The translations under genes and the position numbers were made by a program. Shown here in pieces: positions 1-64,000 of a stretch of 64,000 bases of DNA (position 1 is its first letter; each line of letters opens with the position of its first letter). Source of the DNA: Nannocystis pusilla (GTDB lineage: Bacteria; Myxococcota_A; Polyangia; Nannocystales; Nannocystaceae); the NCBI RefSeq assembly GCF_020073745.1, contig NZ_JAIRAU010000002.1:145694-209693 (forward strand), written 5' to 3'. Under the pieces are notes generated by a model, which saw only the letters and a list, made by a program, of their open reading frames with translations, did no database searches and had not been told where the DNA came from.

Positions 1-2381
1 TCACGCTGTCGGCCTGGCTCGCCGACCGCGAGCGCAGCCCGCAGGAGATCCTCACCGTGTTCGCCGAGGCCGGTCGCGGCCTGGCCGCGGCCCACCGCGT
101 CGGTCTCACCCACCGCGACTTCAAGCCCGGCAACGTCCTCGTCGACCTCGAGGGCCGCGTCCGCGTGGTCGACTTCGGCCTGGCCGCCCTCGCCGAGCAG
201 GCCGAGCGGTCCGACGACGGTGAGCTCGGCGGCGCGGCGCTCGAGCGCACCGCCTTCGTCGCCGGCACGCCGGCTTACATGGCCCCGGAGCAATGGCTCG
301 GAGGACAGGTCGATGCCCGCACCGATCAGTTCAGCTTCTGCGTCGCGCTGTGGGAGGCGCTGTGGGGCGTGCGGCCGTTCGCCGGCGAGACCGTCGACGA
401 GTTGCGCGACCAGGTCCTGGTCGCCGATCTGCCGGAGCGCGGGCAGGTCGGCCCGCGCGTGCCGCCGCGGCTGTACCGGGCGCTGTCCCGCGGCCTCGCG
501 CGCGCCCCCGACGCGCGCTACCCGAGCATGGACGCGCTGCTGGCCGCCCTCGCCGGTCCGCAGGTGCGAGCCCGCCACGCCGTGGTCGGCCTCGGCCTCG
601 CCGCGGTGGTCGGCCTCGCCGCGGCCGCCTACAGCCTGCACGAGTCCGAGCGCTGCGGCGGCGGCGAGGCCCGGCTGATCGGCGTGTGGGACCCGGCCCG
701 CCGCGACGCCGCCGCCGACGCCTTCGAGGCCGCCGGCGTCGACTTCGCCGGCGCGGCGTGGACGCAGGTGGCCGCGCGCCTCGACGCCCGCGCCGACGCG
801 ATCGCGACCATGCACCGCGAGGCCTGCGAGGCCCACGCCCGCGGCGAGCAGTCGGAGCGCCTGCTCGACCGCCGCATGGCCTGTCTTTCAAGACATGTCC
901 AGGAGGTCAAGGCGGTCACCGACCTGCTGGTCGCCGCCGACGCCGGCGTGGTCGAGCGGTCGCTCGACGCCGTCACCGCGCTGCCGCCGGTCGAGCGCTG
1001 CGCCGACCTCCCCGTTCTGCAGGCCGAGCTGCCGCCGCCCGACGATCCCAACACCGCGCTCGCCGTCGACGCCGTGCGCCGCCAGCTCGCCAACGTCGCC
1101 GCGCTCGAGCACACCGGCCGCTACGAGGCCGGCCTGCTCGCCGCCGAGGCCGCCGTCGTCGCCGCCGAGGCTGCCGCGTACAGCCCGGCGGTCGCCGAGG
1201 CCCTGCTCGCGCGCGGGCGCCTGCTCGCGCTGGTGCACCGCGACGGCGAGGCCCAGGTCAGCCTGATGTCGGCCTTCACCACCGCCACCGCGAGCCGCGA
1301 GGACGCCGTCGCCCGCGACGCCGCGGCCGCCCTCGTCGAGGCCCTCAACAGCCTCGGCCGCCTCGACCACGCCGAGGTCTGGCTGCAGATCGCCACCGCC
1401 GCCCAGGGCCGCGCGCCCGACGACGTCGCCGCCGCCTTCCTCGACTTCGCCCGCAGCAAGCTGCTGTGGTCGCTCGGCCGCTACGCCGAGTCGGAGGTCG
1501 CCATCGAGCGCAGCGTCGCGGCCTACGACGCCCTCCACGGCGCCGACAACCCCGACACCGCGCGGGCCCGGCAGTGGTTCGGCACCGCGCTGTGGGCCCG
1601 GCAGGAGTTCGCCCGCTCGCAAGCTGTCCTTCCGGACAGCCGCGCCCGCCTCGAGCGGCTCTACGGCCCCGACCACCCCGAGGTCGCCGCCGCCCTGCGC
1701 TACGAGGGCAGCCTCTACTTCGTCCTCACCGACTTCGACGCCGCTCTGGCGACCTGGCGCCGCGGCCTCGACATCATCCTCCGCGCCCGCGGCGAGGACG
1801 ACCCGCTGGTGGTCGTGTTCCAGGGCAACATCGCGTCCGCGCTGGCCCGCAGCGGCCGCCGGGTCGACGCCGTCGCCGCGTTCGAGGCGGTGGTGCGCTC
1901 GCTCGAGCGCCGCCTCGGCCCCGACCACATCGAGCTGTGCTCCCAGCTCGACAGCCTCGGCGAGTCGTACCTCCGCGCCGGCCAGCTGGGCCGCGCCCGC
2001 GAGGTCATCGACCGCTCGCTGGCGATCCGCCGCCGCGTGCTCGGCGAGAGCCACGCCGAGGTCGCGCGCTCGCTGCTCGGCCTCGGCGAGTGGGGCATCC
2101 GCGCGGGCGACCTCGCCACCGCGATCCCGGCGTTCGAGCGCGCCCTGGCGATCCGCGCCGGCACCGACGTGCACGCCCTCCTGCGCGGCCGCGCCGAGTA
2201 CGGCCTGGCCCGCGCGCTGTGGCTGTCCGACCGCGACCCCCCGCGCGCCCGCGTCGTCCTCGACCAGGCCGTCGCCACCTTCACGGCTCTGGGCCTGGCC
2301 GGCTCGATCGACCTCGCCGAGGCCGTCGCCTGGCGCGCCGCGCACGTGGAGAGCGCCGACGCCGCGGCGCCGCAGAAGTGA
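1..2381 (+). CDS. Ser/Thr protein kinase with C-terminal TPR repeats (5'-partial; gene continues upstream of window)
   Basis: Frame open from nt 3 with no upstream stop. Hanks kinase motifs are present: HRDFKPGNVLVD catalytic loop, DFG, APE (TPAYMAPE). After a hydrophobic segment the C-terminal ~500 aa are TPR-like Ala/Leu-rich repeats (LGESYLRAG, LGLGEWGIRAG). The ORF track shows the same frame as 57..2381. Confidence 0.85.
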   Translation, partial: TLSAWLADRERSPQEILTVFAEAGRGLAAAHRVGLTHRDFKPGNVLVDLEGRVRVVDFGLAALAEQAERSDDGELGGAALERTAFVAGTPAYMAPEQWLGGQVDARTDQFSFCVALWEALWGVRPFAGETVDELRDQVLVADLPERGQVGPRVPPRLYRALSRGLARAPDARYPSMDALLAALAGPQVRARHAVVGLGLAAVVGLAAAAYSLHESERCGGGEARLIGVWDPARRDAAADAFEAAGVDFAGAAWTQVAARLDARADAIATMHREACEAHARGEQSERLLDRRMACLSRHVQEVKAVTDLLVAADAGVVERSLDAVTALPPVERCADLPVLQAELPPPDDPNTALAVDAVRRQLANVAALEHTGRYEAGLLAAEAAVVAAEAAAYSPAVAEALLARGRLLALVHRDGEAQVSLMSAFTTATASREDAVARDAAAALVEALNSLGRLDHAEVWLQIATAAQGRAPDDVAAAFLDFARSKLLWSLGRYAESEVAIERSVAAYDALHGADNPDTARARQWFGTALWARQEFARSQAVLPDSRARLERLYGPDHPEVAAALRYEGSLYFVLTDFDAALATWRRGLDIILRARGEDDPLVVVFQGNIASALARSGRRVDAVAAFEAVVRSLERRLGPDHIELCSQLDSLGESYLRAGQLGRAREVIDRSLAIRRRVLGESHAEVARSLLGLGEWGIRAGDLATAIPAFERALAIRAGTDVHALLRGRAEYGLARALWLSDRDPPRARVVLDQAVATFTALGLAGSIDLAEAVAWRAAHVESADAAAPQK

Positions 2382-2402
2382 GGGTCGAACAGCGACGAAG
2401 GA

Positions 2403-2520
2403 CATGTCGCGCGGCGCCTGTCCAGGGCCGCTGCGTCCCCGTCGCTCCTGGGGATGTCCGATCGGGAATGTCTCATCGAGCATGTCTTTCGAGGCATGTC
2501 GCCGAGGGCATGTCCTGAGG
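2403..2520. repeat. tandem array of 14-bp units carrying CATGTC(C) (at least 6-8 units) between kinase and SDR genes
   Basis: [C/A]ATGTC starts at 2403, 2417 (cTGTCC), 2453, 2467, 2481, 2495 and 2509. All are multiples of 14 apart. Confidence 0.8.
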
Positions 2521-2597
2521 TCCATCTCGCCGGCGCCGCGAGCGGGCGGCCGAGGTCCCGCTGGCGCGCCGCCGCCGGCCGCGCTACCTTCGCCGCC

Positions 2598-3341
2598 ATG
2601 CGCCACGTCATCGTCTTCGGGGCCACCTCCGCGATCGCCGCCGAGGTGTGCGTGCGCTGGGCCGCCCGCGGCGATCGGCTCCACCTGGTCGGCCGCGACC
2701 CCGACAAGCTCGCGGCCGTGGCCGCCCGCTGCGGCGGCGCCGAGGTCACCACGGCCAGCGGCGAGTTCACCGACCTCGCCCGCGCCGAGGCGCTCGCGCG
2801 CGAGGGCATCGCGGCGCTCGACGGCCGCGTCGACCTCGTGTTCGTCGCCCACGGCGACCTCGGCGACCAGGCGTTGAGCGAGCATGACGTCGCCGAGGCC
2901 GCGCGGATCGTGCAGACCAACTTCGTCTCGGTGCTGGCGCTGCTGATCCCGCTGGCCGACGCGCTCGAGCGCCAGCGCAGCGGCACGATCGCCGTCATCA
3001 CCTCGGTCGCCGGCGAGCGCGGCCGCCCGCGCAACTACACCTACGGGGCCGCCAAGGGCGCGCTCCACGTGTACCTGCAGGGCCTGCGCAGCCGGCTCTG
3101 GCCGGCCGGCGTCACCGTCACCACCCTCAAGCTCGGCCCCGTCGACACGCCGATGACCGCGACGCACGCCAAGAACGCCCTGTTCGCCGCGCCGCAGCGG
3201 GTCGCCCGCGACATCGACCGCGCGATCGCCCGCCGCCGCGCCGTCGCGTTCGTCCCGTGGTACTGGCGCCCGATCCTCTTCGTCGTCCGCCACACCCCCG
3301 AGCCTCTGTTCCAGCGCCTCGGCTTCCTCTCGGGCCGCTAG
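2598..3341 (+). CDS. short-chain dehydrogenase/reductase (SDR)
   Basis: N-terminal Rossmann motif VIVFGATSAIA (TGxxxGxG-like). Catalytic YxxxK present (YTYGAAKGAL), ~247 aa. ATG at 2598 lies within the longer ORF 2454..3341; the upstream part is a repeat array and is unlikely to be coding. Confidence 0.7.
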   Translation: MRHVIVFGATSAIAAEVCVRWAARGDRLHLVGRDPDKLAAVAARCGGAEVTTASGEFTDLARAEALAREGIAALDGRVDLVFVAHGDLGDQALSEHDVAEAARIVQTNFVSVLALLIPLADALERQRSGTIAVITSVAGERGRPRNYTYGAAKGALHVYLQGLRSRLWPAGVTVTTLKLGPVDTPMTATHAKNALFAAPQRVARDIDRAIARRRAVAFVPWYWRPILFVVRHTPEPLFQRLGFLSGR

Positions 3342-3345
3342 CGCC

Positions 3346-3798
3346 TCAGGCGAGCCGCAGCGCGCACGCGCCGAGGCCCGCGATCGTGACGTGCACCGCG
3401 AGCGCGAGGAGCACCGCGAGCGAGACGACGTAGGCCCGGTTGCGGTGCGGCTGGCGCGGCCACAGCAAGAAGACCGCGTGGGCCCAGCGGGCCACCGCGT
3501 AGACGGCGAAGTAAGCCACCCCGAGGCGGTCGGGGCAGCCGAGGGCGACGTAGGCCCCGCCGAGGGCGAAGAACAGCGCGTGGTTCTCGCCGTCGTTGCG
3601 CAGCAGCCGGGCCGCGCGATCCCACAGCGGCGAGGGCGGGCCGTCGTGGTGCTCGCCTCGCCACTGCGCGGCATCCTCGGGGTAGGCGAAGCTGCGGGCC
3701 CGCAGCCGCTCGCGCCCCTGGATCGCGGTGGTCATGAAGTGTTTGAAGAAGAGGGCGGCGACGGCGACGGCGTAGGCGTGGAGCGCGGCGGAGTGCAT
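3346..3798 (-). CDS. MAPEG-family membrane protein (microsomal GST-like)
   Basis: 150 aa with 4 predicted TM helices. Conserved R..N..EN motif (RNDGENHALFFALG) is typical of MAPEG. Confidence 0.5.
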   Translation of the reverse strand: MHSAALHAYAVAVAALFFKHFMTTAIQGRERLRARSFAYPEDAAQWRGEHHDGPPSPLWDRAARLLRNDGENHALFFALGGAYVALGCPDRLGVAYFAVYAVARWAHAVFLLWPRQPHRNRAYVVSLAVLLALAVHVTIAGLGACALRLA

Positions 3799-3896
3799 CG
3801 CTCATGCATACCTGCACGCGAGCCGGCGCGGCGCGCACTGCAGCCCCCGGTCTCGCGCGAACGGGCGCGCCGGCGCGCGATCCTCCAGGCGATCGC

Positions 3897-5483
3897 TCAG
3901 TATAGCCGCAGCACCGCCACGCACGCGTCCCACAGCACGTGGCAGACAAGCACCGCGAACAGGCTGCGGGTCTTGAGGCCGAGCCAGGCCCAGAAGAACC
4001 CGGCGCCCGCCGCAGCGACCACCAGCGCGGGCACGCCGAGGCTGACGTGGGCCAGCGCGAACGCGGCCGCCGACGCGCTTGCTCCCCACCACGGGCCCAC
4101 GCGCGAGGCCACCGCGAACGCGACCGCCCCGCGCCACACGACCTCCTCCGCCGCGGCGATCAGCGGCAGCAGCAGCGCCGCCGCCCACGCCGGCAGCAGC
4201 GTCACCCAGTCGTACACCGCGGCCACCTCGACGCGCGCCTCCGGCGTCAGCGCGAACAGGACCCGGCTGCCGACCCATCCGGCCGCGGTCAGCACGATCG
4301 CCGCGATCACCCCTTGCAGCAGCGCGCGCCTGCTCGGCCGCCACAGGGCCGCCCACGGCAGGCGCACCGTCGCCAGGCACAGCGGCACCAGCACCAGGTT
4401 GGCCGCCAGCATCCGGTACCACACGTGCTCCGTCAGCCCGCCGAGGGCCCAGATCAGCGCGATCGCCAGCGGCACCAGCCACGCGACGTGAACTAGCCCT
4501 TGAGAGCATGTCCTGAAGAACATGTCCTCGTCGCCACGTCGCAGCCGCAGCGACAGGCCCAGCCACGGCTCGACCCCGGCCGCGAGCGCGACGATCCGCT
4601 CGGGCCCGAGCGGCCGCGTCACCACGCCGAGCTCGGCGGCGGCGGGGCCCGGATCGCCGACCAGCCCGTGGCTGAGCAGCCCGAGCTGCGCCCGCGTGAG
4701 CAGCGGATCGGGCAGCTTCTCCAGCGCGGTCACGGCGACCGCCAGCAGCGGGGCAGGGCAGGGCACCAGCGTGAGCGGCAGCGCGAGCGCGTCGGCGACC
4801 CGCTGCACCACCTCGCGCAGGGTCAAGATCTCCGGGCCGACGACGTCGTAGCTGCGCCCGCTCGCCGCCGGCCGCTCGAGCGCCGCGACCACCGCGAGGG
4901 CCACGTCCTCGACCAGCACCGGCATCAGCGGGGCTCTCCCGCCCCCGGGCGCGGGGAACACCCCGGCGTGGCGGATCGTCGCCGCCAGGTTGCGCACGAA
5001 GTCGTCGCCGGGCCCGGCCACCGGCCCCGGGCGGAGGATCGTCCAGTCTGTCCCCGAGGACATGACCGTTCGTTCACCCGCGCGCTTGCTCGCCATGTAC
5101 GGCCCGGGGTCCCGCGGCTCCGCCCGCGGCCCGGCCACGCTGACGTGGACCAGCCGCCGCACCCCCGCGGTCTGCATCGCCGCCGCGATCGCCTCGACCG
5201 TCGTCACGTGGGCCGCCGCGAACGACTGTTCGCGCTCGGGCCGCTTGATGCCCACCAGGTTGACCACCGCCGTACAGCCCGCGATCGCCGCTGCCAGCTC
5301 GGGGCCGCCGCGTCCGACGTCGACCTCACGCCAGGTCAGCCCGGCGCGCTCGGCCCGGCCGCGACGGCCCCGCGACAGCCCGACCACCTCGTGCCCCGCC
5401 TGCAGCAGCGCCGCCACGGTCGCCTGTCCGATGAACCCGCTCGCTCCGGCCACCGCGACTCGCATGCGCAGCCAGCCTCGCAC
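3897..5483 (-). CDS. fusion ORF: N-terminal NAD(P)-binding NmrA/epimerase-like domain plus C-terminal CPBP (CAAX) intramembrane protease domain
   Basis: N-terminus VAVAGASGFIGQA (GxxGxxG Rossmann) for ~310 aa. C-terminal ~200 aa are polytopic with CPBP motifs EEVVWRG and FALAHV. The two halves are joined by LRLRRGDEDMFFRT, encoded exactly by a 42-bp (3x14) CATGTCC array at 4507-4548. They may be two genes (epimerase 5483..~4550; protease ~4523..3897) read as one ORF. Confidence 0.55.
   Translation of the reverse strand: MRGWLRMRVAVAGASGFIGQATVAALLQAGHEVVGLSRGRRGRAERAGLTWREVDVGRGGPELAAAIAGCTAVVNLVGIKRPEREQSFAAAHVTTVEAIAAAMQTAGVRRLVHVSVAGPRAEPRDPGPYMASKRAGERTVMSSGTDWTILRPGPVAGPGDDFVRNLAATIRHAGVFPAPGGGRAPLMPVLVEDVALAVVAALERPAASGRSYDVVGPEILTLREVVQRVADALALPLTLVPCPAPLLAVAVTALEKLPDPLLTRAQLGLLSHGLVGDPGPAAAELGVVTRPLGPERIVALAAGVEPWLGLSLRLRRGDEDMFFRTCSQGLVHVAWLVPLAIALIWALGGLTEHVWYRMLAANLVLVPLCLATVRLPWAALWRPSRRALLQGVIAAIVLTAAGWVGSRVLFALTPEARVEVAAVYDWVTLLPAWAAALLLPLIAAAEEVVWRGAVAFAVASRVGPWWGASASAAAFALAHVSLGVPALVVAAAGAGFFWAWLGLKTRSLFAVLVCHVLWDACVAVLRLY
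4507..4548. repeat. 3-unit 14-bp CATGTCC array at epimerase/CPBP junction
   Basis: CATGTC at 4507 and 4521, CACGTC at 4535. 42 bp, in-frame within ORF 3897..5483. Confidence 0.7.
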
Positions 5484-5562
5484 CGGCGGCCCTCCGTGCG
5501 CAAGGCCAGGTTTCGCTTCTCAAACGCCGTCCGCGCGCCTACAACGAAAATCGAGACCCGCA

Positions 5563-6644
5563 TGTTCAGCGCCCTCGCCGACCACGCCTGCGCCCGCTTC
5601 GACCGTGTCATGCGCCACGGCCTCCGCCGCGTCCTCATGCAGCGCAACGAGCTCGACCGCCTCGCCCGCGCCGAGCACGAGCGGCGGCTCGAGGCCGTCG
5701 GCCGCTACACCGACCCCGCGGTGCTCGCCGAGCCCGATCGCATGCTCGCGCCCCCGGACGCGCCGCCGCGCCTGGCCCCGCTGTCCGTGCGCCGCCTGGC
5801 CGACGGCCGCGCGACCCACTTCACGTTCGCGTCGCCGTACCGCCCGCGCGACCCCGACTACGCGCGCGAGTACGCCGGCTACGACCGGGTCGACACGGTG
5901 CACCTGCACGCGTGGCAGCACGACCGCCCGGCGCCGGCGTCGATCCTGCTGGCGCACGGCTGGTGCGTGGGTCACCGCCGCCTGCACGAGATCGAGTTCA
6001 GCATCTCGACGCTCTACCGCGACCTCGGGCTCGACGTGTACTTCTACGTCCAGCCGTACCACAGCGCGCGCAAGCCGACGTCGGCGCGCTTCTCCGGCGA
6101 GCTGTTCCCGTCGACCGACCTGGTGCGCACCAACGAGGCGTTCATCCAGACGGCCCAGGACGTGCGCGCGGCGATCACGGCGATCCTCCGCCACAGCCCG
6201 GCGCCGCTCGGGATGATGGGCTCGAGCCTCGGCGGCTACACGTCGGCGCTGATCGCCTCGATCGATCCGCGGCTGTCGTTCGTGGTCCCGATCATGGCGC
6301 CGGCGTCGTTCGCGTACTTGCTGTGGGACCACGGCGAGGGCGACCCGTTCCGCCGCCAGGCGGAGGCGCTGGGGATGACGCGCGAGCGCTTTCACCAGTC
6401 GTGGGCGCTGCACAGCCCGCTGTCGTACGCGCCGAAGGTGCCGTGGGAGCGCCGGCTGGTGGTGACGGCCCGCGGCGATGCGCTGGTCACCGACGCTCAC
6501 GCGGACCTGCTGTGGGAGCACTGGCAGCGGCCGCGGCGGTTTCGCTTCGCGGGGGGGCACTTTCTGCAGCTCGGGCGGCGGGATTACATTCGAGAGCTGG
6601 GGCGCTTTCTCGCCGGGCTCGACATCATTCCGGAGGTGCGCTGA
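5563..6644 (+). CDS. alpha/beta-hydrolase fold protein
   Basis: Nucleophile elbow GSSLGG (GxSxG). 360 aa from ATG 5563 within ORF 4500..6644; the upstream part of that ORF is antisense to the epimerase gene. Confidence 0.6.
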
Positions 6645-6659
6645 GGCTGGTTCTGGGGG

Positions 6660-6720
6660 CATGTTTGAAAGGGCATGTCTGACGGGACATGCTGCTTCGG
6701 GCATGTCCTCTCGCGTGCGT
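6660..6720. repeat. 4-5 unit 14-bp CATGTC array downstream of hydrolase gene, abutting structured repeat copy A
   Basis: CATGTT 6660, CATGTC 6674, CATGCT 6688, CATGTC 6702, degenerate unit at 6716. Confidence 0.75.
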
Positions 6721-6736
6721 CGGGTGTCGCGTGCTG

Positions 6737-7045
6737 CTTCGCGAACTGCCGAATGCGCCTAGCGAGCGGTCGGGGATGCGGTCCTCCGCCCAGTCCTCGC
6801 GGATGGACCCTCCTTCGTCGGGCCCATCTCTCTGCGGATGGTCGGAGGACCGCATCCCCGACCGCTGGCACGGCCCACTCGTGGGTGGCCCGAAGCGCCG
6901 GTCGCGGGCTCCGCTGGCGGCTGTCTCTTCGCGCAGGTGCATTCCGCCCGAGGGACGGCCGGGGCCGGCCATCCCTCGGGCGGACCTCTCGACGTCATCG
7001 CCGGCGCTCGATCGTGACGCGACGATGTGCTGCTGCGCGACGCGG
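6737..7045 (+). repeat. ~305-bp structured non-coding repeat element, copy A
   Basis: Near-identical to 61766-62067 (+) and reverse-complementary to 58133-58436. Contains a perfect 17-bp inverted repeat GGGGATGCGGTCCTCCG (6772-6788) / CGGAGGACCGCATCCCC (6843-6859) with nested GATGG..CCATC and CCGAGGGACGGCCG..CGGCCATCCCTCGG stems. Confidence 0.8.
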
Positions 7046-7102
7046 GGGAGCGGGGCGGGGGGCTGCTTCGCTCGGAGGGCCTCTCGGCGAGGGGCGACGC
7101 GG

Positions 7103-7284
7103 CGCAGGGCGGCTCCGCCGGGAGCGCGGCTGTCGGGTCGTGTGGTGTCGACTCTTGCCGACGAATTCCACAGGCCTCGGCGGTGTGCCGGGCGACGCGG
7201 GGGCTCGGCACAGGGCGGCTCCGCTCGGAGTGCCGGTGTCGATGCTTGCCGACGAATTCTTGCAGGTGCCGCGAGCTCGGCGGG
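7103..7284. repeat. ~80-bp imperfect direct repeat x2 in long non-coding leader upstream of lipoprotein gene
   Basis: CAGGGCGGCTCCGC...GTGTCGA.TCTTGCCGACGAATTC appears at 7103-7183 and 7210-7284; the second copy has a 15-bp deletion. Confidence 0.6.
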
Positions 7285-7715
7285 TCGTGATGCTCGGCGC
7301 CGCGTGGGCGAGGCGGCGCGGGGGCAGCAACGGTGGCTCATCGGGCGCGGCGACGCTGCGGAGTCCGGACAGCTGCCCTTGTCACCTCGGCCCTTACCAC
7401 GACACGCCGATCATGGAGGCATTCTCGCCGCGATCCGTGCACTGCACTTCGCTGAGCGGTACCCGCAAGTTCGGCACTGCGGCCCGGGTACGAAAGTAGA
7501 AGCGCCCGCGAGGTGCGAAGCGTCGTGCTCGCCGGGCAGGCGCACGAGGTCCGCGGGATGGCCGGCGATGAGGCGTGATCGTTGGCCGCGAACGGCTTCT
7601 TACACCGGCGACGCGGGCCCACATGGCTGGCGACAGGTCGCGGCTCGCATCACTCGCGCCGCACCCGCCAGCGCGATGGATTCTTGATCGCGGCGGGCCG
7701 CTCTGGCATCTTGAG

Positions 7716-8672
7716 ATGGTGCGGTTTGGTTTTGGCGCGCGCCCGGCTGGCGCCGCCTGCTTCCTCTCGTGGCTGGTGACGACCGGGTGTAACCCCGGCC
7801 GGTCCGACGCGTCGTCGCGTGGTACCGACTCGGACGGCGCCGCTCCGTCGCAGGCCAGCGAGGGTGCCACCACCGGCGCGCCCGGGACGTCGACCGGTGA
7901 CGCGACGACGATCGCGACGACGACCGCGACCGGCGACCTCGCGCCCGAGGTCGCGCTCACGCCCGTCGAGCCGTGCGAGTCGCACGCCGCCGAGGCCGAC
8001 TGCGACGCCGCCGGCTGCATCTGGTTCGCCACCGAGCGCGTCGCCGACCGGGCCACCTGCGCCCTCGAGCCGGCGGGCGTTTGCGCCACCGCCAGCGCGT
8101 CGACCGGCGACGGGGACTACGACAGCGCCTTCTACAAGAAGATCGGCGAGGTGGTCCACGTGCGCCGCGTGGGCCGCAAGGCCAGCGATTTCCCCGGGCC
8201 CGAGCACCCGGCAGGCTGGACCGAGTGCGGCCTCGGGACCGACGACCCGCCCGAGTGCGCATGCGTGTGCGCGGCCGGACGATGCCCCGGCGACGTGGCG
8301 CTGGCGCTGCTCGACGCCTGCGCCTCGCCGCGCCCCTGCGTCGACAGCCCGGGCGGCGAGAGCGACGCCTGCCTCTACCAGGCCCTCGCCGCCGCGGCCG
8401 CCGCCAGCCTGCGCGTCAGCACGCTCACGGGCGATCGCAACGTCGACGACCGCGTGTTCCTCCGCGGCGACGGCACCGCGACCTGGATGCGCAGCACCTG
8501 CGACACGCGCGACCACAGCTGCCGCGACCGCAAGTGGGAGCTGCCGCGCCTGTGCAACCTCCGCGACCGCGCCGCCTTCACCGCCTGCGCCCAGGACAGC
8601 TCGGACCCGCAGTGCCGCGACGTCGCCGGCTGGTTCGTCGACTGCAAGCTGGCCCCGGCGACATGTCCTTGA
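7716..8672 (+). CDS. Cys-rich secreted lipoprotein
   Basis: MVRFGF...LVTTGC lipobox-type signal, Ser/Thr/Gly-rich linker, then >20 Cys in a C-terminal domain. Stop codon TGA lies inside a CATGTCC repeat unit (gcgACATGTCCTTGA). Confidence 0.6.
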   Translation: MVRFGFGARPAGAACFLSWLVTTGCNPGRSDASSRGTDSDGAAPSQASEGATTGAPGTSTGDATTIATTTATGDLAPEVALTPVEPCESHAAEADCDAAGCIWFATERVADRATCALEPAGVCATASASTGDGDYDSAFYKKIGEVVHVRRVGRKASDFPGPEHPAGWTECGLGTDDPPECACVCAAGRCPGDVALALLDACASPRPCVDSPGGESDACLYQALAAAAAASLRVSTLTGDRNVDDRVFLRGDGTATWMRSTCDTRDHSCRDRKWELPRLCNLRDRAAFTACAQDSSDPQCRDVAGWFVDCKLAPATCP

Positions 8673-8720
8673 GAGCATGCGCTGAACGCCGCCGCTCGCC
8701 GGGTTCAAGCGACATGTCCC
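8662..8720. repeat. CATGTCC units (GACATGTCC x2 plus CATGCG) at convergent junction
   Basis: GACATGTCC at 8661 and 8711, CATGCG at 8676 (14 bp after 8662). Lipoprotein stop codon lies inside the first unit. Confidence 0.55.
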
Positions 8721-8939
8721 CGAGGGCAGGTGGCCGGCGAGCCCCGGTCGGCCGACATCGGCGCGCCGATTCGCCGGCTAGCGCCGCGACCGGGCCATTT
8801 CGAGCAGTCCTCGCGCCGGGCTCCCGCAGGCTGGCAAGGCGCGAGGAAAGAGCATATCGGGCAATATGTGACCGACGAGCAACGCGGCCAGCGTGGCGGA
8901 GAACTAGCGAGGGCTGCTCGAACTGGCCCGGTCGCGGCG

Positions 8940-10592
8940 CTAGATCGAGCCGTCATCGCCGCATGTGTCGTCCGGGCCCCACCAGACGGAGACCTCGACG
9001 CACAGCGCCGGGAGGTCGTGCGCCAGCGTCTCGGCGCTGAGCGGGTTGAGACTGAGGTCGATCCAGGCCCCGGGGGCGAGCCAGGGCGCGCCGCGCAGCG
9101 GCTCGACGCTCGTGATCGCGTTGTCGACGAGGCTGACGCTGGTCAGCGACTGGTAGGCCTGGAGCGGCGCGAGGTCGGCGATCGCGTTGCTGCTCAGTTC
9201 CAGCCTCTCCACCCGGCCCGGCGCGAGGACCGGCAGCTCGGTCAGCCCGGCCCCGTTCAGGAACACCCAGGTCAGGGCCGGATGCGCCGTGAACGCGTCG
9301 AGGCCCAGCTGCAGGGGGTTGTCGGAGAGGTCGAGGTACTCGAGCTTCAGCGCCGTGCCCAGCGGGCTCGCGTCGACGATCGCGTTGCCCGGCAGGATGA
9401 GGGAAGCGAGCGCCGGGTGCCCGGCGAGCGGCTGGAGGTCGACGATCGCGTTGCCGTCCGCCGTGAGCCGTACGAGCGCGCTCAGCCCCGCCAGTGGTTC
9501 GAGGTCGACGATCGCGTTGCCCTCGACGTACAGGTCCGTCAGCTGGCCCAGGCCCGCCAGCGGCCCGAGGTCGACGATGGCGTTGTCGACTGCGCCCAGG
9601 ATCTGCAGCGCGTCCTTGCCGCTCAGCGGCCCGAGGTCGACGATCGCGTTGCGGTCCATGATCAGATGCTGCAGCGCGCTCATGCTCGCCAGCGCCCCGA
9701 TGTCGGTGATCTGGTTGTCGGACAGCGCGAGGAACACGAGCTTGGTCAACGGTGCGAGCGGCGAGATGTCGGTGAGCCCGTTCGCCCGCACATCGAGCTC
9801 CTCCAACTGCACGAGCTGGCCCACGCTCGAGAAGGCCGCCAGGGGTATCGCGTGCGCCGTCAGGCTCCGCAGCGGCGAACCCACCAGCGGCTCGAACGAC
9901 GCGATCGGATGGTCGCTCACGAACAAATATTCGAGCCGGGGCAGCTGCGCCAGCGGGCCGAGGTCGCTGACCTGGCCCTTGTGCAAGACGAGCTGGCGGA
10001 GCTCGGGCAAGCCTGCGAGCGGGGCCAGATCGCTCAACGGCGCGTTGAACACGGAGAGCCAGGTGAGCTGCTGCAGGGCCGCGACCGGGCCGAGATCGAT
10101 GAGCACGCCCTGGCCGTCGCCGAAGAGCGAGAGCTCCTGGAGCTGCGTGAGGCACTCGATCCCGGCCAGCGTCTGCAACGGGCCGGTGTGCGCCAGCTTG
10201 AGCAGCGACGCGGCCTGCCCGGCGGAGAGCGGGCCGCCCTTGAGGCCGAGGTGATGGAAGATGCTCGCCGCCAGGCCCGGGTCCTCGATCACGAACTCGC
10301 CGCACACCGTGTTCGCCGGGTCGCCCGGCTCGGCGCCGCCCGTGGAGTCGTCGTGGGGCAAGCCCGTCTCGCTCGAGTCGGGCGATGCGTCGCTCGTCGC
10401 CGGCGACGGCTCGCCGGAGGTCGGCGCGCCGCTCGTGTCGTCGTGCTCGCTCGTCGCCGGCGCGCCGCTCGCGTCATCGTGCCGGTCGCCGTCGACGTCG
10501 CCGAGCGGCCGCGGCGTGCAGCTGCAACACGCCGTGACGATCGCCAGCCCCACCACCGACCCCCCGCCCCGCATGCTCCGAGTGTTCGCCAC
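8940..10592 (-). CDS. leucine-rich repeat (LRR) lipoprotein
   Basis: Signal with IVTAC lipobox, acidic linker, then ~15 tandem ~22-aa LRR units (L..L.L..N.I.D..PL..L). 550 aa. Confidence 0.7.
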   Translation of the reverse strand: MANTRSMRGGGSVVGLAIVTACCSCTPRPLGDVDGDRHDDASGAPATSEHDDTSGAPTSGEPSPATSDASPDSSETGLPHDDSTGGAEPGDPANTVCGEFVIEDPGLAASIFHHLGLKGGPLSAGQAASLLKLAHTGPLQTLAGIECLTQLQELSLFGDGQGVLIDLGPVAALQQLTWLSVFNAPLSDLAPLAGLPELRQLVLHKGQVSDLGPLAQLPRLEYLFVSDHPIASFEPLVGSPLRSLTAHAIPLAAFSSVGQLVQLEELDVRANGLTDISPLAPLTKLVFLALSDNQITDIGALASMSALQHLIMDRNAIVDLGPLSGKDALQILGAVDNAIVDLGPLAGLGQLTDLYVEGNAIVDLEPLAGLSALVRLTADGNAIVDLQPLAGHPALASLILPGNAIVDASPLGTALKLEYLDLSDNPLQLGLDAFTAHPALTWVFLNGAGLTELPVLAPGRVERLELSSNAIADLAPLQAYQSLTSVSLVDNAITSVEPLRGAPWLAPGAWIDLSLNPLSAETLAHDLPALCVEVSVWWGPDDTCGDDGSI

Positions 10593-10737
10593 GTCGGGCG
10601 GCTGTCGACCGTCGCGCGCCCGCCTGCGTGCGCGGCCCCACCATGGCCGAGCCTGCGCCGAACGGCCGGCGAACCGACGCGATGTGCGGAATCACTCCTC
10701 GCACGCGCAGCACGACCTCGGCTACCGTGTCGCGGCG

Positions 10738-11292
10738 ATGTTGCAGGTCAAGAAGTACGGCAATCGTCGGCTCTACGACACCGAGGGCAGCCGCTACGTC
10801 ACCCTCGAGGAGATCGCAGAGCGCGTCCGCATGGGCGAGGACCTCAAGGTCGTCGACGCCAAGAGCGGGCAGGACCTCACCCAGGTCACGCTCGCGCAGA
10901 TCATCCTCGAGAGCCGCGGGGCCGCCCGGCTGTTGCCGGTGTCCCTGCTCAAGCAGCTGGTGCGCATGCGGGACGACGCGCTCGCCGAATTCTTCGGCCG
11001 CTACGTCGCCTGGGCCCTCGAGGTGTACCTGCAGCTCAAGGGCAACGCGCGGGCGGTGGTCCCGTGGAACCCGCTCGCCGACCTGGCGATGCCGGGGATC
11101 CTCAAGCGCTGGTGCGGCGGCAGCGCGCCTGTGGCCGGTGAGCCTGCCCCCCCGCCGTTCCCCGACGAGCCGCCCGCCGAGGGCCCCGACATGTCCGACG
11201 AGCTCGCCGCGCTGCGCCGCGAGCTCGCCGAGCTGCGTCGCACCGTCGAGGACAGCCGGCCCGCCCGCAAGGGCAGGCGGCCCGCCTCGTGA
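10738..11292 (+). CDS. phaR: polyhydroxyalkanoate synthesis repressor PhaR
   Basis: N-terminus MLQVKKYGNRRLYDT is the hallmark PhaR DNA-binding motif. 184 aa. Confidence 0.8.
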   Translation: MLQVKKYGNRRLYDTEGSRYVTLEEIAERVRMGEDLKVVDAKSGQDLTQVTLAQIILESRGAARLLPVSLLKQLVRMRDDALAEFFGRYVAWALEVYLQLKGNARAVVPWNPLADLAMPGILKRWCGGSAPVAGEPAPPPFPDEPPAEGPDMSDELAALRRELAELRRTVEDSRPARKGRRPAS

Positions 11293-11427
11293 GCTTTTGT
11301 GCGCTGCACAATTCGCGGCCCGATTTTGCCCTCGGCAGCGTCCGGCGAGGCCGTCAGGCCCGAGGTCACCTTTTCGCACGTGCAGCAAGGCCCGGCCTTC
11401 GGGTAGCCTCGTCGACGGAGGATCCAC

Positions 11428-12952
<1,525 letters not shown>

Positions 12953-12963
12953 GACTCTTCGAC

Positions 12964-13362
12964 ATGTCCAAAGAGACAGCACCGCAAAACCTCACCGCCC
13001 GCATCCTCCGGCTGGTCGGCTACCTCACCGACCCCAGGAGCGGGCCCGGCAAGCTGTGGATGCGCTTCGAGGGCGCCTCGACCGGTGTCATGACCCGCCT
13101 GGCCACCAGCCCGCGCTACCTGCGGTTCGCCGGCCGCGGGCTCAAGAAGATGTTCCACCTCCACCGCGACCTGGTCGACCTCACCGAGGAGGTCCTGCAC
13201 TTCTGGCGCGTGCCGACCCTCGGCGACCTCGAGGAGGTGCGCGCGCAGCTGCGCCGCGCCGAGGACCGGCTCGAGATCACCACCACGCAGCTGGAGCTCG
13301 CGCTCGAGCTGCTCGAGAAGGTGCAGGCCGAGCTGGCGCGCTCGCTGCGGGGGGCCGCGTGA
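12964..13362 (+). CDS. small coiled-coil PHA synthase partner subunit (PhaE / class-IV PhaR-like) or phasin
   Basis: 132 aa, strongly coiled-coil C-terminus (LEITTTQLELALELLEKVQAELAR). Sits immediately upstream of, and translationally coupled to, phaC (GTGA overlap). ATG lies inside a GACATGTCC palindrome. Confidence 0.5.
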   Translation: MSKETAPQNLTARILRLVGYLTDPRSGPGKLWMRFEGASTGVMTRLATSPRYLRFAGRGLKKMFHLHRDLVDLTEEVLHFWRVPTLGDLEEVRAQLRRAEDRLEITTTQLELALELLEKVQAELARSLRGAA

Positions 13363-14516
13363 GCGCCGGCGACGGCGGGCCGTTCGCGCGGGTCAAGGGC
13401 GCGGCGCGGCGGCTGGCCGACATGGCCCAGGGGACAGCCGCGATCTCGAGCGCGTGGCAGCGGGCGCTGCGCGACCGCGCGATCAGCCCGACGCGCTACC
13501 TGGCGCCGCTGGTCAAGCGGGCCGCCGGCGTCGGCGACCCGCCGGTCAACTCGACGCCGAAGCGGGTGGTGTACGCGCGCGGCGGCATGAAGCTGGTCCG
13601 CTTCGAGCCGGCGGTCCGCCGCTTCCGCACCCCGATCCTGTTCGTCTACTCGCTGATCAACCGCTACTACATCCTCGACTTCCTGCCGGGCCGCAGCCTG
13701 ATCGAGTTCATGACGAACCAGGGCTTCGACGTGTACGCGATCGACTGGGGCACGCCCGGCCCGGTCGAGCAGGATCTGACGTGGGACGACCTGCTCGGCG
13801 GGTTCGTCGAGGCGGCCAAGCGGTGGGTCTTGAAGATCTCCGGCGCCGACGACCTGACGATGTACGGCTACTGCATGGGCGGCACCATGGCGCTCGCGGC
13901 CGCGGCCCTGTACCCGCAGGGCGTGCGCAACTTCGTCGCTCAGGCCACGCCGGTCGACTTCAAGCACGGCGGCATCTTCACCACCTGGACCGACCCCGAG
14001 TTCTTCGACGTCGACGCCATGGTCGACGCCTACGGCAACGTGCCGATCGACCTCATGGAGGCCGGCTTCTCGATGATGGCGCCGGTGCAGCGGATCTCGA
14101 AGTGGTTCGAGGTGTTCCGCCGCCTCGAAGACCGCGAGTTCGTCACCAACTTCCTGGCGATGGAGCACTGGGCGGCCGACAACGTGCCGTTCCCCGGCGA
14201 GGTGTACCGGCAGTACATCAAGGACTGCTACCAGGAGAACAACTTCTTCGAGGGCCGCATGGTCGTCGGCCGCCGCCGCGTCGACCTCGGCGCGATCGCC
14301 TGCCCGCTGCTCGTGCTGGTCGCCGTCAACGACACCATCGCCCCGCCGGCCTCGTCCGAGGCGCTGCTCGGCGCGGTCACCAGCGCCGACAAGACACTGC
14401 TGCGCTTCCCGGTCGGGCACATCGGCCTGTCGACCTCGAGCAAGGGCCCCAAGGTCATCTGGCCGAGAGTCGCGGGCTGGCTCGGCGAGCACAGCGAGCC
14501 CTGGCCCGCGGCCTGA
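13359..14516 (+). CDS. phaC: poly(3-hydroxyalkanoate) synthase PhaC, class III/IV type
   Basis: ~385 aa alpha/beta hydrolase with a Cys-containing lipase box GYCMGG. Length and motif are typical of class III/IV PhaC. Start assigned to GTG 13359 overlapping the upstream stop; ATG 13422 is an alternative. Confidence 0.75.
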   Translation: MSAGDGGPFARVKGAARRLADMAQGTAAISSAWQRALRDRAISPTRYLAPLVKRAAGVGDPPVNSTPKRVVYARGGMKLVRFEPAVRRFRTPILFVYSLINRYYILDFLPGRSLIEFMTNQGFDVYAIDWGTPGPVEQDLTWDDLLGGFVEAAKRWVLKISGADDLTMYGYCMGGTMALAAAALYPQGVRNFVAQATPVDFKHGGIFTTWTDPEFFDVDAMVDAYGNVPIDLMEAGFSMMAPVQRISKWFEVFRRLEDREFVTNFLAMEHWAADNVPFPGEVYRQYIKDCYQENNFFEGRMVVGRRRVDLGAIACPLLVLVAVNDTIAPPASSEALLGAVTSADKTLLRFPVGHIGLSTSSKGPKVIWPRVAGWLGEHSEPWPAA

Positions 14517-14519
14517 ACC

Positions 14520-16022
14520 TCACTGCGCCAGCCACGTCGAGATCTGGGCGGCGGCCGTGGGGTGCCAGCCCAGCTTGAGGTGGTTGATGTCCGAAAGGAC
14601 AGCCGTGTCCGCGAGCGCGCCGATGCCGTCGGGCGCGGCGCAGCTGTCGACGAACACCACGCCGTCGCTCGGCCCGGCGATCTCGTTCGGGATCCCGGGG
14701 ATCAGCACGGTGTTGTCGTTCAGGTCGATGTCGCCGCACAGCAGGTAGGTCGAGACGGAGGCCGGGATCCCGGCGTCGATCATGTCGGCGATCACCGAGC
14801 CCTGCTCGATCGCGTAGTCGATGCCCTTGCCGCGCGCGTACACGCCCTTGTACTGGCCCTCGCCGTAGTAGGTCGACTCGCTGTCGCCGACGGGCCACTG
14901 CGTGATGCCGTTGTTGGCGATGCCGGTCAGCGGATAGACGTCGTCCCACGCCGCGAGCATCTGCAGCTGGCCGCGGTAGTTGTCGCCGGCGGCCGACTTG
15001 AAGATGCCGTACTCCGAGCGGTCCTCCCACAGGCCGAAGATCAGCAGCTCGTCGTGCGGCCCGGGCGCGTGGATCTTGCCGCCGAAGTCGGTGTAGACGC
15101 CGGCGTTGTGGGCGGTGCCGTAGCGGAAGATGTAGTCGAAGCCGAGGTTGGGCCCGCCGATCAGGATCAGCTTGCCGATGTCGTCGCGGTACTCGAGCTT
15201 GCCGCCGGTGAGGCCCGACGCGTACATGCGCGTCGACATCACGCCCTTGCTCCACCCGATCACGTCGACCTTCTCGGCGCCGGTGCGCTCGCGGATGATG
15301 TCGATCGCCCACGCGATCTGCAGCGCCCAGAACACGTTGTCGCCCTGGCTGTGCGCGTGCGAGACGGCGAACACGCGGTGGCCCGCGGCCGCCAGCTCCT
15401 GCATCAGGCCGATGTCGGGGCAGCTCGACTGGCCGCAGCCGAAATCGCCGCTCTCGCCCGGGTTGGCCCACGCGCGGTCGGCCTGGTCGTTGGCGCCGTG
15501 GGCCAGCAGCACCGTCGCCTTGGTGCCGTTGTTCCAGCCGGGCGCGTAGTAGAGCAGGAACCGGCCGCTGTGCGGCACCGGGTCGTTGCCGAAGAACTCG
15601 AGCCGCTGGCCGGTCTGGTGGGCCCGCTGGTCGAGGTCGAACCGATCTTCCTGAATGAAGAACGGATCGGGGTCGAACCACCGCTCGACGCGGACCCACC
15701 CGTTGGCGATCCCGTCCTCGAAGGTGTCCTCGAGCACGAGGCCGTGCAGGTCGTCGCCGGTGGTCCCGTCGGTCGTGCTCGTCGGCGGCGCGTCGGTCGT
15801 CGCCGTCGCGTCGGTCGTCGACGTCGGCTCGCCGGTCCCGATCGTCGGCTCGTCGCCGGTCGCCGTCGGTTCGTCCGCGGTGGTGCCCGTCGGGTCGCTC
15901 GAGTCGGTGCCCGGCGTGGCGTTCGTCGCGTCGGTAGCGACGGTCGCGTCGGTGTCGCTGCCGTCGGACGGCGTGCAGGCCAGGAGGAGGGTGAGGGCGG
16001 CGCAGGGACGGCGTGTTCGCAT
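14520..16022 (-). CDS. secreted lipase/esterase lipoprotein (alpha/beta hydrolase)
   Basis: Signal MRTRRPCAALTLLLAC (lipobox), Thr/Asp-rich linker, GWSKG nucleophile elbow. ORF-track start at 16103 is probably too far upstream. Confidence 0.6.
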   Translation of the reverse strand: MRTRRPCAALTLLLACTPSDGSDTDATVATDATNATPGTDSSDPTGTTADEPTATGDEPTIGTGEPTSTTDATATTDAPPTSTTDGTTGDDLHGLVLEDTFEDGIANGWVRVERWFDPDPFFIQEDRFDLDQRAHQTGQRLEFFGNDPVPHSGRFLLYYAPGWNNGTKATVLLAHGANDQADRAWANPGESGDFGCGQSSCPDIGLMQELAAAGHRVFAVSHAHSQGDNVFWALQIAWAIDIIRERTGAEKVDVIGWSKGVMSTRMYASGLTGGKLEYRDDIGKLILIGGPNLGFDYIFRYGTAHNAGVYTDFGGKIHAPGPHDELLIFGLWEDRSEYGIFKSAAGDNYRGQLQMLAAWDDVYPLTGIANNGITQWPVGDSESTYYGEGQYKGVYARGKGIDYAIEQGSVIADMIDAGIPASVSTYLLCGDIDLNDNTVLIPGIPNEIAGPSDGVVFVDSCAAPDGIGALADTAVLSDINHLKLGWHPTAAAQISTWLAQ

Positions 16023-16074
16023 GTGCAGCAATTTAGCCCATTCCGGACCGGCGCAGAAGTGCTCGGGCGCGGCG

Positions 16075-17146
16075 CTAGCGGCCCTGGAAGGCCTCGTCGG
16101 CAAATTTTTGCACCGCGGTAAGGAAACGCTCGGGCTGCTCGATGTGCGGGGAGTGTCCGCACTCGGCGAACACCTCCTCGTGGTAGCGCCCGCCGGCGGC
16201 CGCGTAGTCGTCGAGGACCGCGCGCATCTGGCCGACCATGGGCTGCGGCGGCGCGACGTCGTCGCCGGGCCAGCCCGGCACCGCGCCGAGCTTGCCGAGG
16301 AAGCCGAAGTCGAACAGCGAGGTGTCGCTGACGATCTGGTCGTCGGCGCCGCGGATCCACAGCACCGGCGGCCGCGGCTCGACGCGGGCGAAGCCCGAGA
16401 GGTCGGTGTACCTGGCCGAGATCGCGTTGTTCATGCCGCGCGTGCCCGGGGCGACCCCCGGCCAGTTCGGCGACGTCCTCGTGTCGCCGGGGTAGTGGTC
16501 GTCGCCGATCCGCGTCTTCAGCATCGCCGCCACGAACGCGTCCTCGAGCGCCGGCTCGACCCGGAACGGCGGCTTGAAGTAGAACGCGTTCATGACGTTG
16601 CGCGGCGAGGTCTGATTGTCGTCGCCGCGGTCGCCGGCCCGGATCAGCCGCGCGAACTCGGGGTTGGCCGTGCCGCCGCCGGAGCCGGCGAAGTCGTCGG
16701 TGTACGGCGTGCCGCGCACCCCCTTCGAGCCGCCGAAGCCGAACGGCGACATCGGGTTCTCGAGCACGAGGCCGGCGACGTCGGCCGCGTGATCGATCGC
16801 GTACTGCATGACGACCCCGCCGCCGGCCGACCAGCCGACGAGCACGGCTGGCCGCGAGGACAGGTCGAGCGCGACCAGCAGCGCGCGTAGATCGTCGGCG
16901 AAGTCGCGCACCCCGCGGGTCGCGTCGATCGGCGCCGGCTCGCTGTCGCCGAAGCCGCGCATGTCGGGGGCGATCACGTGGAAGCGCCCGGCGAGCGACG
17001 CCATCAGCGGCTCGAAGAAGGCGCCGGTCGACACGTTGCCGTGGACCAGCACGACGAGCGGCGCCCCGGCCGGGCCGGCGATGCGGGTGTGGACGCGGAG
17101 GCGCGAGGTGGGGACGAGCTGCTGGACGATCGGCATGAGGACACCA
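16075..17146 (-). CDS. alpha/beta hydrolase
   Basis: HGNVSTG oxyanion-region motif and GWSAGG nucleophile elbow. Start MPIVQQL at 17146 chosen; the upstream 128 aa of the ORF look Arg-rich and non-genic. Confidence 0.6.
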
Positions 17147-17352
17147 TCGAGGGTCGCAAAAGGGGTCGCGCTTGTCGATGTGAGCCATGTGCGCGGATCC
17201 GCGCCGGTGCGTGTCATCTGGTCCAAGGGACAGACGCAACGGGCATTCCACCCGGGGTGAGGGCGGCGTCTTCCCCTGTGCTTCGGGCCGGGCCCGAGGC
17301 GAATCGGGTGGGGCCAGACCTGTCCGTCGGCCCCGGGCGAGGGGACGCCCAG

Positions 17353-17380
17353 CATGTCCGACGGGACATGTGATGTGGCG
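17353..17380. repeat. 2-unit CATGTC array in divergent intergenic region
   Basis: CATGTC 17353, CATGTG 17367. Confidence 0.5.
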
Positions 17381-17513
17381 TAAAGGACAGCTCGAAGACG
17401 ACGCGCGCCGGGCAGCGACGGGCCGCATGTCAGCGATGCGCGGCGCGGTGCTATCCTCCGCGAATGGCGTCCGTGCCTCCCCGTCCGTTCCCATCCTCGC
17501 AGGTTGACCGCGC

Positions 17514-18671
17514 ATGACCGCCGCACCGTCACCGAGCCTGTACCGCCGACCGCTCCCGGCCCAGCTGGTCGCGTTCGCGTCGCCCGCCGGGCGGGCGCTG
17601 TTCGACGCGGCGCGGGCGGCAGGGGGGATGGAGTCGTTCTTCCCGCTCATCGAGCAGTTCCACACGCAGGCCGATCCGGCGTTCTGCGGCCTCGGGACCC
17701 TGGTGGTCGCCCTCAACGCGCTCGGCGTCGATCCGGGCCGGCTGTGGAAGGGCCCGTGGCGGTGGTTCAGCGAGGAGCTGCTCGACTGCTGCACGCCGCT
17801 CGAGCGGGTGCGCGCCCAGGGCATCAGCCTCGACGAGTTCGCCTGCCTCGCGCGCTGCAACGGCGCCGGCGCCGAGGTGTTCCGGCCCGACGCGACCGAG
17901 CTGGCCGGCTTCCGGGCGACCATCCGCGCGGCGACTGGTTCGGCCGTCGATCCGGCGCTGGTCGTCAGCTACGACCGCGGCGCGCTCGGGCAGACGGGCA
18001 CGGGTCACTTCTCGCCGATCGGCGGCTACGAGCCGGCCAGCGACCACGTGCTCGTGCTCGACGTGGCGCGCTTCAAGTACCCGCCGCACTGGATCCCGCT
18101 GCCCGCGCTGTACGCGGCGATGCAGCCGCACGACCCGGTCACGGGGCGCCCGCGCGGCTGGGTGAGCCTGCGCCGCAGCCCGCGTCCGGCGAGCCTGCTG
18201 TTCACGGCGCGGTGCGTCGGCGAGGGCGGCTACGAGGCGTTCGCGGCGGCGCTGGAGCGGCTGCGGGCGGCGATCGCCGGCGCGCCGCGACATGACCTGA
18301 AGGCCATGTTAATCGCGGTCCTGGGGGTGCTCCCGCGGCTGCCGCTGGCGCTCGAGCGCCGGCCGCTGGCGCTCGCCGAGCACGCGCAGGCCAGCGAGGC
18401 GCTGCTGTCGGCGCTGCGCGGCACGCAGGTGTTCGCGCTGGTCGACGCCCAGCCGCCGGCCTGGCCGGCGGAGGCGGCCGCCCTGTTGTTGCTGGCGCTG
18501 CCGGTCGAGCTGTGGTCGCCGCTGGGCGAGGCGGCCCGCGGCGAGTGGCTGGAGCTGCTCGACCCGGCGCGCCTGCCCGAGGTCGTGCGCGACGAGGCCG
18601 AGCACCTGCGACGCCAGCTCGCCGACCTCGGCGCGCTCGGGCGCGGCGCGGCCTGCGAGCGCTGCGGTTGA
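17514..18671 (+). CDS. phytochelatin synthase-like protein (glutathione gamma-glutamylcysteinyltransferase family, papain-like)
   Basis: FHTQADPAFCGLGTLVVALNAL matches the PCS catalytic-Cys region (QTEPAFCGL). His/Asp-containing downstream block present. 385 aa. Confidence 0.65.
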   Translation: MTAAPSPSLYRRPLPAQLVAFASPAGRALFDAARAAGGMESFFPLIEQFHTQADPAFCGLGTLVVALNALGVDPGRLWKGPWRWFSEELLDCCTPLERVRAQGISLDEFACLARCNGAGAEVFRPDATELAGFRATIRAATGSAVDPALVVSYDRGALGQTGTGHFSPIGGYEPASDHVLVLDVARFKYPPHWIPLPALYAAMQPHDPVTGRPRGWVSLRRSPRPASLLFTARCVGEGGYEAFAAALERLRAAIAGAPRHDLKAMLIAVLGVLPRLPLALERRPLALAEHAQASEALLSALRGTQVFALVDAQPPAWPAEAAALLLLALPVELWSPLGEAARGEWLELLDPARLPEVVRDEAEHLRRQLADLGALGRGAACERCG

Positions 18672-19053
18672 GCTGCGGCGAGGGGGATGTTCGAAGGGAC
18701 ATCCGACATGGCGAATCGGACAGGTGCGAGCGTTGCCCCTCACGCGACGCCGAGCGCCCGGCACAGCGCCGAGAGCGAGGCCCTCGTCTGGCGACTCCGG
18801 CTACCGCCTCCGCGCCGAGCAGAACGACTTCGAGCGCTTCCTCGCCATGGTCTTCGGCTTCGAGCTCGAGATCGTCGACATGCGGGCGATCTTCAAGCTG
18901 GCGCAGGACAAGGGGGCAGGGCACGCGGCGCTCGCCGCGGACCCACCTCGCCGCGGTGACGCTGAAGGACGTCCGCCGGCTGCGCCGGCTCCTCGCCGAC
19001 GAGCCGAGCTCGGACGTTTCGTTCCGCGGCGCGTTTGCTAGAGTGGCGCCCGC

Positions 19054-20028
19054 ATGCGTGCCGTCCGCTGTCATGAATTCGCCGGTCCCTCGGGCCTCTG
19101 CGTCGACGAATTGCCGGAGCCGGAGGCGGGCCCCGGCGAGGTGCTCGTCGACGTCCGCGCCGCGGGCGTCAACTTCCCCGACGTGCTGCTCTCGTACGGC
19201 AAGTACCAGTTCAAGCCGCCGCCGCCGTTCGTGCCCGGGCTCGAGGCCGCCGGCGTGATCAAGGCCGTCGGCGCCGGGGTGAGCGCCGTCGCCGTCGGCG
19301 ATCGCGTCGCCGCGACGATGGTCCACGGCGCCTTCGCCGAGCGAATCGTCATGCCCGAGAGCGCCGTCGTGAAGCTGCCCGACGCCGTCGGCTTCGAGGT
19401 CGCCGCCGCCACGCTGCTGACCTACGGCACGACGATGCACGCGCTCGTCGACCGCGCCGACCTGAAGGCCGGCGAGACCCTGCTCGTGCTCGGCGCCGCC
19501 GGCGGGGTCGGCATCGCCGCGGTCGAGATCGGCAAGCTCCTCGGCGCGCGCGTGATCGCGGCCGCCGCGAGCGACGACAAGCTGGCCTTTACCCGCGAGC
19601 ACGGCGCCGACGAGGGCATTCAGTACACCCGCGAGGACCTCAAGGAGCGCTGCAAGCAGCTCACGCGCGGCGAGGGCGTCGACGTCGTCTACGATCCGGT
19701 CGGCGGCCCGTTCGCCGAGCCGGCGCTGCGATCGATCGCCTGGGAAGGGCGCTACCTCGTCGTCGGCTTCGCGGCCGGCGAGATCCCGAAGATCCCGCTC
19801 AACCTCGTGCTGCTCAAGGGCTGCCAGATCGTCGGCGTGTTCTGGGGCTCGTTCGCCGCGCGCGAGCCGGCCAGGAGCCGCGCCAACGCCGAGCGGATCC
19901 TCGCCGCCGTCGCCGCGGGCCAGCTGCGGCCGCACGTCGACGAGGCGCTGCCGTTCGCCCGCGCAAGCGAGGCGCTCGCGCGGCTCGAGCGACGCGAGGT
20001 GCGCGGCAAGATCGTCCTCGTGCCGTGA
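19054..20028 (+). CDS. NADPH:quinone oxidoreductase / zinc-type alcohol dehydrogenase family (MDR)
   Basis: N-terminal GroES-like fold (GEVLVDVRAAGVNFPDV) and Rossmann GAAGGVG motif. 324 aa. Confidence 0.75.
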   Translation: MRAVRCHEFAGPSGLCVDELPEPEAGPGEVLVDVRAAGVNFPDVLLSYGKYQFKPPPPFVPGLEAAGVIKAVGAGVSAVAVGDRVAATMVHGAFAERIVMPESAVVKLPDAVGFEVAAATLLTYGTTMHALVDRADLKAGETLLVLGAAGGVGIAAVEIGKLLGARVIAAAASDDKLAFTREHGADEGIQYTREDLKERCKQLTRGEGVDVVYDPVGGPFAEPALRSIAWEGRYLVVGFAAGEIPKIPLNLVLLKGCQIVGVFWGSFAAREPARSRANAERILAAVAAGQLRPHVDEALPFARASEALARLERREVRGKIVLVP

Positions 20029-20088
20029 CCGTCCGGACACGCGCGCTCGATCTGCGCGAGACCAGGCGAGGGCAGTACAAGGCGCGCC

Positions 20089-20319
20089 ATGCCTTCGGCC
20101 CTCCCGCAAGACTTCGATCTGGACGCCATCGAGCGGCACTTCTGCGTCGAGGCGCTCGAGCTCGCCGGCAACATCGTCGACGCCGCCCACCGCCTCGGCA
20201 TCACGCGGCAGGCGATGAAGCGCCGGATCAAGAAGCACCGTATCGCCTGGCCCAGGCCCGCCCGCGTGGGCCCGCGCGTCGCGACCACGGCCGATGTGTT
20301 CGCGGTTCCTGCCGCATGA
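20089..20319 (+). CDS. small Fis-family helix-turn-helix DNA-binding protein
   Basis: 76 aa. C-terminal AAHRLGITRQAMKRRIKKH resembles the Fis/NtrC HTH_8 motif. Confidence 0.4.
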   Translation: MPSALPQDFDLDAIERHFCVEALELAGNIVDAAHRLGITRQAMKRRIKKHRIAWPRPARVGPRVATTADVFAVPAA

Positions 20320-20480
20320 GCGGACTCCTGTTCGACCCGAGGTCTGGATCGTGCCGCCCCGCGCCGACGGCGGGTGTCGATGCCTGCGTGCATCGTCGGT
20401 CCGGCGACCGCGTCGCCGCGCTCGCATCGCCGGAGCGCGATCGAGCCCCACGCCCGACACCCTCACGCTATCGTCGGCCG

Positions 20481-21554
20481 ATGTACGCGCGCCTGTTCGT
20501 CATCACGCTCCTCTCGTGCGCCCTCGCGGCCTGCGGCGACCCCGGTCGCGCCGACGACAGCGGTGCGGCGACGACCCCCGCGTCGACGACGACCTCCGGC
20601 GCGAGCACCACCGTCGACGCCCCGACCTCGAGCACGACCGCCGACGCGCTCACCGGCACCACGAGCAGCGCCGCGACCACCTCGACGACGGACGAGCCGA
20701 CCGGCACCACCGCCGCGAATTCGACGTCGACGACCCAGACCACCGACGCGTCGACGAGCACCACCAGCCCCGACTTCTGCGACCCGCAGGCCGTGGCGGA
20801 CACGACCGCCTTCACTTACGTCAAGAAGTTCGACACCGGTATCCCGGACATGGTCCTGCAGGCCTCGTTCTACAACGGCGACGCCGACGAGGTCGTGATC
20901 ATGTCGTTCAGCGGCAAGGCGCGCCGCTTCACCACCGACGGCACGCCCAAGGGCGACGTCATCGACGTCCCGCCCGAGGCCCTGCCGCAGCTCGACGGCG
21001 CCACCTACGACGCCAAGCAGCAGCGCGGCCTGCTCATCAATCAGAGCTGCATCCTCAACGAGGTCGACCCCGTCACCCTCGCCGTGCTCGAGCCGCCGCA
21101 GCAGCTCGGCTTCGGCATGAGCGTCTGCGCCGGCCTCGCTCTCGGCCTCGACGACAACCTCTACATCGCCAGCTACGGCACCGACGAGCTGGTCGTCCTC
21201 TCGCGCGACGGCATGACGGAGATCCGTCGCGTCGACATGCCCGGGCAGGTCGGCCTGACCGGCTTCGACGGCATCGCCCTGATCGCCGGCAGCGAGAACT
21301 TTCTCGTCATGAGCACCGCGCCCGACGCCCGCGCCGCCATCATCGACCCGCTCGGCGCCGTCGTCGCCCCCGCGACCAAGCTCGGCCTCGCCGAGGCCCC
21401 GTTCCTCGGCGGCGCGCCGATGCTGCCCGACGCCGTCCTCACCCTGTGCGGCAACGGCCACGCCTGGCTGTGCGAGGCCTACGACGCCACCTGCTTCGAC
21501 TTCGCCCCCGACGACGGCGACAAGGACGCCTGCGGCTGCCTGATCCCGCAGTGA
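20481..21554 (+). CDS. lipoprotein with Thr/Ser-rich linker
   Basis: MYARLFVITLLSCALAAC lipobox signal, long T/S-rich low-complexity linker, globular C-terminus with several Cys. Confidence 0.55.
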   Translation: MYARLFVITLLSCALAACGDPGRADDSGAATTPASTTTSGASTTVDAPTSSTTADALTGTTSSAATTSTTDEPTGTTAANSTSTTQTTDASTSTTSPDFCDPQAVADTTAFTYVKKFDTGIPDMVLQASFYNGDADEVVIMSFSGKARRFTTDGTPKGDVIDVPPEALPQLDGATYDAKQQRGLLINQSCILNEVDPVTLAVLEPPQQLGFGMSVCAGLALGLDDNLYIASYGTDELVVLSRDGMTEIRRVDMPGQVGLTGFDGIALIAGSENFLVMSTAPDARAAIIDPLGAVVAPATKLGLAEAPFLGGAPMLPDAVLTLCGNGHAWLCEAYDATCFDFAPDDGDKDACGCLIPQ

Positions 21555-21561
21555 CCTCGAG

Positions 21562-21604
21562 GACATGTCCTCCGAGACAGACATGTCCCGACGGACATGT
21601 CCCG
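21562..21604. repeat. three GGACATGTCC palindromes at convergent junction
   Basis: GGACATGTCC at 21561, GACATGTCCC at 21581 and 21594. The last two are in 14-bp phase. Confidence 0.7.
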
Positions 21605-21606
21605 AT

Positions 21607-22320
21607 CTACCGCGGCGGCCCGTAGATCACGTCCGAGCGCACCGCGTACTTCACGCCCGCCGTCACCTCGGCGCCCTCGTGCAGCAGCAGGTGGTCGAAC
21701 ACCACCGCGCCGCCGGCCTCCGGCGTCAACGCGAACCGCACCTTGTTGTCGAACTTGCGCCCGCGGCCCTCGCCGCGGCGCTGCGACTTGTCCTTCGTCT
21801 CGAAGAAGCGGGTCGCGCCGCCCTCGAATTCCGCGTTGAGGAAGATGACCAGCGACTCGCGCGTCTCGCCGAGCGGCACCGTCGTGCGGACGTCGACGTG
21901 CGGCGAGAAGCGCATCCCGACCTCGTAGCGGTACACGCGGAAGCGGGTGTTCAGCCCGCGCAGCGCAGCGCCCTCGTGCTGAGGGTTGGCCACTTCGCGG
22001 ATCCGCGGCCACAGCCCGGCGGCCAGCTCGGGCGCGTCGAACACCACGCGCAGGTTGTTGCGCGCCGCCAGGTTGACGCGGTACGTATCATCGCCGATCG
22101 CCAGGCCCGCGTGGGTGAAGCCGATCGCCTCGGCCGCCGCGATCAGGCGCTTGCACTCCTTCGGCGACATCACCCCGTGGAGCACATGCACCCCCGGCGC
22201 CACCTCCTCGCGGCGGGCGGTCGCCTCGCGCTCCGCGTCGAGCACCGATTCCACGAGCGCGTGGGGCGCCGCGTGGAACGTGGCCTCGCGGCGGAACGAC
22301 ACGTGCTCGCGGCTCCGCAT
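21607..22320 (-). CDS. 2OG-Fe(II) oxygenase (prolyl 4-hydroxylase-like)
   Basis: HxD...H iron triad (FSPHVDVRT ... LLLHEG). 237 aa. The rest of ORF 21607..24735 is a run-on antisense to the acyl-CoA dehydrogenase gene. Confidence 0.6.
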   Translation of the reverse strand: MRSREHVSFRREATFHAAPHALVESVLDAEREATARREEVAPGVHVLHGVMSPKECKRLIAAAEAIGFTHAGLAIGDDTYRVNLAARNNLRVVFDAPELAAGLWPRIREVANPQHEGAALRGLNTRFRVYRYEVGMRFSPHVDVRTTVPLGETRESLVIFLNAEFEGGATRFFETKDKSQRRGEGRGRKFDNKVRFALTPEAGGAVVFDHLLLHEGAEVTAGVKYAVRSDVIYGPPR

Positions 22321-22463
22321 GCGGGAGTTTCGGCTCACGGTCCTCCTTTTATAGACCACCCGCGGCCGATCGGCGGCGCGGACAATCGACCGGGCTGCGC
22401 CGGGCGCGCAAGGTTCCCATTGGGCCAAACCGCCTCCAGCTTGTCGCCTGTACGGACTTTTCC

Positions 22464-22475
22464 TGAGCTTGCTCA
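22464..22475. promoter_or_regulatory. palindrome TGAGCttGCTCA in divergent promoter region (oxygenase / acyl-CoA dehydrogenase)
   Basis: 5-bp inverted repeat 29 bp upstream of acyl-CoA dehydrogenase start, in a 183-bp divergent intergenic region. Confidence 0.3.
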
Positions 22476-22503
22476 GCATATCGCCGTCGGCTAGTGTCCT
22501 CTC

Positions 22504-24411
22504 GTGGCCAACTACTTCGACGACAACGAAGACCTTCGGTATTACCTGGAGCGCGGCCTCGACTGGGCGCCGATCATCGGCCTCGTCGAGCAGGACTTCC
22601 GCGTCCCGGGCGGGTACGCCTCGGCCGACGAGGCGCTCTCGGCCTACCGCGACATCCTGAGCATGGTCGGCGAGTTCGCGGCCGAGCAGGTCGCGCCGCG
22701 CTCGATGGCCATCGATCAGAAGGGCGTGCACCTGAAGGACGGCGAGGGCCACCTCGCGCCCGAGACCGACGCGCTGTTCGAGCAGATCAAGGGCCTCGAC
22801 CTCCACGGCCTGGCGCTGCCGCGCGAGCTCGGCGGCATCGGCTGCCCGGCGACCGTGCACTTCATGGTGTGCGAGCTGCTGGCGCGGGCCGACAACGTCG
22901 TGATGACCCACTACAACTTCTACAGCGGCATCGCCCTGATGCTCCTGCTGTACTCGGTGCACGAGGGCAGCACCACCTTCGACCGCGAGCAGCGGGTCAT
23001 CACCGGCACGCGCTTCCAGCCGGAGATCGCCGAGATCCTGCGCGGCGACGCGTGGGGCAGCATGGACATCACCGAGCCCGACGCCGGCAGCGACATGGCC
23101 GCGCTCAAGGCCCGCGCCGAGCAGGACGAGCAGGGCAACTGGTACATCACCGGCCAGAAGATCTTCCTCACCTCCGGCCACGGCAAGCACCACATCGTCA
23201 TCGCCCGCACCGAGCCCGACAAGCCCGGCCTCGGCGGCCTGTCGCTGTTCCACGTCCCTGCCTACGAGGACATGCCCGATGGGACACGTCGCCGGATCGC
23301 CGTCATCGACCGGCTCGAGGAGAAGCTCGGCCACCACGGCTCGGCCACCGCCGCGGTCAGCTTCGACCGCGCGCCCGGGCGCCTGATCGGCAAGCGCGGC
23401 GAGGGCTTCCAGCTGATGCTCCTGCTGATGAACAACGCCCGCGTCGGCGTCGGCTTCGAGTCGATCGGCGCCTGCGAGGCCGCCTACCGCAAGGCCAGGG
23501 CCTACGCCGCCGAGCGCCGCAGCATGGGCAAGTCGATCGACCGCCACGAGATGATCGCCGACTTCCTCGACGAGATGCAGACCGAGATCCTCGGCCTGCG
23601 CGCCCTCGCCATGCAGTGCGCCTACCACGAGGAGCTGCACCAGCGGACCAAGATGCAGGGCATCCTCGACACCGACCCCGACAGCATCGAGCGGGCGCGC
23701 GTGCTCAAGCAGGCCAAGCGCCACGGCAACCGGGCCCGCCGGCTCACCCCGCTGCTCAAGTACATCGCCAGCGAGAAGGCCGTCGAGATGTCGCGCAAGT
23801 GCATCCAGATCCTCGGCGGCGCCGGCTACATCCGCGAGTACGGGGCCGAGAAGCTGCTGCGCGACGCCATGGTGCTGCCCATCTACGAGGGCACCAGCCA
23901 GATCCAGTCGCTCATGGCGATGAAGGACGCGATGAGCAACATCATGCGCAACCCGCAGCGCTTCCTCACCCGCGTCGCCCAGGCCCGCTGGCGCAGCCTC
24001 TCGGCCCTCGACGCGCTCGAGCGCCGCGTCGCCCGCCTCACCGCGCTGTCGCTCGCGGCCCAGCAGCACCTGATCCAGCGCACCGCCGCCGACAAGCTGC
24101 GCGGCCTCGGCAAGCACAAGATCACCGAGTGGTCCAAGGAGTTCTTCCAGAACTGGGACCCCAAGCGCGACTTCGCCTACGCCATGCTGCACGCCGAGCG
24201 GCTGACGCGCCTCATGGCCGACGTCGCGATCGTCGAGATCCTCCTCGAGCAGTCGCGCAAGCACCCCGAGCGGCGCAGCATCCTCGAGCGCTGGCTGGAG
24301 CGCGCCGAGCCGCGCTGCAACGCCCTCTTCGAGGAGATCACGACCCGGGGCGACCGCCTGCTGGCCCAGCTCCGCGAGCAGCAGCAGGACGAGGCCGCCT
24401 CGGCGCGCTGA
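22504..24411 (+). CDS. acyl-CoA dehydrogenase (long form with C-terminal extension)
   Basis: ACAD N-terminal, middle and C-terminal domain motifs present (YEGTSQIQ, ILGGAGY). 635 aa. Confidence 0.75.
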   Translation: MANYFDDNEDLRYYLERGLDWAPIIGLVEQDFRVPGGYASADEALSAYRDILSMVGEFAAEQVAPRSMAIDQKGVHLKDGEGHLAPETDALFEQIKGLDLHGLALPRELGGIGCPATVHFMVCELLARADNVVMTHYNFYSGIALMLLLYSVHEGSTTFDREQRVITGTRFQPEIAEILRGDAWGSMDITEPDAGSDMAALKARAEQDEQGNWYITGQKIFLTSGHGKHHIVIARTEPDKPGLGGLSLFHVPAYEDMPDGTRRRIAVIDRLEEKLGHHGSATAAVSFDRAPGRLIGKRGEGFQLMLLLMNNARVGVGFESIGACEAAYRKARAYAAERRSMGKSIDRHEMIADFLDEMQTEILGLRALAMQCAYHEELHQRTKMQGILDTDPDSIERARVLKQAKRHGNRARRLTPLLKYIASEKAVEMSRKCIQILGGAGYIREYGAEKLLRDAMVLPIYEGTSQIQSLMAMKDAMSNIMRNPQRFLTRVAQARWRSLSALDALERRVARLTALSLAAQQHLIQRTAADKLRGLGKHKITEWSKEFFQNWDPKRDFAYAMLHAERLTRLMADVAIVEILLEQSRKHPERRSILERWLERAEPRCNALFEEITTRGDRLLAQLREQQQDEAASAR

Positions 24412-24495
24412 GCCCGATCGCGGGCCCGCAGGCCGGCGCCGCCTGGCCGCGAGCGGGCCGCGCCGGCATGCGCATTTCGGGCCAGCGCGCGCGAG

Positions 24496-25992
24496 ATGGG
24501 GTACCGTCCGGCCCCCATGGCCGCCCGATCCCGCACCGCCGCCGCGCCGCGCCGAGAGCCGCGTCGAGGTGAAGCCACCGGCGCGCGCCCGCCTGCGCCC
24601 CGGCAGGCGAGACCGAAGGGGGCCGCGAAGCCGAACGCCGGCGCCCCTCGGGTGCAGAGCGCCTCGGCGACCGCCCCCCGCGGGCGAGCGAAGGGCGCCG
24701 TCGCGAAGCCGAACTCCGCCGCCTCTCGCGGGCAAAGCGAGTCCGCCGGCGCCTCGACGTCCGCCGCGGCCCGCCGCGGGCGACCGAAGGTTGCCGCCGC
24801 GGAGCCGAACTCCGCCGCGGCCAGCGAGCCTGCAGCCGCTTCGCGTCCCGCCGCGCGCCGCGTGCAGGGCGGGGTGGCCACCTCGGACGTAGTCGTGTCC
24901 GCGCGCGTCGGCGACAACGCCGAGCTGTTCGCGCAGATCCTCGCGCTACATGTCCCGAAGGGCAGCACCGTCGCCGACGTCACCTACGGCCTCGGCGTGT
25001 TCTGGCGCGGCGTCCCGGCCGGTTGTTACACGCTGCTCGCCAGCGACATCGCCCTCAAGCCCGACGTGCGTGCGTGTGCCGGGGCCACGCTCAAGAGCGG
25101 CGTCGACTGCCGCGCCCTGCCGTACGGCGACTCGAGCCTCGACTGCGTCGTCCTCGACCCGCCGTACATGGAGGGCATGTACCGCCGCAGCGTCGACCAC
25201 ATGGCGGGCTCCGGCACCCACGCCGCGTTTCGTCGCGCCTACTCGGCCGCGGCCGCCACCGAGGCCGGCCCGAAGTGGCACGACGCGGTCGTCGACCTCT
25301 ACGAGAGAGCCTGCCGCGAGGCCGCGCGCGTGCTGGTGCCGGGCGGCGTCCTGATCGTCAAGTGCCAGGACGAGGTCAGCGCCAACAAGCAGCGCCTCAC
25401 CCACGTCGAACTGATAACAGGCGGCGAGTCGCTCGGCCTCTACTGCAAGGACCTGTTCGTGCTCGTGCGGCCCAACAGCCCCGGCGTCAGCCGGCTCAAG
25501 GCCCAGGTCCACGCGCGCAAGAACCACTCGTACTTCCTCGTGTTCGAGAAGCGGCGGGTGGCGATCCGCAGCGTCCGCGACTTCCGCGGTGACCTGTCCG
25601 CCGGGACAGCCACGGCCGACCTGTCCCCCGCGCCAGCTCCGGCCCATCCCGGCGCGGGCGACCTGGATCGAGAGACACCCGCGAGCGTCCCCGAGAACAT
25701 GACCGGAGAGACAGCCGCGGACGCCCCCACGAGCTCGCCGCGAGAGACAGCCGCGGACGCCCCCACGCGGCTGCCTCGAGGGACAGCCGCCGAAATCTCC
25801 GCGAGCCTGACCCGAGAGCCAGCCGCGAGCGTCCCGGCGGCCGCGCCGGCGGACCTGCGCGAAGGGACAGCTCAGACCGACCTGTTCTCGGCCCTCTCCA
25901 CCCCCGACCTGGCCGCAAAGACAGCCTTCTCCGCGCCGGCGAAGCGGGCCGCCCGACGCGCCGGCAGGGTGGGGCAGGGGGGTGGCGTCTGA
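24496..25992 (+). CDS. putative DNA (or RNA) amino-methyltransferase with N-terminal AT-hook/H1-like basic repeats and C-terminal TA-rich repeats
   Basis: Motif I-like DVTYGLGVF followed ~70 aa later by catalytic DPPY (gamma-class amino-MTase order). N-terminal ~110 aa are Ala/Lys/Pro-rich with RGRPK/RGRAK AT-hook-like units. C-terminus has (R/G)ETAADAP repeats encoded by GAGACAGCC units. Confidence 0.5.
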
Positions 25993-26161
25993 GGCGCCGG
26001 CGGCCGCGCGCGAGGAGCGCGATTGCCATTTTGGCAGCGGCCCCCGGACGGCCTGACAATTGCGCGTGACAGCCCCTCCTTGGCTCCAGGAAATGCCTTA
26101 GAATCATTCGCTTTTCACCCAGGACCCCGAATTGCACATCGCGGGTTCGACTCGAGCGCCC

Positions 26162-27571
<1,410 letters not shown>

Positions 27572-27580
27572 CGGAGAGCG

Positions 27581-28633
27581 ATGGAAGCCGTCTTCAAGCA
27601 GCACTTCTGGGTCGTCAAGGCGCTCGGCGTGAGCGTCGCCGCGGCCTTCGCCGCGTCGGCGTTGACCACCTGGCTCGGCACCTCGTACATCTACGACGCC
27701 CGCGAGGACGAGGCGGCCGCCGCCGGCACGGACACCGACGGCGAGGCCAAGGTCGACGAGGAAGACGACGAGGACAAGCCGCTCATCAACCCGCGGATGA
27801 TGTCGAGCCCCTCGCGCGGGCCGAGCGCGGCCGACCGCAACAAGGTCACGCAGACGATCCTCTCGCTCAACCTGTTCTGCCCGACCTGCACCAAGGTCGT
27901 CACGCCCGAGTCGCCCACGGGCGGCCCCGCCGAGGTGCCCGACCTCGGCCCCGGCGAGTTGCCGCAGGTGTCCGGCAAGCAGCCCGGCGAGGCCCCCTGC
28001 ACGCAGCCGCTGCGGCTCATCGCCACGATGGAGACCAACATGCCCGAGTACTCGTGGGCGACCATCCGCGACGAGGAGGACGGCAGCGTCGGCCCGTTCT
28101 GGCCCGGCGATCGCATCCGCCCCGGCGTCTACCTCGTCAGCGTCGAGCGCAGCCTCGTGCACGTCAAGAACGGCGGCGCGCTCGAGTACATCGAGCTCGG
28201 CGTCGAGCCGCCGAAGCCGACCGCCAAGCCGCTGCAGGTGGCCGAGAAGCGGGAAGAGGCGCCGCCGGCGGCCGGGGCCATCCCCGGGGCCGAGGACGCG
28301 ATCAAGTGCGAGAGCGAGAACTCGTGCACCGTCGATCGCATGTTCATCGACAGCCTGTTCGCCAACCCGGCCGCGCTGACCAAGCAGGCGCGGGTGATGC
28401 CGTCGATCAAGGACGGCGAGACCAAGGGCTTCAAGTTCTACGGGATCCGCCCGGGCAGCCTGCCCAAGCTGCTCGGCATGAAGAACGGCGACCTCCTCAC
28501 CTCGGTCAACGGCATCGAGCTGAAGTCGGTCGACCAGGTCATGGGCCTTTTGACCAAGATGCGCAGCGCCAGCAACCTTCAGGTCACGATTGAGCGCAAG
28601 GGCGAGTCGATCACCAAGGACATCACGATCCAA
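27581..28633 (+). CDS. gspC: type II secretion system protein C (GspC-like, PDZ domain)
   Basis: N-terminal TM helix, acidic linker, C-terminal PDZ (GFKFYGIRPGSLPKLLGMKNGDLLTSVNGIEL). Position immediately before secretin gene. Confidence 0.65.
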
Positions 28634-31050
28634 TGATTGCGCGTAGCACCCCCGTTCGCCCCACCGCGTTGGGCCTCGTCTCCCTCGGTCTGGCCGCTCT
28701 GACGCTCGGCCCGACCACCGTCTCCGCGCAGGATCCGACCACCGGCGGTCCCAGCCGCGGCGGCGAGTTGATCGGCGACGAGGGCGGCGGCTCGCCCGGC
28801 GGCGGCCCCATCCCGTTCAACACCTGCAAGAAGACCCCGCGCGGGGCCAAGTTCACGATCACGTTGCCGAAGGAGACCGAGCTCGAGGACCTCGTCAACT
28901 GGATCATGTCGATCACGTGTCAGAAGTTCATCTGGGATCGCAAGGTGCGGTCCGGCAAGGTGACGATCCTGTCCCCCGAGCCAGTCACGGCGGAGGAGGC
29001 GTACGCCGCCTTCTACGCCGCGCTCGAGACGATGGGCCTGACGGTCGAGCCCTCCGGCAAGTACTTCAAGATCGTCGAGACCGCCGACGCCAAGAACCGC
29101 ACGCTGCCGACCTACGGCGACGACGCCGACGCGCCCAACAGCGACCGCTTCGTCACCAAGCTGCTCCGCGTCCGCCACGGCAACGCCAAGGAGATCAGCG
29201 ACGTCATCGGCCAGCTGAAGAGCAAGGCGGGCAGCGTCGACATGGTCGGCAACCTGCTCATCATCACCGACAAGGGCTCGATGGTGCGGCGGCTCGAGAC
29301 CTTCGTCTCCGAGCTCGACCAGCCGATGGGCAGCGAGAAGATCTTCTTCTACCAGCTGCAGTACGCCAACGCCGAGGAGGTCGCGCAGATCATCCGCGAC
29401 ATCTTCGGCGAAGCCAAGGCGAGCAGCGGCGGCGGTGGCGGGGGCGGCGGCTCGGGCAGCCGCGCCGGTCGCCGGGGCGGGGGCGGCGGCGGGGGCGGCG
29501 GCGGGCAGACCGACTCCGCGATCAGCCGCGTGATCGTCGACGAGCGCAGCAGCACGCTCATCATCGTCACCACCGAGTCCGACTACATCGTCATCCGCAA
29601 GCTGATCGAGCGCCTCGACGTCAAGCTGCCGGGCGGCGGCGGCCGGATCCACGTCTACAAGCTCAAGAACGCCGACGCCACCGAGGTCGCGCAGGTGCTG
29701 TCGCAGCTGGCCACCGGCGCCAAGCAGGCCGCCCAGGCCTCGCAGCAGGGCGGGCAGAAGCCGCCCGCGGGCAACCCGGTCAGCGCCGACCTGTTCTCCG
29801 GCGACGTCAAGGTCACGCCCGATCCGGCGACGCGCTCGCTCGTCATCATCGCCTCCGCGGCCGACTACAAGAACCTCGAGCCCGTGATCGAGAAGCTCGA
29901 CCGCGAGCGGCGCCAGCTCTACATCGAGATCTACATGCTCGAGGTGAGCATCAAGCACGGCACCGACGCCGGCGCCGGCGGTCACTTCGGCTACTCGTTC
30001 CCGACTTCGCTGGGGGGCCAGCAGGGCCAGCCGGCGATCGGCCTGGTCAGCAGCGCGCCGACTGCCGCGCTCAACTCGCTGCTGTTGTCGCCCGAGTCGC
30101 TGAAGAACTTCACCGTCGGCCTGATCGGCCCGCTGCTCCCCAACTCGGGCACGATCCTCGGCACCGGCCGCGACGTGCCGGCGTTCGGCGCGGTGATCCA
30201 GGCCCTGCAGACCAGCAGCGACGTCAACGTCGTCAGCGAGCCGCACATGTACGCCGCCGACAACCAGGAGGCGACCATCGAGGTCGGCCGCAACGTCCCG
30301 ACGCCGGGCGCCCTGTCCTTCGGAGCAGGTGGTGGCGGCGGCACCGGCCTGGTCCCGCTGCAGTCGGTCGAGCGCCAGGACGTCACCCTGCGCATCAAGG
30401 TCAAGCCGTACATCAACGACGAGCGCAACGTGACGATGGACGTCGAGGTCGAGGACCGCGACATCACCGAGAAGGACCCGGTGCTCGGCGTCACCACCAC
30501 CAAGCGGCGCATCAAGCTCGACAAGATCGTCGGCCGCGACGGCCAGCCGGTGGTCCTCGGCGGCCTCATCCGCGACCGCGAGGCCGAGAACGTGCGCCAG
30601 GTCCCCGGCCTCGGCTCGATCCCGCTCCTGGGCTGGCTGTTCAAGAACCGCGTCAAGGAGAAGGAGAAGATCAACCTCCTGCTCGTCATGGTGCCGCACA
30701 TCATCGACAGCCCCGACGACGTGCGCCGGATCCACGAGCGGCGCGATCGGGAGCGCCTCGAGTTCATCGAGCGCGAGACCAACTTCCGCAAGCGCGAGCT
30801 CAAGAACAACATCAACTACCGCAAGAAGTCGGGGATCCTGGCCGCGATCGACAAGGAGGCCCGGCGCATGGAGCAGGAGGAGCTGCTGCTGCGTCGCGCC
30901 GAGGAGGAGATGCGGCGCGAGATCATCACCGGCGAGCTCGGCCTGAGCCCGCGCTCGTCCGCGGTCGACGACAACGTCGGCGGCGGCGACGGCGGCGCCA
31001 CGCCGGCGCCGACGGTGACGCCGGCGCCGGTGATCCGGCGCGAGCCCTGA
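28633..31050 (+). CDS. gspD: type II secretion system secretin GspD
   Basis: Signal peptide, N0-N3 domains, Gly-rich linkers, conserved secretin domain (VPGLGSIPLLGWLF). 805 aa. Confidence 0.85.
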   Translation: MIARSTPVRPTALGLVSLGLAALTLGPTTVSAQDPTTGGPSRGGELIGDEGGGSPGGGPIPFNTCKKTPRGAKFTITLPKETELEDLVNWIMSITCQKFIWDRKVRSGKVTILSPEPVTAEEAYAAFYAALETMGLTVEPSGKYFKIVETADAKNRTLPTYGDDADAPNSDRFVTKLLRVRHGNAKEISDVIGQLKSKAGSVDMVGNLLIITDKGSMVRRLETFVSELDQPMGSEKIFFYQLQYANAEEVAQIIRDIFGEAKASSGGGGGGGGSGSRAGRRGGGGGGGGGGQTDSAISRVIVDERSSTLIIVTTESDYIVIRKLIERLDVKLPGGGGRIHVYKLKNADATEVAQVLSQLATGAKQAAQASQQGGQKPPAGNPVSADLFSGDVKVTPDPATRSLVIIASAADYKNLEPVIEKLDRERRQLYIEIYMLEVSIKHGTDAGAGGHFGYSFPTSLGGQQGQPAIGLVSSAPTAALNSLLLSPESLKNFTVGLIGPLLPNSGTILGTGRDVPAFGAVIQALQTSSDVNVVSEPHMYAADNQEATIEVGRNVPTPGALSFGAGGGGGTGLVPLQSVERQDVTLRIKVKPYINDERNVTMDVEVEDRDITEKDPVLGVTTTKRRIKLDKIVGRDGQPVVLGGLIRDREAENVRQVPGLGSIPLLGWLFKNRVKEKEKINLLLVMVPHIIDSPDDVRRIHERRDRERLEFIERETNFRKRELKNNINYRKKSGILAAIDKEARRMEQEELLLRRAEEEMRREIITGELGLSPRSSAVDDNVGGGDGGATPAPTVTPAPVIRREP

Positions 31051-31069
31051 GGCTATCCTCTCGTCTGAC

Positions 31070-32938
<1,869 letters not shown>

Positions 32939-32944
32939 CGAGGC

Positions 32945-34186
32945 ATGCCGGCGTACGCGTACACGGGCCTGCGCAAGGACGGCAAGACGGTCAAGGGCGT
33001 CGAGTCGGCCGACACGGTCGCCGCGCTCAAGGCCAACCTCAAGCGCGCCGGCATCTTCCTGACCGCGGTCAGCGAGACCACGGCGCAGGTGGCGGCGGGC
33101 GGCGGCGCGGGCATGGGCCGCGAGGTCGACCTCGGCGCGCTGTTCGACCGCGTGTCGCAGAAGACGGTGTCGCGCACGACGCGGCTCCTGGCCACGCTGC
33201 TGTGCGCCGGCGTCACGCTGCCGGAGTCGCTGGCGGCGATCACCGAGCAGAGCGAGAGCCGGCGGCTCAAGGGCATCCTCAGCGACATCGCCAACAAGGT
33301 CAACGAGGGCAGCTCGCTGGCCGACGCGTGCGCGCGCTACCCCGACGTCTTCCAGCCGCTGTTCATCAACATGGTCCGCGCCGGCGAGGCGTCGGGCTCC
33401 CTCGAGACGGTGCTCCTGCGCATCGCCGACTTCATGGATCAGCAGGAGGAGCTGAAGGGCAAGGTCACCTCGGCGATGATCTACCCGGCGATCATGACCG
33501 TGCTGTCGGGCGGCATCATCATGATGCTGATGCTCAACGTGGTCCCGCAGATCACGGAGATGTTCGAGGGCATGAACGCCCAGTTGCCGTGGAACACCGC
33601 GTTCCTGATCTGGTTCAGCGACTTCGTGGCCGCGTGGTGGTACCTGCTCATCGCCGCGTTCTTCGGCCTCGGCTGGCTGTTCCGCCGCTGGCGCAAGACC
33701 GACATCGGCCGCGCGACCGGCGACACCATCCTGCTCAAGCTGCCGATCATCGGCGACCTCGCGCGCAAGCTGGCGATCGCGCGCTTCGCCCGTACACTTG
33801 CGACCATGCTCGCGAGCGGCGTGCAACTGCTGGCGGCGCTCGACATCGTGCGCGCGCTGCTCGGCAACTGGGTGCTGGAGAAGGTCGTCGCCACCGCCCG
33901 CGACAACATCCGCGAGGGCGAGGGCATCGCCCCCGCGCTCAAGCGCAGCGGCGAGTTCCCCGCCCTGGTGACGCACATGATCGCGGTCGGCGAGCGCTCC
34001 GGCCAGCTCGAGCAGATGCTCACGGACGTCGCCAACGCCTACGACCGCGAGGTCAACACCGCCCTCACGCGCATGACCGCGCTGCTGGAGCCCCTCATGA
34101 TCGTCGTCATGGGCGGCAGCGTCGGCTTTATCGTGTTCTCGATCATGCAGCCGATCATGATGCTCAACGAAATGGCCGCGCAGTAG
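32945..34186 (+). CDS. gspF: type II secretion inner-membrane platform protein GspF
   Basis: Duplicated GspF/PilC domain, 3 TM segments. 413 aa. Confidence 0.85.
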   Translation: MPAYAYTGLRKDGKTVKGVESADTVAALKANLKRAGIFLTAVSETTAQVAAGGGAGMGREVDLGALFDRVSQKTVSRTTRLLATLLCAGVTLPESLAAITEQSESRRLKGILSDIANKVNEGSSLADACARYPDVFQPLFINMVRAGEASGSLETVLLRIADFMDQQEELKGKVTSAMIYPAIMTVLSGGIIMMLMLNVVPQITEMFEGMNAQLPWNTAFLIWFSDFVAAWWYLLIAAFFGLGWLFRRWRKTDIGRATGDTILLKLPIIGDLARKLAIARFARTLATMLASGVQLLAALDIVRALLGNWVLEKVVATARDNIREGEGIAPALKRSGEFPALVTHMIAVGERSGQLEQMLTDVANAYDREVNTALTRMTALLEPLMIVVMGGSVGFIVFSIMQPIMMLNEMAAQ

Positions 34187-34212
34187 CCCGAGTACCTCAG
34201 GAGAGACCATCC

Positions 34213-34659
34213 ATGAACCCGCAACTTCACACCGTCCGCCAGGCCGTCCGCCGCCGCCGCCGCAGCCGCGGCATGACCCTGATCGAGATCCTCGTCGTGC
34301 TGGCGATCATCGGCCTCATCGTCGGCGGCGTCAGCGTCGTCGCCTTCAACGCGCTCTCGGACTCGAAGGTCAAGGTCGCCTACAACGAGGTGGTCGAGAT
34401 CCAGAAGCTCAGCGAGCAGTACATGCTGCAGAAGAACGACAAGTGCCCGAAGAGCATGGCGGACCTCAAGGCCGCCGGCGTCACGGCGCGCGTCAAGAAG
34501 GACCCATGGGGCGAGGAGTACATCATCGTCTGCCCGGGTCAGCACGGCCCGGTCGACGTCACCTCCAACGGCCCCGACAAGAAGCCCTCCGGCGGCGACG
34601 ACGTCAACAGCTGGGAGGACCCGAAGGACATCGAGGCGGCCAAGGAGGACAAGAAGTGA
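34213..34659 (+). CDS. gspG: major pseudopilin GspG
   Basis: Prepilin leader ...RG|MTLIEILVVLAIIGLI with the conserved Glu. 148 aa. Confidence 0.85.
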   Translation: MNPQLHTVRQAVRRRRRSRGMTLIEILVVLAIIGLIVGGVSVVAFNALSDSKVKVAYNEVVEIQKLSEQYMLQKNDKCPKSMADLKAAGVTARVKKDPWGEEYIIVCPGQHGPVDVTSNGPDKKPSGGDDVNSWEDPKDIEAAKEDKK

Positions 34660-34697
34660 TCGGGCGCTAGCCCGGTCGTTTCTCCGCGAGAAGGATC

Positions 34698-35681
34698 GTG
34701 ATGGCGATGCGGGTCCGACACACAGCGGCGCGCGCTCGGCGAGGGAGCCTCGGCTTCACGCTGATCGAGGTCCTCGTGATCATGGGGATCCTCGCGCTGC
34801 TCATCGGCTCGGTGATCACCGGCCTCGGCGCCGGCAAGCAGGCGCAGGTCGCCCGCGTCACCAACCAGCTCGCCAACACGATCCGCTTCGCCTACAACAA
34901 GGCGCGCGTCACCGGCACCTACTACCGGCTCCTCATCGACATCGACAAGAACAGCTTCACCCTGCAGCGCGGCGACGATCGCATGTACCTGCCGGCGACC
35001 GACCGCTACGGCCGGATCGTCGTCATCGATCCGGGCAAGGTGAAGGAGAAAGAGGAGCGCGACAAGCGGGCCGAGGAGAACTACAACCGCTCGCTGCAGG
35101 CGCGGGTGCTCGACGCGGTCAAGGGCGCGCCGGTCGGCAAGCCGGGCCAGACCATGGGCCCGCTCGGGCAGCCGATGGCGAGCGTGACCCCTGGGACAGG
35201 TACTCCGGGACAGCCGGGACAGCCGGCCAGCGCCGGCGCGGCGGGGCAGCCGGCCAAGCCGGGCACCACGCCGACGTCGTCGACGCAGCAGCCCGACAAG
35301 TACATCACCCCGCCGAAGAAGGTCCCGCGGCGCAAGCCGCCGATCTTCGGCGCTTTCGACGACGACAACAGCCTGTCGGAGCTCAAGAAGCCGTTCAAGT
35401 TCCCGGCCGAGGTCAAGGTGATCGCGGTGCGCACGGCCGAGGACCTCAAGCCGATCACCAAGGGCGAGGCGAGCCTGTACTTCTTCCCGCAGGGCCACAC
35501 CCAGCTGGCGCACATCCACGTGCAGGAGGTCGCCAACCCGGAGAACGAGTTCACCATCGTCGTCAAGCCGCTGACCGGCCGCGTCGAGGTGAAGGACGGC
35601 CACGTCGACCTCGCGCTGCCGGAGGACCCGACGTCGATCCGCGACGACCTCGGCAAGAAGATGAACCGGAGGGCGTTCTGA
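34698..35681 (+). CDS. gspH: minor pseudopilin (GspH-like) with Pro/Gly-rich insert
   Basis: Prepilin-type leader G|FTLIEVLVIMGIL. 327 aa. Confidence 0.6.
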   Translation: MMAMRVRHTAARARRGSLGFTLIEVLVIMGILALLIGSVITGLGAGKQAQVARVTNQLANTIRFAYNKARVTGTYYRLLIDIDKNSFTLQRGDDRMYLPATDRYGRIVVIDPGKVKEKEERDKRAEENYNRSLQARVLDAVKGAPVGKPGQTMGPLGQPMASVTPGTGTPGQPGQPASAGAAGQPAKPGTTPTSSTQQPDKYITPPKKVPRRKPPIFGAFDDDNSLSELKKPFKFPAEVKVIAVRTAEDLKPITKGEASLYFFPQGHTQLAHIHVQEVANPENEFTIVVKPLTGRVEVKDGHVDLALPEDPTSIRDDLGKKMNRRAF

Positions 35682-35682
35682 C

Positions 35683-36468
35683 ATGACCGCGCCGAGCTCC
35701 CCCCGTCCGACCCGGCTGCGGCCGCCCGAGCAGCGCTACGCCGCCGCCGGCTTCACCCTGCTCGAGGTCATGATCGCCATGGCCGTGCTGGCGCTGTCGC
35801 TGACGTCGATGTTGACGTCGCAGATGGCCAGCCTCCGCGCCACCCGCTACGCGCAGACGATCACCTCGGTCGCGTTCTTGGCCGACTACCAGCTGATCGA
35901 GACCGAGTACATCGTCCGCAAGGAGGGCGGCTGGGTGCTCGAGGACAAGTTCTACGAGGGCACCTTCGCCGACCAGGGCTGGCCCGACGTCAAGTACAAG
36001 TGCATCGTCGACTTCCTCAAGCTGCCCGAGTACACCGAGCTGCGCGCGGCCAAGGACGACAGCGACCGGGCCCAGCGCGGCGAGAGCAGCGTGTACTACA
36101 AGAGCGCCGGCGATCAGGCGTTCACCGCCCTCGGCATGGTGTGGACGCCGGTCAAGCAGGCGATCGAGCGCTCGATCCGCAAGGTCAAGTGCACGGTCAA
36201 GTGGAAGAACGGCAACCTCGACGAGGAGTTCATCGTCAACACCTTCTGGGCCGACCCCGAGAAGCTCAAGCAGCTGCCCGGCCTCGGCGGCGAGGCCAAG
36301 GAGGGCGACATGGGCGACGAGCAGGGGCAGGGGCAGGGGCAGGGGCAGGGCGCGGGCGCGGGCGGCGGCGCGGGCAGGCCGACGGGCGGCGCCGGCGGGG
36401 GCCGTCAGCCGGGGGCCGGCGGCTCGGGCCCCGGGTCGAGCATGCAGATGGGAGGGATGAAGCGATGA
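35683..36468 (+). CDS. gspI: minor pseudopilin (GspI-like)
   Basis: G|FTLLEVMIAMAVL prepilin signal. C-terminal Gly/Gln-rich tail. Confidence 0.6.
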   Translation: MTAPSSPRPTRLRPPEQRYAAAGFTLLEVMIAMAVLALSLTSMLTSQMASLRATRYAQTITSVAFLADYQLIETEYIVRKEGGWVLEDKFYEGTFADQGWPDVKYKCIVDFLKLPEYTELRAAKDDSDRAQRGESSVYYKSAGDQAFTALGMVWTPVKQAIERSIRKVKCTVKWKNGNLDEEFIVNTFWADPEKLKQLPGLGGEAKEGDMGDEQGQGQGQGQGAGAGGGAGRPTGGAGGGRQPGAGGSGPGSSMQMGGMKR

Positions 36469-37190
36469 GTCCCATCCGCCATGTCGTTCCGGTCATGTCC
36501 CCGCGAGCAGCTCGCCAGCGCGGCATGTCGCTGATCGAGATCCTCGTCGCGGTCACCATGATCACGATGATGATCGCCTCGGTCTACGCCAGCTTCAGCA
36601 CCACCGCGACCAGCATGCGCCACGCCGAGAAGGTGCAGCAGAAGTACGCGGTGCTGCGCAACTGCCTGGCGCGCATGGGCGCCGAGCTGTCGATGGCCTA
36701 CCTGTCGCACAACCGCCCGGCCGGCGACGACAAGCACTACACGCTGTTCGAGGGCCGCGACCAGTTCTACTCCGACAGCCTCACGTTCTCGGCGTTCGCC
36801 CACATCCGCATGCGCAAGGACGCCAACGAGAGCGACCAGTCGGTCATCCAGTACTTCCTCTTCAAGGACCCCAACGACGGCACGCGCACCCACCTGTACA
36901 AGCGCGAGGCGCGGCGGCTGATGGGCGACCTGCCCGAGAAGCTCGAGGAGTTCTTCCCGGCCTACGTGTTCTGCGAGGACGTCAAGTCGTTCGACGTCAA
37001 GTACTGGGACAACAAGCGCATCGAGTGGCGCGACGAGTGGCGCACGATCAAGCAGGACATGCAGCCGAACCGCCTGCCGGAGCGGGTCAAGATCACGCTG
37101 GGCGTGTGGGACCCGGACCTCGGCAAGGAGGTCAAGTACGTCACCCAGGCCCTCATCCCGCTGCAGGAGCGCATCGACTTCTCCCGCTGA
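36465..37190 (+). CDS. gspJ: minor pseudopilin (GspJ-like)
   Basis: RG|MSLIEILVAVTMI prepilin signal. ATGA overlap with gspI stop. An internal ATG at 36496 is an alternative start; the two ATGs sit in 14-bp-spaced CATGTC units. Confidence 0.6.
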   Translation: MSPIRHVVPVMSPRAARQRGMSLIEILVAVTMITMMIASVYASFSTTATSMRHAEKVQQKYAVLRNCLARMGAELSMAYLSHNRPAGDDKHYTLFEGRDQFYSDSLTFSAFAHIRMRKDANESDQSVIQYFLFKDPNDGTRTHLYKREARRLMGDLPEKLEEFFPAYVFCEDVKSFDVKYWDNKRIEWRDEWRTIKQDMQPNRLPERVKITLGVWDPDLGKEVKYVTQALIPLQERIDFSR

Positions 37191-37199
37191 GCCCCCGCC

Positions 37200-38570
37200 A
37201 TGACCGCGACCCCCGCACATACCCCGCCCGATCGACATGTCCGTAAGGCCAGGTCCGGCGCGGGCCGGCGCCGCGCCGGCGGCAAGGAGCACGGCATCGC
37301 CCTGCTGATGGTCCTGGCCTGCATCGCCGTGCTGCTGCCGTTCACGGCCGCGTTCAGCTACACCACGCGCGTCGACTGGCAGGCCGCGATCAACCTGCGC
37401 GACGAGATCTCGGCGCGCAACCTGACCCGCGGCGGCATGCGCCTGTCGCTGCTGCTGTTCGAGCTGCAGCGCATGGTGTTCAACCAGAAGCAGTTCCGGC
37501 AGATGCTCGGGACCTGGGACATCACCCAGGTCGCGCCGTACCTGATGTCGGCGTTCGGCACGAAGGACGGCCACGAGGGCATCGCCGGGCTGGTCGGCCT
37601 CGACAACTCGACCTTCAAGGACCTCGCCATCGAGCATGGCGGCTTCGAGATCCGCGTCGAGGCCGAGAGCGGCAAGCTCAACGTCAACTGCCTGGCGCAG
37701 GCGGGGCAGGGCAAGGACAACTCGCAGGCGCGCACCGTCGAGACGCTCGAGGCGATGCTGATGCCGACGCTCTACGACCCGCTGTTCGACGAGGAGAAGA
37801 GCGACGGTCAGCGCTACACCCGGGCCGACGTCATCAGGGCGATCGTCGACTACATCGACGAGGACATCAAGGCGTGGGACATGGTCAAGCTGGCGTCGTC
37901 GTCGACGCAGGAGCGCTACCGCTACACCGAGATCTTCGACCCGTACCAGCCGCGCAACGCCCGGATCGACAGCATCGAGGAGCTGCACCTGGTCCAGGGC
38001 GTCGACGACGATCTGATGACGGCGATCGCCGCCGACCTCACCGTCTACGGCGGCTGCAAGGTCAACCTCAACTTCGCCAGCGCCGACCAGATCGCGCTCG
38101 TGCTGCGCCACGCGGTCACCGCCGAGGACAAGTGGAAGACCGAGGGCGAGAACTTCCTGATCAAGACGCTGCCGCTGGCCCGCTACGTCGTCGACTCGCG
38201 GAGCATGAGCCTGTTCGCCGACATGAAGGCGTTCAAGGAGTTCGTCGAGAAGCCCGACAAGTTCATGAACCCGCTGGCCGCGCTCGGCGGCGGCGGCTCG
38301 GCCGCGCAGGCGCTCAACCGGGCCAACCTGCCGCGGATCCCCGAGGGCATGATGATCCGCGAGAACAGCGAGGAGGACAAGAGCACGGGCGAGCAGCTCG
38401 GCGGCCTCAGCGACATCGCCACCATCGCGCCCGAGCGGGTCTATCGCATCGAGATCATCGCCGAGGTCGGCGCCGTGAAGAAGCGCGTCACCTCCATCTA
38501 CGACATGCAATTCGTCCGCAGCGAGGGCACCAAGGGCACCGGCGCGTGGCTCTACCTCCGCGAGGACTGA
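37200..38570 (+). CDS. gspK: type II secretion protein K (GspK-like)
   Basis: N-terminal GIALLMVLACIAVL prepilin-like hydrophobic segment, large periplasmic domain. 456 aa. Confidence 0.65.
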   Translation: MTATPAHTPPDRHVRKARSGAGRRRAGGKEHGIALLMVLACIAVLLPFTAAFSYTTRVDWQAAINLRDEISARNLTRGGMRLSLLLFELQRMVFNQKQFRQMLGTWDITQVAPYLMSAFGTKDGHEGIAGLVGLDNSTFKDLAIEHGGFEIRVEAESGKLNVNCLAQAGQGKDNSQARTVETLEAMLMPTLYDPLFDEEKSDGQRYTRADVIRAIVDYIDEDIKAWDMVKLASSSTQERYRYTEIFDPYQPRNARIDSIEELHLVQGVDDDLMTAIAADLTVYGGCKVNLNFASADQIALVLRHAVTAEDKWKTEGENFLIKTLPLARYVVDSRSMSLFADMKAFKEFVEKPDKFMNPLAALGGGGSAAQALNRANLPRIPEGMMIRENSEEDKSTGEQLGGLSDIATIAPERVYRIEIIAEVGAVKKRVTSIYDMQFVRSEGTKGTGAWLYLRED

Positions 38571-38610
38571 CCTCCATGGCTCCCATCTTCAACCGCAAGG
38601 ACAGCAGCCC

Positions 38611-40374
38611 GTGGCTCAGAAGTACGTAGGACTCGACCTCGGCACCTCCGAAGTCAAGGCCGTGCTCATCAACGCCGGCTTGCGCACCATCCAGGTGCTC
38701 GACGTGGTCGTCGAGCCGGTCACGCTCGCGCCGCAGGGCGACACCTCGCTGGCCGCCGCGCTCGACATCGGCATCGCCGTGCTGCGCCGCCGCGGCTGGA
38801 ACCACTACCCGATCGGCGTGGTGCTGCCGGGCAGCTTCGCCGCTTATCGCGTGTTCAAGTTCCCGTTCAACGACCCGCGCCGGATCGCCCAGGCGATCGC
38901 GTTCGAGGCCGAGGGCCAGTTCCCGGTCCCGCTCGAGAACCTCGAGCTCGACCACGTGCCCGCGACCGCCGCGGGCGGCGGCGGCCAGGCGCTCGCCGTC
39001 GCAGTGCGCCGCTCGGCCATCGACCAGGTGCAGGCCGCGTTCAAGGCGGCGACGATCGACCTCAAGCTGATCACCGTCGACGTGCTGGCGACCGCGCAGG
39101 TGCTCACCGCCGACCTGCCCGAGCCGGCCAAGGGCGCGACCGCCGACGCCCGCACGCCGGTGGTCCTCGGCCTCGACATCGGCCACGCGACCACCGACCT
39201 GGTCGCCTTCGGGCCCAAGGGCCCCGTCGCCGCCCGCATGCTCCGCCGCGGCGGCGTGCACGTCACGCGCGCGCTGCAGCAGCGCTACCAGCTCAGCGAC
39301 GCCGACGCGGAGGTGGCCAAGCGGACCAACGCGTTCCTGCCTCACCGCGGCCAGGGCGACCTCAGCGCCGAGCAGCTCGAGTCGGCGACGATCGTGGCCC
39401 GCGCGCTCGAGCCGGTGGTGCGGGAGATCGAGCACACGCGCATGTGGCTGCGCGCCGAGTTCGGCAGCGAGGTCGTGCAGCTGCGCCTGTCGGGCGGCGG
39501 CGCCAACCTCCGCGGCCTCGACGCCTACCTCGCCGAGCAGCTCGGGCTGCCGACCGAGCGCGCCCGCCCGCGCGAGGGCCTCGGGCTCAGAGGTCTCTCG
39601 GGACATGACTGGACGGCCACGTGCGCCGCGCTCGGCGGCGCGGTCGGCTGCGCTCGCCGGCCGCTGATCCAGCTGCACAAGGACGCCGCGGTGCAGCGCG
39701 GCAGCGACGGCAGCTGGATCGCCGAGCGGATCGCCACCGTCGCCGCGCTCGGCTTCGCCATCCTCGCGTTCGGCGTCGTCGACACCGTGGTCGGCATGAG
39801 CGCGCTCGAGGCGGAGCGCCTCGCCTACGAGGAGGAGCTCGGCGAGGCCAGCCACAAGGTGTTCGGCGAGGCGCTCACCTCCAAGGACGACATCGAGGAG
39901 CGCCTCAACGCCGTCGACGGCCGCGACATCACCAGGCTCATCCCGGCCCGCGGCGCGCTCGACGTGCTGGCCGGGTTCGTCAAGGCGGCCACGCCGAGCG
40001 GCGCGAAGCCGGCGCCGGTGCTCGCGCCGGCGGTCGGCGAGGACGGCAGCGTCAGCCCCGAGTCGTCGGACGGCGCGAGCGTCACGCCCGCGGGCCCGAC
40101 CACCGTCCAGCTGCCCTCGGTCGATCCGACGGCGGGCCTGCAGTGGGACGACGAGTTCGTGCTGTCGCTGATCGAGATCCGGCCGCGCGCGATCCAGTTC
40201 CGCGCCTCGGCCACCCGCTCGTCGGCGCAGGAGCGGTTCAAGACCAAGCTGCTGCAGGCGCTGCCCTGCGTCGTCCCGTTCCCCACCGCCAAGGTGCGCG
40301 ACGAGGGCATGAAGAAGGTGTTCGACCCGACCATCGAGCACGACTGCTACGCCAGCACGGAGGCCGACTCGTGA
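38611..40374 (+). CDS. gspL: GspL-like protein (cytoplasmic actin-like domain + TM + periplasmic domain)
   Basis: N-terminus VGLDLGTSEVKAVL is a PilM/GspL actin-fold motif. 587 aa. Confidence 0.6.
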   Translation: MAQKYVGLDLGTSEVKAVLINAGLRTIQVLDVVVEPVTLAPQGDTSLAAALDIGIAVLRRRGWNHYPIGVVLPGSFAAYRVFKFPFNDPRRIAQAIAFEAEGQFPVPLENLELDHVPATAAGGGGQALAVAVRRSAIDQVQAAFKAATIDLKLITVDVLATAQVLTADLPEPAKGATADARTPVVLGLDIGHATTDLVAFGPKGPVAARMLRRGGVHVTRALQQRYQLSDADAEVAKRTNAFLPHRGQGDLSAEQLESATIVARALEPVVREIEHTRMWLRAEFGSEVVQLRLSGGGANLRGLDAYLAEQLGLPTERARPREGLGLRGLSGHDWTATCAALGGAVGCARRPLIQLHKDAAVQRGSDGSWIAERIATVAALGFAILAFGVVDTVVGMSALEAERLAYEEELGEASHKVFGEALTSKDDIEERLNAVDGRDITRLIPARGALDVLAGFVKAATPSGAKPAPVLAPAVGEDGSVSPESSDGASVTPAGPTTVQLPSVDPTAGLQWDDEFVLSLIEIRPRAIQFRASATRSSAQERFKTKLLQALPCVVPFPTAKVRDEGMKKVFDPTIEHDCYASTEADS

Positions 40375-40976
40375 GCGCCATCGACTCCACCCTGTTCGGG
40401 TTCATGTCCCGCTTCAACCCGCGGGAGCGGGCGCTGCTCGGCGTGCTGATGCTGGTGTTCTTCGTCACCGCCGTCGGCGTGCTGTTCATGATGCGCAAGA
40501 GCTCGTTCGACGCCGCCCGCGCCGAGATCGCCGAGCTGCGCGAGGGCCTGGCGCTCGTGCGCACCAAGGGCACCGCGTACGACACCAAGAAGAAGGAGAA
40601 GGAGGCGCGCGAGGCCAAGATCGCCAACGCGCAGCCGATCGTGTTCTCCATCCTGCTCGAGGAGGCGCAGAAGGACCTCGTCACCGGCACGCTGCGCGGC
40701 GAAGAGGTGCGCCCGCCGGTCGCCGTCGACGACAAGGGCCTGGTCAAGACCGTGGTCGCGTTCGAGGTCCGCAACGTCGCGCTCGAGGAGCTGCTGAACT
40801 TCCTCGCCAAGCTCGAGGCGCAGCCGGGCAACATCCTGTTCGTCGAGCGGCTGATGCTGCGCTCGCCGTCGGCGCTCGAGGACCGCCTCAACGCCGAGGT
40901 CGAGCTCGCCACCTGGGAGCTGCAGAAGCAAGACGAGGGCGCCGCGCCGGTGGCGGCCGAGGAGGGAGAGTCGTGA
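40371..40976 (+). CDS. gspM: GspM-like protein
   Basis: Single TM (LLGVLMLVFFVTAVGVLFMM) followed by coiled coil. GTGA overlap with gspL. Confidence 0.55.
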   Translation: MSAIDSTLFGFMSRFNPRERALLGVLMLVFFVTAVGVLFMMRKSSFDAARAEIAELREGLALVRTKGTAYDTKKKEKEAREAKIANAQPIVFSILLEEAQKDLVTGTLRGEEVRPPVAVDDKGLVKTVVAFEVRNVALEELLNFLAKLEAQPGNILFVERLMLRSPSALEDRLNAEVELATWELQKQDEGAAPVAAEEGES

Positions 40977-42529
40977 AGATCCGCCTGCCCAGCCTCGCCA
41001 GCCTGCGCCGCGGCGGCGACGCCACCCTCCCGTCCGCGCCGCCGCCGAGCGGCACGCTCGTCGCGCCCGCGACCCCGATCGGCGGCTTCGGCGATCGCCT
41101 GCGCCTGCTGTCGCGCCGCCTCCGCAGCTCCGCCGGCTGGGTGTTCCTGGCCGTGTTCGTGTTCTTCACCTTCATCTGGATCAGCCTGCCGACCCGCGCG
41201 CTCGCCTGGCGGATCGGTCAGCAGGCGCGCAACGCCGGCTACCTCATCGACATCGAGGACATGTCGGTGCGGCCGTGGGGCAGCGCGACGCTCTACAACG
41301 TCACGTGGACCTACGCGCCGTCGCACCCGGGCCAGATCCCGCACCAGATGGTGCTCGACAGCGTCGACGTCGACTTCTCTGTCCTCAAGTACATGTTGCT
41401 CGGCAACGTCGACGTCGAGGTCGACACCCTGCTCGACGAGGCGCCGATCCACGCCGAGTACGCGCGCAGCGACAGCGAGTCGAGCATCAAGATCGACATC
41501 ACCGAGCTGCCGCTCGGCTCGGTGCCGAAGATGCAGCAGGCCCTGGGCGCCCCGCTGCGCGGCCTGTTCGCCCTGCACGTCGACATGACGATGCCGGAGA
41601 ACCTGTTCGAGAAGGCCGAGGGCAGCATCTCGCTCGAGTGTGCCTCGTGCACCATCGGCGACGGCGAGGAGCTGCTGTTCATCCCCGGCTCGTCGGGCAT
41701 CACCGCCAAGGGCATCACGATCCCCGAGATCGACCTCGGCACCCTGATCGGCAAGCTGAAGGTCGCGGAGGGCAGGGTCACCGTCGAGGACTTCAAGACC
41801 AAGAGCGCCGACATCGAGCTCGAGGTCACCGGCGACATGCCGCTGAAGGACCCGTTCTCGCGGTCCGAGTTCGCGTTCCAGATGAAGCTGCTGGTCACGC
41901 AGGCGCTGCAGGACAAGAGCGAGACGCTGCGCTTCGCGGTCCAGACCGCCGGCCCGTCGTCGAAGATGGATCCGCCCGACGACGGCTGGCTCGGCTTCAA
42001 GCTGCGCGGCACCGTCGGCAAGCCGCGCTTCATGGGCATCAAGAGCAAGACCGCCGAGGAGCGCATGCTCGAGCGGCGGCAGAAGAACGCCGAGCGCGAC
42101 GCGGCCCGCAAGGCCCGCAGCAAGGCGCGCTCGACCAAGAAGAGCGAGTCGCCCGAGGACGCGCTCGAGCGCAACCAGGGGCCGCAGGTCGGCGGCGACA
42201 CCGGCGGGTCCGACAGGGACAACAAGATGCCGGAGATCGACGCCCGCCCGTCCGATCCGCCGGAGCCGTCGGAGCCGTCGGAGCCCTCCGAGCCGCCGCC
42301 GACGCCGTCGACGCTGCCGCCGCCGCCGGAGCCCGAACCCCAGCCGCAGCCGGAGGAGCGGCCCGCCGAACCGCCGCCGGTCGAGGAGCCGCCTCCCGAG
42401 GGTGGTCAGGGCCAGGGCCAGGGCGATGGCCAGGGGATGCCCGACGGGCAGCCGGACGGCCAGCAGCAGGGTGAAGCGCCGCGCGACACCGAGGCGCCGC
42501 CTCCGAGCGACGCAACCACCGGTGGTTGA
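40973..42529 (+). CDS. gspN: GspN-like protein with Pro/Glu-rich C-terminal tail
   Basis: TM WVFLAVFVFFTFIWISL, periplasmic domain typical of GspN. C-terminal PEPSEPSEP / GQGQGDGQG low-complexity tail. Confidence 0.6.
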   Translation: MKIRLPSLASLRRGGDATLPSAPPPSGTLVAPATPIGGFGDRLRLLSRRLRSSAGWVFLAVFVFFTFIWISLPTRALAWRIGQQARNAGYLIDIEDMSVRPWGSATLYNVTWTYAPSHPGQIPHQMVLDSVDVDFSVLKYMLLGNVDVEVDTLLDEAPIHAEYARSDSESSIKIDITELPLGSVPKMQQALGAPLRGLFALHVDMTMPENLFEKAEGSISLECASCTIGDGEELLFIPGSSGITAKGITIPEIDLGTLIGKLKVAEGRVTVEDFKTKSADIELEVTGDMPLKDPFSRSEFAFQMKLLVTQALQDKSETLRFAVQTAGPSSKMDPPDDGWLGFKLRGTVGKPRFMGIKSKTAEERMLERRQKNAERDAARKARSKARSTKKSESPEDALERNQGPQVGGDTGGSDRDNKMPEIDARPSDPPEPSEPSEPSEPPPTPSTLPPPPEPEPQPQPEERPAEPPPVEEPPPEGGQGQGQGDGQGMPDGQPDGQQQGEAPRDTEAPPPSDATTGG

Positions 42530-42607
42530 CCGGCAGGTTGCGGATCTCGTGCCAGCGGAGAAAACCCCGCAACAATAGGAGAATCGATCCCGGCGGGGGG
42601 TCGCGGG

Positions 42608-42625
42608 TTTGCGCGAGCGCGCAAA
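42608..42625. promoter_or_regulatory. perfect palindrome TTTGCGCGagCGCGCAAA upstream of second NtrC-like regulator (candidate operator)
   Basis: 8-bp inverted repeat with 2-bp spacer, 64 bp upstream of ATG 42689. Confidence 0.4.
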
Positions 42626-42688
42626 GTATGCATTACACCCGCGCATCTTCCGCCCGCAGAGTAGGCGAAGCCCGCGGAGGTACCGCCT

Positions 42689-44110
42689 ATGACGAACTTT
42701 GAAGAATCCAGGCCGACCCGAATTTTGGTGGTCGATGACGAGTCGAGCGCTCGCTCAGCGCTGAGCGAGCTGCTGCGAGAGGAAGGTTACGAGGTCCAGT
42801 CCGCCGCCGACGGTTACAAGGCGCTCGGACGGATCGATCAGTGGGAGCCCGACGTCGTGATCACCGACGTGAAGATGCCGGGACTCAGTGGTCTGGAGCT
42901 CATATCCAAGCTCCGTGAAATCTACCCTGACGTCGCTGTCGTCGTGATGACCGCATTTGGCTCGGTCGAGGGCGCGGTCGAGGCGCTCCATCTCGGCGCC
43001 GACGATTACCTGAGCAAGCCCGTCGACCTGCCGCAGCTGCTGATCGTGCTGCAGCGGGTCCTGCGTCACCGCGCGCTGCAGCGCGAGGCGAGGCACCTGC
43101 GCTCGGCGCTCGAGAGTCAGCGCGCCGACCAGCGCGCCGGCGTGATCGGCCAGTCGAAGGTGTTCCGCGACCTCCTCGGCCTGGCGCGGCAAGTCGCCGA
43201 CTCGCCGGTGTCGGTCCTCGTCACCGGCGAGCGCGGCACCGGCAAGCAGCACCTCGCGCGCCTCATCCACCAGTGGAGCGGGCGACGCGGCCCGTTCGTC
43301 TGCCTGCAGTGCAGCGGCTTCACCGACGAGGCCTGCGCGCGCGAGCTGTTCGGCGTGCGCGACGGTGGCGCCGTGCTGCGCGAGGGTCGGCTGCGCGAGG
43401 CCGACGGCGGCACGCTCTTCCTCGCCGACGTCGACGAGCTGCCGCACGGGGTCCAGGCCGCGCTGCTGCGCTTCCTGCAAGAGCGCGGGTTCTGCCGCGT
43501 CGGCGACAGCGAACCGCTGCACGCCGACGTGCGCGTGATCGCGGCCACGAGCCACGAGATCGGCGCGGCGAAGCAGGACGGCCGCCTGCGCGAGGACCTC
43601 TATTACCGCCTCAACGTCGTCAGCTTGCGCATGCCGTCGCTGCGCGAGCGCCGGGACGACATCCCGCTGCTGGCGATGTACTTCCTGCGCCAGTTCGCCG
43701 CCCAGGCGCACCGCCCGGTCGTCGGCTTCAGCGAGCGGGCGCTCGGCGTGCTGCTCGGCTGCGACTGGCCCGACAACATCCGGCAGCTCGAGAACAGCGT
43801 CGAGCGGGCGGTGGTGCTCGCGCGCGGCACCGAGGTCGAGCCGCGCGACCTGCCGCGCGAGCTGATGTCGAAGATGCGCGGTGACGACTCCGCGCCGGTC
43901 ATCCCGGGCGCGTCGCTGCGAGAGATCGAGCGCTACGCCATCCTGCGGACGCTCGAGCACGTCGGCGGCAGCACCAGCAAGGCGGCCAAGATCCTCGGGA
44001 TCTCGCCGCGCAAGATCCAGTACCGCCTCAACGAGTACCGCGGCGCTCCGCAGGCGGGGATGCCCCCCGTTCCGCCGGAATCGCACGCCCATCGCGGCGC
44101 GCTGAAGTAG
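42689..44110 (+). CDS. NtrC-family receiver-AAA+ regulator with degenerate GAFTGA loop
   Basis: Receiver (ILVVDDE, ITDVKMPG), AAA+ GERGTGKQ, C-terminal HTH. The sigma-54 contact motif is replaced by ELFGVRDGGAV, so there is no GAFTGA. Confidence 0.8.
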   Translation: MTNFEESRPTRILVVDDESSARSALSELLREEGYEVQSAADGYKALGRIDQWEPDVVITDVKMPGLSGLELISKLREIYPDVAVVVMTAFGSVEGAVEALHLGADDYLSKPVDLPQLLIVLQRVLRHRALQREARHLRSALESQRADQRAGVIGQSKVFRDLLGLARQVADSPVSVLVTGERGTGKQHLARLIHQWSGRRGPFVCLQCSGFTDEACARELFGVRDGGAVLREGRLREADGGTLFLADVDELPHGVQAALLRFLQERGFCRVGDSEPLHADVRVIAATSHEIGAAKQDGRLREDLYYRLNVVSLRMPSLRERRDDIPLLAMYFLRQFAAQAHRPVVGFSERALGVLLGCDWPDNIRQLENSVERAVVLARGTEVEPRDLPRELMSKMRGDDSAPVIPGASLREIERYAILRTLEHVGGSTSKAAKILGISPRKIQYRLNEYRGAPQAGMPPVPPESHAHRGALK

Positions 44111-44273
44111 GCGCGGAACATCGAACCGCGCGACGCATGTGCTCGCGCGGGTGAACGTCTGTCCGAAAGGACATCTTCGTTCGCTCCACCTCGGCCGCGC
44201 GCGGGCGCGCCACGGCGCGCGCGCAGGGCCGGTCGTGGCCCCGTGCTACGATCGCGGCCTCTCGGAGGCTGAC

Positions 44274-46673
44274 ATGAAGGAAGTCGAAATTCGGATCGGG
44301 CGCGGCGATCAGGCGCCCCGCTTCGCCGCTGTCCTCGTGAAGTCGGGCAGCACGGCCACCCGCAGCTTCGAGCGCGCCCGCAGCGGCGCCGGCGTGCAGC
44401 TCCACCTCACCGGCGAGCGCAACTACCACCTCGCCCTCGCCGGTGAGCCCTCGGCCGCCGACCGGGCGCTGCTGCTGTCCGCCCTCGGCCACAAGATCCT
44501 CCTCGACTTCCCCGGCCGCCGCGCCGTCCGGCAGCGCCTCGCCAGTCTCTCGGGACAGGGCCTTCAGGACAGGCCAGGGCCGCAGGCGGCCGCGCTCGAC
44601 CTGACCGCGGGCATCCACGGGGCGGCGCCCCTGTTCCTGCTGGCGAGCGGCGAGCTGGCCGGCGACGCCGCCGGACCTGCCCCGAAGGACATGTCCGCGC
44701 TGCCGGTGTTCGTCGCCGCCGCGCGCTGGATCTCGGCCCGGCGGACGTCGAGCTTCGAGCGCCTGTTCCCGCCGAGCGCGTTTTTCCCCGACGAGCCGCT
44801 GCGGACCGAGCGGCTCACGCCGAGCCAGGCGGGGGCGCTGCTCGGGCAGGTCGAGGCCGTGCTCGCGGCCGCGGCCCCGGGCGGGCCCAACGCCGCGGTC
44901 GACGACGCCGTGCAGCTGCGCTCCGCGGCGCTGACGGTGCTGTCCCACGTGGTCGCCACCGCGCTCAAGGACCCCGAGTTCCGCGCCGCCGCCGACGCGG
45001 CTGCGGAGCGCATCTTCCGGCTGGTCGACGAGGAGGCCGGGCCCGGCGGGCGCAGCGAGCTGCGGGCGCACGCGATCTCGCTGCTGTCGCTGCGCGGTCC
45101 GGCCCTGCGCCCCGAGCAGCAGGCGCGCGCGCAGGCGCTGCTGCGCTCGCTGTCGCGGCAGGCCCCGCCGTACGCCGAGCTGTCCGGCCCGTGGCGGTTC
45201 GCGCTCGCCTCGGCGGCCGAGTTCTTCCCTGGCGAGGTCGAGCTGCTGCAGACCAAATACGGCTTCACCAGGATCGCCGCGCCCGAGGGCACGCCGAAGC
45301 CGCCGAACATGTGGGGCGGCGGCTACGAGGTGTTGCAGGCCCCGTTCGTCGGCAAGGGCGGGCGCGAGATCGTGGTGTTCGCCCGCTCGGCCGCGCCGCG
45401 CGACGAGAACTTCGAGATGTCGCAGGAATTCTTCACCGGCCTTTTGGTCAGCCGCCACGCCAACCTCGGCGCCTACGACATGCGCGCCTCGGCGATCCAT
45501 ACCCAGCAGGTCGGCTACAAGCTGATGATGAACTGCCAGTGCGCCGGCCTGACCACGCGCTTCGCCGTCGCACGCATGTTCCCCGACGCCGACATCTTCT
45601 CGAGCTGGGACTCGACGTACTTCCGCACCGGCGAGCACGACAAGGTGGTCGCGTCCGAGGGCATCGACTGCTTCGTGGCGATCCTGCGCGGGCTCGCCGA
45701 GGAGGAGGACTTCGCGGCGATCGACCAGCGGATCCGCAAGGCCCAGTGGCACCACCGCCAGAGCCGCACGCCGGACTTCGTGCAGTTCATCGGCCCGGCC
45801 CACCCGCTGGTGGTCGCGCGCTACCAGGACATCAACCGCGACGGCAAGGCCGACTACTACGACGGCTTCCTCGACTTCCGCCTGGTCGAGATCGCCGAGA
45901 GCCTCAAGGACTCGGCGGTCCCGCGCGACCCCGGCGCCTCGCCGTCGCAGATCAGCGGCGACGCGGCGCGCGGGCTCGGCTGGGCCGCCGGCAGCCTCAA
46001 CCGGGTCACGCAGTACTCTGAACTCTGGGACAGCTTGCCGGGCCAGGCCGAGCTCCTCTACGCGTTCCGGGCCGGCGGCTTCTTCAGCGGCGCCGAGCCG
46101 CCGCGCGACGTGCCGGCCGGCAAGGGCCCGCGCGGCGAGCTGGGGCGCCTGCCCGCGGTGGTCCGCTACGTCCGCGACCCCGCCGGCGAGGCGCTGGCGG
46201 CCGACGTGCTGTTCCACAGCCACCTCAGTCACAGCGCGCAGGAGCTGAAGCGCCTGCTGGTCGGCGCCGAGGCGTGGTGGCGCGCGATCGATCTCGGCTA
46301 CCTCGGCGACGCCGCCCCGCTCGACACGCCGCTCGGCCAGCGCGCCGGGCTGCTGCTGCTGCTCGCGGGCCTGCTCGAGTTCCCGGCCGACCAGAACTTC
46401 GTCGACGGCCTGTGGGAGATGGCGCTCGACATGCTGCACCTGCCGCGCCTGTCCCGCTCGCTGATCCGCCGCTGCAACAGCGACGAGGACCACAACAACG
46501 GCAACTACTACGGATCGTTCCGCGGGATCCGCGAGCTCATCGGCACCGCCGACGCGCCCGGCGGGGCGCTCAAGCAGGCCAACCCGGAGGCCTACGAGGA
46601 GCTCGCGTCGGCCGACCCGGCGATCGGCCGCGCCCGCCCGCTCGGCGAGGTGGCGCAGGCCGCCGGCGCGTGA
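44274..46673 (+). CDS. large hypothetical protein (799 aa)
   Basis: Long ORF with RBS GGAGG 7 nt upstream of ATG. No recognisable motif. Contains internal GGACAG/GGACATGTCC motif pairs. Confidence 0.6.
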   Translation: MKEVEIRIGRGDQAPRFAAVLVKSGSTATRSFERARSGAGVQLHLTGERNYHLALAGEPSAADRALLLSALGHKILLDFPGRRAVRQRLASLSGQGLQDRPGPQAAALDLTAGIHGAAPLFLLASGELAGDAAGPAPKDMSALPVFVAAARWISARRTSSFERLFPPSAFFPDEPLRTERLTPSQAGALLGQVEAVLAAAAPGGPNAAVDDAVQLRSAALTVLSHVVATALKDPEFRAAADAAAERIFRLVDEEAGPGGRSELRAHAISLLSLRGPALRPEQQARAQALLRSLSRQAPPYAELSGPWRFALASAAEFFPGEVELLQTKYGFTRIAAPEGTPKPPNMWGGGYEVLQAPFVGKGGREIVVFARSAAPRDENFEMSQEFFTGLLVSRHANLGAYDMRASAIHTQQVGYKLMMNCQCAGLTTRFAVARMFPDADIFSSWDSTYFRTGEHDKVVASEGIDCFVAILRGLAEEEDFAAIDQRIRKAQWHHRQSRTPDFVQFIGPAHPLVVARYQDINRDGKADYYDGFLDFRLVEIAESLKDSAVPRDPGASPSQISGDAARGLGWAAGSLNRVTQYSELWDSLPGQAELLYAFRAGGFFSGAEPPRDVPAGKGPRGELGRLPAVVRYVRDPAGEALAADVLFHSHLSHSAQELKRLLVGAEAWWRAIDLGYLGDAAPLDTPLGQRAGLLLLLAGLLEFPADQNFVDGLWEMALDMLHLPRLSRSLIRRCNSDEDHNNGNYYGSFRGIRELIGTADAPGGALKQANPEAYEELASADPAIGRARPLGEVAQAAGA

Positions 46674-46708
46674 GCGCCCCGCGCGGCTCACGTCACCGGG
46701 CTGCGCGG

Positions 46709-46736
46709 AGGGACATGCGCTCCCAGCAATGTCCCT
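46709..46736. repeat. hairpin unit GGGACATG-N11-AATGTCCC (two 14-bp-phased units, inverted)
   Basis: 7-bp stem GGGACAT/ATGTCCC, 12-nt loop. Sits between convergent genes. Confidence 0.65.
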
Positions 46737-46760
46737 TCAGCCAGGTACCCGAGCTCGGCG

Positions 46761-47756
46761 TCACGTCGCCGGGCTGTCTGCGGGGACATGCGCTTCGGGC
46801 AATGTCCCTTCGACCAGATGCCCGAGCCACGCGGCGAAGCGCTCGCCGGTGAAGGCGTGGCCGAGGTGGAGCGCCAGCTCGGCCTCGACCGCGCCGCGCC
46901 ACGCCTCGACCTCGCCCGAGCCGGCCAGCAGCTCGCCGAGTGTCGCGTCGCCGAGGCCGTCGACGACCTCCGTCAGCGCGGCCTCGATCTCGGCCGGCAG
47001 GCGGTCCCACGCGGCGAGCCCGACGAGGGCGGCGTGGAGGTCGGCGGCGACCACCGCAGGGTCGAGCTTGACCAGCTCGGCGTGCACGGCGGACTCCGGC
47101 AGATCGAGCAGCGAGGCCAGGACGTCGGCGCGGAAGGCCGCGCCCTCGCCGGCGTTCTTCGGGTCGCTGACGCGATCGACGATCATGTCGATTACGCGAC
47201 CGACGGCCCCGTCGACGAAGCCGCGCACGCGATCCTCGACCGAGGCGTCGAGCCCGACCGCCGAGGCGACGCCCTTGGCGACCCCGAACAGCCTGGAGGT
47301 CACGCCGGCGCCGGGGATCTTGCTGGTGTCCGGCAAGATCGAGCCGACCTTCCTGGCGAAGTCGAGCAGGGTGGTGTGGAGGATCGTGCGCGAGAGGTCG
47401 CGCGTGGTCGCCTGATCGACGACGGCCCGCACGAGCACGCGGCTCGGCGTGTACGGCCTGCGGACGACGGTGCGCAGCAGCGGCTGCAGGTCGCCGGGGA
47501 TCCGCGCCCGCAGCGTGGTCGGGCGCGGGCGGATCCGCCCGAGCGCGTCGCGCAGGCGCTGCTCGAGCCACGCCGCGTGACCGGGCGTGGCGGCGACGGC
47601 CTGCAGGCCGGTCACGAGCAGCGGGGTCAGCCGCGCGGGATCGACGAGGCGACGCGCCGGGGTTGCGAGGGCCTCGTCGACCAGCAGCGTCGCCAGCGCG
47701 GCGAGGTAGCGCGGCTCGTCGCGCAGTCGCGCCAAGAGGGCAGGGACGTGGGGCAC
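46761..47756 (-). CDS. hypothetical protein
   Basis: ~330 aa Ala/Leu-rich ORF. Start uncertain (GTG 47756 chosen). Its last 13 codons lie in the hairpin repeat at 46782-46808. Confidence 0.4.
   Translation of the reverse strand: MPHVPALLARLRDEPRYLAALATLLVDEALATPARRLVDPARLTPLLVTGLQAVAATPGHAAWLEQRLRDALGRIRPRPTTLRARIPGDLQPLLRTVVRRPYTPSRVLVRAVVDQATTRDLSRTILHTTLLDFARKVGSILPDTSKIPGAGVTSRLFGVAKGVASAVGLDASVEDRVRGFVDGAVGRVIDMIVDRVSDPKNAGEGAAFRADVLASLLDLPESAVHAELVKLDPAVVAADLHAALVGLAAWDRLPAEIEAALTEVVDGLGDATLGELLAGSGEVEAWRGAVEAELALHLGHAFTGERFAAWLGHLVEGTLPEAHVPADSPAT
46782..46808. repeat. second copy of hairpin unit GGGACATGCGCTTCGGGCAATGTCCC
   Basis: Same stem as 46709-46736, loop differs at 3 positions. 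73 bp downstream of the first copy. Confidence 0.65.
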
Positions 47757-47865
47757 GTCGCCCCTATACCAAGCTTCACGGGCCGGGGATACGCTGGTCC
47801 TCACGACGCGGCGGGCCGGCCTCCGCCGGAGACCCGGCCCCGAACACGCGCGTTGTCCCGCCGCC

Positions 47866-48783
47866 ATGCACAGTCGCAACGTCGAGATCAAGAGCCCCTG
47901 CCACGAGTCGTGGGACGCCATGCACGGCGATGATGCGCGCCGCTTCTGCGATGTCTGCGCCAAGCACGTGCACAACCTCTCGGCGATGACCCGACAGGCC
48001 GCCACCGATCTCCTCGAGGCGAACAAGGGCCAGCACCTGTGCGTGCGCTACTCGAACCAGGAAGACGGCCAGATCGCGTTCCGCGACACGCCCGTGGTCC
48101 CCGTGTCGCGCCTCCGCACCGCGCGGACGGCCTTCGCGGCGATGATGCTGGCGGCCTGCACCCCGCACGGCGATGGCCCGCCGATCCAGGACCTCGGCGA
48201 CATCGCCATCGAGACCATGGCCCGCGACGCCAAGCCCTCGCCCGAGGGCGGCTGCGAGGTCCAGACCGGGCCGTTCACGACGATGCACTTCCCGCGCGGC
48301 CACGAGGTGTGCCGCAACGTGGCCGACCTCGGCGAGCAGATCAAACCGCCGACGCCCCCGATCGTCGAGCCGCCGCCGCCGCCGCCGACGCTCATGGGCG
48401 CCCCGGAGCCGGTCCGGCCGCCGCCGCCGCCGGTGACGGAGGAACTGATGGGCAAGGTGGCGCCGCCGGTCGAGCACGTGAAGATGGGCGAGGCGATGCC
48501 CGAGGTGAAGGAGCCCTGCGATCCGCAGCCGGGCTTCGCCCCGCCGCCGCCCTCGCTGCTGATGGGCCAGACGGCGGCGCCGGTCGTCGCTCCGCCGCCC
48601 CCGTCGGCGCTGATGGGTGGAGCCGTCCCGATCGAGGCGGAGCCGCCGTCGCCGCCGCCCGCGCTGATGGGTGACATCGCCGTCGCCCCGGAGCCGCCGC
48701 CGCCGCCCGTCGAGCCGCCCAGGGTCAAGATGGGGAAGATCGCCAGCCCGAAGACCGGCGGCGCGGTGATCGACGAGTTCTGA
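47866..48783 (+). CDS. proline-rich protein with N-terminal Cys/His zinc-finger-like region and periodic xLMGx motifs
   Basis: N-terminal CHESWDAMHGDDARRFCDVCAKHVH, then PPPP tracts punctuated by TLMG/ELMG/LLMG/ALMG/VKMG about every 20-25 aa. 305 aa. Confidence 0.55.
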   Translation: MHSRNVEIKSPCHESWDAMHGDDARRFCDVCAKHVHNLSAMTRQAATDLLEANKGQHLCVRYSNQEDGQIAFRDTPVVPVSRLRTARTAFAAMMLAACTPHGDGPPIQDLGDIAIETMARDAKPSPEGGCEVQTGPFTTMHFPRGHEVCRNVADLGEQIKPPTPPIVEPPPPPPTLMGAPEPVRPPPPPVTEELMGKVAPPVEHVKMGEAMPEVKEPCDPQPGFAPPPPSLLMGQTAAPVVAPPPPSALMGGAVPIEAEPPSPPPALMGDIAVAPEPPPPPVEPPRVKMGKIASPKTGGAVIDEF

Positions 48784-48808
48784 GCCGCGCGGCTCCTGAC
48801 TGAAAGGG

Positions 48809-48892
48809 CATGGCCGTGACGCCATGTCCTTTTTCACATGTGGCAGACGATATGTCCTCAGTGACATGTCCTCGACGACATGTCCTGAACCG
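48809..48892. repeat. 6-unit 14-bp CATGTCC array at convergent junction (Pro-rich protein / giant protein)
   Basis: CATGGC 48809, CATGTC 48823, CATGTG 48837, TATGTC 48851, CATGTC 48865, CATGTC 48879. Perfect 14-bp period. Confidence 0.85.
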
Positions 48893-48915
48893 CGGGCCGC
48901 AGCAGCCGCCCGCGG

Positions 48916-51900
48916 TCAGTCCTCGCCGGCGGCGGGTGCCTCGTCGGGGCGGGCCTCGGCCGCCGGCGTGAAGTCCTCGCGGTTGCTGTCCCACCAGGCC
49001 TGCCAGGCGCGCAGGGCGAGGTCGCGGCTGCGCCGGTCGCCCTCGGCGGGGAACGGGATCCGCTGGCCGGTGATCCGCGCCAGCTCGTCGGCGGCCCAGC
49101 GGCGGACGGCCTCGTCGCGGTGGCGCAGGCCGTCGATGACCCACTCGATACGCGGCTCGTGGCCGTGCTCGGCGTACCAGGCGCGCCAGCGGGCGGCGCG
49201 GTAGCCGTGGTGCTTGGCGGTGATCGAGCACAGGGCCTCGAGCGCGGCCTCGCGGACGTGCTTGTCGCGCACGGCAAGGAGGTCGATGAGCCGCGGCACG
49301 GCGAGGGTGTCGCGCAGCGTGCCGGCGGCCTCGACCGCGAGCAGCTGGCGGTCGCGGTCACGGCTGTCGAGGTCCTCGCGGATCTCGGCGGCGACCGCGA
49401 CGAAGTCGGGCACGCGGCTGTACGACTCGAGCACGCGGGTGGCGATCAGGCGCACGTCGGGGTCGGTGTCGAACGCGAGCTCGCCGAGCGGGCGCAGGCA
49501 CCGGGGGTCGCGCAGCTCCTGGAACAGGAACGCGGCGTAGAAGCGGATCTGCGGCCGCACGCTGGCGAACAGCGCCAGGATGTGCGGGCTGACCGCGTGC
49601 CCGAGCTCGACGCAGGCGCGCAGCAGCGGGCCGTGGGCGCTCGGCGGCGGGAAGTTGGTCGCGTTCGCCAGGTCGATCGGCCCGGGGAAGCGCGCGGCCA
49701 GGCGGGCCAGGCCGCGCTGGTCGAGCGCCCGCAGCCGCGACACGCTGGTCCATTCGGCCGGGTCCTGCAGGAAGCCCTCGATGATCGCGTCGATCTCGTC
49801 GTCGCTGAGGGCCGCGCCGGCGCCGGTCGCCTCGGGCTCCTCGGCGGCCAGCTCCTCGGCGGGGGCGGGGGCCGGAGTCTGGCTGTCCTCGGCGACCTGC
49901 TCTTCGGGACCGGTCGCCGGGGGCATGTCCTCGACGACATGTTTGATGGCGCCGCGAGATGTCGAGGCGCTGGCCGGCTCGTCGGGCCCGTGTCGCATGA
50001 CGCCGCGGGAGGTCGAGGCGCCGGCCGAATCGTCGGGGCCGCGCCGCGTGGCCCCGCGGGAGATCGAGGCGCTGGCCGAATCGTCGGGCTCGTGCCGGAT
50101 GGCGCCGCGGGAGGTCGAGGCGCTGGCCGAATCGTCGGGGGCGTGCCGGATGGCGCCGCGGGAGGTCGAGGCGCTGGCCGGCTCGTCGAGCGCGTCGCCT
50201 GTCCCCGACTCGCGGACCAGCCGCGGCATGCTGAGCGCGCTCGAGGAGGCCTCGGAGCGCGGCTCCTGCTTGCCGCGGCGCCGCCCGCTGCGCGGGCCGA
50301 TCAGCGTGGTCGGTATCGACAGCGTGGCCGTGCTGTCCTCGCTGTCGCTCGGATCGCTGCGGCGCGCCATCGGGTGCGGGGTGGCCGTGAGCCCGCCCTG
50401 GCGCCGCAGGGTCTTCGGGATCACGAGCACCGGCTCCTCCTCGACCGGCGCGGGCGTGCGACGGCGGCGGCCGGCGCCCGGGGTCCCGGGCGGGGCGATC
50501 AGGTTGGGGATCAACGTCGACGGCGGGACCGCGGGATCGAGCGGCGGGATGTCGAGGACCGTCTCGGCATCCGGCGCCGCGCGCGTCTCCACCACCGGCG
50601 GCTCGTGGGCCGGCGGCGGCGAGAGGTCGAGGACCGTCGGCGTGTCGGAGGCGGCGCGCGGCCAGGCGTCGAACTCGGGGTCGGGCCCGGCCGCCCGCGC
50701 CCGCGCGGCCTCGTCGAGGACGACCCGCGGCGCGCCCGGCAAGGTCGCGGCGGGATCGAGGTCGGGGCCCCGCTCGGCCCCGGCGGCCGCGGCCCGCAGC
50801 GCGTCCGCCATCGGCAGCGGATCCTCGATGCCCGAGGCCTCGGAGGAGGCGATCCAGCCGGGCATGTCGGGTCCGCTCTCGGCTGGCGTGGAGGACATGT
50901 CGCTTCGCGCATGTCCAAAAGTATTGGGCCGATCGGACAGGTCGATGGTGACCGACGGCAGCGGCTTGGAGTAGAGGGCGGCGAAGCGGGCGACCAGGGG
51001 GCTGTCCCCGCCCTCGGGGCCGAGCGGCACCGGCACCGGCGCGAGCCCGAGGCCGGGCCCGTCGCGGCGGTCCTCCTCTTCTTCGCGCTCGAGCTCGGCG
51101 GCGTCGAGCCCGCCGGACTCGTCGGCGTCGGCGTCGATGTCGGCCTCGGTGGGCGCTTCTTCGGGCACCAGCGTCGGCGCGCGCGTGGCCGCGGAGCTCT
51201 CGGGGCGGACCGGCAGCGGCGTCACGGTCGACAGCTCGTCGCGCCGGATCGGGTTCTTCAGCGTGATGATCGCGCGCCCGCGGTTGTTGCCGCGGCCGCG
51301 CGAGCGGCTGGTCGAGGCGCTGTCGCCGAAGCCGGGCTCGACGGTGCCGCCGGCCGGGGGCAGGGACGCCTCGTGCTCTTCGGCCGCGGGGGTGGGCTCG
51401 GCCGGGGCCGACGCGGCGACCTGCGGCGCGCTGTCCTCGGCGTCGTTCGTGCTCGCGGCGTCGCTCTCGTCGACCGTGACCACCGGCGTCGCGAGGTGCG
51501 GCCGCGCGGCCGGGCGCGAGCGATCGGCCGGACCCGCCCCGGGCGTGCCGCCGGGCACGACCCATCCGAGCAGTCGGAGCAGGGCCTCGAGGCTCTGCCT
51601 CGCGGTGTCGCACAGCTCGCGCACGACGGTCCGCTCGCGCGGATCGAAGGCGACGCCGGCCCGGTCGAGGTAGAGCATCAGGACGGTGCGGCCCCCGGCG
51701 AGGACCGGCTCGAAGACGCAGGGGATCCCGAGCGGCTGACCCACCGCGGACGACAGGCTCGGCTCGGCCAGCAGGTGCAGCGGACCCTGGCCGGTGACGG
51801 CGCGATCGAGCAGGCCGCCCTCGGGCAAGGCGAGCACGACGCCCTCGGCCAGCTGCAGGGCGCTGCCGGGCGCGGCCAGGACGCGCAGGCCCTCGCGCTT

Positions 51901-54114
51901 GACCCCGAACAGGGCGACGCGGGGGGCGATCAGCGACGCCGCGCGCACCAGCGCCTCGGTGATCCGGTCGCGCTCGCGCGCGGTCGCCAGCGCGGCCCGG
52001 GCGGCGTCGAGCCGCTGCGCCAGGGTCATGACCATCGCCTGCGGCGGCGGCGGCGGCTTGCGGGACGACGACTCGACCATCCCATGGCTGGTCGAAGAGG
52101 CAGGTGAATCCTGGTCCGGCTCGGCCGGGCTCGAGCTGGCCGTCGGGACAGGCGTGATCGGGGCGGAGACGGCGGCGGCCGTCGGGTGGGCGACGCCGTT
52201 GCTCGGGCCGTGCGCGGCCGGGGTGGGCGCGTGGCTGTCCGATGAGACAGGTGACGGCCGTTCGGAAGCGGGGGCCGCGGCCGGGCGCTCGAGCGCCGGG
52301 CTCTGGCTGGGCCGCTCACGGGCGGCGGCCGGCCACGCCGCGGTCTCCCTGCTCGAAGAGACAGGCGTGACCGCGAACTTGGCGGGGCCGGTGCGCTCCG
52401 GGGCGGCGCCCTCGGCCGGCAAGATGATGAGCGGGGTGTCCGGGGCGATCGCCAGCCCCGACAGCGAGGCGCCGCCGAAGCCCTCGAAGCCGCGCGGGGC
52501 GACGAGCGGCGCGTCGGGAGCCACCGGGACCGCCTCCATCCCGACGGGCGGGCGGTTGGCGACGGCGGCGGCGATCGGCATCGGCGCGGTCCCGGTGGCC
52601 CGGCTGGGGGCGAGCTCGGGGGCGGGGGCGTCGGTGACCGACGGCGCCGGGCGCGGAGCTGCTTCTTCGGCCCTGTCTGCCGGGACAGATTCGGATCGCG
52701 CGGGCGCTTCGGGTCCGCGTGAGGCAGGAGCTGGCGGTCCGGCCGGCTCGGCGCCGGAGGGCCCGGCCGTCGAGGTCGCGGGCGCTGTTGCTTCGAGGCT
52801 ATCCTCTGGGGCAGGAGGGGCCGGGGCCGCCGCGCTGGCACTCGCCGGCTCGACGGCGAGCGGGGAGGGGGCGTCCGCGCGGTCCGCCTCGGCCTGCGCC
52901 GTGCTGGTGTCCGGCGCCGGTGAAGCTGCGGCGAGGTCGTGGGCGTCCGACCCGACGGTCGTGGGCGGGGCGACGGCCGCGGTGCTGTCCGAAGAGGCAG
53001 GTTCGGACGCGGCTGTGGTGCTGTCCGAAGGGACAGGCTCGGGCGCGGCGCTGATGCTGTCCGAAGGGACAGGTTCTGGCGCAGCCGCGATACTGTCCGA
53101 TGAGACGGGTTCGGGCGCGGCTGCGGTGTTGTCCGAGGGGACAGGTTCGGGCGCGGCCGCGGTGCTGCTCGAAGAGGCAGGTTCGGGTGCGGCTTCGGTG
53201 CTGTCTGAAGAGGCAGGTTCGGGTGCGGCCTCGGCGCTGCTGTCCGAACGGTCAGGCGCGGCGGGCCGGGGCTCGACGCCGTCGTCCGAACGGTCGGGCG
53301 CGCCGCTCGGGACGACAGCCGTGGCCTGGGCCTCGGCGCTGCTGCCCGAAGGGACAGGTGAATCCGCAACGCTTTCGGGAACCGGAGCGGCCAGGTCGGC
53401 AGAGACCGGCGTCGCGCCGCTGCTGTCCGCGGCTCCGGCCCTGTCCGAAGCGACAGGCGTGGCCGCCGGCGAGCTCGCGCTGCTGTCCGAAGAGACAGGC
53501 GGCGCCGAGCTGGCGCGCGCGGCCACGGCCGGGCCCGACATCGCGGCCGGGCGCGGGCCGGCGTTCTGCCTGTCCCCCGGGACAGGTACGTCCTGGAGCG
53601 GCGCGTCCGAGGCCGGCAGGTGGACCGTGGGGGTCGTGCTGCGCAGCGCCTCGAGGTAGTCGAGCAGGATCAGCGCGTAGCGCGGGGCCAGGATGGCGCC
53701 GGTGCGCTCGACGGCGACCTTGGCCAGGCAGCACTCGGGCGCGACCACCGGGTAGAAGCCGCGGATCAGGCGGTACAGCTGGCCGAGCTTGGCGTCGGGC
53801 AGGTCGGGGTGGACGGCGACGATCAGGCGCCCGTCCTCGGCCGCGAGGGGCATGGCCCAGCCGATGTCGACCAGGTCCTTCGGGACATGTTCCCAGGGCC
53901 GGGTCGGTCCGCGCTCGAGCAGCCGCACCGGCGCGCCCGGGAGGCCGCAGGCGCTCTGCAGCAGGGCGTCGAGCGCGAGCGGGGTCATCAGGCCGAGCTC
54001 GAGGATCGCGGTGTCGAGGCTGCCGCCGGCCTGCTGTTGCCGCCGGGTCGCGGCCTCGAGATCGGCGCGCGACAGCGGACCGTTGGCTTCGAGGTGGCGC
54101 AGGAGGAGGCTCAC
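48916..54114 (-). CDS. giant multidomain protein: N-terminal GspE-N/MshEN-like domain, long acidic Ser/Pro/Ala low-complexity tandem repeats, C-terminal HEAT repeats
   Basis: GTG start at 54114 overlaps the RDD gene stop (GTGA). N-terminus LLRHLEANGPLSRADLEAATRRQQQAGGSLDTAILELGLMTPLALDALL matches the T2SSE_N/MshEN fold. C-terminal ~300 aa are HEAT/PBS-lyase-like (DPDVRLIATRVL, DKHVREAALEAL, DEAVRRWAADEL). The upstream 394 aa of ORF 48916..55296 are Arg-rich read-through. Confidence 0.6.
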   Translation of the reverse strand: MSLLLRHLEANGPLSRADLEAATRRQQQAGGSLDTAILELGLMTPLALDALLQSACGLPGAPVRLLERGPTRPWEHVPKDLVDIGWAMPLAAEDGRLIVAVHPDLPDAKLGQLYRLIRGFYPVVAPECCLAKVAVERTGAILAPRYALILLDYLEALRSTTPTVHLPASDAPLQDVPVPGDRQNAGPRPAAMSGPAVAARASSAPPVSSDSSASSPAATPVASDRAGAADSSGATPVSADLAAPVPESVADSPVPSGSSAEAQATAVVPSGAPDRSDDGVEPRPAAPDRSDSSAEAAPEPASSDSTEAAPEPASSSSTAAAPEPVPSDNTAAAPEPVSSDSIAAAPEPVPSDSISAAPEPVPSDSTTAASEPASSDSTAAVAPPTTVGSDAHDLAAASPAPDTSTAQAEADRADAPSPLAVEPASASAAAPAPPAPEDSLEATAPATSTAGPSGAEPAGPPAPASRGPEAPARSESVPADRAEEAAPRPAPSVTDAPAPELAPSRATGTAPMPIAAAVANRPPVGMEAVPVAPDAPLVAPRGFEGFGGASLSGLAIAPDTPLIILPAEGAAPERTGPAKFAVTPVSSSRETAAWPAAARERPSQSPALERPAAAPASERPSPVSSDSHAPTPAAHGPSNGVAHPTAAAVSAPITPVPTASSSPAEPDQDSPASSTSHGMVESSSRKPPPPPQAMVMTLAQRLDAARAALATARERDRITEALVRAASLIAPRVALFGVKREGLRVLAAPGSALQLAEGVVLALPEGGLLDRAVTGQGPLHLLAEPSLSSAVGQPLGIPCVFEPVLAGGRTVLMLYLDRAGVAFDPRERTVVRELCDTARQSLEALLRLLGWVVPGGTPGAGPADRSRPAARPHLATPVVTVDESDAASTNDAEDSAPQVAASAPAEPTPAAEEHEASLPPAGGTVEPGFGDSASTSRSRGRGNNRGRAIITLKNPIRRDELSTVTPLPVRPESSAATRAPTLVPEEAPTEADIDADADESGGLDAAELEREEEEDRRDGPGLGLAPVPVPLGPEGGDSPLVARFAALYSKPLPSVTIDLSDRPNTFGHARSDMSSTPAESGPDMPGWIASSEASGIEDPLPMADALRAAAAGAERGPDLDPAATLPGAPRVVLDEAARARAAGPDPEFDAWPRAASDTPTVLDLSPPPAHEPPVVETRAAPDAETVLDIPPLDPAVPPSTLIPNLIAPPGTPGAGRRRRTPAPVEEEPVLVIPKTLRRQGGLTATPHPMARRSDPSDSEDSTATLSIPTTLIGPRSGRRRGKQEPRSEASSSALSMPRLVRESGTGDALDEPASASTSRGAIRHAPDDSASASTSRGAIRHEPDDSASASISRGATRRGPDDSAGASTSRGVMRHGPDEPASASTSRGAIKHVVEDMPPATGPEEQVAEDSQTPAPAPAEELAAEEPEATGAGAALSDDEIDAIIEGFLQDPAEWTSVSRLRALDQRGLARLAARFPGPIDLANATNFPPPSAHGPLLRACVELGHAVSPHILALFASVRPQIRFYAAFLFQELRDPRCLRPLGELAFDTDPDVRLIATRVLESYSRVPDFVAVAAEIREDLDSRDRDRQLLAVEAAGTLRDTLAVPRLIDLLAVRDKHVREAALEALCSITAKHHGYRAARWRAWYAEHGHEPRIEWVIDGLRHRDEAVRRWAADELARITGQRIPFPAEGDRRSRDLALRAWQAWWDSNREDFTPAAEARPDEAPAAGED
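49950..50215. repeat. intragenic ~60-bp tandem repeat (5 units) in giant protein gene
   Basis: Units GCGCCGCGGGAGGTCGAGGCGCTGGCCGAATCGTCGGG(G/C)... encode repeated ASTSRGAIRH(A/E)PDDSAS on the minus strand. Confidence 0.75.
52960..53260. repeat. intragenic ~36-42-bp tandem repeat (~7 units) containing CTGTCCGAAGGGACAG inverted motif
   Basis: Units GTGCTGTCCGAAGGGACAGGTTCGGGCGCGGC... encode APEPVPSDS(I/T)(S/A)A repeats on the minus strand. Confidence 0.75.
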
Positions 54115-54710
54115 TGTTCCCTCACGACGTAGGTGCCCGTCAGGTAGTCGTGGAAGGCCCGCTTCTCGCGGTCGAAGGCCATCCACAGCGAGCCGAGGCC
54201 GCCGGGCACCAGGCCGACGGCCGTGCCCGCGAACCGCACCGTCGCGCGCACCGGACCGACCTTGCCGCCGGCGCGGTGGACCACGCGGATCCCGGTGAGC
54301 TTCTGCCCGGGTGTCCTTCCGGACAGGGCGATGAACAGCACGAAGTACAGCGCGACCATCACCAGCAGCGGTGCGAACCACACGAGGATCTCGAGCGGGT
54401 CGACGGTGAGCAGCTGCAGCAGGCCCGCCCACGAGAACCCGCCGCGCACCGGGCTCGGCTGACCGAGCACGCGCTGCAGGCCGAGGTGCAGCGGGCCCGC
54501 CGTCACCAGCAGGAGCGCCGCGTCGACCAGCGCGGCCGCGAGGCGGCGCCAGAAGCCGGCGACGCGCACCGGCACCAGCGCTTGCCCGCACGCGGGGCAC
54601 GTCGGGCTCCCGTCCTTGACGAGACCGATGTCCAGCGCCGCGTCGCAGCTCGGACACGGGGCGGGTCGCTCCTTGCGGGTCCAAAACGCCATCGGCGCGC
54701 ACCATATCAC
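54111..54710 (-). CDS. RDD-family membrane protein with N-terminal zinc ribbon
   Basis: CPSCDA...CPACGQ zinc ribbon, 3 TM helices, RDD-type FDREKRAFHDYLTGT motif. Confidence 0.65.
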   Translation of the reverse strand: MIWCAPMAFWTRKERPAPCPSCDAALDIGLVKDGSPTCPACGQALVPVRVAGFWRRLAAALVDAALLLVTAGPLHLGLQRVLGQPSPVRGGFSWAGLLQLLTVDPLEILVWFAPLLVMVALYFVLFIALSGRTPGQKLTGIRVVHRAGGKVGPVRATVRFAGTAVGLVPGGLGSLWMAFDREKRAFHDYLTGTYVVREQ

Positions 54711-54746
54711 GGCCCCGGGCCTCCCGGCCGGTCCCGGCGCGGCCGC

Positions 54747-55436
54747 TCAGGCGAACATGACGCGAGCGACAGCGACCAGCGCCGCGGTCTCGGTGCGCAG
54801 CGTGTAGGGCCCGAGGCTGAGCGCGCGGAAGCCCGCGGCGAGCAGAGCGCTGGCCTCGTCGGGGGTGAAGCCGCCCTCGGGGCCGACGCACACGCGCGCA
54901 CCGGCGCTGACGATCAGTGCGTCGCTCGATGTCGCGCGCAACTCCTCCCACGCGAACAAACCCGGGAGGTCGGCGCGCCGGGTCGTCGCCTCGCGGAGAT
55001 CCACGGGGCCCGAGATCGCGGGCCGGCGCGGTCGCCCGCACTGTCGCTGCGCCGCCCGCAGCACCCGCGCGATCCGGTCGGCGCCGGGCGCCGCGCCCTG
55101 GCTGCGGGCGCAGCGGACCAGCACGACCTCGGCGACCCCGAGCTCGCACAGCCCCGGCAACAGGTCGAGCACCGCGGCCGGCTCCGGCATCCCGAGCAGG
55201 ACCACGACCTCGCGGGCCGGCTGCGGCGCCGCCCGCTCGGTCACGAGGCGCACCACCGTGCCGCGCGCGTCGCCGCCGACGACCTCGGCGGTCCACAGGC
55301 CGCCGCGATCGTCGATCGCGTCGATCCTCGCGCCGTCGGCCACCCGCCGCACGCGGCGGAGGTAGTGCGACTCGCCGGCGTCGAGCAGCACGTGCGCCGG
55401 ATCGGCCGGCGCGCCGACGAACACCCGCGTGCTCAT
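54747..55436 (-). CDS. rsmE: 16S rRNA (uracil1498-N3)-methyltransferase RsmE
   Basis: 229 aa, RsmE family pattern (MSTRVFVG..., PUA-like N-terminus, C-terminal SPOUT knot VCVGPEGGFTPDE). Confidence 0.7.
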   Translation of the reverse strand: MSTRVFVGAPADPAHVLLDAGESHYLRRVRRVADGARIDAIDDRGGLWTAEVVGGDARGTVVRLVTERAAPQPAREVVVLLGMPEPAAVLDLLPGLCELGVAEVVLVRCARSQGAAPGADRIARVLRAAQRQCGRPRRPAISGPVDLREATTRRADLPGLFAWEELRATSSDALIVSAGARVCVGPEGGFTPDEASALLAAGFRALSLGPYTLRTETAALVAVARVMFA

Positions 55437-56407
55437 CGGGCGGCCCGCAGCACCAGCGCGCACCACTCGGCGAGGTCGCGGCGATCGACCTGCTCGAGCC
55501 CCGCCGCCGCGTAGGCCGCGAGCACCGCCTCGGCCTCCTCGCCGAGCACGCCGCTCAGGACCACCGTCCCGCCGGGCGCGAGGCGACGGGCGACCTCGCC
55601 GGCGATCGGGATCAGCACGCCCGGGCGGATGTTGGCGAGGATCAGATCGAAGCTGTCCGAAAGTTCCAGTACGGTCGCGGCCCGGATCTCGAGCCGGTCT
55701 TCGAGCGCGTTGGCGGCGGCGTTCTCGGCGGCGGTGTCGGCGGCGTCGGGGTCGTTGTCGGCGGCGACCACGGCGGCCCGCGGGAACAGCCGCGCCGCCG
55801 CGAGGGCCAGGATCCCCGAGCCGCAGCCGAGGTCGAGCACGCGGTCGGGGCGGGCGCCGGCCTCGGCCAGGGCGACCAGCACCTCGAGGCAGAGCCGCGT
55901 CGTCTCGTGCTGCCCGGTCCCGAACGCGCGGCCCGGATCGAGGACCAGCTCGAGCTCGGGGTCGCCGTCCTTGCGATCGATCCAGCTCGGCCGCACCAGC
56001 AGCGTCGTGCTCGCGGCCGCGAACACGATCGGCGCGTAGAACTGCTTCCACGTGTCGCGCCAGTCGTCGTCGGTGCGGACCGCCGGGGTCAGCCGCAGCG
56101 CCAGGCGCAGCTCGGCGGCGAGGCGCTCGACCTCGGCGACGAGGCCCTCGAGGCCGTCGGGGGTGGTGTAAATCGTCAACTCGGGGATCTCGCACCGACT
56201 GCCGAGGGTCGACGCGTCACGCGTCTCGACGCCCGCGGCGCGCGGGTCCTCGGCGATGAGCGTCGCCAGCGCCTCGAGCCGCTCCGACGCCTCCGCCAGC
56301 TCCGTGGGGTCGATGCCATCGCTCGCGCCGTCGTCCTCGGACCGGCCGCGGAGCTGGACCAAAAGCGTCGCCCACGGTTCGGCGCTCGTCTCTGCTGTCT
56401 CTCGCAT
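55433..56407 (-). CDS. prmA: ribosomal protein L11 methyltransferase PrmA
   Basis: GTGQHETTRLCLE and SAM motif DLGCGSGILA. ATGA overlap with rsmE. Confidence 0.75.
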   Translation of the reverse strand: MRETAETSAEPWATLLVQLRGRSEDDGASDGIDPTELAEASERLEALATLIAEDPRAAGVETRDASTLGSRCEIPELTIYTTPDGLEGLVAEVERLAAELRLALRLTPAVRTDDDWRDTWKQFYAPIVFAAASTTLLVRPSWIDRKDGDPELELVLDPGRAFGTGQHETTRLCLEVLVALAEAGARPDRVLDLGCGSGILALAAARLFPRAAVVAADNDPDAADTAAENAAANALEDRLEIRAATVLELSDSFDLILANIRPGVLIPIAGEVARRLAPGGTVVLSGVLGEEAEAVLAAYAAAGLEQVDRRDLAEWCALVLRAAR

Positions 56408-56496
56408 GGCGCGGCAGTGTAGGCGAGTTCGTCGCAGACTCGACGGATCAAATTGCATGCTCAATTACAAAAACGGCATAGGCTGCTCCGGACACG

Positions 56497-56524
56497 CGGC
56501 CCGCGGGCCCGTGCGCACTTTTTA
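56497..56524 (+). terminator. GC-rich palindromes (GGCCCGCGGGCC, GTGCGCAC) followed by TTTTT; intrinsic-terminator-like or sRNA 3' end
   Basis: Stem-loops followed by T-run on the + strand in an intergenic region with no upstream + strand CDS. Confidence 0.3.
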
Positions 56525-56651
56525 ACTTTATTCGCCCCGGAGCCTCTGCCATACCTCGGGGCCAGATCTGGGCGGCGCCTCCGGCGACGGCGACCCATGA
56601 GGGGTTGGCTGTGACGCATCATCCCCCGGGCGCTGCAAGAGGGAGAGGCAC

Positions 56652-56879
56652 ATGGTGGCATTTACGGGAGTCAAAGTGTTCTCGGCGACCAAGGCTTGGG
56701 AGCGCGAGCAGATCAGCGATCGCATCAACGAGTGGCTCGAGGCCAACCCCGGCGTGGAGATCGTCGACAAGGTGGTCACCCAGAGCTCCGACAGCGAGTT
56801 TCACTGCCTGACCATCACCCTGTTCTACAGCCGCCCGACCAGCCGTGGTGCCGCCGCTCAAGCGTCTGCGGCGCCCTGA
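56652..56879 (+). CDS. small hypothetical protein (75 aa)
   Basis: Good RBS (GGGAGAGG) 4 nt before ATG. Located in an AT-richer intergenic region. No recognisable family. Confidence 0.4.
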   Translation: MVAFTGVKVFSATKAWEREQISDRINEWLEANPGVEIVDKVVTQSSDSEFHCLTITLFYSRPTSRGAAAQASAAP

Positions 56880-57097
56880 CGCGCCAGCCGCCGCGTGCGA
56901 GCAGCCTGATAGAGCCTTTCGCCTTGCGAGAGCCGGCGCCGTCCGCGTCGGCTGTCGAGCTTTCTGACCGCGGGCACGCCTCGCCGACGTCGTCGCTCTC
57001 GCGTCCGTGTCTCGGCAGTACGGGACAGGTCCCAAGAGACAGTTTCGACGCGCGCCGCTTGTCGCGCCGACCGGCCTGCGGGTATGGTGCGGCGGCG

Positions 57098-58090
57098 ATG
57101 GCACGGGGGCGGCTCAGCGTCGAGGCGTACGCGGCGGGGGTGAGGGCAGGCGAGCGGGCGGTGCTGGCGCGGGCGATCACGTTGGTCGAGAGCCAGCGCG
57201 CCGACGATCAGGCGCTCGCGCGCGAGCTGGTGGCCGAGCTGCAGGCCGACGCCGGCGGCTCGCTGCGCGTCGGCGTGACCGGCAGTCCCGGGGCCGGCAA
57301 GAGCACCCTGATCGAGGCGCTCGGTCTTCACCTCGTGCGGGACCTCGGCCGCCGCGTCGCCGTCCTGGCCGTCGATCCCAGCTCCGTGCGCAGCGGCGGC
57401 AGCATCCTCGGCGACAAGACGCGCATGCAGGAGCTGGCCCGCGAGCCTCGCGCCTTCATCCGGCCTTCGCCCTCGCTCGGCGAGCTCGGCGGCGTCGCGC
57501 GTCACACCCGCGAGACCGTGCTCTTGTGTGAAGCGTCCGGCTTCGACGTCGTCCTCGTCGAGACAGTCGGCGTCGGCCAGTCCGAGGTCATGGTCGCCCA
57601 GCTCGTCGACTGCTTCCTCGTCCTCATGCTCGCCGGCGCCGGCGACGAGCTGCAGGGCATCAAGCGCGGGATCCTCGAGCTCGCCGACATCCTCGCCATC
57701 ACCAAGGCCGACGGCGACAACACCGCCGCCGCCGAGCGAGCCCGCGCCGAGTACGCCCTGGCGATGCGCCTCATCCGCCCCAAGCACCCCGGCTGGTCCG
57801 TGCCCGTCGTCACCACCTCCTCCGTCACCGGCGCCGGCCTCGCCGCACTGTGGCAGACCGTCGAGCGTCACCGCCTGGCCCTTCAGTCAGGTCCCGCCTG
57901 GCAGGCCCAGCGCGAGGCGCAGCACGTCTACTGGCTCTGGCGCGCCATCGAGGCCGAACTGATGCGCCGCTTCGCCGCCGACCCCGCCGTGCTCGCCCGC
58001 CGCCCCGAGCTCGAAGCCGCCGTCCGCAGCGGCCGCCTCAGCCCCGACCACGCCGCCGCCGAACTGCTCGCCGCCTTCACCGGCCGCTGA
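57098..58090 (+). CDS. meaB: methylmalonyl-CoA mutase-associated GTPase MeaB/ArgK family
   Basis: Walker A GSPGAGKST, switch motifs, NKAD-like ITKAD. 330 aa. Confidence 0.8.
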   Translation: MARGRLSVEAYAAGVRAGERAVLARAITLVESQRADDQALARELVAELQADAGGSLRVGVTGSPGAGKSTLIEALGLHLVRDLGRRVAVLAVDPSSVRSGGSILGDKTRMQELAREPRAFIRPSPSLGELGGVARHTRETVLLCEASGFDVVLVETVGVGQSEVMVAQLVDCFLVLMLAGAGDELQGIKRGILELADILAITKADGDNTAAAERARAEYALAMRLIRPKHPGWSVPVVTTSSVTGAGLAALWQTVERHRLALQSGPAWQAQREAQHVYWLWRAIEAELMRRFAADPAVLARRPELEAAVRSGRLSPDHAAAELLAAFTGR

Positions 58091-58132
58091 CGCCGACGCG
58101 GCCTTGTCGCAGTCGATCGTCGCGGAGCGAGG

Positions 58133-58436
58133 TCGTCGCGCAGCACATCGTCGCGCTGCGAGCGAGCGCCGGATAGGACGCCCAGAGGTCCGTCCGAGGG
58201 ATGGCCGGCCCCGGCCGTCCCTCGGGCGGAATGTACCTGCGCGAAGAGACAGCCTCCAGCGAAGCCCGCGACCGGCGCTCGGGCCACCCACGAGTGGGCC
58301 GTGCCAGCGGTCGGGGGTGCGGTCCTCCGACCATCCGCAGAGAGATGGGCCCGACGAAGGAGGGTCCATCCGCGAGGACTGGGCGGAGGACCGCATCCCC
58401 GGCCGCCCGCGAGGCGCATTCGGCAGTTCGCGAAGC
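58133..58436 (-). repeat. ~305-bp structured non-coding repeat element, copy B (inverted)
   Basis: Reverse complement of copy A, including the 17-bp stem arms. Directly followed (58479-58535) by a 4-unit CATGTC array at the same end of the element as in copy A. Confidence 0.8.
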
Positions 58437-58478
58437 ACGAGCACCAGGCCTTCGCGCCCCGCACCCTGCGACAAGAGA

Positions 58479-58535
58479 CATGCCCGAACAAGCATGTCTG
58501 AAAGACAATGCTCCTCAAGACATGTCCTTCTCGCC
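58479..58535. repeat. 4-unit 14-bp CATGTC array
   Basis: CATGCC 58479, CATGTC 58493, CAATGC 58507, CATGTC 58521. Confidence 0.75.
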
Positions 58536-58550
58536 AGAGAAAGGGAGGCG

Positions 58551-59960
58551 CTAGGAGCCCTGGCCGGTGAGGTCGATGCGCCGCCACGCCCCGTTGCGGA
58601 AGCGCAGCACCAGCACCAGCGCGAGGAACACCATGTACACGACCATGCTCCACGTCGCCGCGACCGCGCCGCCCTGCCACACGAACACGCTGAGCCACGC
58701 CAGCGGCAGCCAGATCGCCCACGAGACGGTGATGCGGGCCGCGAGCGGCCACGCCGTGTCGCCGGCCGCGCGCAGCGCCTCGTTGATCGTCATCACGGCG
58801 GCGTCGAGGAGCTGCCACACCGCGCTGATCGCCAGCAGCTGGGCGCCGAGGACCACCACGGCGCTCGAGCCCGCGACCTCGTCGCGGGCGAAGATCATCA
58901 TCAACGGCACCGGGACGGCGAAGTAGAGCAGGCCGACCAGTCCTTGCCAGCAGGCGGCGACCGAGAAGGTCTGGCGCACGAGTCGGGGCACCTGGTCGTG
59001 GTGGCCGCCGCCGATCGCCTGGCCGACCAGCACGGCGCCGGCCGAGGCGAGGCCGAACGCCGGCATGAACGACACCGAGTTGACCGCGCTCACCGCCATG
59101 AGCGCCGCGACGGCGACCGTCCCGAGCTCGGCGAGCACGACGTTGATGAAGATCAGGAAGGCCGCGAACTCGAGGAACCAGTTGAGGCCGTTCGGCAGGC
59201 CGAAGCGCATCATCCGCGAGAACTCGCGCGCGTTGAGGCGGCCGTCCGAGCTGGCTGGAAGGACAGGTAAGGCGTGTTCGACGGGGCCGAGCATCGCGGG
59301 GTCGACGGCGGACTGCTTGCGCGCGCGCCAGAACGCGTGGCAGGCGACGGCGAAGCCGGCGACGCTGGCGAGCACGCTGGCCCACGCGGCGCCCTGGACC
59401 CCGAGGGCCGGCGCGCCGAGGTTGCCGTAGATCAGGACCCAGTTGAGGACGATGTTGACGACCATCGCCGTCAAGCTGGCGCGCATCGCCACCTGCGTGT
59501 CGCCGAGGCCGGCGAACCAGTTGCCGAGCGCCTCGGCGCCGACGACCACGCCGGCGCTGACCATGCGGATCGCCATGTAGTCGGCCATCACCTCGCGCAC
59601 CGCCGGCGTGTGGCCGGTCAGCGCGAGGAGCGGGTCGATCGCCGGGATCGCAGCGACGCCTGCGAGCATCGCCAGGGCGGCGAGCCACAGGCCGTACCAG
59701 GCGTAGCGGCGCGCGCTGGCGAGGTCGCCCTGGCCGGCCAGCTGGGCCGCGTAGCTCTGGACGATGAACGTGATGCCCATCGGCAGCACGAGGAGCGCGA
59801 ACGAGTTCAGGGCCCCGGTGGTCGCGGCCGCGAGCGCGTCGTCGCCGAGCGGGGCGACCATCGCGGCGTCGCTGAAGCTGATCACCGACTGCGCCGAGCG
59901 TGCGAGCACGATCGGCCAGGCCAGGGTGATGAGCGCGCGGAGTCCCGGGGCCGTGGACAT
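58551..59960 (-). CDS. MATE family efflux transporter
   Basis: 12 TM, duplicated MATE domains. 469 aa. Confidence 0.75.
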   Translation of the reverse strand: MSTAPGLRALITLAWPIVLARSAQSVISFSDAAMVAPLGDDALAAATTGALNSFALLVLPMGITFIVQSYAAQLAGQGDLASARRYAWYGLWLAALAMLAGVAAIPAIDPLLALTGHTPAVREVMADYMAIRMVSAGVVVGAEALGNWFAGLGDTQVAMRASLTAMVVNIVLNWVLIYGNLGAPALGVQGAAWASVLASVAGFAVACHAFWRARKQSAVDPAMLGPVEHALPVLPASSDGRLNAREFSRMMRFGLPNGLNWFLEFAAFLIFINVVLAELGTVAVAALMAVSAVNSVSFMPAFGLASAGAVLVGQAIGGGHHDQVPRLVRQTFSVAACWQGLVGLLYFAVPVPLMMIFARDEVAGSSAVVVLGAQLLAISAVWQLLDAAVMTINEALRAAGDTAWPLAARITVSWAIWLPLAWLSVFVWQGGAVAATWSMVVYMVFLALVLVLRFRNGAWRRIDLTGQGS

Positions 59961-60003
59961 GGGCGCGGGAGGATACTCGCTCGCGCCCGCGCCGTCTCGC
60001 GCG

Positions 60004-61593
60004 TCAGGGCGCGCGCGTGAACTGGGCAGCCGCCGGATCGACGAGGCTGTCGACGCTCACGCGCCCGTTGATGGCGAGGTGGCGCAAGACCTGCCACACG
60101 GCCACGGGATCGGCGCCGAGCGCCTCGGCGAGCTCGCGACAGGTCTTGCCTCCAGGGCCGCCGGGCAGCGCCGAAAGCACCGCGCCCTGCAGCTGCAGCA
60201 CGCCCTTCGCCGCCTGCTTGCCGGCCTCGACGCCGGGCTGGTGATAGGCGTTGACGTCGATCAGCTCGGCGTAGATCCCGACCGCGCGCTCGAACAGCGC
60301 GATCATGGCGCCCACCGCGGCGGCGTCGACGTCGCGCAGCACGAGCGTCGCGCTGGCGCGCCCGCGCTCGGCCAGGGCGGCGCGCGTGCCCTGGTAGAAG
60401 CCGTCGAGGCAGTCGCCCGAGCTCACGCGCGGCTCGACCTCGACCTGGCCCGGACCCGTGACCTGGCCGTCGAGGTCGCGCAGCACCCGCACGAACACCG
60501 CGAAGAAGTTGTGAAGGCCGTCGCGCAGCTGCTGCACGTAGGCGTGCTGGTCGGTCGAGCCCTTGTTGCCGTAGACCGCGAGGCCCTGCCACACCTCGCG
60601 CCCCTGGCGATCGAGCCGCTTGCCCAGCGACTCCATCACCAGCTGCTGCAGGTAGCGCGACAGCAGCGACAGGCGATCTTTGTATGGCAGGATGACCATG
60701 TCCCGAAGGCCATGTCCCTGGCCCTGCTGGTACCACAGCCACGCCAGCAGCGCGGCCGGGTTGCGCCGCGCCGGGCGCACGCGGCCCCACTGGTCCATGG
60801 CCGCGGCCCCGCGCAGCAGGCCGCGCCAGTCGTGCCCCAGCAGCGCGGCCGGCAGCAGGCCGACGGGCGAGAGGACGCTGGTGCGCCCGCCGACCCAGTC
60901 CCACATCGGGAAGCGCGCCAGCCAGCCCTCGCGCGTCGCCAGTTCGTCGAGCTGGCTGCCCTCCATGGTGATGGCGACGGCTCGCTTCGGGAATTCGATG
61001 GCCTGGCGCGCACACGCGGCCCGCAGCTCGAGCATGCCGTTGCGCGTCTCGGTGGTCGAGCCCGACTTGGAGACGACGAGGATCAGCGTCTGCGCCAAAG
61101 TACCTGTCTCTGCGAGCAGGTCGGCGATGCCGGCCGGATCGGTGTTGTCGAGCACGCGCAGGCGGAAGCCGGGCCCGCTGTCGCGCGGGGTCAACGCGGC
61201 CTCGAGCAGCTGCGGCCCGAGCGCGCTGCCGCCGATCCCGACGAGGATCGCGCCGGTGAACGGCCGCCCGTCGTCGCCGGCGATCTGGCCGCTGCGCACG
61301 CCGGCCGCGAAGGCCTCGATGCTCCGCCAGCTGGCGTGGATAGCGACGGCGATCTGGGGGTCGGGCGCCCGCTCCGGGTCGCGCAGCCAGTAGTGCCCGA
61401 CCATGCGCCCCTCGTCGATGTTGGCGACGGCTCCGCCCTCGATCCGGTGGAGAGCGTCGAGCGCAGCCTCGAGCCGCGAGGCGTTGGCGGTCAGCGAGGG
61501 CTCGTCGAGCTGGGCGTCGGCGAAGTCGAGCTCGATGTCGAGTTCGGCACGGTAAAGGCGCCAGGTGAGGTAGTGGTCGAGTGTGTCGGCCAT
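60004..61593 (-). CDS. pgi: glucose-6-phosphate isomerase
   Basis: VGIGGSALGPQ and SKSGSTTET PGI signatures. 529 aa. Confidence 0.85.
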   Translation of the reverse strand: MADTLDHYLTWRLYRAELDIELDFADAQLDEPSLTANASRLEAALDALHRIEGGAVANIDEGRMVGHYWLRDPERAPDPQIAVAIHASWRSIEAFAAGVRSGQIAGDDGRPFTGAILVGIGGSALGPQLLEAALTPRDSGPGFRLRVLDNTDPAGIADLLAETGTLAQTLILVVSKSGSTTETRNGMLELRAACARQAIEFPKRAVAITMEGSQLDELATREGWLARFPMWDWVGGRTSVLSPVGLLPAALLGHDWRGLLRGAAAMDQWGRVRPARRNPAALLAWLWYQQGQGHGLRDMVILPYKDRLSLLSRYLQQLVMESLGKRLDRQGREVWQGLAVYGNKGSTDQHAYVQQLRDGLHNFFAVFVRVLRDLDGQVTGPGQVEVEPRVSSGDCLDGFYQGTRAALAERGRASATLVLRDVDAAAVGAMIALFERAVGIYAELIDVNAYHQPGVEAGKQAAKGVLQLQGAVLSALPGGPGGKTCRELAEALGADPVAVWQVLRHLAINGRVSVDSLVDPAAAQFTRAP

Positions 61594-61678
61594 GTGCGCG
61601 CTTTATAGCAGCGTCGCGCGGGGACGGCTGGGGTCGACGAGCCGCTGCGGGCGGGCGGCTGCCTCGGCTGGGGCCGGT

Positions 61679-61774
61679 GGGCTGATGTTCGGGGTTCTTG
61701 GCGGGCTGGTGTTCGGGGGGCGCGGCGGGCTGGTGTTCGGGGGGCGCGGCGGGCCGGCGTTCGGGGTTCGCGAA
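61679..61774. repeat. 4 x 24-bp tandem repeat (GGGCTGGTGTTCGGGGGGCGCGGC)
   Basis: Four consecutive units; the two central ones are identical. Immediately precedes structured repeat copy C. Confidence 0.75.
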
Positions 61775-62067
61775 CTGCCGAATGCGCCTCGCGGGCGGCC
61801 GGGGATGCGGTCCTCCGCCCAGTCCTCGCGGATGGACCCTCCTTCGTCGGGCCCATCTCTCTGCGGATGGTCGGAGGACCGCATCCCCGACCGCTGGCAC
61901 GGCCCACCCGTGGGTGGCCCGAGCGCCGGTCGCGGGCTTCGCTGGGAGCTGTCTTTTCGAGCAGGTGCACTCCGCCCGAGGGACGGCCGGGGCCGGCCAT
62001 CCCTCGGACGGACCTCTGGGCGCGGTATCCGGCGCTCGCTCGTGGCGCGACGATGTGCTGGGCGACG
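61766..62067 (+). repeat. ~305-bp structured non-coding repeat element, copy C
   Basis: Starts TTCGCGAACTGCCGAATGCGCC as copy A. About 92% identical, with small indels that break every reading frame. Confidence 0.8.
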
Positions 62068-62117
62068 AGCTCGGGCGGACGAGCAAGCGGGGGGCGACGA
62101 GGTTGGGCGGTGCTGGC

Positions 62118-62663
62118 ATGATGCGGGATGTGATGCGCGCCCGGGGCTCGAAGATCGTGTTGCTGACAGTTTGTCTCGCGCCGAGCTGTGGGCCGCGGGC
62201 GCCCGATCATGCGACCGAGGCGAGCAGCGATGCGGGGTCGACGACGGTGACGTCGAGCGGCGGCGCGACGACGAGCGGAGTGGTGACGACGAGCGGAGCG
62301 GTGACGACGGGGATGGAGCTGCCGAAGCTCGACTTGCCGGCGCCGGCGGAGGACCTCTCGTCGGTCGAGCCGGAGCCGGTGCCGGCGCCGGACTGCGACG
62401 TGCTTCCGGATGTGCCGGCGGAGGTGACGTGCGACTGGTTCGGCAAGAGGGAGCCGCTCCAGCTCGTGTATGCGTGCCTGTGGGACGCCGATCCGAGCGC
62501 GTGTCCCGATCGGCTGTCGGAGACGGCGAATCATGCGATCGATGGCTGCCCGTTTTGCGAGCCTGTCGAGTTCGTCGAGATGTGCGGGCCGGATCCGCGG
62601 CGGCCCGAGGCGTGTTGTTACTGGACGGTGGGGATTGTCAACAGCTGCCCGGTGCCCTGGTGA
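62118..62663 (+). CDS. Cys-rich lipoprotein
   Basis: Signal KIVLLTVCLAPSC, T/S-rich linker, Cys-rich C-terminus. 181 aa. Confidence 0.5.
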   Translation: MMRDVMRARGSKIVLLTVCLAPSCGPRAPDHATEASSDAGSTTVTSSGGATTSGVVTTSGAVTTGMELPKLDLPAPAEDLSSVEPEPVPAPDCDVLPDVPAEVTCDWFGKREPLQLVYACLWDADPSACPDRLSETANHAIDGCPFCEPVEFVEMCGPDPRRPEACCYWTVGIVNSCPVPW

Positions 62664-62672
62664 AGCGGTCGG

Positions 62673-63797
62673 TCAGCCGGGGTCGAGGCCGACGCCGCGG
62701 ACGATCTCGGCCATCGCCGGACGCGCCCGGGCCAGGTCGGCGCGCGTCTTGATCGGCAAGAAGCGGCGGCGATCGACCCGCAGGCAGGCGGTGCGCGCGA
62801 ACTCGGTGAGCTGGCCGATCAACTGCTCGAATTGCACGACGGACATGTCCTCCCGGCCAGGCCACTCGATCGTGCGCTCGACCGGGAACCACGTCAGCGG
62901 GTGCGTGCGCTCGAGCGCCGCCAGCGAGATCCACAGGGTGTTGGTGTTGAAGTGCGGGTACTGATCGAGGGCTGTCCCCGGGGGCAGGCGGAACGACTCG
63001 ACGATGATCGGGCGGCCGTCGACCTCGGCCACGCAGCCGCCGGCGTCGTCGGGGGCGCGCGGGACGACCTCGACGCTGAGCTCGGCGCCGGCCTCGACGG
63101 CCTCGAGGTGCGCGCCCAAGATCGTCGGGTCGAGCGAGGCGCCGAGGTTGTCGACGTTGGAGACGAGGACGTGCTCGACCCCGCGGGCGCGCAGCTCGGC
63201 GACGACGCCGCTGTCACGCACGCGGCGGAGGGTGTCGCCGTGGCCGGGCGCGGCGTAGACGGTGGTGTCGGGCAGGACGTCGGCGCCGGGCAGGCTCAGC
63301 AGCGGGGTGCCGTCGGGCAGGACGCGCGGGAGCAGCGACTGCAGGAACTCGAGCCGGTCGCCCGCCGGCACGCCCGACCAACCGATGGTCGCCAGGTGAT
63401 CGCCGGAGGCGGCGGCCGTGGCGAAGCTGTGCATGACGACCGCGGGGACGCCGGCGGCGCGGACCCCGGCTAGCTTGACGGCCAGGAACGAAAGGTCAGG
63501 TCGATCGGGCAGCACCGGCACCACGCCCTTGACCACGCCGCCGAAGCGGGTGGCCATGCCGCCGTTGAGGATCAGGGCCGCGACCTTGCGCGCGCCGAGG
63601 GCCGCCTCGCCGCGCTCGCGCCAGCGCGGGCGCGCGTCGACCCGGTCGAGGTCGAGCAGGTCGCCCTCGCCGAGCGGCCGCGGCGGCGCCGGCAAGCGCG
63701 AACGCGTGGGGCTCAGCTCGCCGCGAGCCAGGGCGCCACGGAGGGCGTCGAACAGGGCGGCGTCGAAGGCGATGTCGGCGACCGAGGGGCGGACCAT
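62673..63797 (-). CDS. UDP-sugar pyrophosphorylase (UDPGP family, UTP--glucose-1-phosphate uridylyltransferase-like)
   Basis: LILNGGMATRFGG matches the UDPGP LNGGxGTRxG motif. 374 aa. Confidence 0.6.
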   Translation of the reverse strand: MVRPSVADIAFDAALFDALRGALARGELSPTRSRLPAPPRPLGEGDLLDLDRVDARPRWRERGEAALGARKVAALILNGGMATRFGGVVKGVVPVLPDRPDLSFLAVKLAGVRAAGVPAVVMHSFATAAASGDHLATIGWSGVPAGDRLEFLQSLLPRVLPDGTPLLSLPGADVLPDTTVYAAPGHGDTLRRVRDSGVVAELRARGVEHVLVSNVDNLGASLDPTILGAHLEAVEAGAELSVEVVPRAPDDAGGCVAEVDGRPIIVESFRLPPGTALDQYPHFNTNTLWISLAALERTHPLTWFPVERTIEWPGREDMSVVQFEQLIGQLTEFARTACLRVDRRRFLPIKTRADLARARPAMAEIVRGVGLDPG

Positions 63798-64000
63798 GAC
63801 GCGCTGGTCTTACTCCACGTTCGTCGATCGGTCGAGCGACGCCGGCGAAGGTCACGTGCGGGCCGCGAGATCGAGACGCGGCGACGAAGGCCCCGGCGAT
63901 TCCCGGCGCCGGCCGTCGACTGCGCGGGGGATGCGGACTGGCCCCGGCGCGAGGTCGACGTCGACTCGCAGTCGCGAGCCACATCGCTGGTGACGCGCGA

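Follow-up and report, generated by a model that had tools for sequence, protein, structure and literature searches.

What kind of element is represented by a repeat of about 300 bases that occurs three times between the genes of a single stretch of Nannocystis DNA (64,000 nucleotides, hereafter the window)? The original prediction had described copies of about 305 bp and about 90% identity, forming a MITE-like or structured-RNA element that might be mobilised together with an adjoining array of CATGTC units. Three copies, A, B and C, were confirmed where they had been placed; each is non-coding and intergenic, they are 91-95% identical to one another in the copy-to-copy matrix, and the conserved unit proved slightly shorter, measuring about 300 bp, to which a few semi-conserved bases can be added (Table 1). 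A profile HMM located the copies at 6734-7034 (A), 58131-58440 (B) and 61761-62070 (C). Repeat comparison gave 93% identity over 333 nt for B and C, 97% and 91% in two blocks for A and B, and 97% and 88% for A and C.

Table 1. Positions, in the window, of the element, its predicted structural parts and the adjacent repeats; signs in brackets give the working strand.
Feature	Copy A	Copy B	Copy C	Remarks
Element, about 300 nt	6737-7038 (-)	58135-58435 (+)	61766-62066 (-)	C is the oldest site
Closing stem, 5' side (UCGCG..AC)	7014-7022 (-)	58151-58159	62042-62050	
Closing stem, pairing partner (GU.CGCGA in A)	6739-6746	58426-58433	61768-61775	3' end of the unit
Stem P2, 5' arm (GAGCGCCGG in A)	7001-7009 (-)	58164-58172	62029-62037	Encloses H2
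Stem P2, pairing partner	6892-6901	58272-58280	61921-61929	
Hairpin H2	6943-6984 (-)	58189-58230	61971-62012	19 bp, CCCC loop
Long hairpin	6750-6881 (-)	58291-58422	61779-61910	About 41 predicted pairs (A)
CATGTC array, 14-bp period (CATGTC/GACATG in A)	6658-6707	58477-58526		Separate from the element
Tandem repeat, 4.1 x 24 bp (GGGGCGCGGCGGGCTGGTGTTCGG)			61670-61766	Abuts the working-strand 3' end of C
5'-end tandem reiteration, 15-16 bp, about 2.8 copies		58116-58161 (+)		

A lineage-restricted non-coding element

The repeat is lineage-restricted and non-coding. The flanking genes show a GC3 periodicity of about 0.95, which disappears across 6650-7700, and copies A, B and C differ by single-base indels; the short ORFs predicted across the element are thus spurious, as had been proposed. 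The six frames are largely open, which might suggest that the repeat is a fragment of a protein-coding gene or simply a local segmental duplication, although this is usual at 72% GC. Besides the missing periodicity and the indels, a six-frame protein search of the element returned no match, the substitutions in its stems are compensatory (see below), the copies have sharp common ends with unrelated flanks, and a fourth copy, D, lies elsewhere in N. radixulma. Such an origin is therefore effectively refuted.

A fold selected on the opposite strand

A perfect 17-bp inverted repeat (GGGGATGCGGTCCTCCG / CGGAGGACCGCATCCCC) had been reported for every copy. It is perfect in A and C, whereas B has a single T to C change (in the orientation originally used), which gives G-U when read on the opposite strand. 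All three copies also contain the second hairpin, CCGCCCGAGGGA.GGCCGG..CCGGCC.TCCCTCGGGCGG. For copy A the folding energy was lower on the opposite strand (-204.4 kcal/mol, z = -9.6) than on the strand first described (-196.2 kcal/mol, z = -6.9); no shuffle came as low as either value, and the consensus energies were -174.8 and -160.8, respectively.

The expectation of a conserved RNA structure was borne out by covariation, with 13 pairs changed on both sides compared with 3.4 +/- 1.6 in shuffles (0 of 500 shuffles scored as high) and 0-4 in slid controls; 97% of the alignment cells are paired in the consensus structure. For the 62 pairs common to the predictions for both strands, every cell that departs from Watson-Crick pairing is G-U when read on the opposite strand, and the helix-internal positions 191/282, 193/280, 197/276, 229/245, 71/104 and 80/95 are G-U there and A-C on the strand first described. 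Since one-sided stem changes yield G-U pairs only on the opposite strand, the working strand is minus for A and C and plus for B, the reverse complement of what had been described, and a single-stranded fold is under selection on that strand.

In working-strand order the unit consists of a 7-bp closing stem, a 5' domain in which stem P2 surrounds the 19-bp hairpin H2, and a long hairpin of about 130 nt whose internal loops are sequence-invariant. Within the long hairpin of copy A lie the 17-bp inverted repeat (6772-6788 / 6843-6859) and an apical stem-loop (6802-6828) with the working-strand loop GACGAAGGA; helix 8 of this hairpin has seven pairs changed on both sides, and the one-sided changes are all G-U on the working strand. 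Four pairs of H2 (helix 5) are changed on both sides in N. bainbridge, where two U-G pairs have also become C-G, and this N. bainbridge copy, only 74-79% identical to the others, combines compensatory stem substitutions with invariant loops. Stem P2, whose 5' arm includes an invariant GAGC motif, is predicted to be paired in 100% of cases, and because its sequence never varies it gives no covariation signal. The closing stem (columns 29-37 with 306-313) is kept in eight of nine copies and shows zero covariation; it is broken in copy C of N. radixulma, yet an alternative local hairpin there is compensated.

Genomic context and spread of the copies

The spacer that holds copy A measures 1.07 kb; it is bounded by an alpha/beta-hydrolase gene (plus strand, stop at 6644) and a lipoprotein-like gene (plus strand, start at about 7716), and the working strand of A is antisense to both. 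Copy B starts about 26-45 nt past the stop codon of a MeaB GTPase gene (56696-58090) that has the same orientation; after B come a CATGTC array and then a convergent MATE gene. Copy C is found 173 nt upstream of the co-oriented pgi gene (60004-61593) and downstream of a UDP-glucose pyrophosphorylase gene (62673-63797), between two co-oriented genes, and copy D (N. radixulma, L089) begins about 25 nt past the stop of a co-oriented gene. Read along the working strand, the downstream neighbours are thus the hydrolase gene for A and the MATE gene for B, both on the opposite strand, and pgi for C. The position relative to start codons is inconsistent among the three copies, and nothing supports the RNA thermometer that had been suggested.

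The location of B and D, both starting about 25 nt past a stop codon, and of C between co-oriented genes, together with the high stability of the hairpins, would suit a cis-acting RNA element of 3' UTRs or intercistronic regions, with a REP-, ERIC- or BIME-like role as stabiliser, processing site or terminator. Nevertheless, co-orientation at three of four sites is not significant and copy A is antisense to both neighbours; moreover, a stabiliser needs no invariant loop sequence and a U-tract is absent, so we consider this role quite improbable.

Covariation together with invariant loops is what a functional RNA classically shows, and it is reasonable to ask if the copies form a host small-RNA gene family of paralogous trans-acting regulators, duplicated by ordinary recombination, that would act through the conserved loops (GACGAAGGA at the apex, and CCCC) by base-pairing or protein binding. 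In keeping with this, site C is kept in at least three species-level lineages, and the orthologous copies are as similar (94-96% identity) as the coding DNA around them. On the other hand, scans for sigma-70 promoters and intrinsic terminators, which are weak for myxobacteria, gave no convincing signal flanking any copy, and the contexts differ, A being antisense between genes, B in a 3' UTR and C between operon genes. The single GGA-type loop indicates that the RNA is not of the CsrA-sponge type, and sharp common boundaries with a burst of new copies at unrelated sites resemble insertion rather than segmental duplication. A regulatory family of this kind is therefore unlikely.

The strain of the window is close to N. 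radixulma, which has the same three copies in addition to D. The ortholog of copy A lies at L030:903-1208 in N. radixulma, and site A is empty in N. pusilla (L143) and in L144-L146; the ortholog of copy B is at L001:5976-6276, and site B is empty in N. bainbridge (L121) and also in L122 and L124. Site C is filled in N. radixulma (L001:912-1213), in the metagenome contigs L122 and L123 and in N. bainbridge (L121:7962-8263), and empty in L124, L125 and L140. Identity is 90-96% between paralogs, 86-89% for the L122 copy and 74-79% for that of N. bainbridge. The empty A and B sites of these relatives point to a recent spread, and the element thus behaves as mobile or duplicative: site C, upstream of pgi, holds one old copy, and A, B and D arose in an ancestor shared with N. 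radixulma.

The array beside A and B and the 24-bp tandem repeat beside C are present as described, the latter being local to C and absent beside A and B. Joint mobilisation with the array was not upheld. CATGTC arrays occur in at least 15 further places in the window, mostly 10-25 nt past stop codons; an array of the same kind follows the orthologous hydrolase gene of N. pusilla, and arrays follow both the MeaB and the MATE stops at site B of N. bainbridge, the element being absent in either case, whereas at site C of N. bainbridge an array stands on the element's other side. Because arrays are present at empty A and B sites, they are not co-mobilised with the element; they are unrelated neighbours, a separate genome-wide feature found just past gene ends. 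The tandem reiteration at the 5' end of copy B is the local form of 5' repeats that vary among relatives, reaching 5 x 53 bp in L089 and including partial 5' units in L001 and L030.

Mobility of this kind could also be that of a non-autonomous transposon working at the DNA level, either a MITE or a derivative of a single-strand (HUH-type) transposon, mobilised by a transposase encoded elsewhere, its hairpins serving as recognition structures on one DNA strand. Like MITEs and other small repeats (Correia/NEMIS, ERIC, RUP, Nezha), the element is short (below 600 bp), lies between genes in several copies, encodes no protein and is confined to a lineage, its sites being filled in some species and empty in others, and MITE-type small repeats can fold as RNA when co-transcribed. 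Single-stranded DNA would account for the strand asymmetry of the element just as well as RNA would, G-T being the mildest of the DNA mismatches, and the two independent insertions A and B came to lie 30-55 nt from a CATGTC array able to form hairpins, each turning the same end towards it. Most copies have a short direct repeat, GTGCTG(C/G), at their left flank and again at their right end, which could be a preferred target or cleavage motif; it is the same at essentially all copies and therefore is not a classical target-site duplication but a part of the element or a target preference. Of the MITE-like character originally proposed, the mobile or duplicative behaviour thus stands, but the element has no site-specific target duplications and no clear terminal inverted repeats beyond an imperfect match of about 7 bp (TCGCG..AC / GT.CGCGA). 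Unlike MITEs, the whole 300-nt unit is conserved, with covarying stems at 74-79% identity and invariant internal loops (about 54 nt) that exceed what transposon ends need.

Derivatives of IS200/IS605 (PATEs) and their guide-RNA scaffolds (omega RNA, HEARO) offer a parallel in their strand-specific folds, sharp end and multiple copies without any need for inverted repeats. Nonetheless, the element lacks the similar subterminal hairpins that IS200/IS605 have at both ends, having a small local hairpin only at the working-strand 3' end; no transposase, tnpA, tnpB or iscB gene was found in the flanks examined, and neither HEARO nor any other Rfam model was matched. A transposon of either type appears doubtful.

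A possible retron-type gene and its counterparts

We tentatively favour, with a probability of about 0.38, the reading that the unit is a retron-type msr-msd gene without its own reverse transcriptase (RT), like the "msDNA-like repetitive sequences" of N. exedens, and that it is copied in trans. Transcription of the unit, either on its own or as read-through of the gene before it, would yield an RNA that folds with paired ends; a retron RT encoded elsewhere in the genome might then recognise the 5' domain and copy the long hairpin into single-stranded DNA, and an occasional full-length cDNA could enter intergenic DNA and so generate new copies. If this is true, the unit is an enzyme-less retron RNA gene copy, a kind of repeat reported once before in Nannocystis.

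[quoted passage not shown] The 19-bp hairpin and 9-bp stem of the 5' domain, however, exceed the typical msr stems, and retron mobility has never been demonstrated (PMC7736814). In retrons the complementary ends (a1/a2) span about 8-30 nt, and the priming G belongs to a conserved (T/C/G)AGC at or just past the 3' end of the 5' arm. In favour of the retron-type reading, an invariant GAGC, the priming context listed for Mx65, follows the closing stem at a distance of 5-8 nt; its G, though, is predicted to be paired in P2 and is not at the end of the closing stem, and a nearer GAGC is mutated in four of nine copies. The closing stem also counts against this reading, having only 7 bp, no covariation and a break in one copy. 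DNA template switching, furthermore, can retain seemingly compensatory changes in palindromes without selection on RNA.

A retron ncRNA has its RT gene immediately downstream, in one transcription unit with it. A search of the window and eight Nannocystis-clade loci for ORFs of at least 200 aa with Y/F-x-DD plus NAxxH or VTG detected no RT, and the N. exedens precedent (Ne160) likewise has none nearby. Rfam models, including retron msr, gave no match at gathering score in the 64-kb window, and relaxing the cut-off to E <= 10 over 6500-7500 brought up nothing but generic long-hairpin (miRNA) matches.

Compared with REP and BIME sequences, the unit shares the character of an extragenic palindrome often placed just past stop codons. 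REPs are imperfect palindromes of 20-40 nt that carry a GTAG head and go together with RAYT transposases; the unit is ten times longer, more complex and without a GTAG head, and the CATGTC arrays are the more REP-like feature of this genome. As a separate observation, unrelated REP-like palindromes in Blastocatellia show GTAGG...CCTAC.

The ncRNAs of type XIII myxobacterial retrons (Mx162, Mx65, Sa163, Ne144) differ from the unit, which is multicopy, lacks an adjacent RT and SWIM/HEAT accessory genes, has a 7-bp closing stem and a 19-bp hairpin in the 5' domain, and matches no Rfam msr model. The predicted paired ends of the unit, its structured 5' domain and long 3' hairpin resemble theirs, as do an AGC-type motif near the 5' stem, selection on the RNA strand and vertical inheritance within the clade.

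The nearest counterpart may be the "msDNA-like" repeats of N. exedens (Retron-Nex1/Ne160; Lampson & Rice 1997, as summarised in PMC6868368), a species to which N. bainbridge is described as phylogenetically nearest. The present copies are dispersed over 55 kb, and across contigs in N. radixulma, and the N. exedens repeats, as far as that summary describes them, may be arranged differently. Set side by side from the descriptions, the two nevertheless share the genus, several copies of msr-msd size, a long hairpin, reiterated parts of the unit and, as far as summarised, no RT within about 1 kb.

Copies, neighbourhoods and spread of the element

A repeat finder and a profile HMM located three copies of the structured repeat, A, B and C, at the places that had been assigned to them in the original prediction (Table). 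B and C are 93% identical over 333 nt, A and B share two blocks of 97% and 91% identity, and A and C show 97% and 88% identity. The 17-bp inverted repeat is free of mismatches in A and C and carries one change in B, and the second hairpin was found in all three copies. Given that the flanking genes have a strong third-position GC bias, which is not seen across the element region, and that the copies differ by single-base indels, the ORFs called across it are spurious and the element is non-coding, as had been proposed, which calls for caution in annotation. Consequently, a coding sequence or plain duplication can hardly be entertained. A concatenated six-frame translation, used to seek copies via spurious ORF calls, gave 0 matches against 5.8 billion proteins.

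Table. Positions of element copies, associated repeats and sequence motifs
Feature	Sequence	Position	Working strand	Profile HMM
Copy A, conserved unit	window	6737-7038	-	6734-7034
Copy B, conserved unit	window	58135-58435	+	58131-58440
Copy C, conserved unit	window	61766-62066	-	61761-62070
Copy D	N. radixulma L089	5763-6066		
CATGTC array by copy A	window	6658-6707		
CATGTC array by copy B	window	58477-58526		
4.1 x 24-bp tandem repeat by copy C	window	61670-61766		
(G)GACATGTC(C)-type arrays	window	2451-2514, 4507-4526, 6658-6707, 8660-8718, 12961, 17353-17370, 21562-21601, 36480-36529, 48807-48884, 49924-49941, 50863-50915, 58477-58526		
(G)GACATGTC(C)-type arrays	N. bainbridge L121	7678-7760, 11430-11525, 13380-13450		
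(G)GACATGTC(C)-type arrays	N. pusilla L143	about 10925-11020		
Prepilin/pseudopilin-type motif ...GMTLIEILVVLAII...	window	34267, 34749, 35746, 36519		
MAG palindromes (examples among L002-L120)	L003, L005, L009	4111-4179, 4107-4174, 5930-6005 respectively		

Scanning species-representative genomes with the 11-bp stem pair gave at least 120 matches, among them unrelated REP-like palindromes of Blastocatellia and other phyla that share the 11-mer, and at least four copies were present in N. radixulma among the matches listed. Three of these are the orthologous counterparts of A, B and C, while the fourth, D, occupies another locus; in the flanks the window and N. radixulma are 91-96% identical, and the MATE protein is 95% identical. 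Orthologous loci were retrieved via the flanking MATE and hydrolase proteins. Site C, upstream of pgi, holds a copy of 86-89% identity in a metagenome relative (contigs L122 and L123) and one of 74-79% in N. bainbridge, and is empty in the more distant relatives L124, L125 and L140, where the spacer measures just 93-137 bp. The element is missing from site B, the MeaB/MATE spacer, in N. bainbridge, L122 and L124, and from site A, beside the hydrolase gene, in N. pusilla L143 and three metagenome relatives (L144-L146), in agreement with the mobile-like behaviour predicted. Together with the identities (94-96% between orthologs, 90-96% between paralogs), this pattern indicates that C is the old copy and that A, B and D were gained in the ancestor shared by the window strain and N. 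radixulma. The element is lineage-restricted, recently proliferating and non-coding. Intergenic DNA at the empty sites was too diverged to align, leaving the insertion junctions imprecise.

Searches of 1.2 Mb of compared sequence using nhmmer and a nine-copy profile detected no further or degenerate copies, just tandem 5' partial units. A metagenome scan with the conserved loop pattern returned 0 matches, though one JGI contig carries that pattern; the 13 matches of a second such scan showed no homology and were discarded as chance, as was the one match from two viral-contig scans, which sits in a 55% GC coding region. Many Blastocatellia/Acidobacteriota MAG contigs contain long palindromes that follow the pattern ..GTA(T/G)GGGCGGTCCTCCGTGGCCGCCCC..loop..GGGGCGGCCACGGAGGACCGCCC(A/C)TAC.., also found in single contigs of Aliidongia, Clostridia, Akkermansia, Massilia and others. 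They look REP-like, judging by their GTAGG/CCTAC heads, and have the 11-mer GCGGTCCTCCG in common with the Nannocystis stem and no other homology.

Copy A is antisense, with the hydrolase gene on one side and a lipoprotein-like gene on the other. About 26-45 nt separate the MeaB stop from the start of B, pgi follows C after 173 nt, and D comes after a small membrane-protein gene. A role as a cis 3'-UTR element is quite improbable, and an RNA thermometer, suggested originally, or a riboswitch was rejected because placement relative to start codons is inconsistent. A host sRNA family is unlikely; scans of the copies for sigma-70 promoters and terminators gave nothing, and a sigma-54-like TGGCAC within the unit was dismissed by eye, its -12 element being missing. 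A CsrA sponge was likewise rejected, given the single GGA loop.

Several features were observed in the surrounding DNA. A DUF1963 gene separates MATE and MeaB in N. radixulma (L001 4502-5836) and N. bainbridge and is missing from the window (58436-58551), so that the MATE stop there adjoins the array and copy B. Just past copy D (L089 5608-5760, minus strand), an open frame of 50 codons whose end reads ...HVEGLFPRATWRALLDDVGFVMDEF... has a GC3 of 0.80 and no Pfam match; by eye it resembles the C-terminus of a SAM-dependent methyltransferase and could be a gene remnant cut off by insertion. The stretch that separates copy C from the UDP-glucose pyrophosphorylase gene holds an open frame (window 62117-62663, +) whose N-terminus is lipoprotein-like; it has a GC3 of just 0.82, no Pfam match and no counterpart in the shorter N. 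bainbridge and L122 spacers, and may not be a real gene. Farther away, a long co-oriented block on the + strand (window about 26100-40400) with repeated prepilin/pseudopilin-type N-terminal motifs probably encodes type II secretion or a type IV pilus. Window tandem repeats with periods of 36, 66, 51 and 48 bp (52938-53265, 9343-9720, 49947-50201 and 24664-24829) probably belong to repeat-containing proteins, since all periods are multiples of three.

A fold under selection on one strand

Copy A folds at -196.2 kcal/mol (z = -6.9) in the orientation originally described and at -204.4 kcal/mol (z = -9.6) on the opposite strand. In the reverse-complement alignment of nine sequences, 97% of cells are paired, and 13 pairs show changes in both partners; shuffles gave 3.4 +/- 1.6 (0/500 as high) and slid partners 0-4, in a sample comprising three diverged lineages only. 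In L122 and N. bainbridge L121 the 17-bp stem reads GGGGA(A/C)GCGGGTCGGCG ... CGCCGACCCGC(T/G)TCCCC, with five pairs altered on both sides; the inner stem has a G-C to C-G swap in diverged copies, and four pairs of the 19-bp hairpin H2 are doubly altered in N. bainbridge. By comparison, hardly any sequence variation is seen in the ~54-nt interior of the long hairpin. The consensus fold reaches -174.8 kcal/mol on the reverse strand versus -160.8 on the original one, and one-sided changes in well-supported helices all give G-U on the former and A-C on the latter. Therefore, the fold is under selection on one strand, A(-), B(+), C(-); the conserved RNA structure that had been predicted was upheld by covariation, and the strand proposed for it was not.

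On this working strand the predicted fold has three parts, namely a 7-bp closing stem joining the unit ends, a 5' domain in which the invariant stem P2 (GAGCGCCGG/CCGGCGCUC) surrounds H2, and a long hairpin of ~130 nt with the apical loop GACGAAGGA. Because neither the closing stem nor P2 shows any variation, both lie outside the reach of the covariation test. Compensatory changes carry the caveat that DNA template switching can also preserve palindrome symmetry, and a DNA-level MITE or HUH-type derivative is judged an unlikely account of the element. No transposase, reverse transcriptase or other shared gene was linked to it in the window or in the relatives' loci.

CATGTC arrays as a separate genomic signal

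The CATGTC arrays beside A and B and the 24-bp repeat beside C are present as described. Words similar to GGCATGTC occur 130 times in the window versus 64 expected and cluster at a 14-bp period in at least 15 places, typically 10-25 nt past stop codons. In N. pusilla an array follows the hydrolase gene where the element is missing, in N. bainbridge arrays follow the MATE, MeaB and UDP-glucose pyrophosphorylase genes, and at N. bainbridge site C the array is on the element's other side. Arrays at sites lacking the element, and this reversed placement, refute the proposal that array and element move together; in annotation, the arrays should be treated as a separate genome-wide signal. The original description as structured, non-coding and mobile-like was sustained, and its strand and array link were not. 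A and B each lie 30-55 nt from an array with the same end toward it, and arrays are possible preferred landing zones. The (G)GACATGTC(C)-type words have a 14-bp period, often in alternating orientation, and neighbours can form 7-8-bp hairpins. This feature is kept across N. radixulma, N. bainbridge and N. pusilla, and it is possible that it serves as a REP-like element, terminator or protein-binding array.

Some copies are preceded, on the working strand, by tandem reiterations of the unit's first ~50 nt. At D these measure 5 x 53 bp, the N. radixulma copies A, B and C have partial units, and B in the window has a 15-16-bp form. When the flanks were inspected for target-site duplications, most copies showed a short direct repeat, GTGCTG(C/G), in the left flank and again at the right end; since it does not differ from site to site, it does not qualify as a classical target duplication. 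A second set of intergenic direct repeats of ~100 bp (motif GGTGTCGA..CTTGCCGACGAATTC) lies beside copy A, with two units in the window (7043-7330) and more in N. radixulma (L030 1210-1800), and the spacer evolves fast between the two.

Comparison with retrons

In the favoured reading, the element may be a retron-type RNA gene copied in trans, with a probability of about 0.38. The msDNA expected under this reading would be about 160 nt long, its 5' terminus falling slightly inward of the TTCGCGAA end and its 3' terminus close to GAGCGCCGG. More tentatively, the copies would be enzyme-less working retron RNA genes that share a single distant reverse transcriptase acting in trans and that multiply by retroposition; if unrelated to retrons, they might form a wholly undescribed class of ~300-nt structured RNA spreading as a mobile element. 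A motif scan of the window and fetched Nannocystis loci revealed no reverse transcriptase, which fits the retron precedent and also counts against a retron reading. Rfam, searched at the gathering score and at E <= 10, gave no family and no msr match, just generic hairpin noise.

A 1997 study reportedly held a hint of retrotransposed msDNA-like repeats in Nannocystis, which to our knowledge has not been revisited with genomes. If the reading as retroposing retron RNA genes is true, the copies would be the bacterial counterpart of SINEs and would provide, for the first time, evidence at the sequence level that retron RNAs can move. With or without that link, they are a clean case of a lineage-specific structured-RNA repeat, still spreading, and the dated filled and empty sites, covariation-supported fold and defined working strand make the mobility question directly testable. 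Retron mobility has never been demonstrated (PMC7736814). The closest precedent is the msDNA-like repeats of the same genus, for which Simon et al. (PMC6868368) cite Lampson & Rice 1997, a paper whose title speaks of a possible retrotransposition event. The species described as nearest to N. exedens is N. bainbridge. Against the retron reading stand the short closing stem, an unusually long 5' hairpin and a GAGC whose G is predicted to be paired. In its favour, the predicted architecture broadly fits general accounts of msr-msd: the ends would be paired, the 5' domain is structured, the 3' hairpin is long, an unvarying GAGC lies close to the 5' stem, and the unit is large enough for an msDNA of ~160 nt.

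What the first reader, a model, noticed from the sequence alone, without database searches (positions are those of the whole stretch)
48916..56407. Operon-like unit prmA-rsmE-RDD-giant protein; the giant protein combines an MshEN (c-di-GMP-binding-type) N-domain, ~1000 aa of acidic tandem repeats and C-terminal HEAT repeats
Four minus-strand genes are tightly packed with ATGA/GTGA overlaps: L11 methyltransferase, 16S rRNA m3U methyltransferase, an RDD membrane protein with a zinc ribbon, and a ~1730-aa protein. The last begins with a T2SS-E N-terminal/MshEN-like fold (LLRHLEANG...LGLMTPLALDALL), contains a middle globular region (MVMTLAQRLDAARAALATARERDRITEALVRAASLIAPRVALFGV...) and ends in HEAT repeats. 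The start codon of the ORF-track call (55296) is almost certainly wrong; a GTG at 54114 overlaps the RDD stop. MshEN domains bind c-di-GMP in MshE, so this could be a signalling scaffold linked to the adjacent secretion machinery.
Basis: partly seen in the sequence, partly recalled or inferred. Interest (0 to 1): 0.55.

Follow-up and report, generated by a model that had tools for sequence, protein, structure and literature searches.

The report
Giant FrgA ortholog with RDD partner
The 1,732-residue protein is the Nannocystis version of FrgA, a little-studied Myxococcus motility and aggregation protein, enlarged by two long floppy acidic linkers; its "c-di-GMP-type" N-domain has the right fold but lacks the residues that bind c-di-GMP.

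Summary
Four minus-strand genes, prmA, rsmE, a zinc-ribbon RDD membrane protein and a 1,732-aa protein, lie at 48916-56407. The giant gene starts at GTG 54114, not 55296. The window is from Nannocystis pusilla.

The giant protein is the positional and sequence ortholog of Myxococcus xanthus FrgA (MXAN_1130). It has the same three collinear domains: an MshEN-fold N-domain, a central GAF fold and a C-terminal HEAT-like domain. It also has the same upstream neighbours, zinc-ribbon-RDD and rsmE.

Only about 175 aa are true tandem repeats. The rest of the roughly 1,125 aa between domains is acidic, low-complexity linker that is longest in this genus.

The c-di-GMP reading is not supported. The guanine-contacting Gly/Arg/Gln positions are replaced (L3-L4-L5, S32-L33-D34, A55), and the same pattern holds across 153 family members. 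Published work lists FrgA as a predicted non-binder. The T2SS cluster is adjacent only within the genus.

The conserved unit is the RDD-FrgA pair, with a 4-bp stop/start overlap in 30 of 37 loci.

Most likely this is a cytoplasmic scaffold co-made with, and possibly tethered to, its RDD membrane partner, acting in motility or aggregation control. It is a new member of a known, poorly understood family. Interest is modest.

The parts
55433..56407 (-). prmA, ribosomal protein L11 methyltransferase (324 aa from ATG 56407; alternative ATG at 56458)
   Evidence: PF06325 at 2.2e-54. TIGR00406 scores 159 bits, below its equivalog cutoff of 183. Its stop overlaps the rsmE start as ATGA.
54747..55436 (-). 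rsmE, 16S rRNA m3U1498 methyltransferase family (229 aa)
   Evidence: PF04452 at 9e-30 plus PUA_4; TIGR00046 scores 106 bits against a cutoff of 41.
54111..54710 (-). Zinc-ribbon RDD membrane protein (199 aa from GTG 54710; the conserved ATG at 54692 is the more likely start, giving 193 aa)
   Evidence: PF06271 at 4.4e-24. The CPSC...CPAC ribbon is conserved in 35 or more Nannocystales loci and also in Myxococcus, Stigmatella and Corallococcus partners. Hydrophobic windows lie at residues 50-72 and 94-128. The stop overlaps the giant gene's GTG.
48916..54114 (-). Giant frgA ortholog, 1,732 aa plus stop codon
   Evidence: GC3 frame switch at 54114. 100% identical to an N. pusilla protein. Collinear three-domain match to M. 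xanthus FrgA and shared synteny.
53638..54114 (-). N-domain, residues 1-159: MshEN/GSPII fold with a degenerate c-di-GMP motif
   Evidence: AF2 model pLDDT 95.5. The top 20 Foldseek PDB hits are all MshEN/GSPII domains. Family profiles against the PDB give 2.6e-36 for the whole family and 5.9e-8 for Nannocystales only. Motif table.
52027..53637 (-). Linker 1, residues 160-696: acidic A/P/S-rich low-complexity segment, inferred disordered
   Evidence: pI 4.2, 12% hydrophobic residues, 64 D+E against 25 K+R. Not alignable between genera; length ranges 137-714 aa across the family.
52968..53239 (-). Tandem array 1: 36-nt (12-aa, 'AAPEPxxSDSxx') unit x 7.5 copies inside linker 1
   Evidence: TRF score 316, 80% matches. 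Copy number is 7, 2 and 1 in the three closest relatives and 0 elsewhere.
51565..52026 (-). Central GAF-fold domain, residues 697-850
   Evidence: AF2 model pLDDT 90.4. Every listed Foldseek PDB hit is a GAF domain or a GAF-containing protein, including 5w10 and 3oov. GAF_2 gives 8e-4 on the isolated domain and 1.3e-10 for the best family member. The domain is present in all distant homologs.
49798..51564 (-). Linker 2, residues 851-1439: acidic low-complexity segment, inferred disordered
   Evidence: pI 4.5, 16% hydrophobic residues, 95 D+E against 52 K+R. Length ranges 227-774 aa across the family.
49946..50195 (-). Tandem array 2: 51-nt (17-aa, 'DDSASASTSRGAIRHxP') unit x 4.9 copies inside linker 2
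   Evidence: TRF score 353, 86% matches. Found only in the closest relatives.
48979..49797 (-). C-terminal domain, residues 1440-1712: HEAT-like repeats plus a family-specific Trp-rich tail. This is the most conserved part of the family.
   Evidence: PF13646 at 1.7e-11 and PF02985 at 9.6e-6. Profile against PDB alphaRep proteins gives 8e-66. 32% identity and 3e-22 to M. xanthus FrgA. Invariant residues include W208, W223 and R220.

Best explanation
The giant gene encodes the Nannocystis ortholog of FrgA, the Myxococcus xanthus 'frz-related' protein MXAN_1130.

Anatomy (shown). It is a soluble cytoplasmic protein with three folded modules joined by two very long, acidic, low-complexity linkers that are probably disordered.
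- An N-terminal MshEN/GSPII-fold domain.
- A central GAF-fold domain.
- A C-terminal HEAT-like repeat domain with a Trp-rich tail.

Context (shown). It is made from the same transcription unit as a zinc-ribbon RDD inner-membrane protein, and most likely by translational coupling to it through the GTGA stop/start overlap. This two-gene module lies downstream of rsmE, and usually of prmA-rsmE, across Myxococcota.

Mechanism (inferred).
- The MshEN-fold domain no longer senses c-di-GMP. It probably acts as a protein-docking module, as the N-domains of XpsE/GspE and Xanthomonas PilB do.
- The RDD protein, through its cytoplasmic zinc ribbon, is the most likely membrane anchor or partner.
- The GAF domain supplies either a small-ligand input or a dimerisation surface.
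- The HEAT platform binds downstream partners.
- As in M. xanthus, the output is probably control of surface motility, reversals or aggregation.
- The linkers act as long flexible tethers. Their tandem repeats are recent, species-specific expansions.
For: Orthology to FrgA:
- BLASTP against M. xanthus FrgA (P0107) gives collinear hits in all three domains: HEAT 3e-22 at 32% identity, N-domain 0.002 and GAF region 0.015.
- An HMM of the middle domain finds it in every distant homolog, at 1e-5 to 1e-13 in all but P0024, which scores 0.014.
- P0031, which is 68% identical to M. xanthus FrgA over about half its length and is itself named FrgA, was found with the giant protein as query.

Synteny:
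- M. xanthus, Stigmatella, Corallococcus and a MAG show rsmE ... zinc-ribbon-RDD - frgA.
- 33 Nannocystales loci and two distant MAGs show prmA-rsmE-RDD-frgA.
- The 4-bp RDD/FrgA overlap occurs in 30 of 37 loci.

Domains:
- MshEN fold.
- GAF fold.
- HEAT.

No c-di-GMP binding expected:
- Family-wide motif table: G40->D in 150 of 153 sequences, R38 never Arg, Q61 never Gln, G11 never Gly.
- Published mutant data and the 'predicted non-binding' listing for FrgA (PMC5013675).
- The non-binding PilF GSPII-A domain (PMC12002112).

Cytoplasmic location:
- No hydrophobic window anywhere, and the N-terminus is the MshEN domain itself.

Function in M. xanthus:
[quoted passage not shown] 2000).
- Listed among proteins identified in MglA proximity-labelling experiments; the authors did not include it among their candidate MglA interaction partners (PMC10630675).
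- Transposon insertions in frgA behave like frz mutants (bioRxiv 10.64898/2026.08.28.747804).

Linkers:
- Composition and length variation of 137-774 aa with no alignable sequence.
Against: - No experiment was done on any Nannocystis protein, so function is transferred from an ortholog that is about 30% identical in its best domain.
- The frgB/frgC two-component genes that follow frgA in Myxococcia are not adjacent in Nannocystales, so the regulatory wiring may differ.
- A physical RDD-FrgA contact is inferred only from conserved adjacency and overlap.
- Sorangium (L054) and one metagenomic homolog (L058) lack an upstream RDD gene.
- Invariant Asp/Thr at the former Gly-Asp position shows selection on that site. 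A different ligand, or weak c-di-GMP binding in another mode, cannot be excluded; PMC5013675 notes that imperfect motifs can still bind.
- Disorder of the linkers was not computed with a predictor.
Confidence: 0.7

Rival explanations
1. One reading: the N-domain is a working c-di-GMP receptor, and the protein is a c-di-GMP-controlled scaffold serving the neighbouring type II secretion machinery.
For: - The domain has the MshEN fold, and the 24+5+24 motif spacing is kept without gaps.
- Several hydrophobic motif residues are kept: L4, L19, L33, L48, L52 and Q26.
- NF053729 'c-di-GMP_motif' gives a weak hit at E 0.0077.
- A T2SS cluster lies at about 26-42.5 kb.
- Degenerate motifs sometimes still bind (PMC5013675).
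Against: - Both guanine-contacting Gly positions carry side chains (L5, D34), both stacking Arg are gone (L3, S32) and Q61 is Ala.
- G11L abolishes detectable binding and G40I gives a 72-fold loss in VcMshEN.
- FrgA is listed as a predicted non-binder.
- PilF GSPII-A, with fewer changes, does not bind.
- T2SS adjacency is limited to one genus, and the cluster lies on the opposite strand 6.4 kb away with four genes in between.
Confidence: 0.08
2. Retooled sensor: the altered MshEN pocket (invariant GG-x-L-D-T) and/or the GAF domain binds a different small molecule, for example another cyclic nucleotide. FrgA would then be primarily a ligand-gated switch rather than a passive tether.
For: - Asp34, Thr35, Gly30 and Gly31 are invariant or nearly so across 153 sequences, which indicates selection rather than decay.
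- The GAF model is most similar to cyclic-nucleotide- and chromophore-binding GAF domains such as 5w10 with cAMP and the PDE GAFs.
- A class III cyclase gene lies near rsmE in M. xanthus (L055 3521-4822).
Against: - No ligand-specific motif was identified.
- The GAF structural matches have only 12-18% identity and cover many ligand classes.
- Conserved residues at the N-terminus of a helix may simply cap it, as described for PilF GSPII-A.
- The cyclase neighbour was seen in one genome only.
Confidence: 0.18
3. Artefact: the long ORF is a chance open frame in 75% G+C DNA, or a false fusion of several genes caused by sequencing errors in repeats.
For: - Long spurious ORFs are common here, for example a 995-aa antisense ORF at 49120-52107.
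- GC3 drops to 0.75-0.78 in part of linker 1.
- In N. exedens DSM 71, synteny breaks inside linker 1.
Against: - GC3 is 0.88-0.99 over most of the gene.
- A single uninterrupted ORF with the same domain order occurs in 8 Nannocystis proteins of 1,673-1,840 aa and in all more distant relatives.
- All three domains fold with pLDDT of 90 or more, or match curated models.
Confidence: 0.02
4. Exported acidic repeat protein: the acidic Pro/Ser/Ala-rich repeats mark a secreted or cell-surface protein such as an adhesin or a T2SS substrate.
For: - Acidic P/S/A-rich repeats resemble cell-surface linkers.
- A T2SS cluster is nearby.
- From memory of Cho et al. 2000 (not held): the M. xanthus frgA mutant could be rescued extracellularly.
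Against: - There is no signal peptide and no hydrophobic segment; the protein starts directly with an MshEN-fold domain.
- MshEN, GAF and HEAT-like domains are cytoplasmic module types.
- FrgA was biotin-labelled in proximity-labelling experiments with cytoplasmic MglA.
Confidence: 0.03

Closest known systems
FrgA of Myxococcus xanthus (MXAN_1130; P0107, 941 aa)
   Same: - Same order of three domains: degenerate MshEN fold, GAF-like middle domain and C-terminal HEAT-like domain with a Trp-rich tail.
- Same altered motif, GG-x-(L/V)-D-(T/S).
- Same upstream partner (zinc ribbon, P/A linker, RDD), with rsmE further upstream.
   Different: - Almost twice as long. Linkers are 537 and 590 aa here, against roughly 270 and 70-100 aa in M. 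xanthus (estimated from the sequence).
- It carries species-specific tandem arrays.
- Motif I also loses Arg9, which is L3 here but is kept in most Myxococcia FrgA.
- No frgB/frgC histidine kinase and NtrC-type regulator downstream.
- In Nannocystales the RDD stop overlaps the frgA start; M. xanthus has a 52-nt gap.
MshEN / GSPII c-di-GMP receptor domains (V. cholerae MshE 5HTL; T. thermophilus PilF GSPII-B/C)
   Same: A four-helix bundle plus an alpha/beta subdomain, two 24-residue half-sites separated by 5 residues, and a conserved hydrophobic core.
   Different: The Arg, Gly and Gln residues that contact c-di-GMP are replaced in both half-sites. The domain is not attached to a secretion or pilus ATPase.
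Non-binding or protein-binding MshEN-fold domains: PilF GSPII-A (9G1W), Xanthomonas PilB N-domain bound to PilZ (7LKO), XpsE N-domain (2D27/2D28)
   Same: - They are among the best sequence and structure matches.
[quoted passage not shown]
- 7LKO shows the fold used as a protein-docking surface.
   Different: Those domains belong to hexameric ATPases. Here the domain heads a non-enzymatic scaffold, and its partner is unknown.
RDD family (PF06271) membrane proteins
   Same: Full-length match to the RDD profile (residues 50-191), with two or three hydrophobic segments.
   Different: It carries an N-terminal cytoplasmic zinc ribbon. It is genetically coupled to frgA across a phylum. The RDD family itself has no established function.

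Membership tests
FrgA family (M. xanthus MXAN_1130 orthologs) | Significant sequence similarity to M. xanthus FrgA, collinear over all conserved domains | tested here: met
   BLASTP: HEAT region 3e-22 at 32% identity, N-domain 0.002 and GAF region 0.015, in the same order. The middle-domain HMM hits all distant homologs.
FrgA family (M. xanthus MXAN_1130 orthologs) | Conserved genomic position: zinc-ribbon RDD gene immediately upstream, rsmE further upstream | tested here: met
   Window; M. xanthus L055, Stigmatella L059, Corallococcus L060 and MAG L053; 33 Nannocystales loci.
FrgA family (M. xanthus MXAN_1130 orthologs) | frgB (histidine kinase) and frgC (NtrC-type regulator) directly downstream, as in the M. 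xanthus operon | tested here: not met
   No FrgB homolog appears downstream in the window or in genus-Nannocystis loci. FrgC-like hits are generic sigma-54 activators 5 kb or more away on the other strand. This is a feature of Myxococcia loci, not of the protein.
FrgA family (M. xanthus MXAN_1130 orthologs) | Role in swarming and developmental aggregation | not testable with these tools
   Known only for M. xanthus.
MshEN (PF05157) c-di-GMP receptor domain | MshEN fold: N-terminal four-helix bundle plus C-terminal alpha/beta subdomain | tested here: met
   AF2 pLDDT 95.5 with helices at 3-11, 16-29, 33-39 and 45-56. The top 20 Foldseek PDB hits are all MshEN/GSPII. Profile hits to PilF, PilB and MshE.
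MshEN (PF05157) c-di-GMP receptor domain | Single-sequence score above the curated family cutoffs (Pfam PF05157, NCBIfam NF053729) | tested here: not met
   No PF05157 hit at E<=1. NF053729 scores 16 bits against a cutoff of 38. 10 of 17 family members do match PF05157.
MshEN (PF05157) c-di-GMP receptor domain | Two RLGxx(L/V/I)(L/V/I)xxG(L/V/I)(L/V/I)xxxxLxxxLxxQ motifs with intact Arg, Gly and Gln | tested here: not met
   Spacing is kept, but R9->L, G11->L, L29->T, R38->S, G40->D and Q61->A. The same pattern holds across 153 family members.
MshEN (PF05157) c-di-GMP receptor domain | Binds c-di-GMP | not testable with these tools
   Predicted negative from the mutant data (G11L, G40I, Q61A) and from the published listing of FrgA as a predicted non-binder.
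GAF domain | GAF fold (antiparallel sheet flanked by helices) | tested here: met
   AF2 pLDDT 90.4. 96 PDB matches at E<=0.001; every listed hit is a GAF domain or a GAF-containing protein.
GAF domain | Score above the Pfam gathering threshold | tested here: inconclusive
   GAF_2 scores 20 bits against a cutoff of 28.6 on the isolated domain. 6 of 16 family members match, the best at 1.3e-10.
HEAT-like repeats (PF13646 / PBS-lyase type) | Repeat matches above the curated cutoff | tested here: met
   PF13646 scores 44.7 bits against 27.7 in 3 stretches; PF02985 scores 25.8 against 23.5. alphaRep proteins hit at 8e-66 with the family profile.
RDD family (PF06271) | Full-length RDD profile match and membrane segments | tested here: met
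   85.8 bits against a cutoff of 24.1, covering profile positions 1-136 of 137. Hydrophobic windows.
Operon (single transcription unit prmA-rsmE-RDD-frgA) | Co-directional genes with overlaps or short spacers and no internal terminator | tested here: met
   Overlaps of 4 bp at two junctions and a 36-52-nt spacer at the third. No terminator-like site in 48300-57200.
Operon (single transcription unit prmA-rsmE-RDD-frgA) | A single mRNA spanning the four genes | not testable with these tools
   Needs RT-PCR or RNA-seq.

The most novel reading that the evidence does not exclude
The zinc-ribbon-RDD protein and FrgA form a phylum-wide, membrane-anchored two-protein module of Myxococcota. In this module an MshEN domain was permanently converted from a c-di-GMP sensor into a docking or alternative-ligand site. 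The evidence for conversion is an invariant Asp-Thr replacing the guanine-contacting Gly-Asp. The module would feed into MglA/Frz-type polarity and reversal control, and in Nannocystis the more than 1,100 aa of acidic disordered tether would add reach or phase-separation behaviour. If true, this would give RDD proteins their first defined cellular role and give FrgA a mechanism.
Probability: 0.2. Interest if true: 0.55.

Novelty: new member of a known kind. Interest (0 to 1): 0.3.

Why it matters
FrgA was named in 2000, but its mechanism is unknown and, according to the MshEN paper, its non-MshEN parts were 'previously uncharacterized domains'. This analysis contributes the following:
- It places a hypothetical 1,732-aa Nannocystis protein in the FrgA family.
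- It shows that the family has a GAF-fold centre and an alphaRep-type HEAT platform.
- It shows that the MshEN motif is systematically altered, not randomly decayed, in 153 members.
- It shows that the constant genetic partner is a zinc-ribbon RDD membrane protein, often translationally coupled. The partner is neither a secretion system nor the frgBC two-component genes.

These points give specialists in myxobacterial motility and development a concrete partner to test, and a caution against counting FrgA-type MshEN domains as c-di-GMP receptors. For the wider field this is an incremental annotation result.

Tried and rejected
- Single-sequence Pfam and NCBIfam scans did not give a curated-threshold MshEN or GAF hit. 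Family profiles and structure models were needed instead.
- The first attempt at search for related loci, with the 14-sequence C-domain alignment, failed for lack of a conserved stretch. A 5-sequence alignment worked but reached only Nannocystales. Myxococcia loci had to be reached through protein look-ups.
- The primary FrgA paper (Cho et al. 2000, PMC111401) is not held. Statements about the phenotype come from papers that cite it, and anything recalled from memory is marked as such.
- Goldman et al. 2007 list 'FrgA' as MXAN_3225, 'polysaccharide export'. This conflicts with MXAN_1130 in two other sources. I judged it a likely mix-up with another gene and did not use it.
- The 1.84-billion-protein profile search with the C-domain was swamped by generic multi-HEAT proteins. 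It was used only to show that single-stretch FrgA-type hits range from 233 to 1,936 aa.
- Promoter and terminator scans of 48300-57200 found nothing. Rfam and tRNA scans of the window found nothing.
- A link between FrgA and the sigma-54 activators in the window was considered and dropped. Their similarity to FrgC (37-43%) is at the generic NtrC-family level, and they are not adjacent.
- No supplementary text was held for the 2026 Tn-seq preprint.

Full report
**1. What is in the sequence**

The window has 70-77% G+C. The giant protein is 100% identical to a 'hypothetical protein' of Nannocystis pusilla.

Between 48916 and 56407 there are four genes on the minus strand.
- prmA, 55433-56407: PF06325 at 2e-54.
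- rsmE, 54747-55436: PF04452 plus PUA_4; TIGR00046 scores 106 bits against a cutoff of 41.
- An RDD protein, 54111-54710: PF06271 at 4e-24, with an N-terminal CPSC...CPAC zinc ribbon.
- A 1,732-codon gene, 48916-54114.

The junctions are as follows. The prmA stop and rsmE start overlap as ATGA, and the RDD stop and giant-gene start overlap as GTGA. Between rsmE and RDD there is a spacer of 36 nt. The spacer is 52 nt if the ATG at 54692 is the true start, which orthologs support.

The mechanical ORF start at 55296 is wrong. In the ORF frame, GC3 is 0.49-0.66 upstream of 54114 and 0.93 or more immediately downstream. A GAGGGA sequence lies 4 nt before the GTG. All orthologs begin at the equivalent MSLL....

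No promoter-like or terminator-like site was found in 48300-57200.

**2. Anatomy of the giant protein**

The protein has pI 4.75 and a mass of 178 kDa. It has no window of 19 residues with mean hydropathy above 1.6, so it is predicted soluble and cytoplasmic.

Comparison with 33 homologs shows three conserved blocks separated by segments that do not align. The blocks are residues 1-160, about 697-850 and about 1440-1712.

The two linkers, about 537 and 590 aa, are A/P/S-rich and acidic.
- Linker 1 has pI 4.2 and 12% hydrophobic residues.
- Linker 2 has pI 4.5 and 16% hydrophobic residues.

True tandem repeats are limited to two arrays: a 12-aa unit x 7.5 copies and a 17-aa unit x 4.9 copies. 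Together they make about 175 aa, not 1,000. The arrays occur only in the closest relatives, with 7, 2 and 1 copies of the first.

Linker lengths across the family range from 137 to 714 aa and from 227 to 774 aa, and genus Nannocystis is at the top of the range. I infer that the linkers are disordered tethers. No disorder predictor was available.

**3. The three folded domains**

*N-domain.*
- The single sequence misses the curated thresholds. There is no PF05157 hit, and NF053729 scores 16 bits against a cutoff of 38.
- A 17-sequence family profile hits PilF (2.6e-36), M. xanthus PilB (1e-20) and MshE 5HTL (3e-12).
- A profile built only from the Nannocystales-type sequences still hits PilF (5.9e-8), PilB and MshE, and its top eight hits are all MshEN-type domains.
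- The AlphaFold model has pLDDT 95.5.
- Its top 20 PDB matches are all MshEN/GSPII domains. They include 5HTL, the Xanthomonas PilB-N:PilZ complex 7LKO, and 9G1W, the PilF GSPII-A domain.

*Middle domain.*
- The model has pLDDT 90.4.
- Every listed PDB match is a GAF domain or a GAF-containing protein.
- GAF_2 reaches 1.3e-10 in a family member and 8e-4 on the isolated domain of this protein.

*C-domain.*
- PF13646 and PF02985 score above their cutoffs.
- The family profile hits alphaRep (consensus bacterial HEAT-like) proteins at 8e-66 over profile positions of about 70-203.
- The flanking parts, including an invariant Trp/Arg-rich tail, are specific to the family.

**4. Identity: an FrgA ortholog**

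Distant homologs found with the giant protein carry PF05157 + (GAF_2) + PF13646, and one of them is named FrgA. Searching with that protein retrieves more than 100 proteins named FrgA from Myxococcus, Corallococcus, Stigmatella, Archangium and others. They include M. xanthus FrgA (P0107, 941 aa).

The giant protein matches P0107 collinearly in all three domains: HEAT 3e-22 at 32% identity, N-domain 0.002 and GAF region 0.015. An HMM of the middle domain detects it in every distant homolog.

Synteny agrees with this.
- In M. xanthus the order is rsmE - Transgly_assoc - RDD - frgA - histidine kinase - NtrC-type regulator.
- Stigmatella, Corallococcus and a MAG show the same order.
- The RDD partner in these genomes also has an N-terminal zinc ribbon once the ORF is read from its real start. 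Corallococcus has a 695-aa protein of ribbon, P/A linker and RDD.
- In 52 Nannocystales loci, 33 have prmA-rsmE-RDD-frgA in order, at identities down to 41-50%.
- Most of the remaining loci are cut by contig ends. The exceptions are L003 (synteny break, see section 7) and L009, which keeps RDD-frgA but shows no prmA or rsmE within the flank.
- Two distant MAG homologs at about 30% identity have the same four genes.
- Sorangium and one metagenomic homolog lack the upstream RDD gene.
- The 4-bp RDD-stop/frgA-start overlap is present in 30 of 37 loci where both ends could be read.

**5. Does the N-domain bind c-di-GMP?**

Aligned without gaps to V. cholerae MshE, the 24+5+24 layout is preserved. 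The predicted helices correspond to MshE helices with an offset of 6 residues.

The key positions read as follows.

| MshE residue | This protein |
|---|---|
| R9 | L3 |
| L10 | L4 |
| G11 | L5 |
| L25 | L19 |
| L29 | T23 |
| Q32 | Q26 |
| R38 | S32 |
| L39 | L33 |
| G40 | D34 |
| L54 | L48 |
| L58 | L52 |
| Q61 | A55 |

In VcMshEN, G11L gives no detectable binding, G40I a 72-fold loss and Q61A a 12-fold loss (PMC5013675 Suppl. Table 1).

Across 153 family members, the G40 position is Asp in 150, R38 is never Arg, Q61 is never Gln and G11 is never Gly.

[quoted passage not shown] PilF GSPII-A shares 'GGSL' at motif II and deviates less than this protein. It shows no binding by ITC or NMR, even after the consensus residues are restored (PMC12002112).

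I therefore predict no canonical c-di-GMP binding. The invariance of GG-x-L-D-T argues that the site is still under selection for something else. That could be helix capping, a partner protein or another ligand.

**6. Is it linked to the secretion system?**

T2SS-type genes (T2SSK, PilM-like) lie on the plus strand and end near 42.5 kb. A sigma-54 activator and three genes without family matches separate them from the giant gene.

This neighbourhood is retained only in the five genus-Nannocystis loci that keep the upstream genes (L001, L002, L004-L006) and in L003. None of the other 28 loci that keep prmA-rsmE-RDD-frgA has these genes within 10 kb. The link is not supported.

**7. Mechanism proposed**

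*Shown:*
- The domain folds.
- Orthology to FrgA.
- The phylum-wide RDD-frgA pairing, with frequent stop/start overlap.
- The degenerate nucleotide motif.

*From the literature:*
- M. xanthus FrgA is needed for normal swarming and fruiting.
- It was among the proteins identified in MglA proximity-labelling experiments.
- Transposon insertions in frgA behave like frz mutants.

*Inferred:*
- FrgA is a cytoplasmic scaffold made in fixed proportion with the RDD membrane protein and is probably tethered to it.
- Its MshEN-fold domain acts as a docking module, as in XpsE/GspE and Xanthomonas PilB.
- The GAF domain gives a ligand or dimerisation input.
- The HEAT platform recruits effectors of motility or polarity.
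- The Nannocystis linkers are lineage-specific expansions of flexible tethers.

*Caveats:*
- There are no experiments in Nannocystis.
- There are no frgBC genes next to the gene in this order.
- The RDD contact rests on gene context alone.
- In the N. exedens DSM 71 assembly, synteny breaks inside linker 1.

**8. Novelty and score**

This is a new, unusually large member of a known but mechanistically obscure family. Three family-level points appear useful: the GAF centre, the systematically altered MshEN motif, and the conserved, translationally coupled zinc-ribbon RDD partner. They are incremental.

Interest is 0.3. The most novel reading still open is a phylum-wide RDD-FrgA membrane module with a retooled MshEN site. 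I give it a probability of about 0.2.

Noticed in passing
window 48821-48886; also 21560-21603, 8660-8720, 6670-6709, 2399, 58517-58528, 62840-62851: The palindromic motif (A)GGACATGTC(C) is strongly over-represented: 41 matches with at most 1 mismatch against 2.4 expected. Four copies at about 14-nt spacing fill the 132-bp convergent spacer just downstream of the giant gene's stop. It could be a regulator binding site or a REP-like element.
   Followed up: partly
window ~26000-42530 (+ strand): A type II secretion / pilus-like gene cluster (T2SSK at 37200-38570, PilM-like at 38662-40374). Sigma-54 activators similar to NtrC/FrgC lie at about 26186-27505 and 42701-44110. It is adjacent to the frgA locus only within genus Nannocystis.
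   Followed up: partly
L055 6158-7948 (M. xanthus CP017169): The RDD gene upstream of M. xanthus frgA is called as 290 aa. The open frame extends about 300 codons further upstream and then encodes a zinc ribbon (LSKCLKCG...GECAAC) and a P/A-rich repeat linker, as in Corallococcus (695 aa). The 131-aa gene called on the opposite strand inside this stretch is probably spurious.
   Followed up: partly
L003 1-7892 (Nannocystis exedens DSM 71, NZ_NETK01000001): Homology to the window begins only at L003 7893, which corresponds to window 52079, inside linker 1. The N-domain, RDD, rsmE and prmA are not upstream. This is either a rearrangement or an assembly break in the repeat-rich linker near the start of the unitig.
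   Followed up: partly
giant protein residues 4-52 (window 53959-54105): Pfam DUF2949 (PF11165) matches the four-helix-bundle half of the N-domain in this protein (E 0.004 on the isolated domain) and in 6 of 17 family members (best 2.8e-6). One Nannocystis ortholog is annotated 'DUF2949 domain-containing'. DUF2949 may itself be an MshEN_N-type bundle.
   Followed up: no
window 49120-52107 (+), 51794-53659 (+), 53100-55514 (+): Very long antisense or off-frame ORFs (up to 995 aa) overlap the giant gene. The GC3-scoring segments within two of them show GC2 near 0.75, which is typical of non-coding frames in high-G+C DNA. These ORFs are artefacts.
   Followed up: yes
L055 3521-4822 (M. xanthus): A class III adenylate/guanylate cyclase gene (PF00211) lies divergently next to rsmE in the M. 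xanthus frgA neighbourhood. It is a possible lead for the ligand of the FrgA GAF domain, but it was seen in one genome only.
   Followed up: no
window 57098-58090 (+), 58551-59960 (-): The flanking genes are meaB (methylmalonyl-CoA mutase-associated GTPase, 4.7e-107), divergent from prmA, and a MatE efflux gene. The meaB neighbour is conserved only within genus Nannocystis.
   Followed up: no
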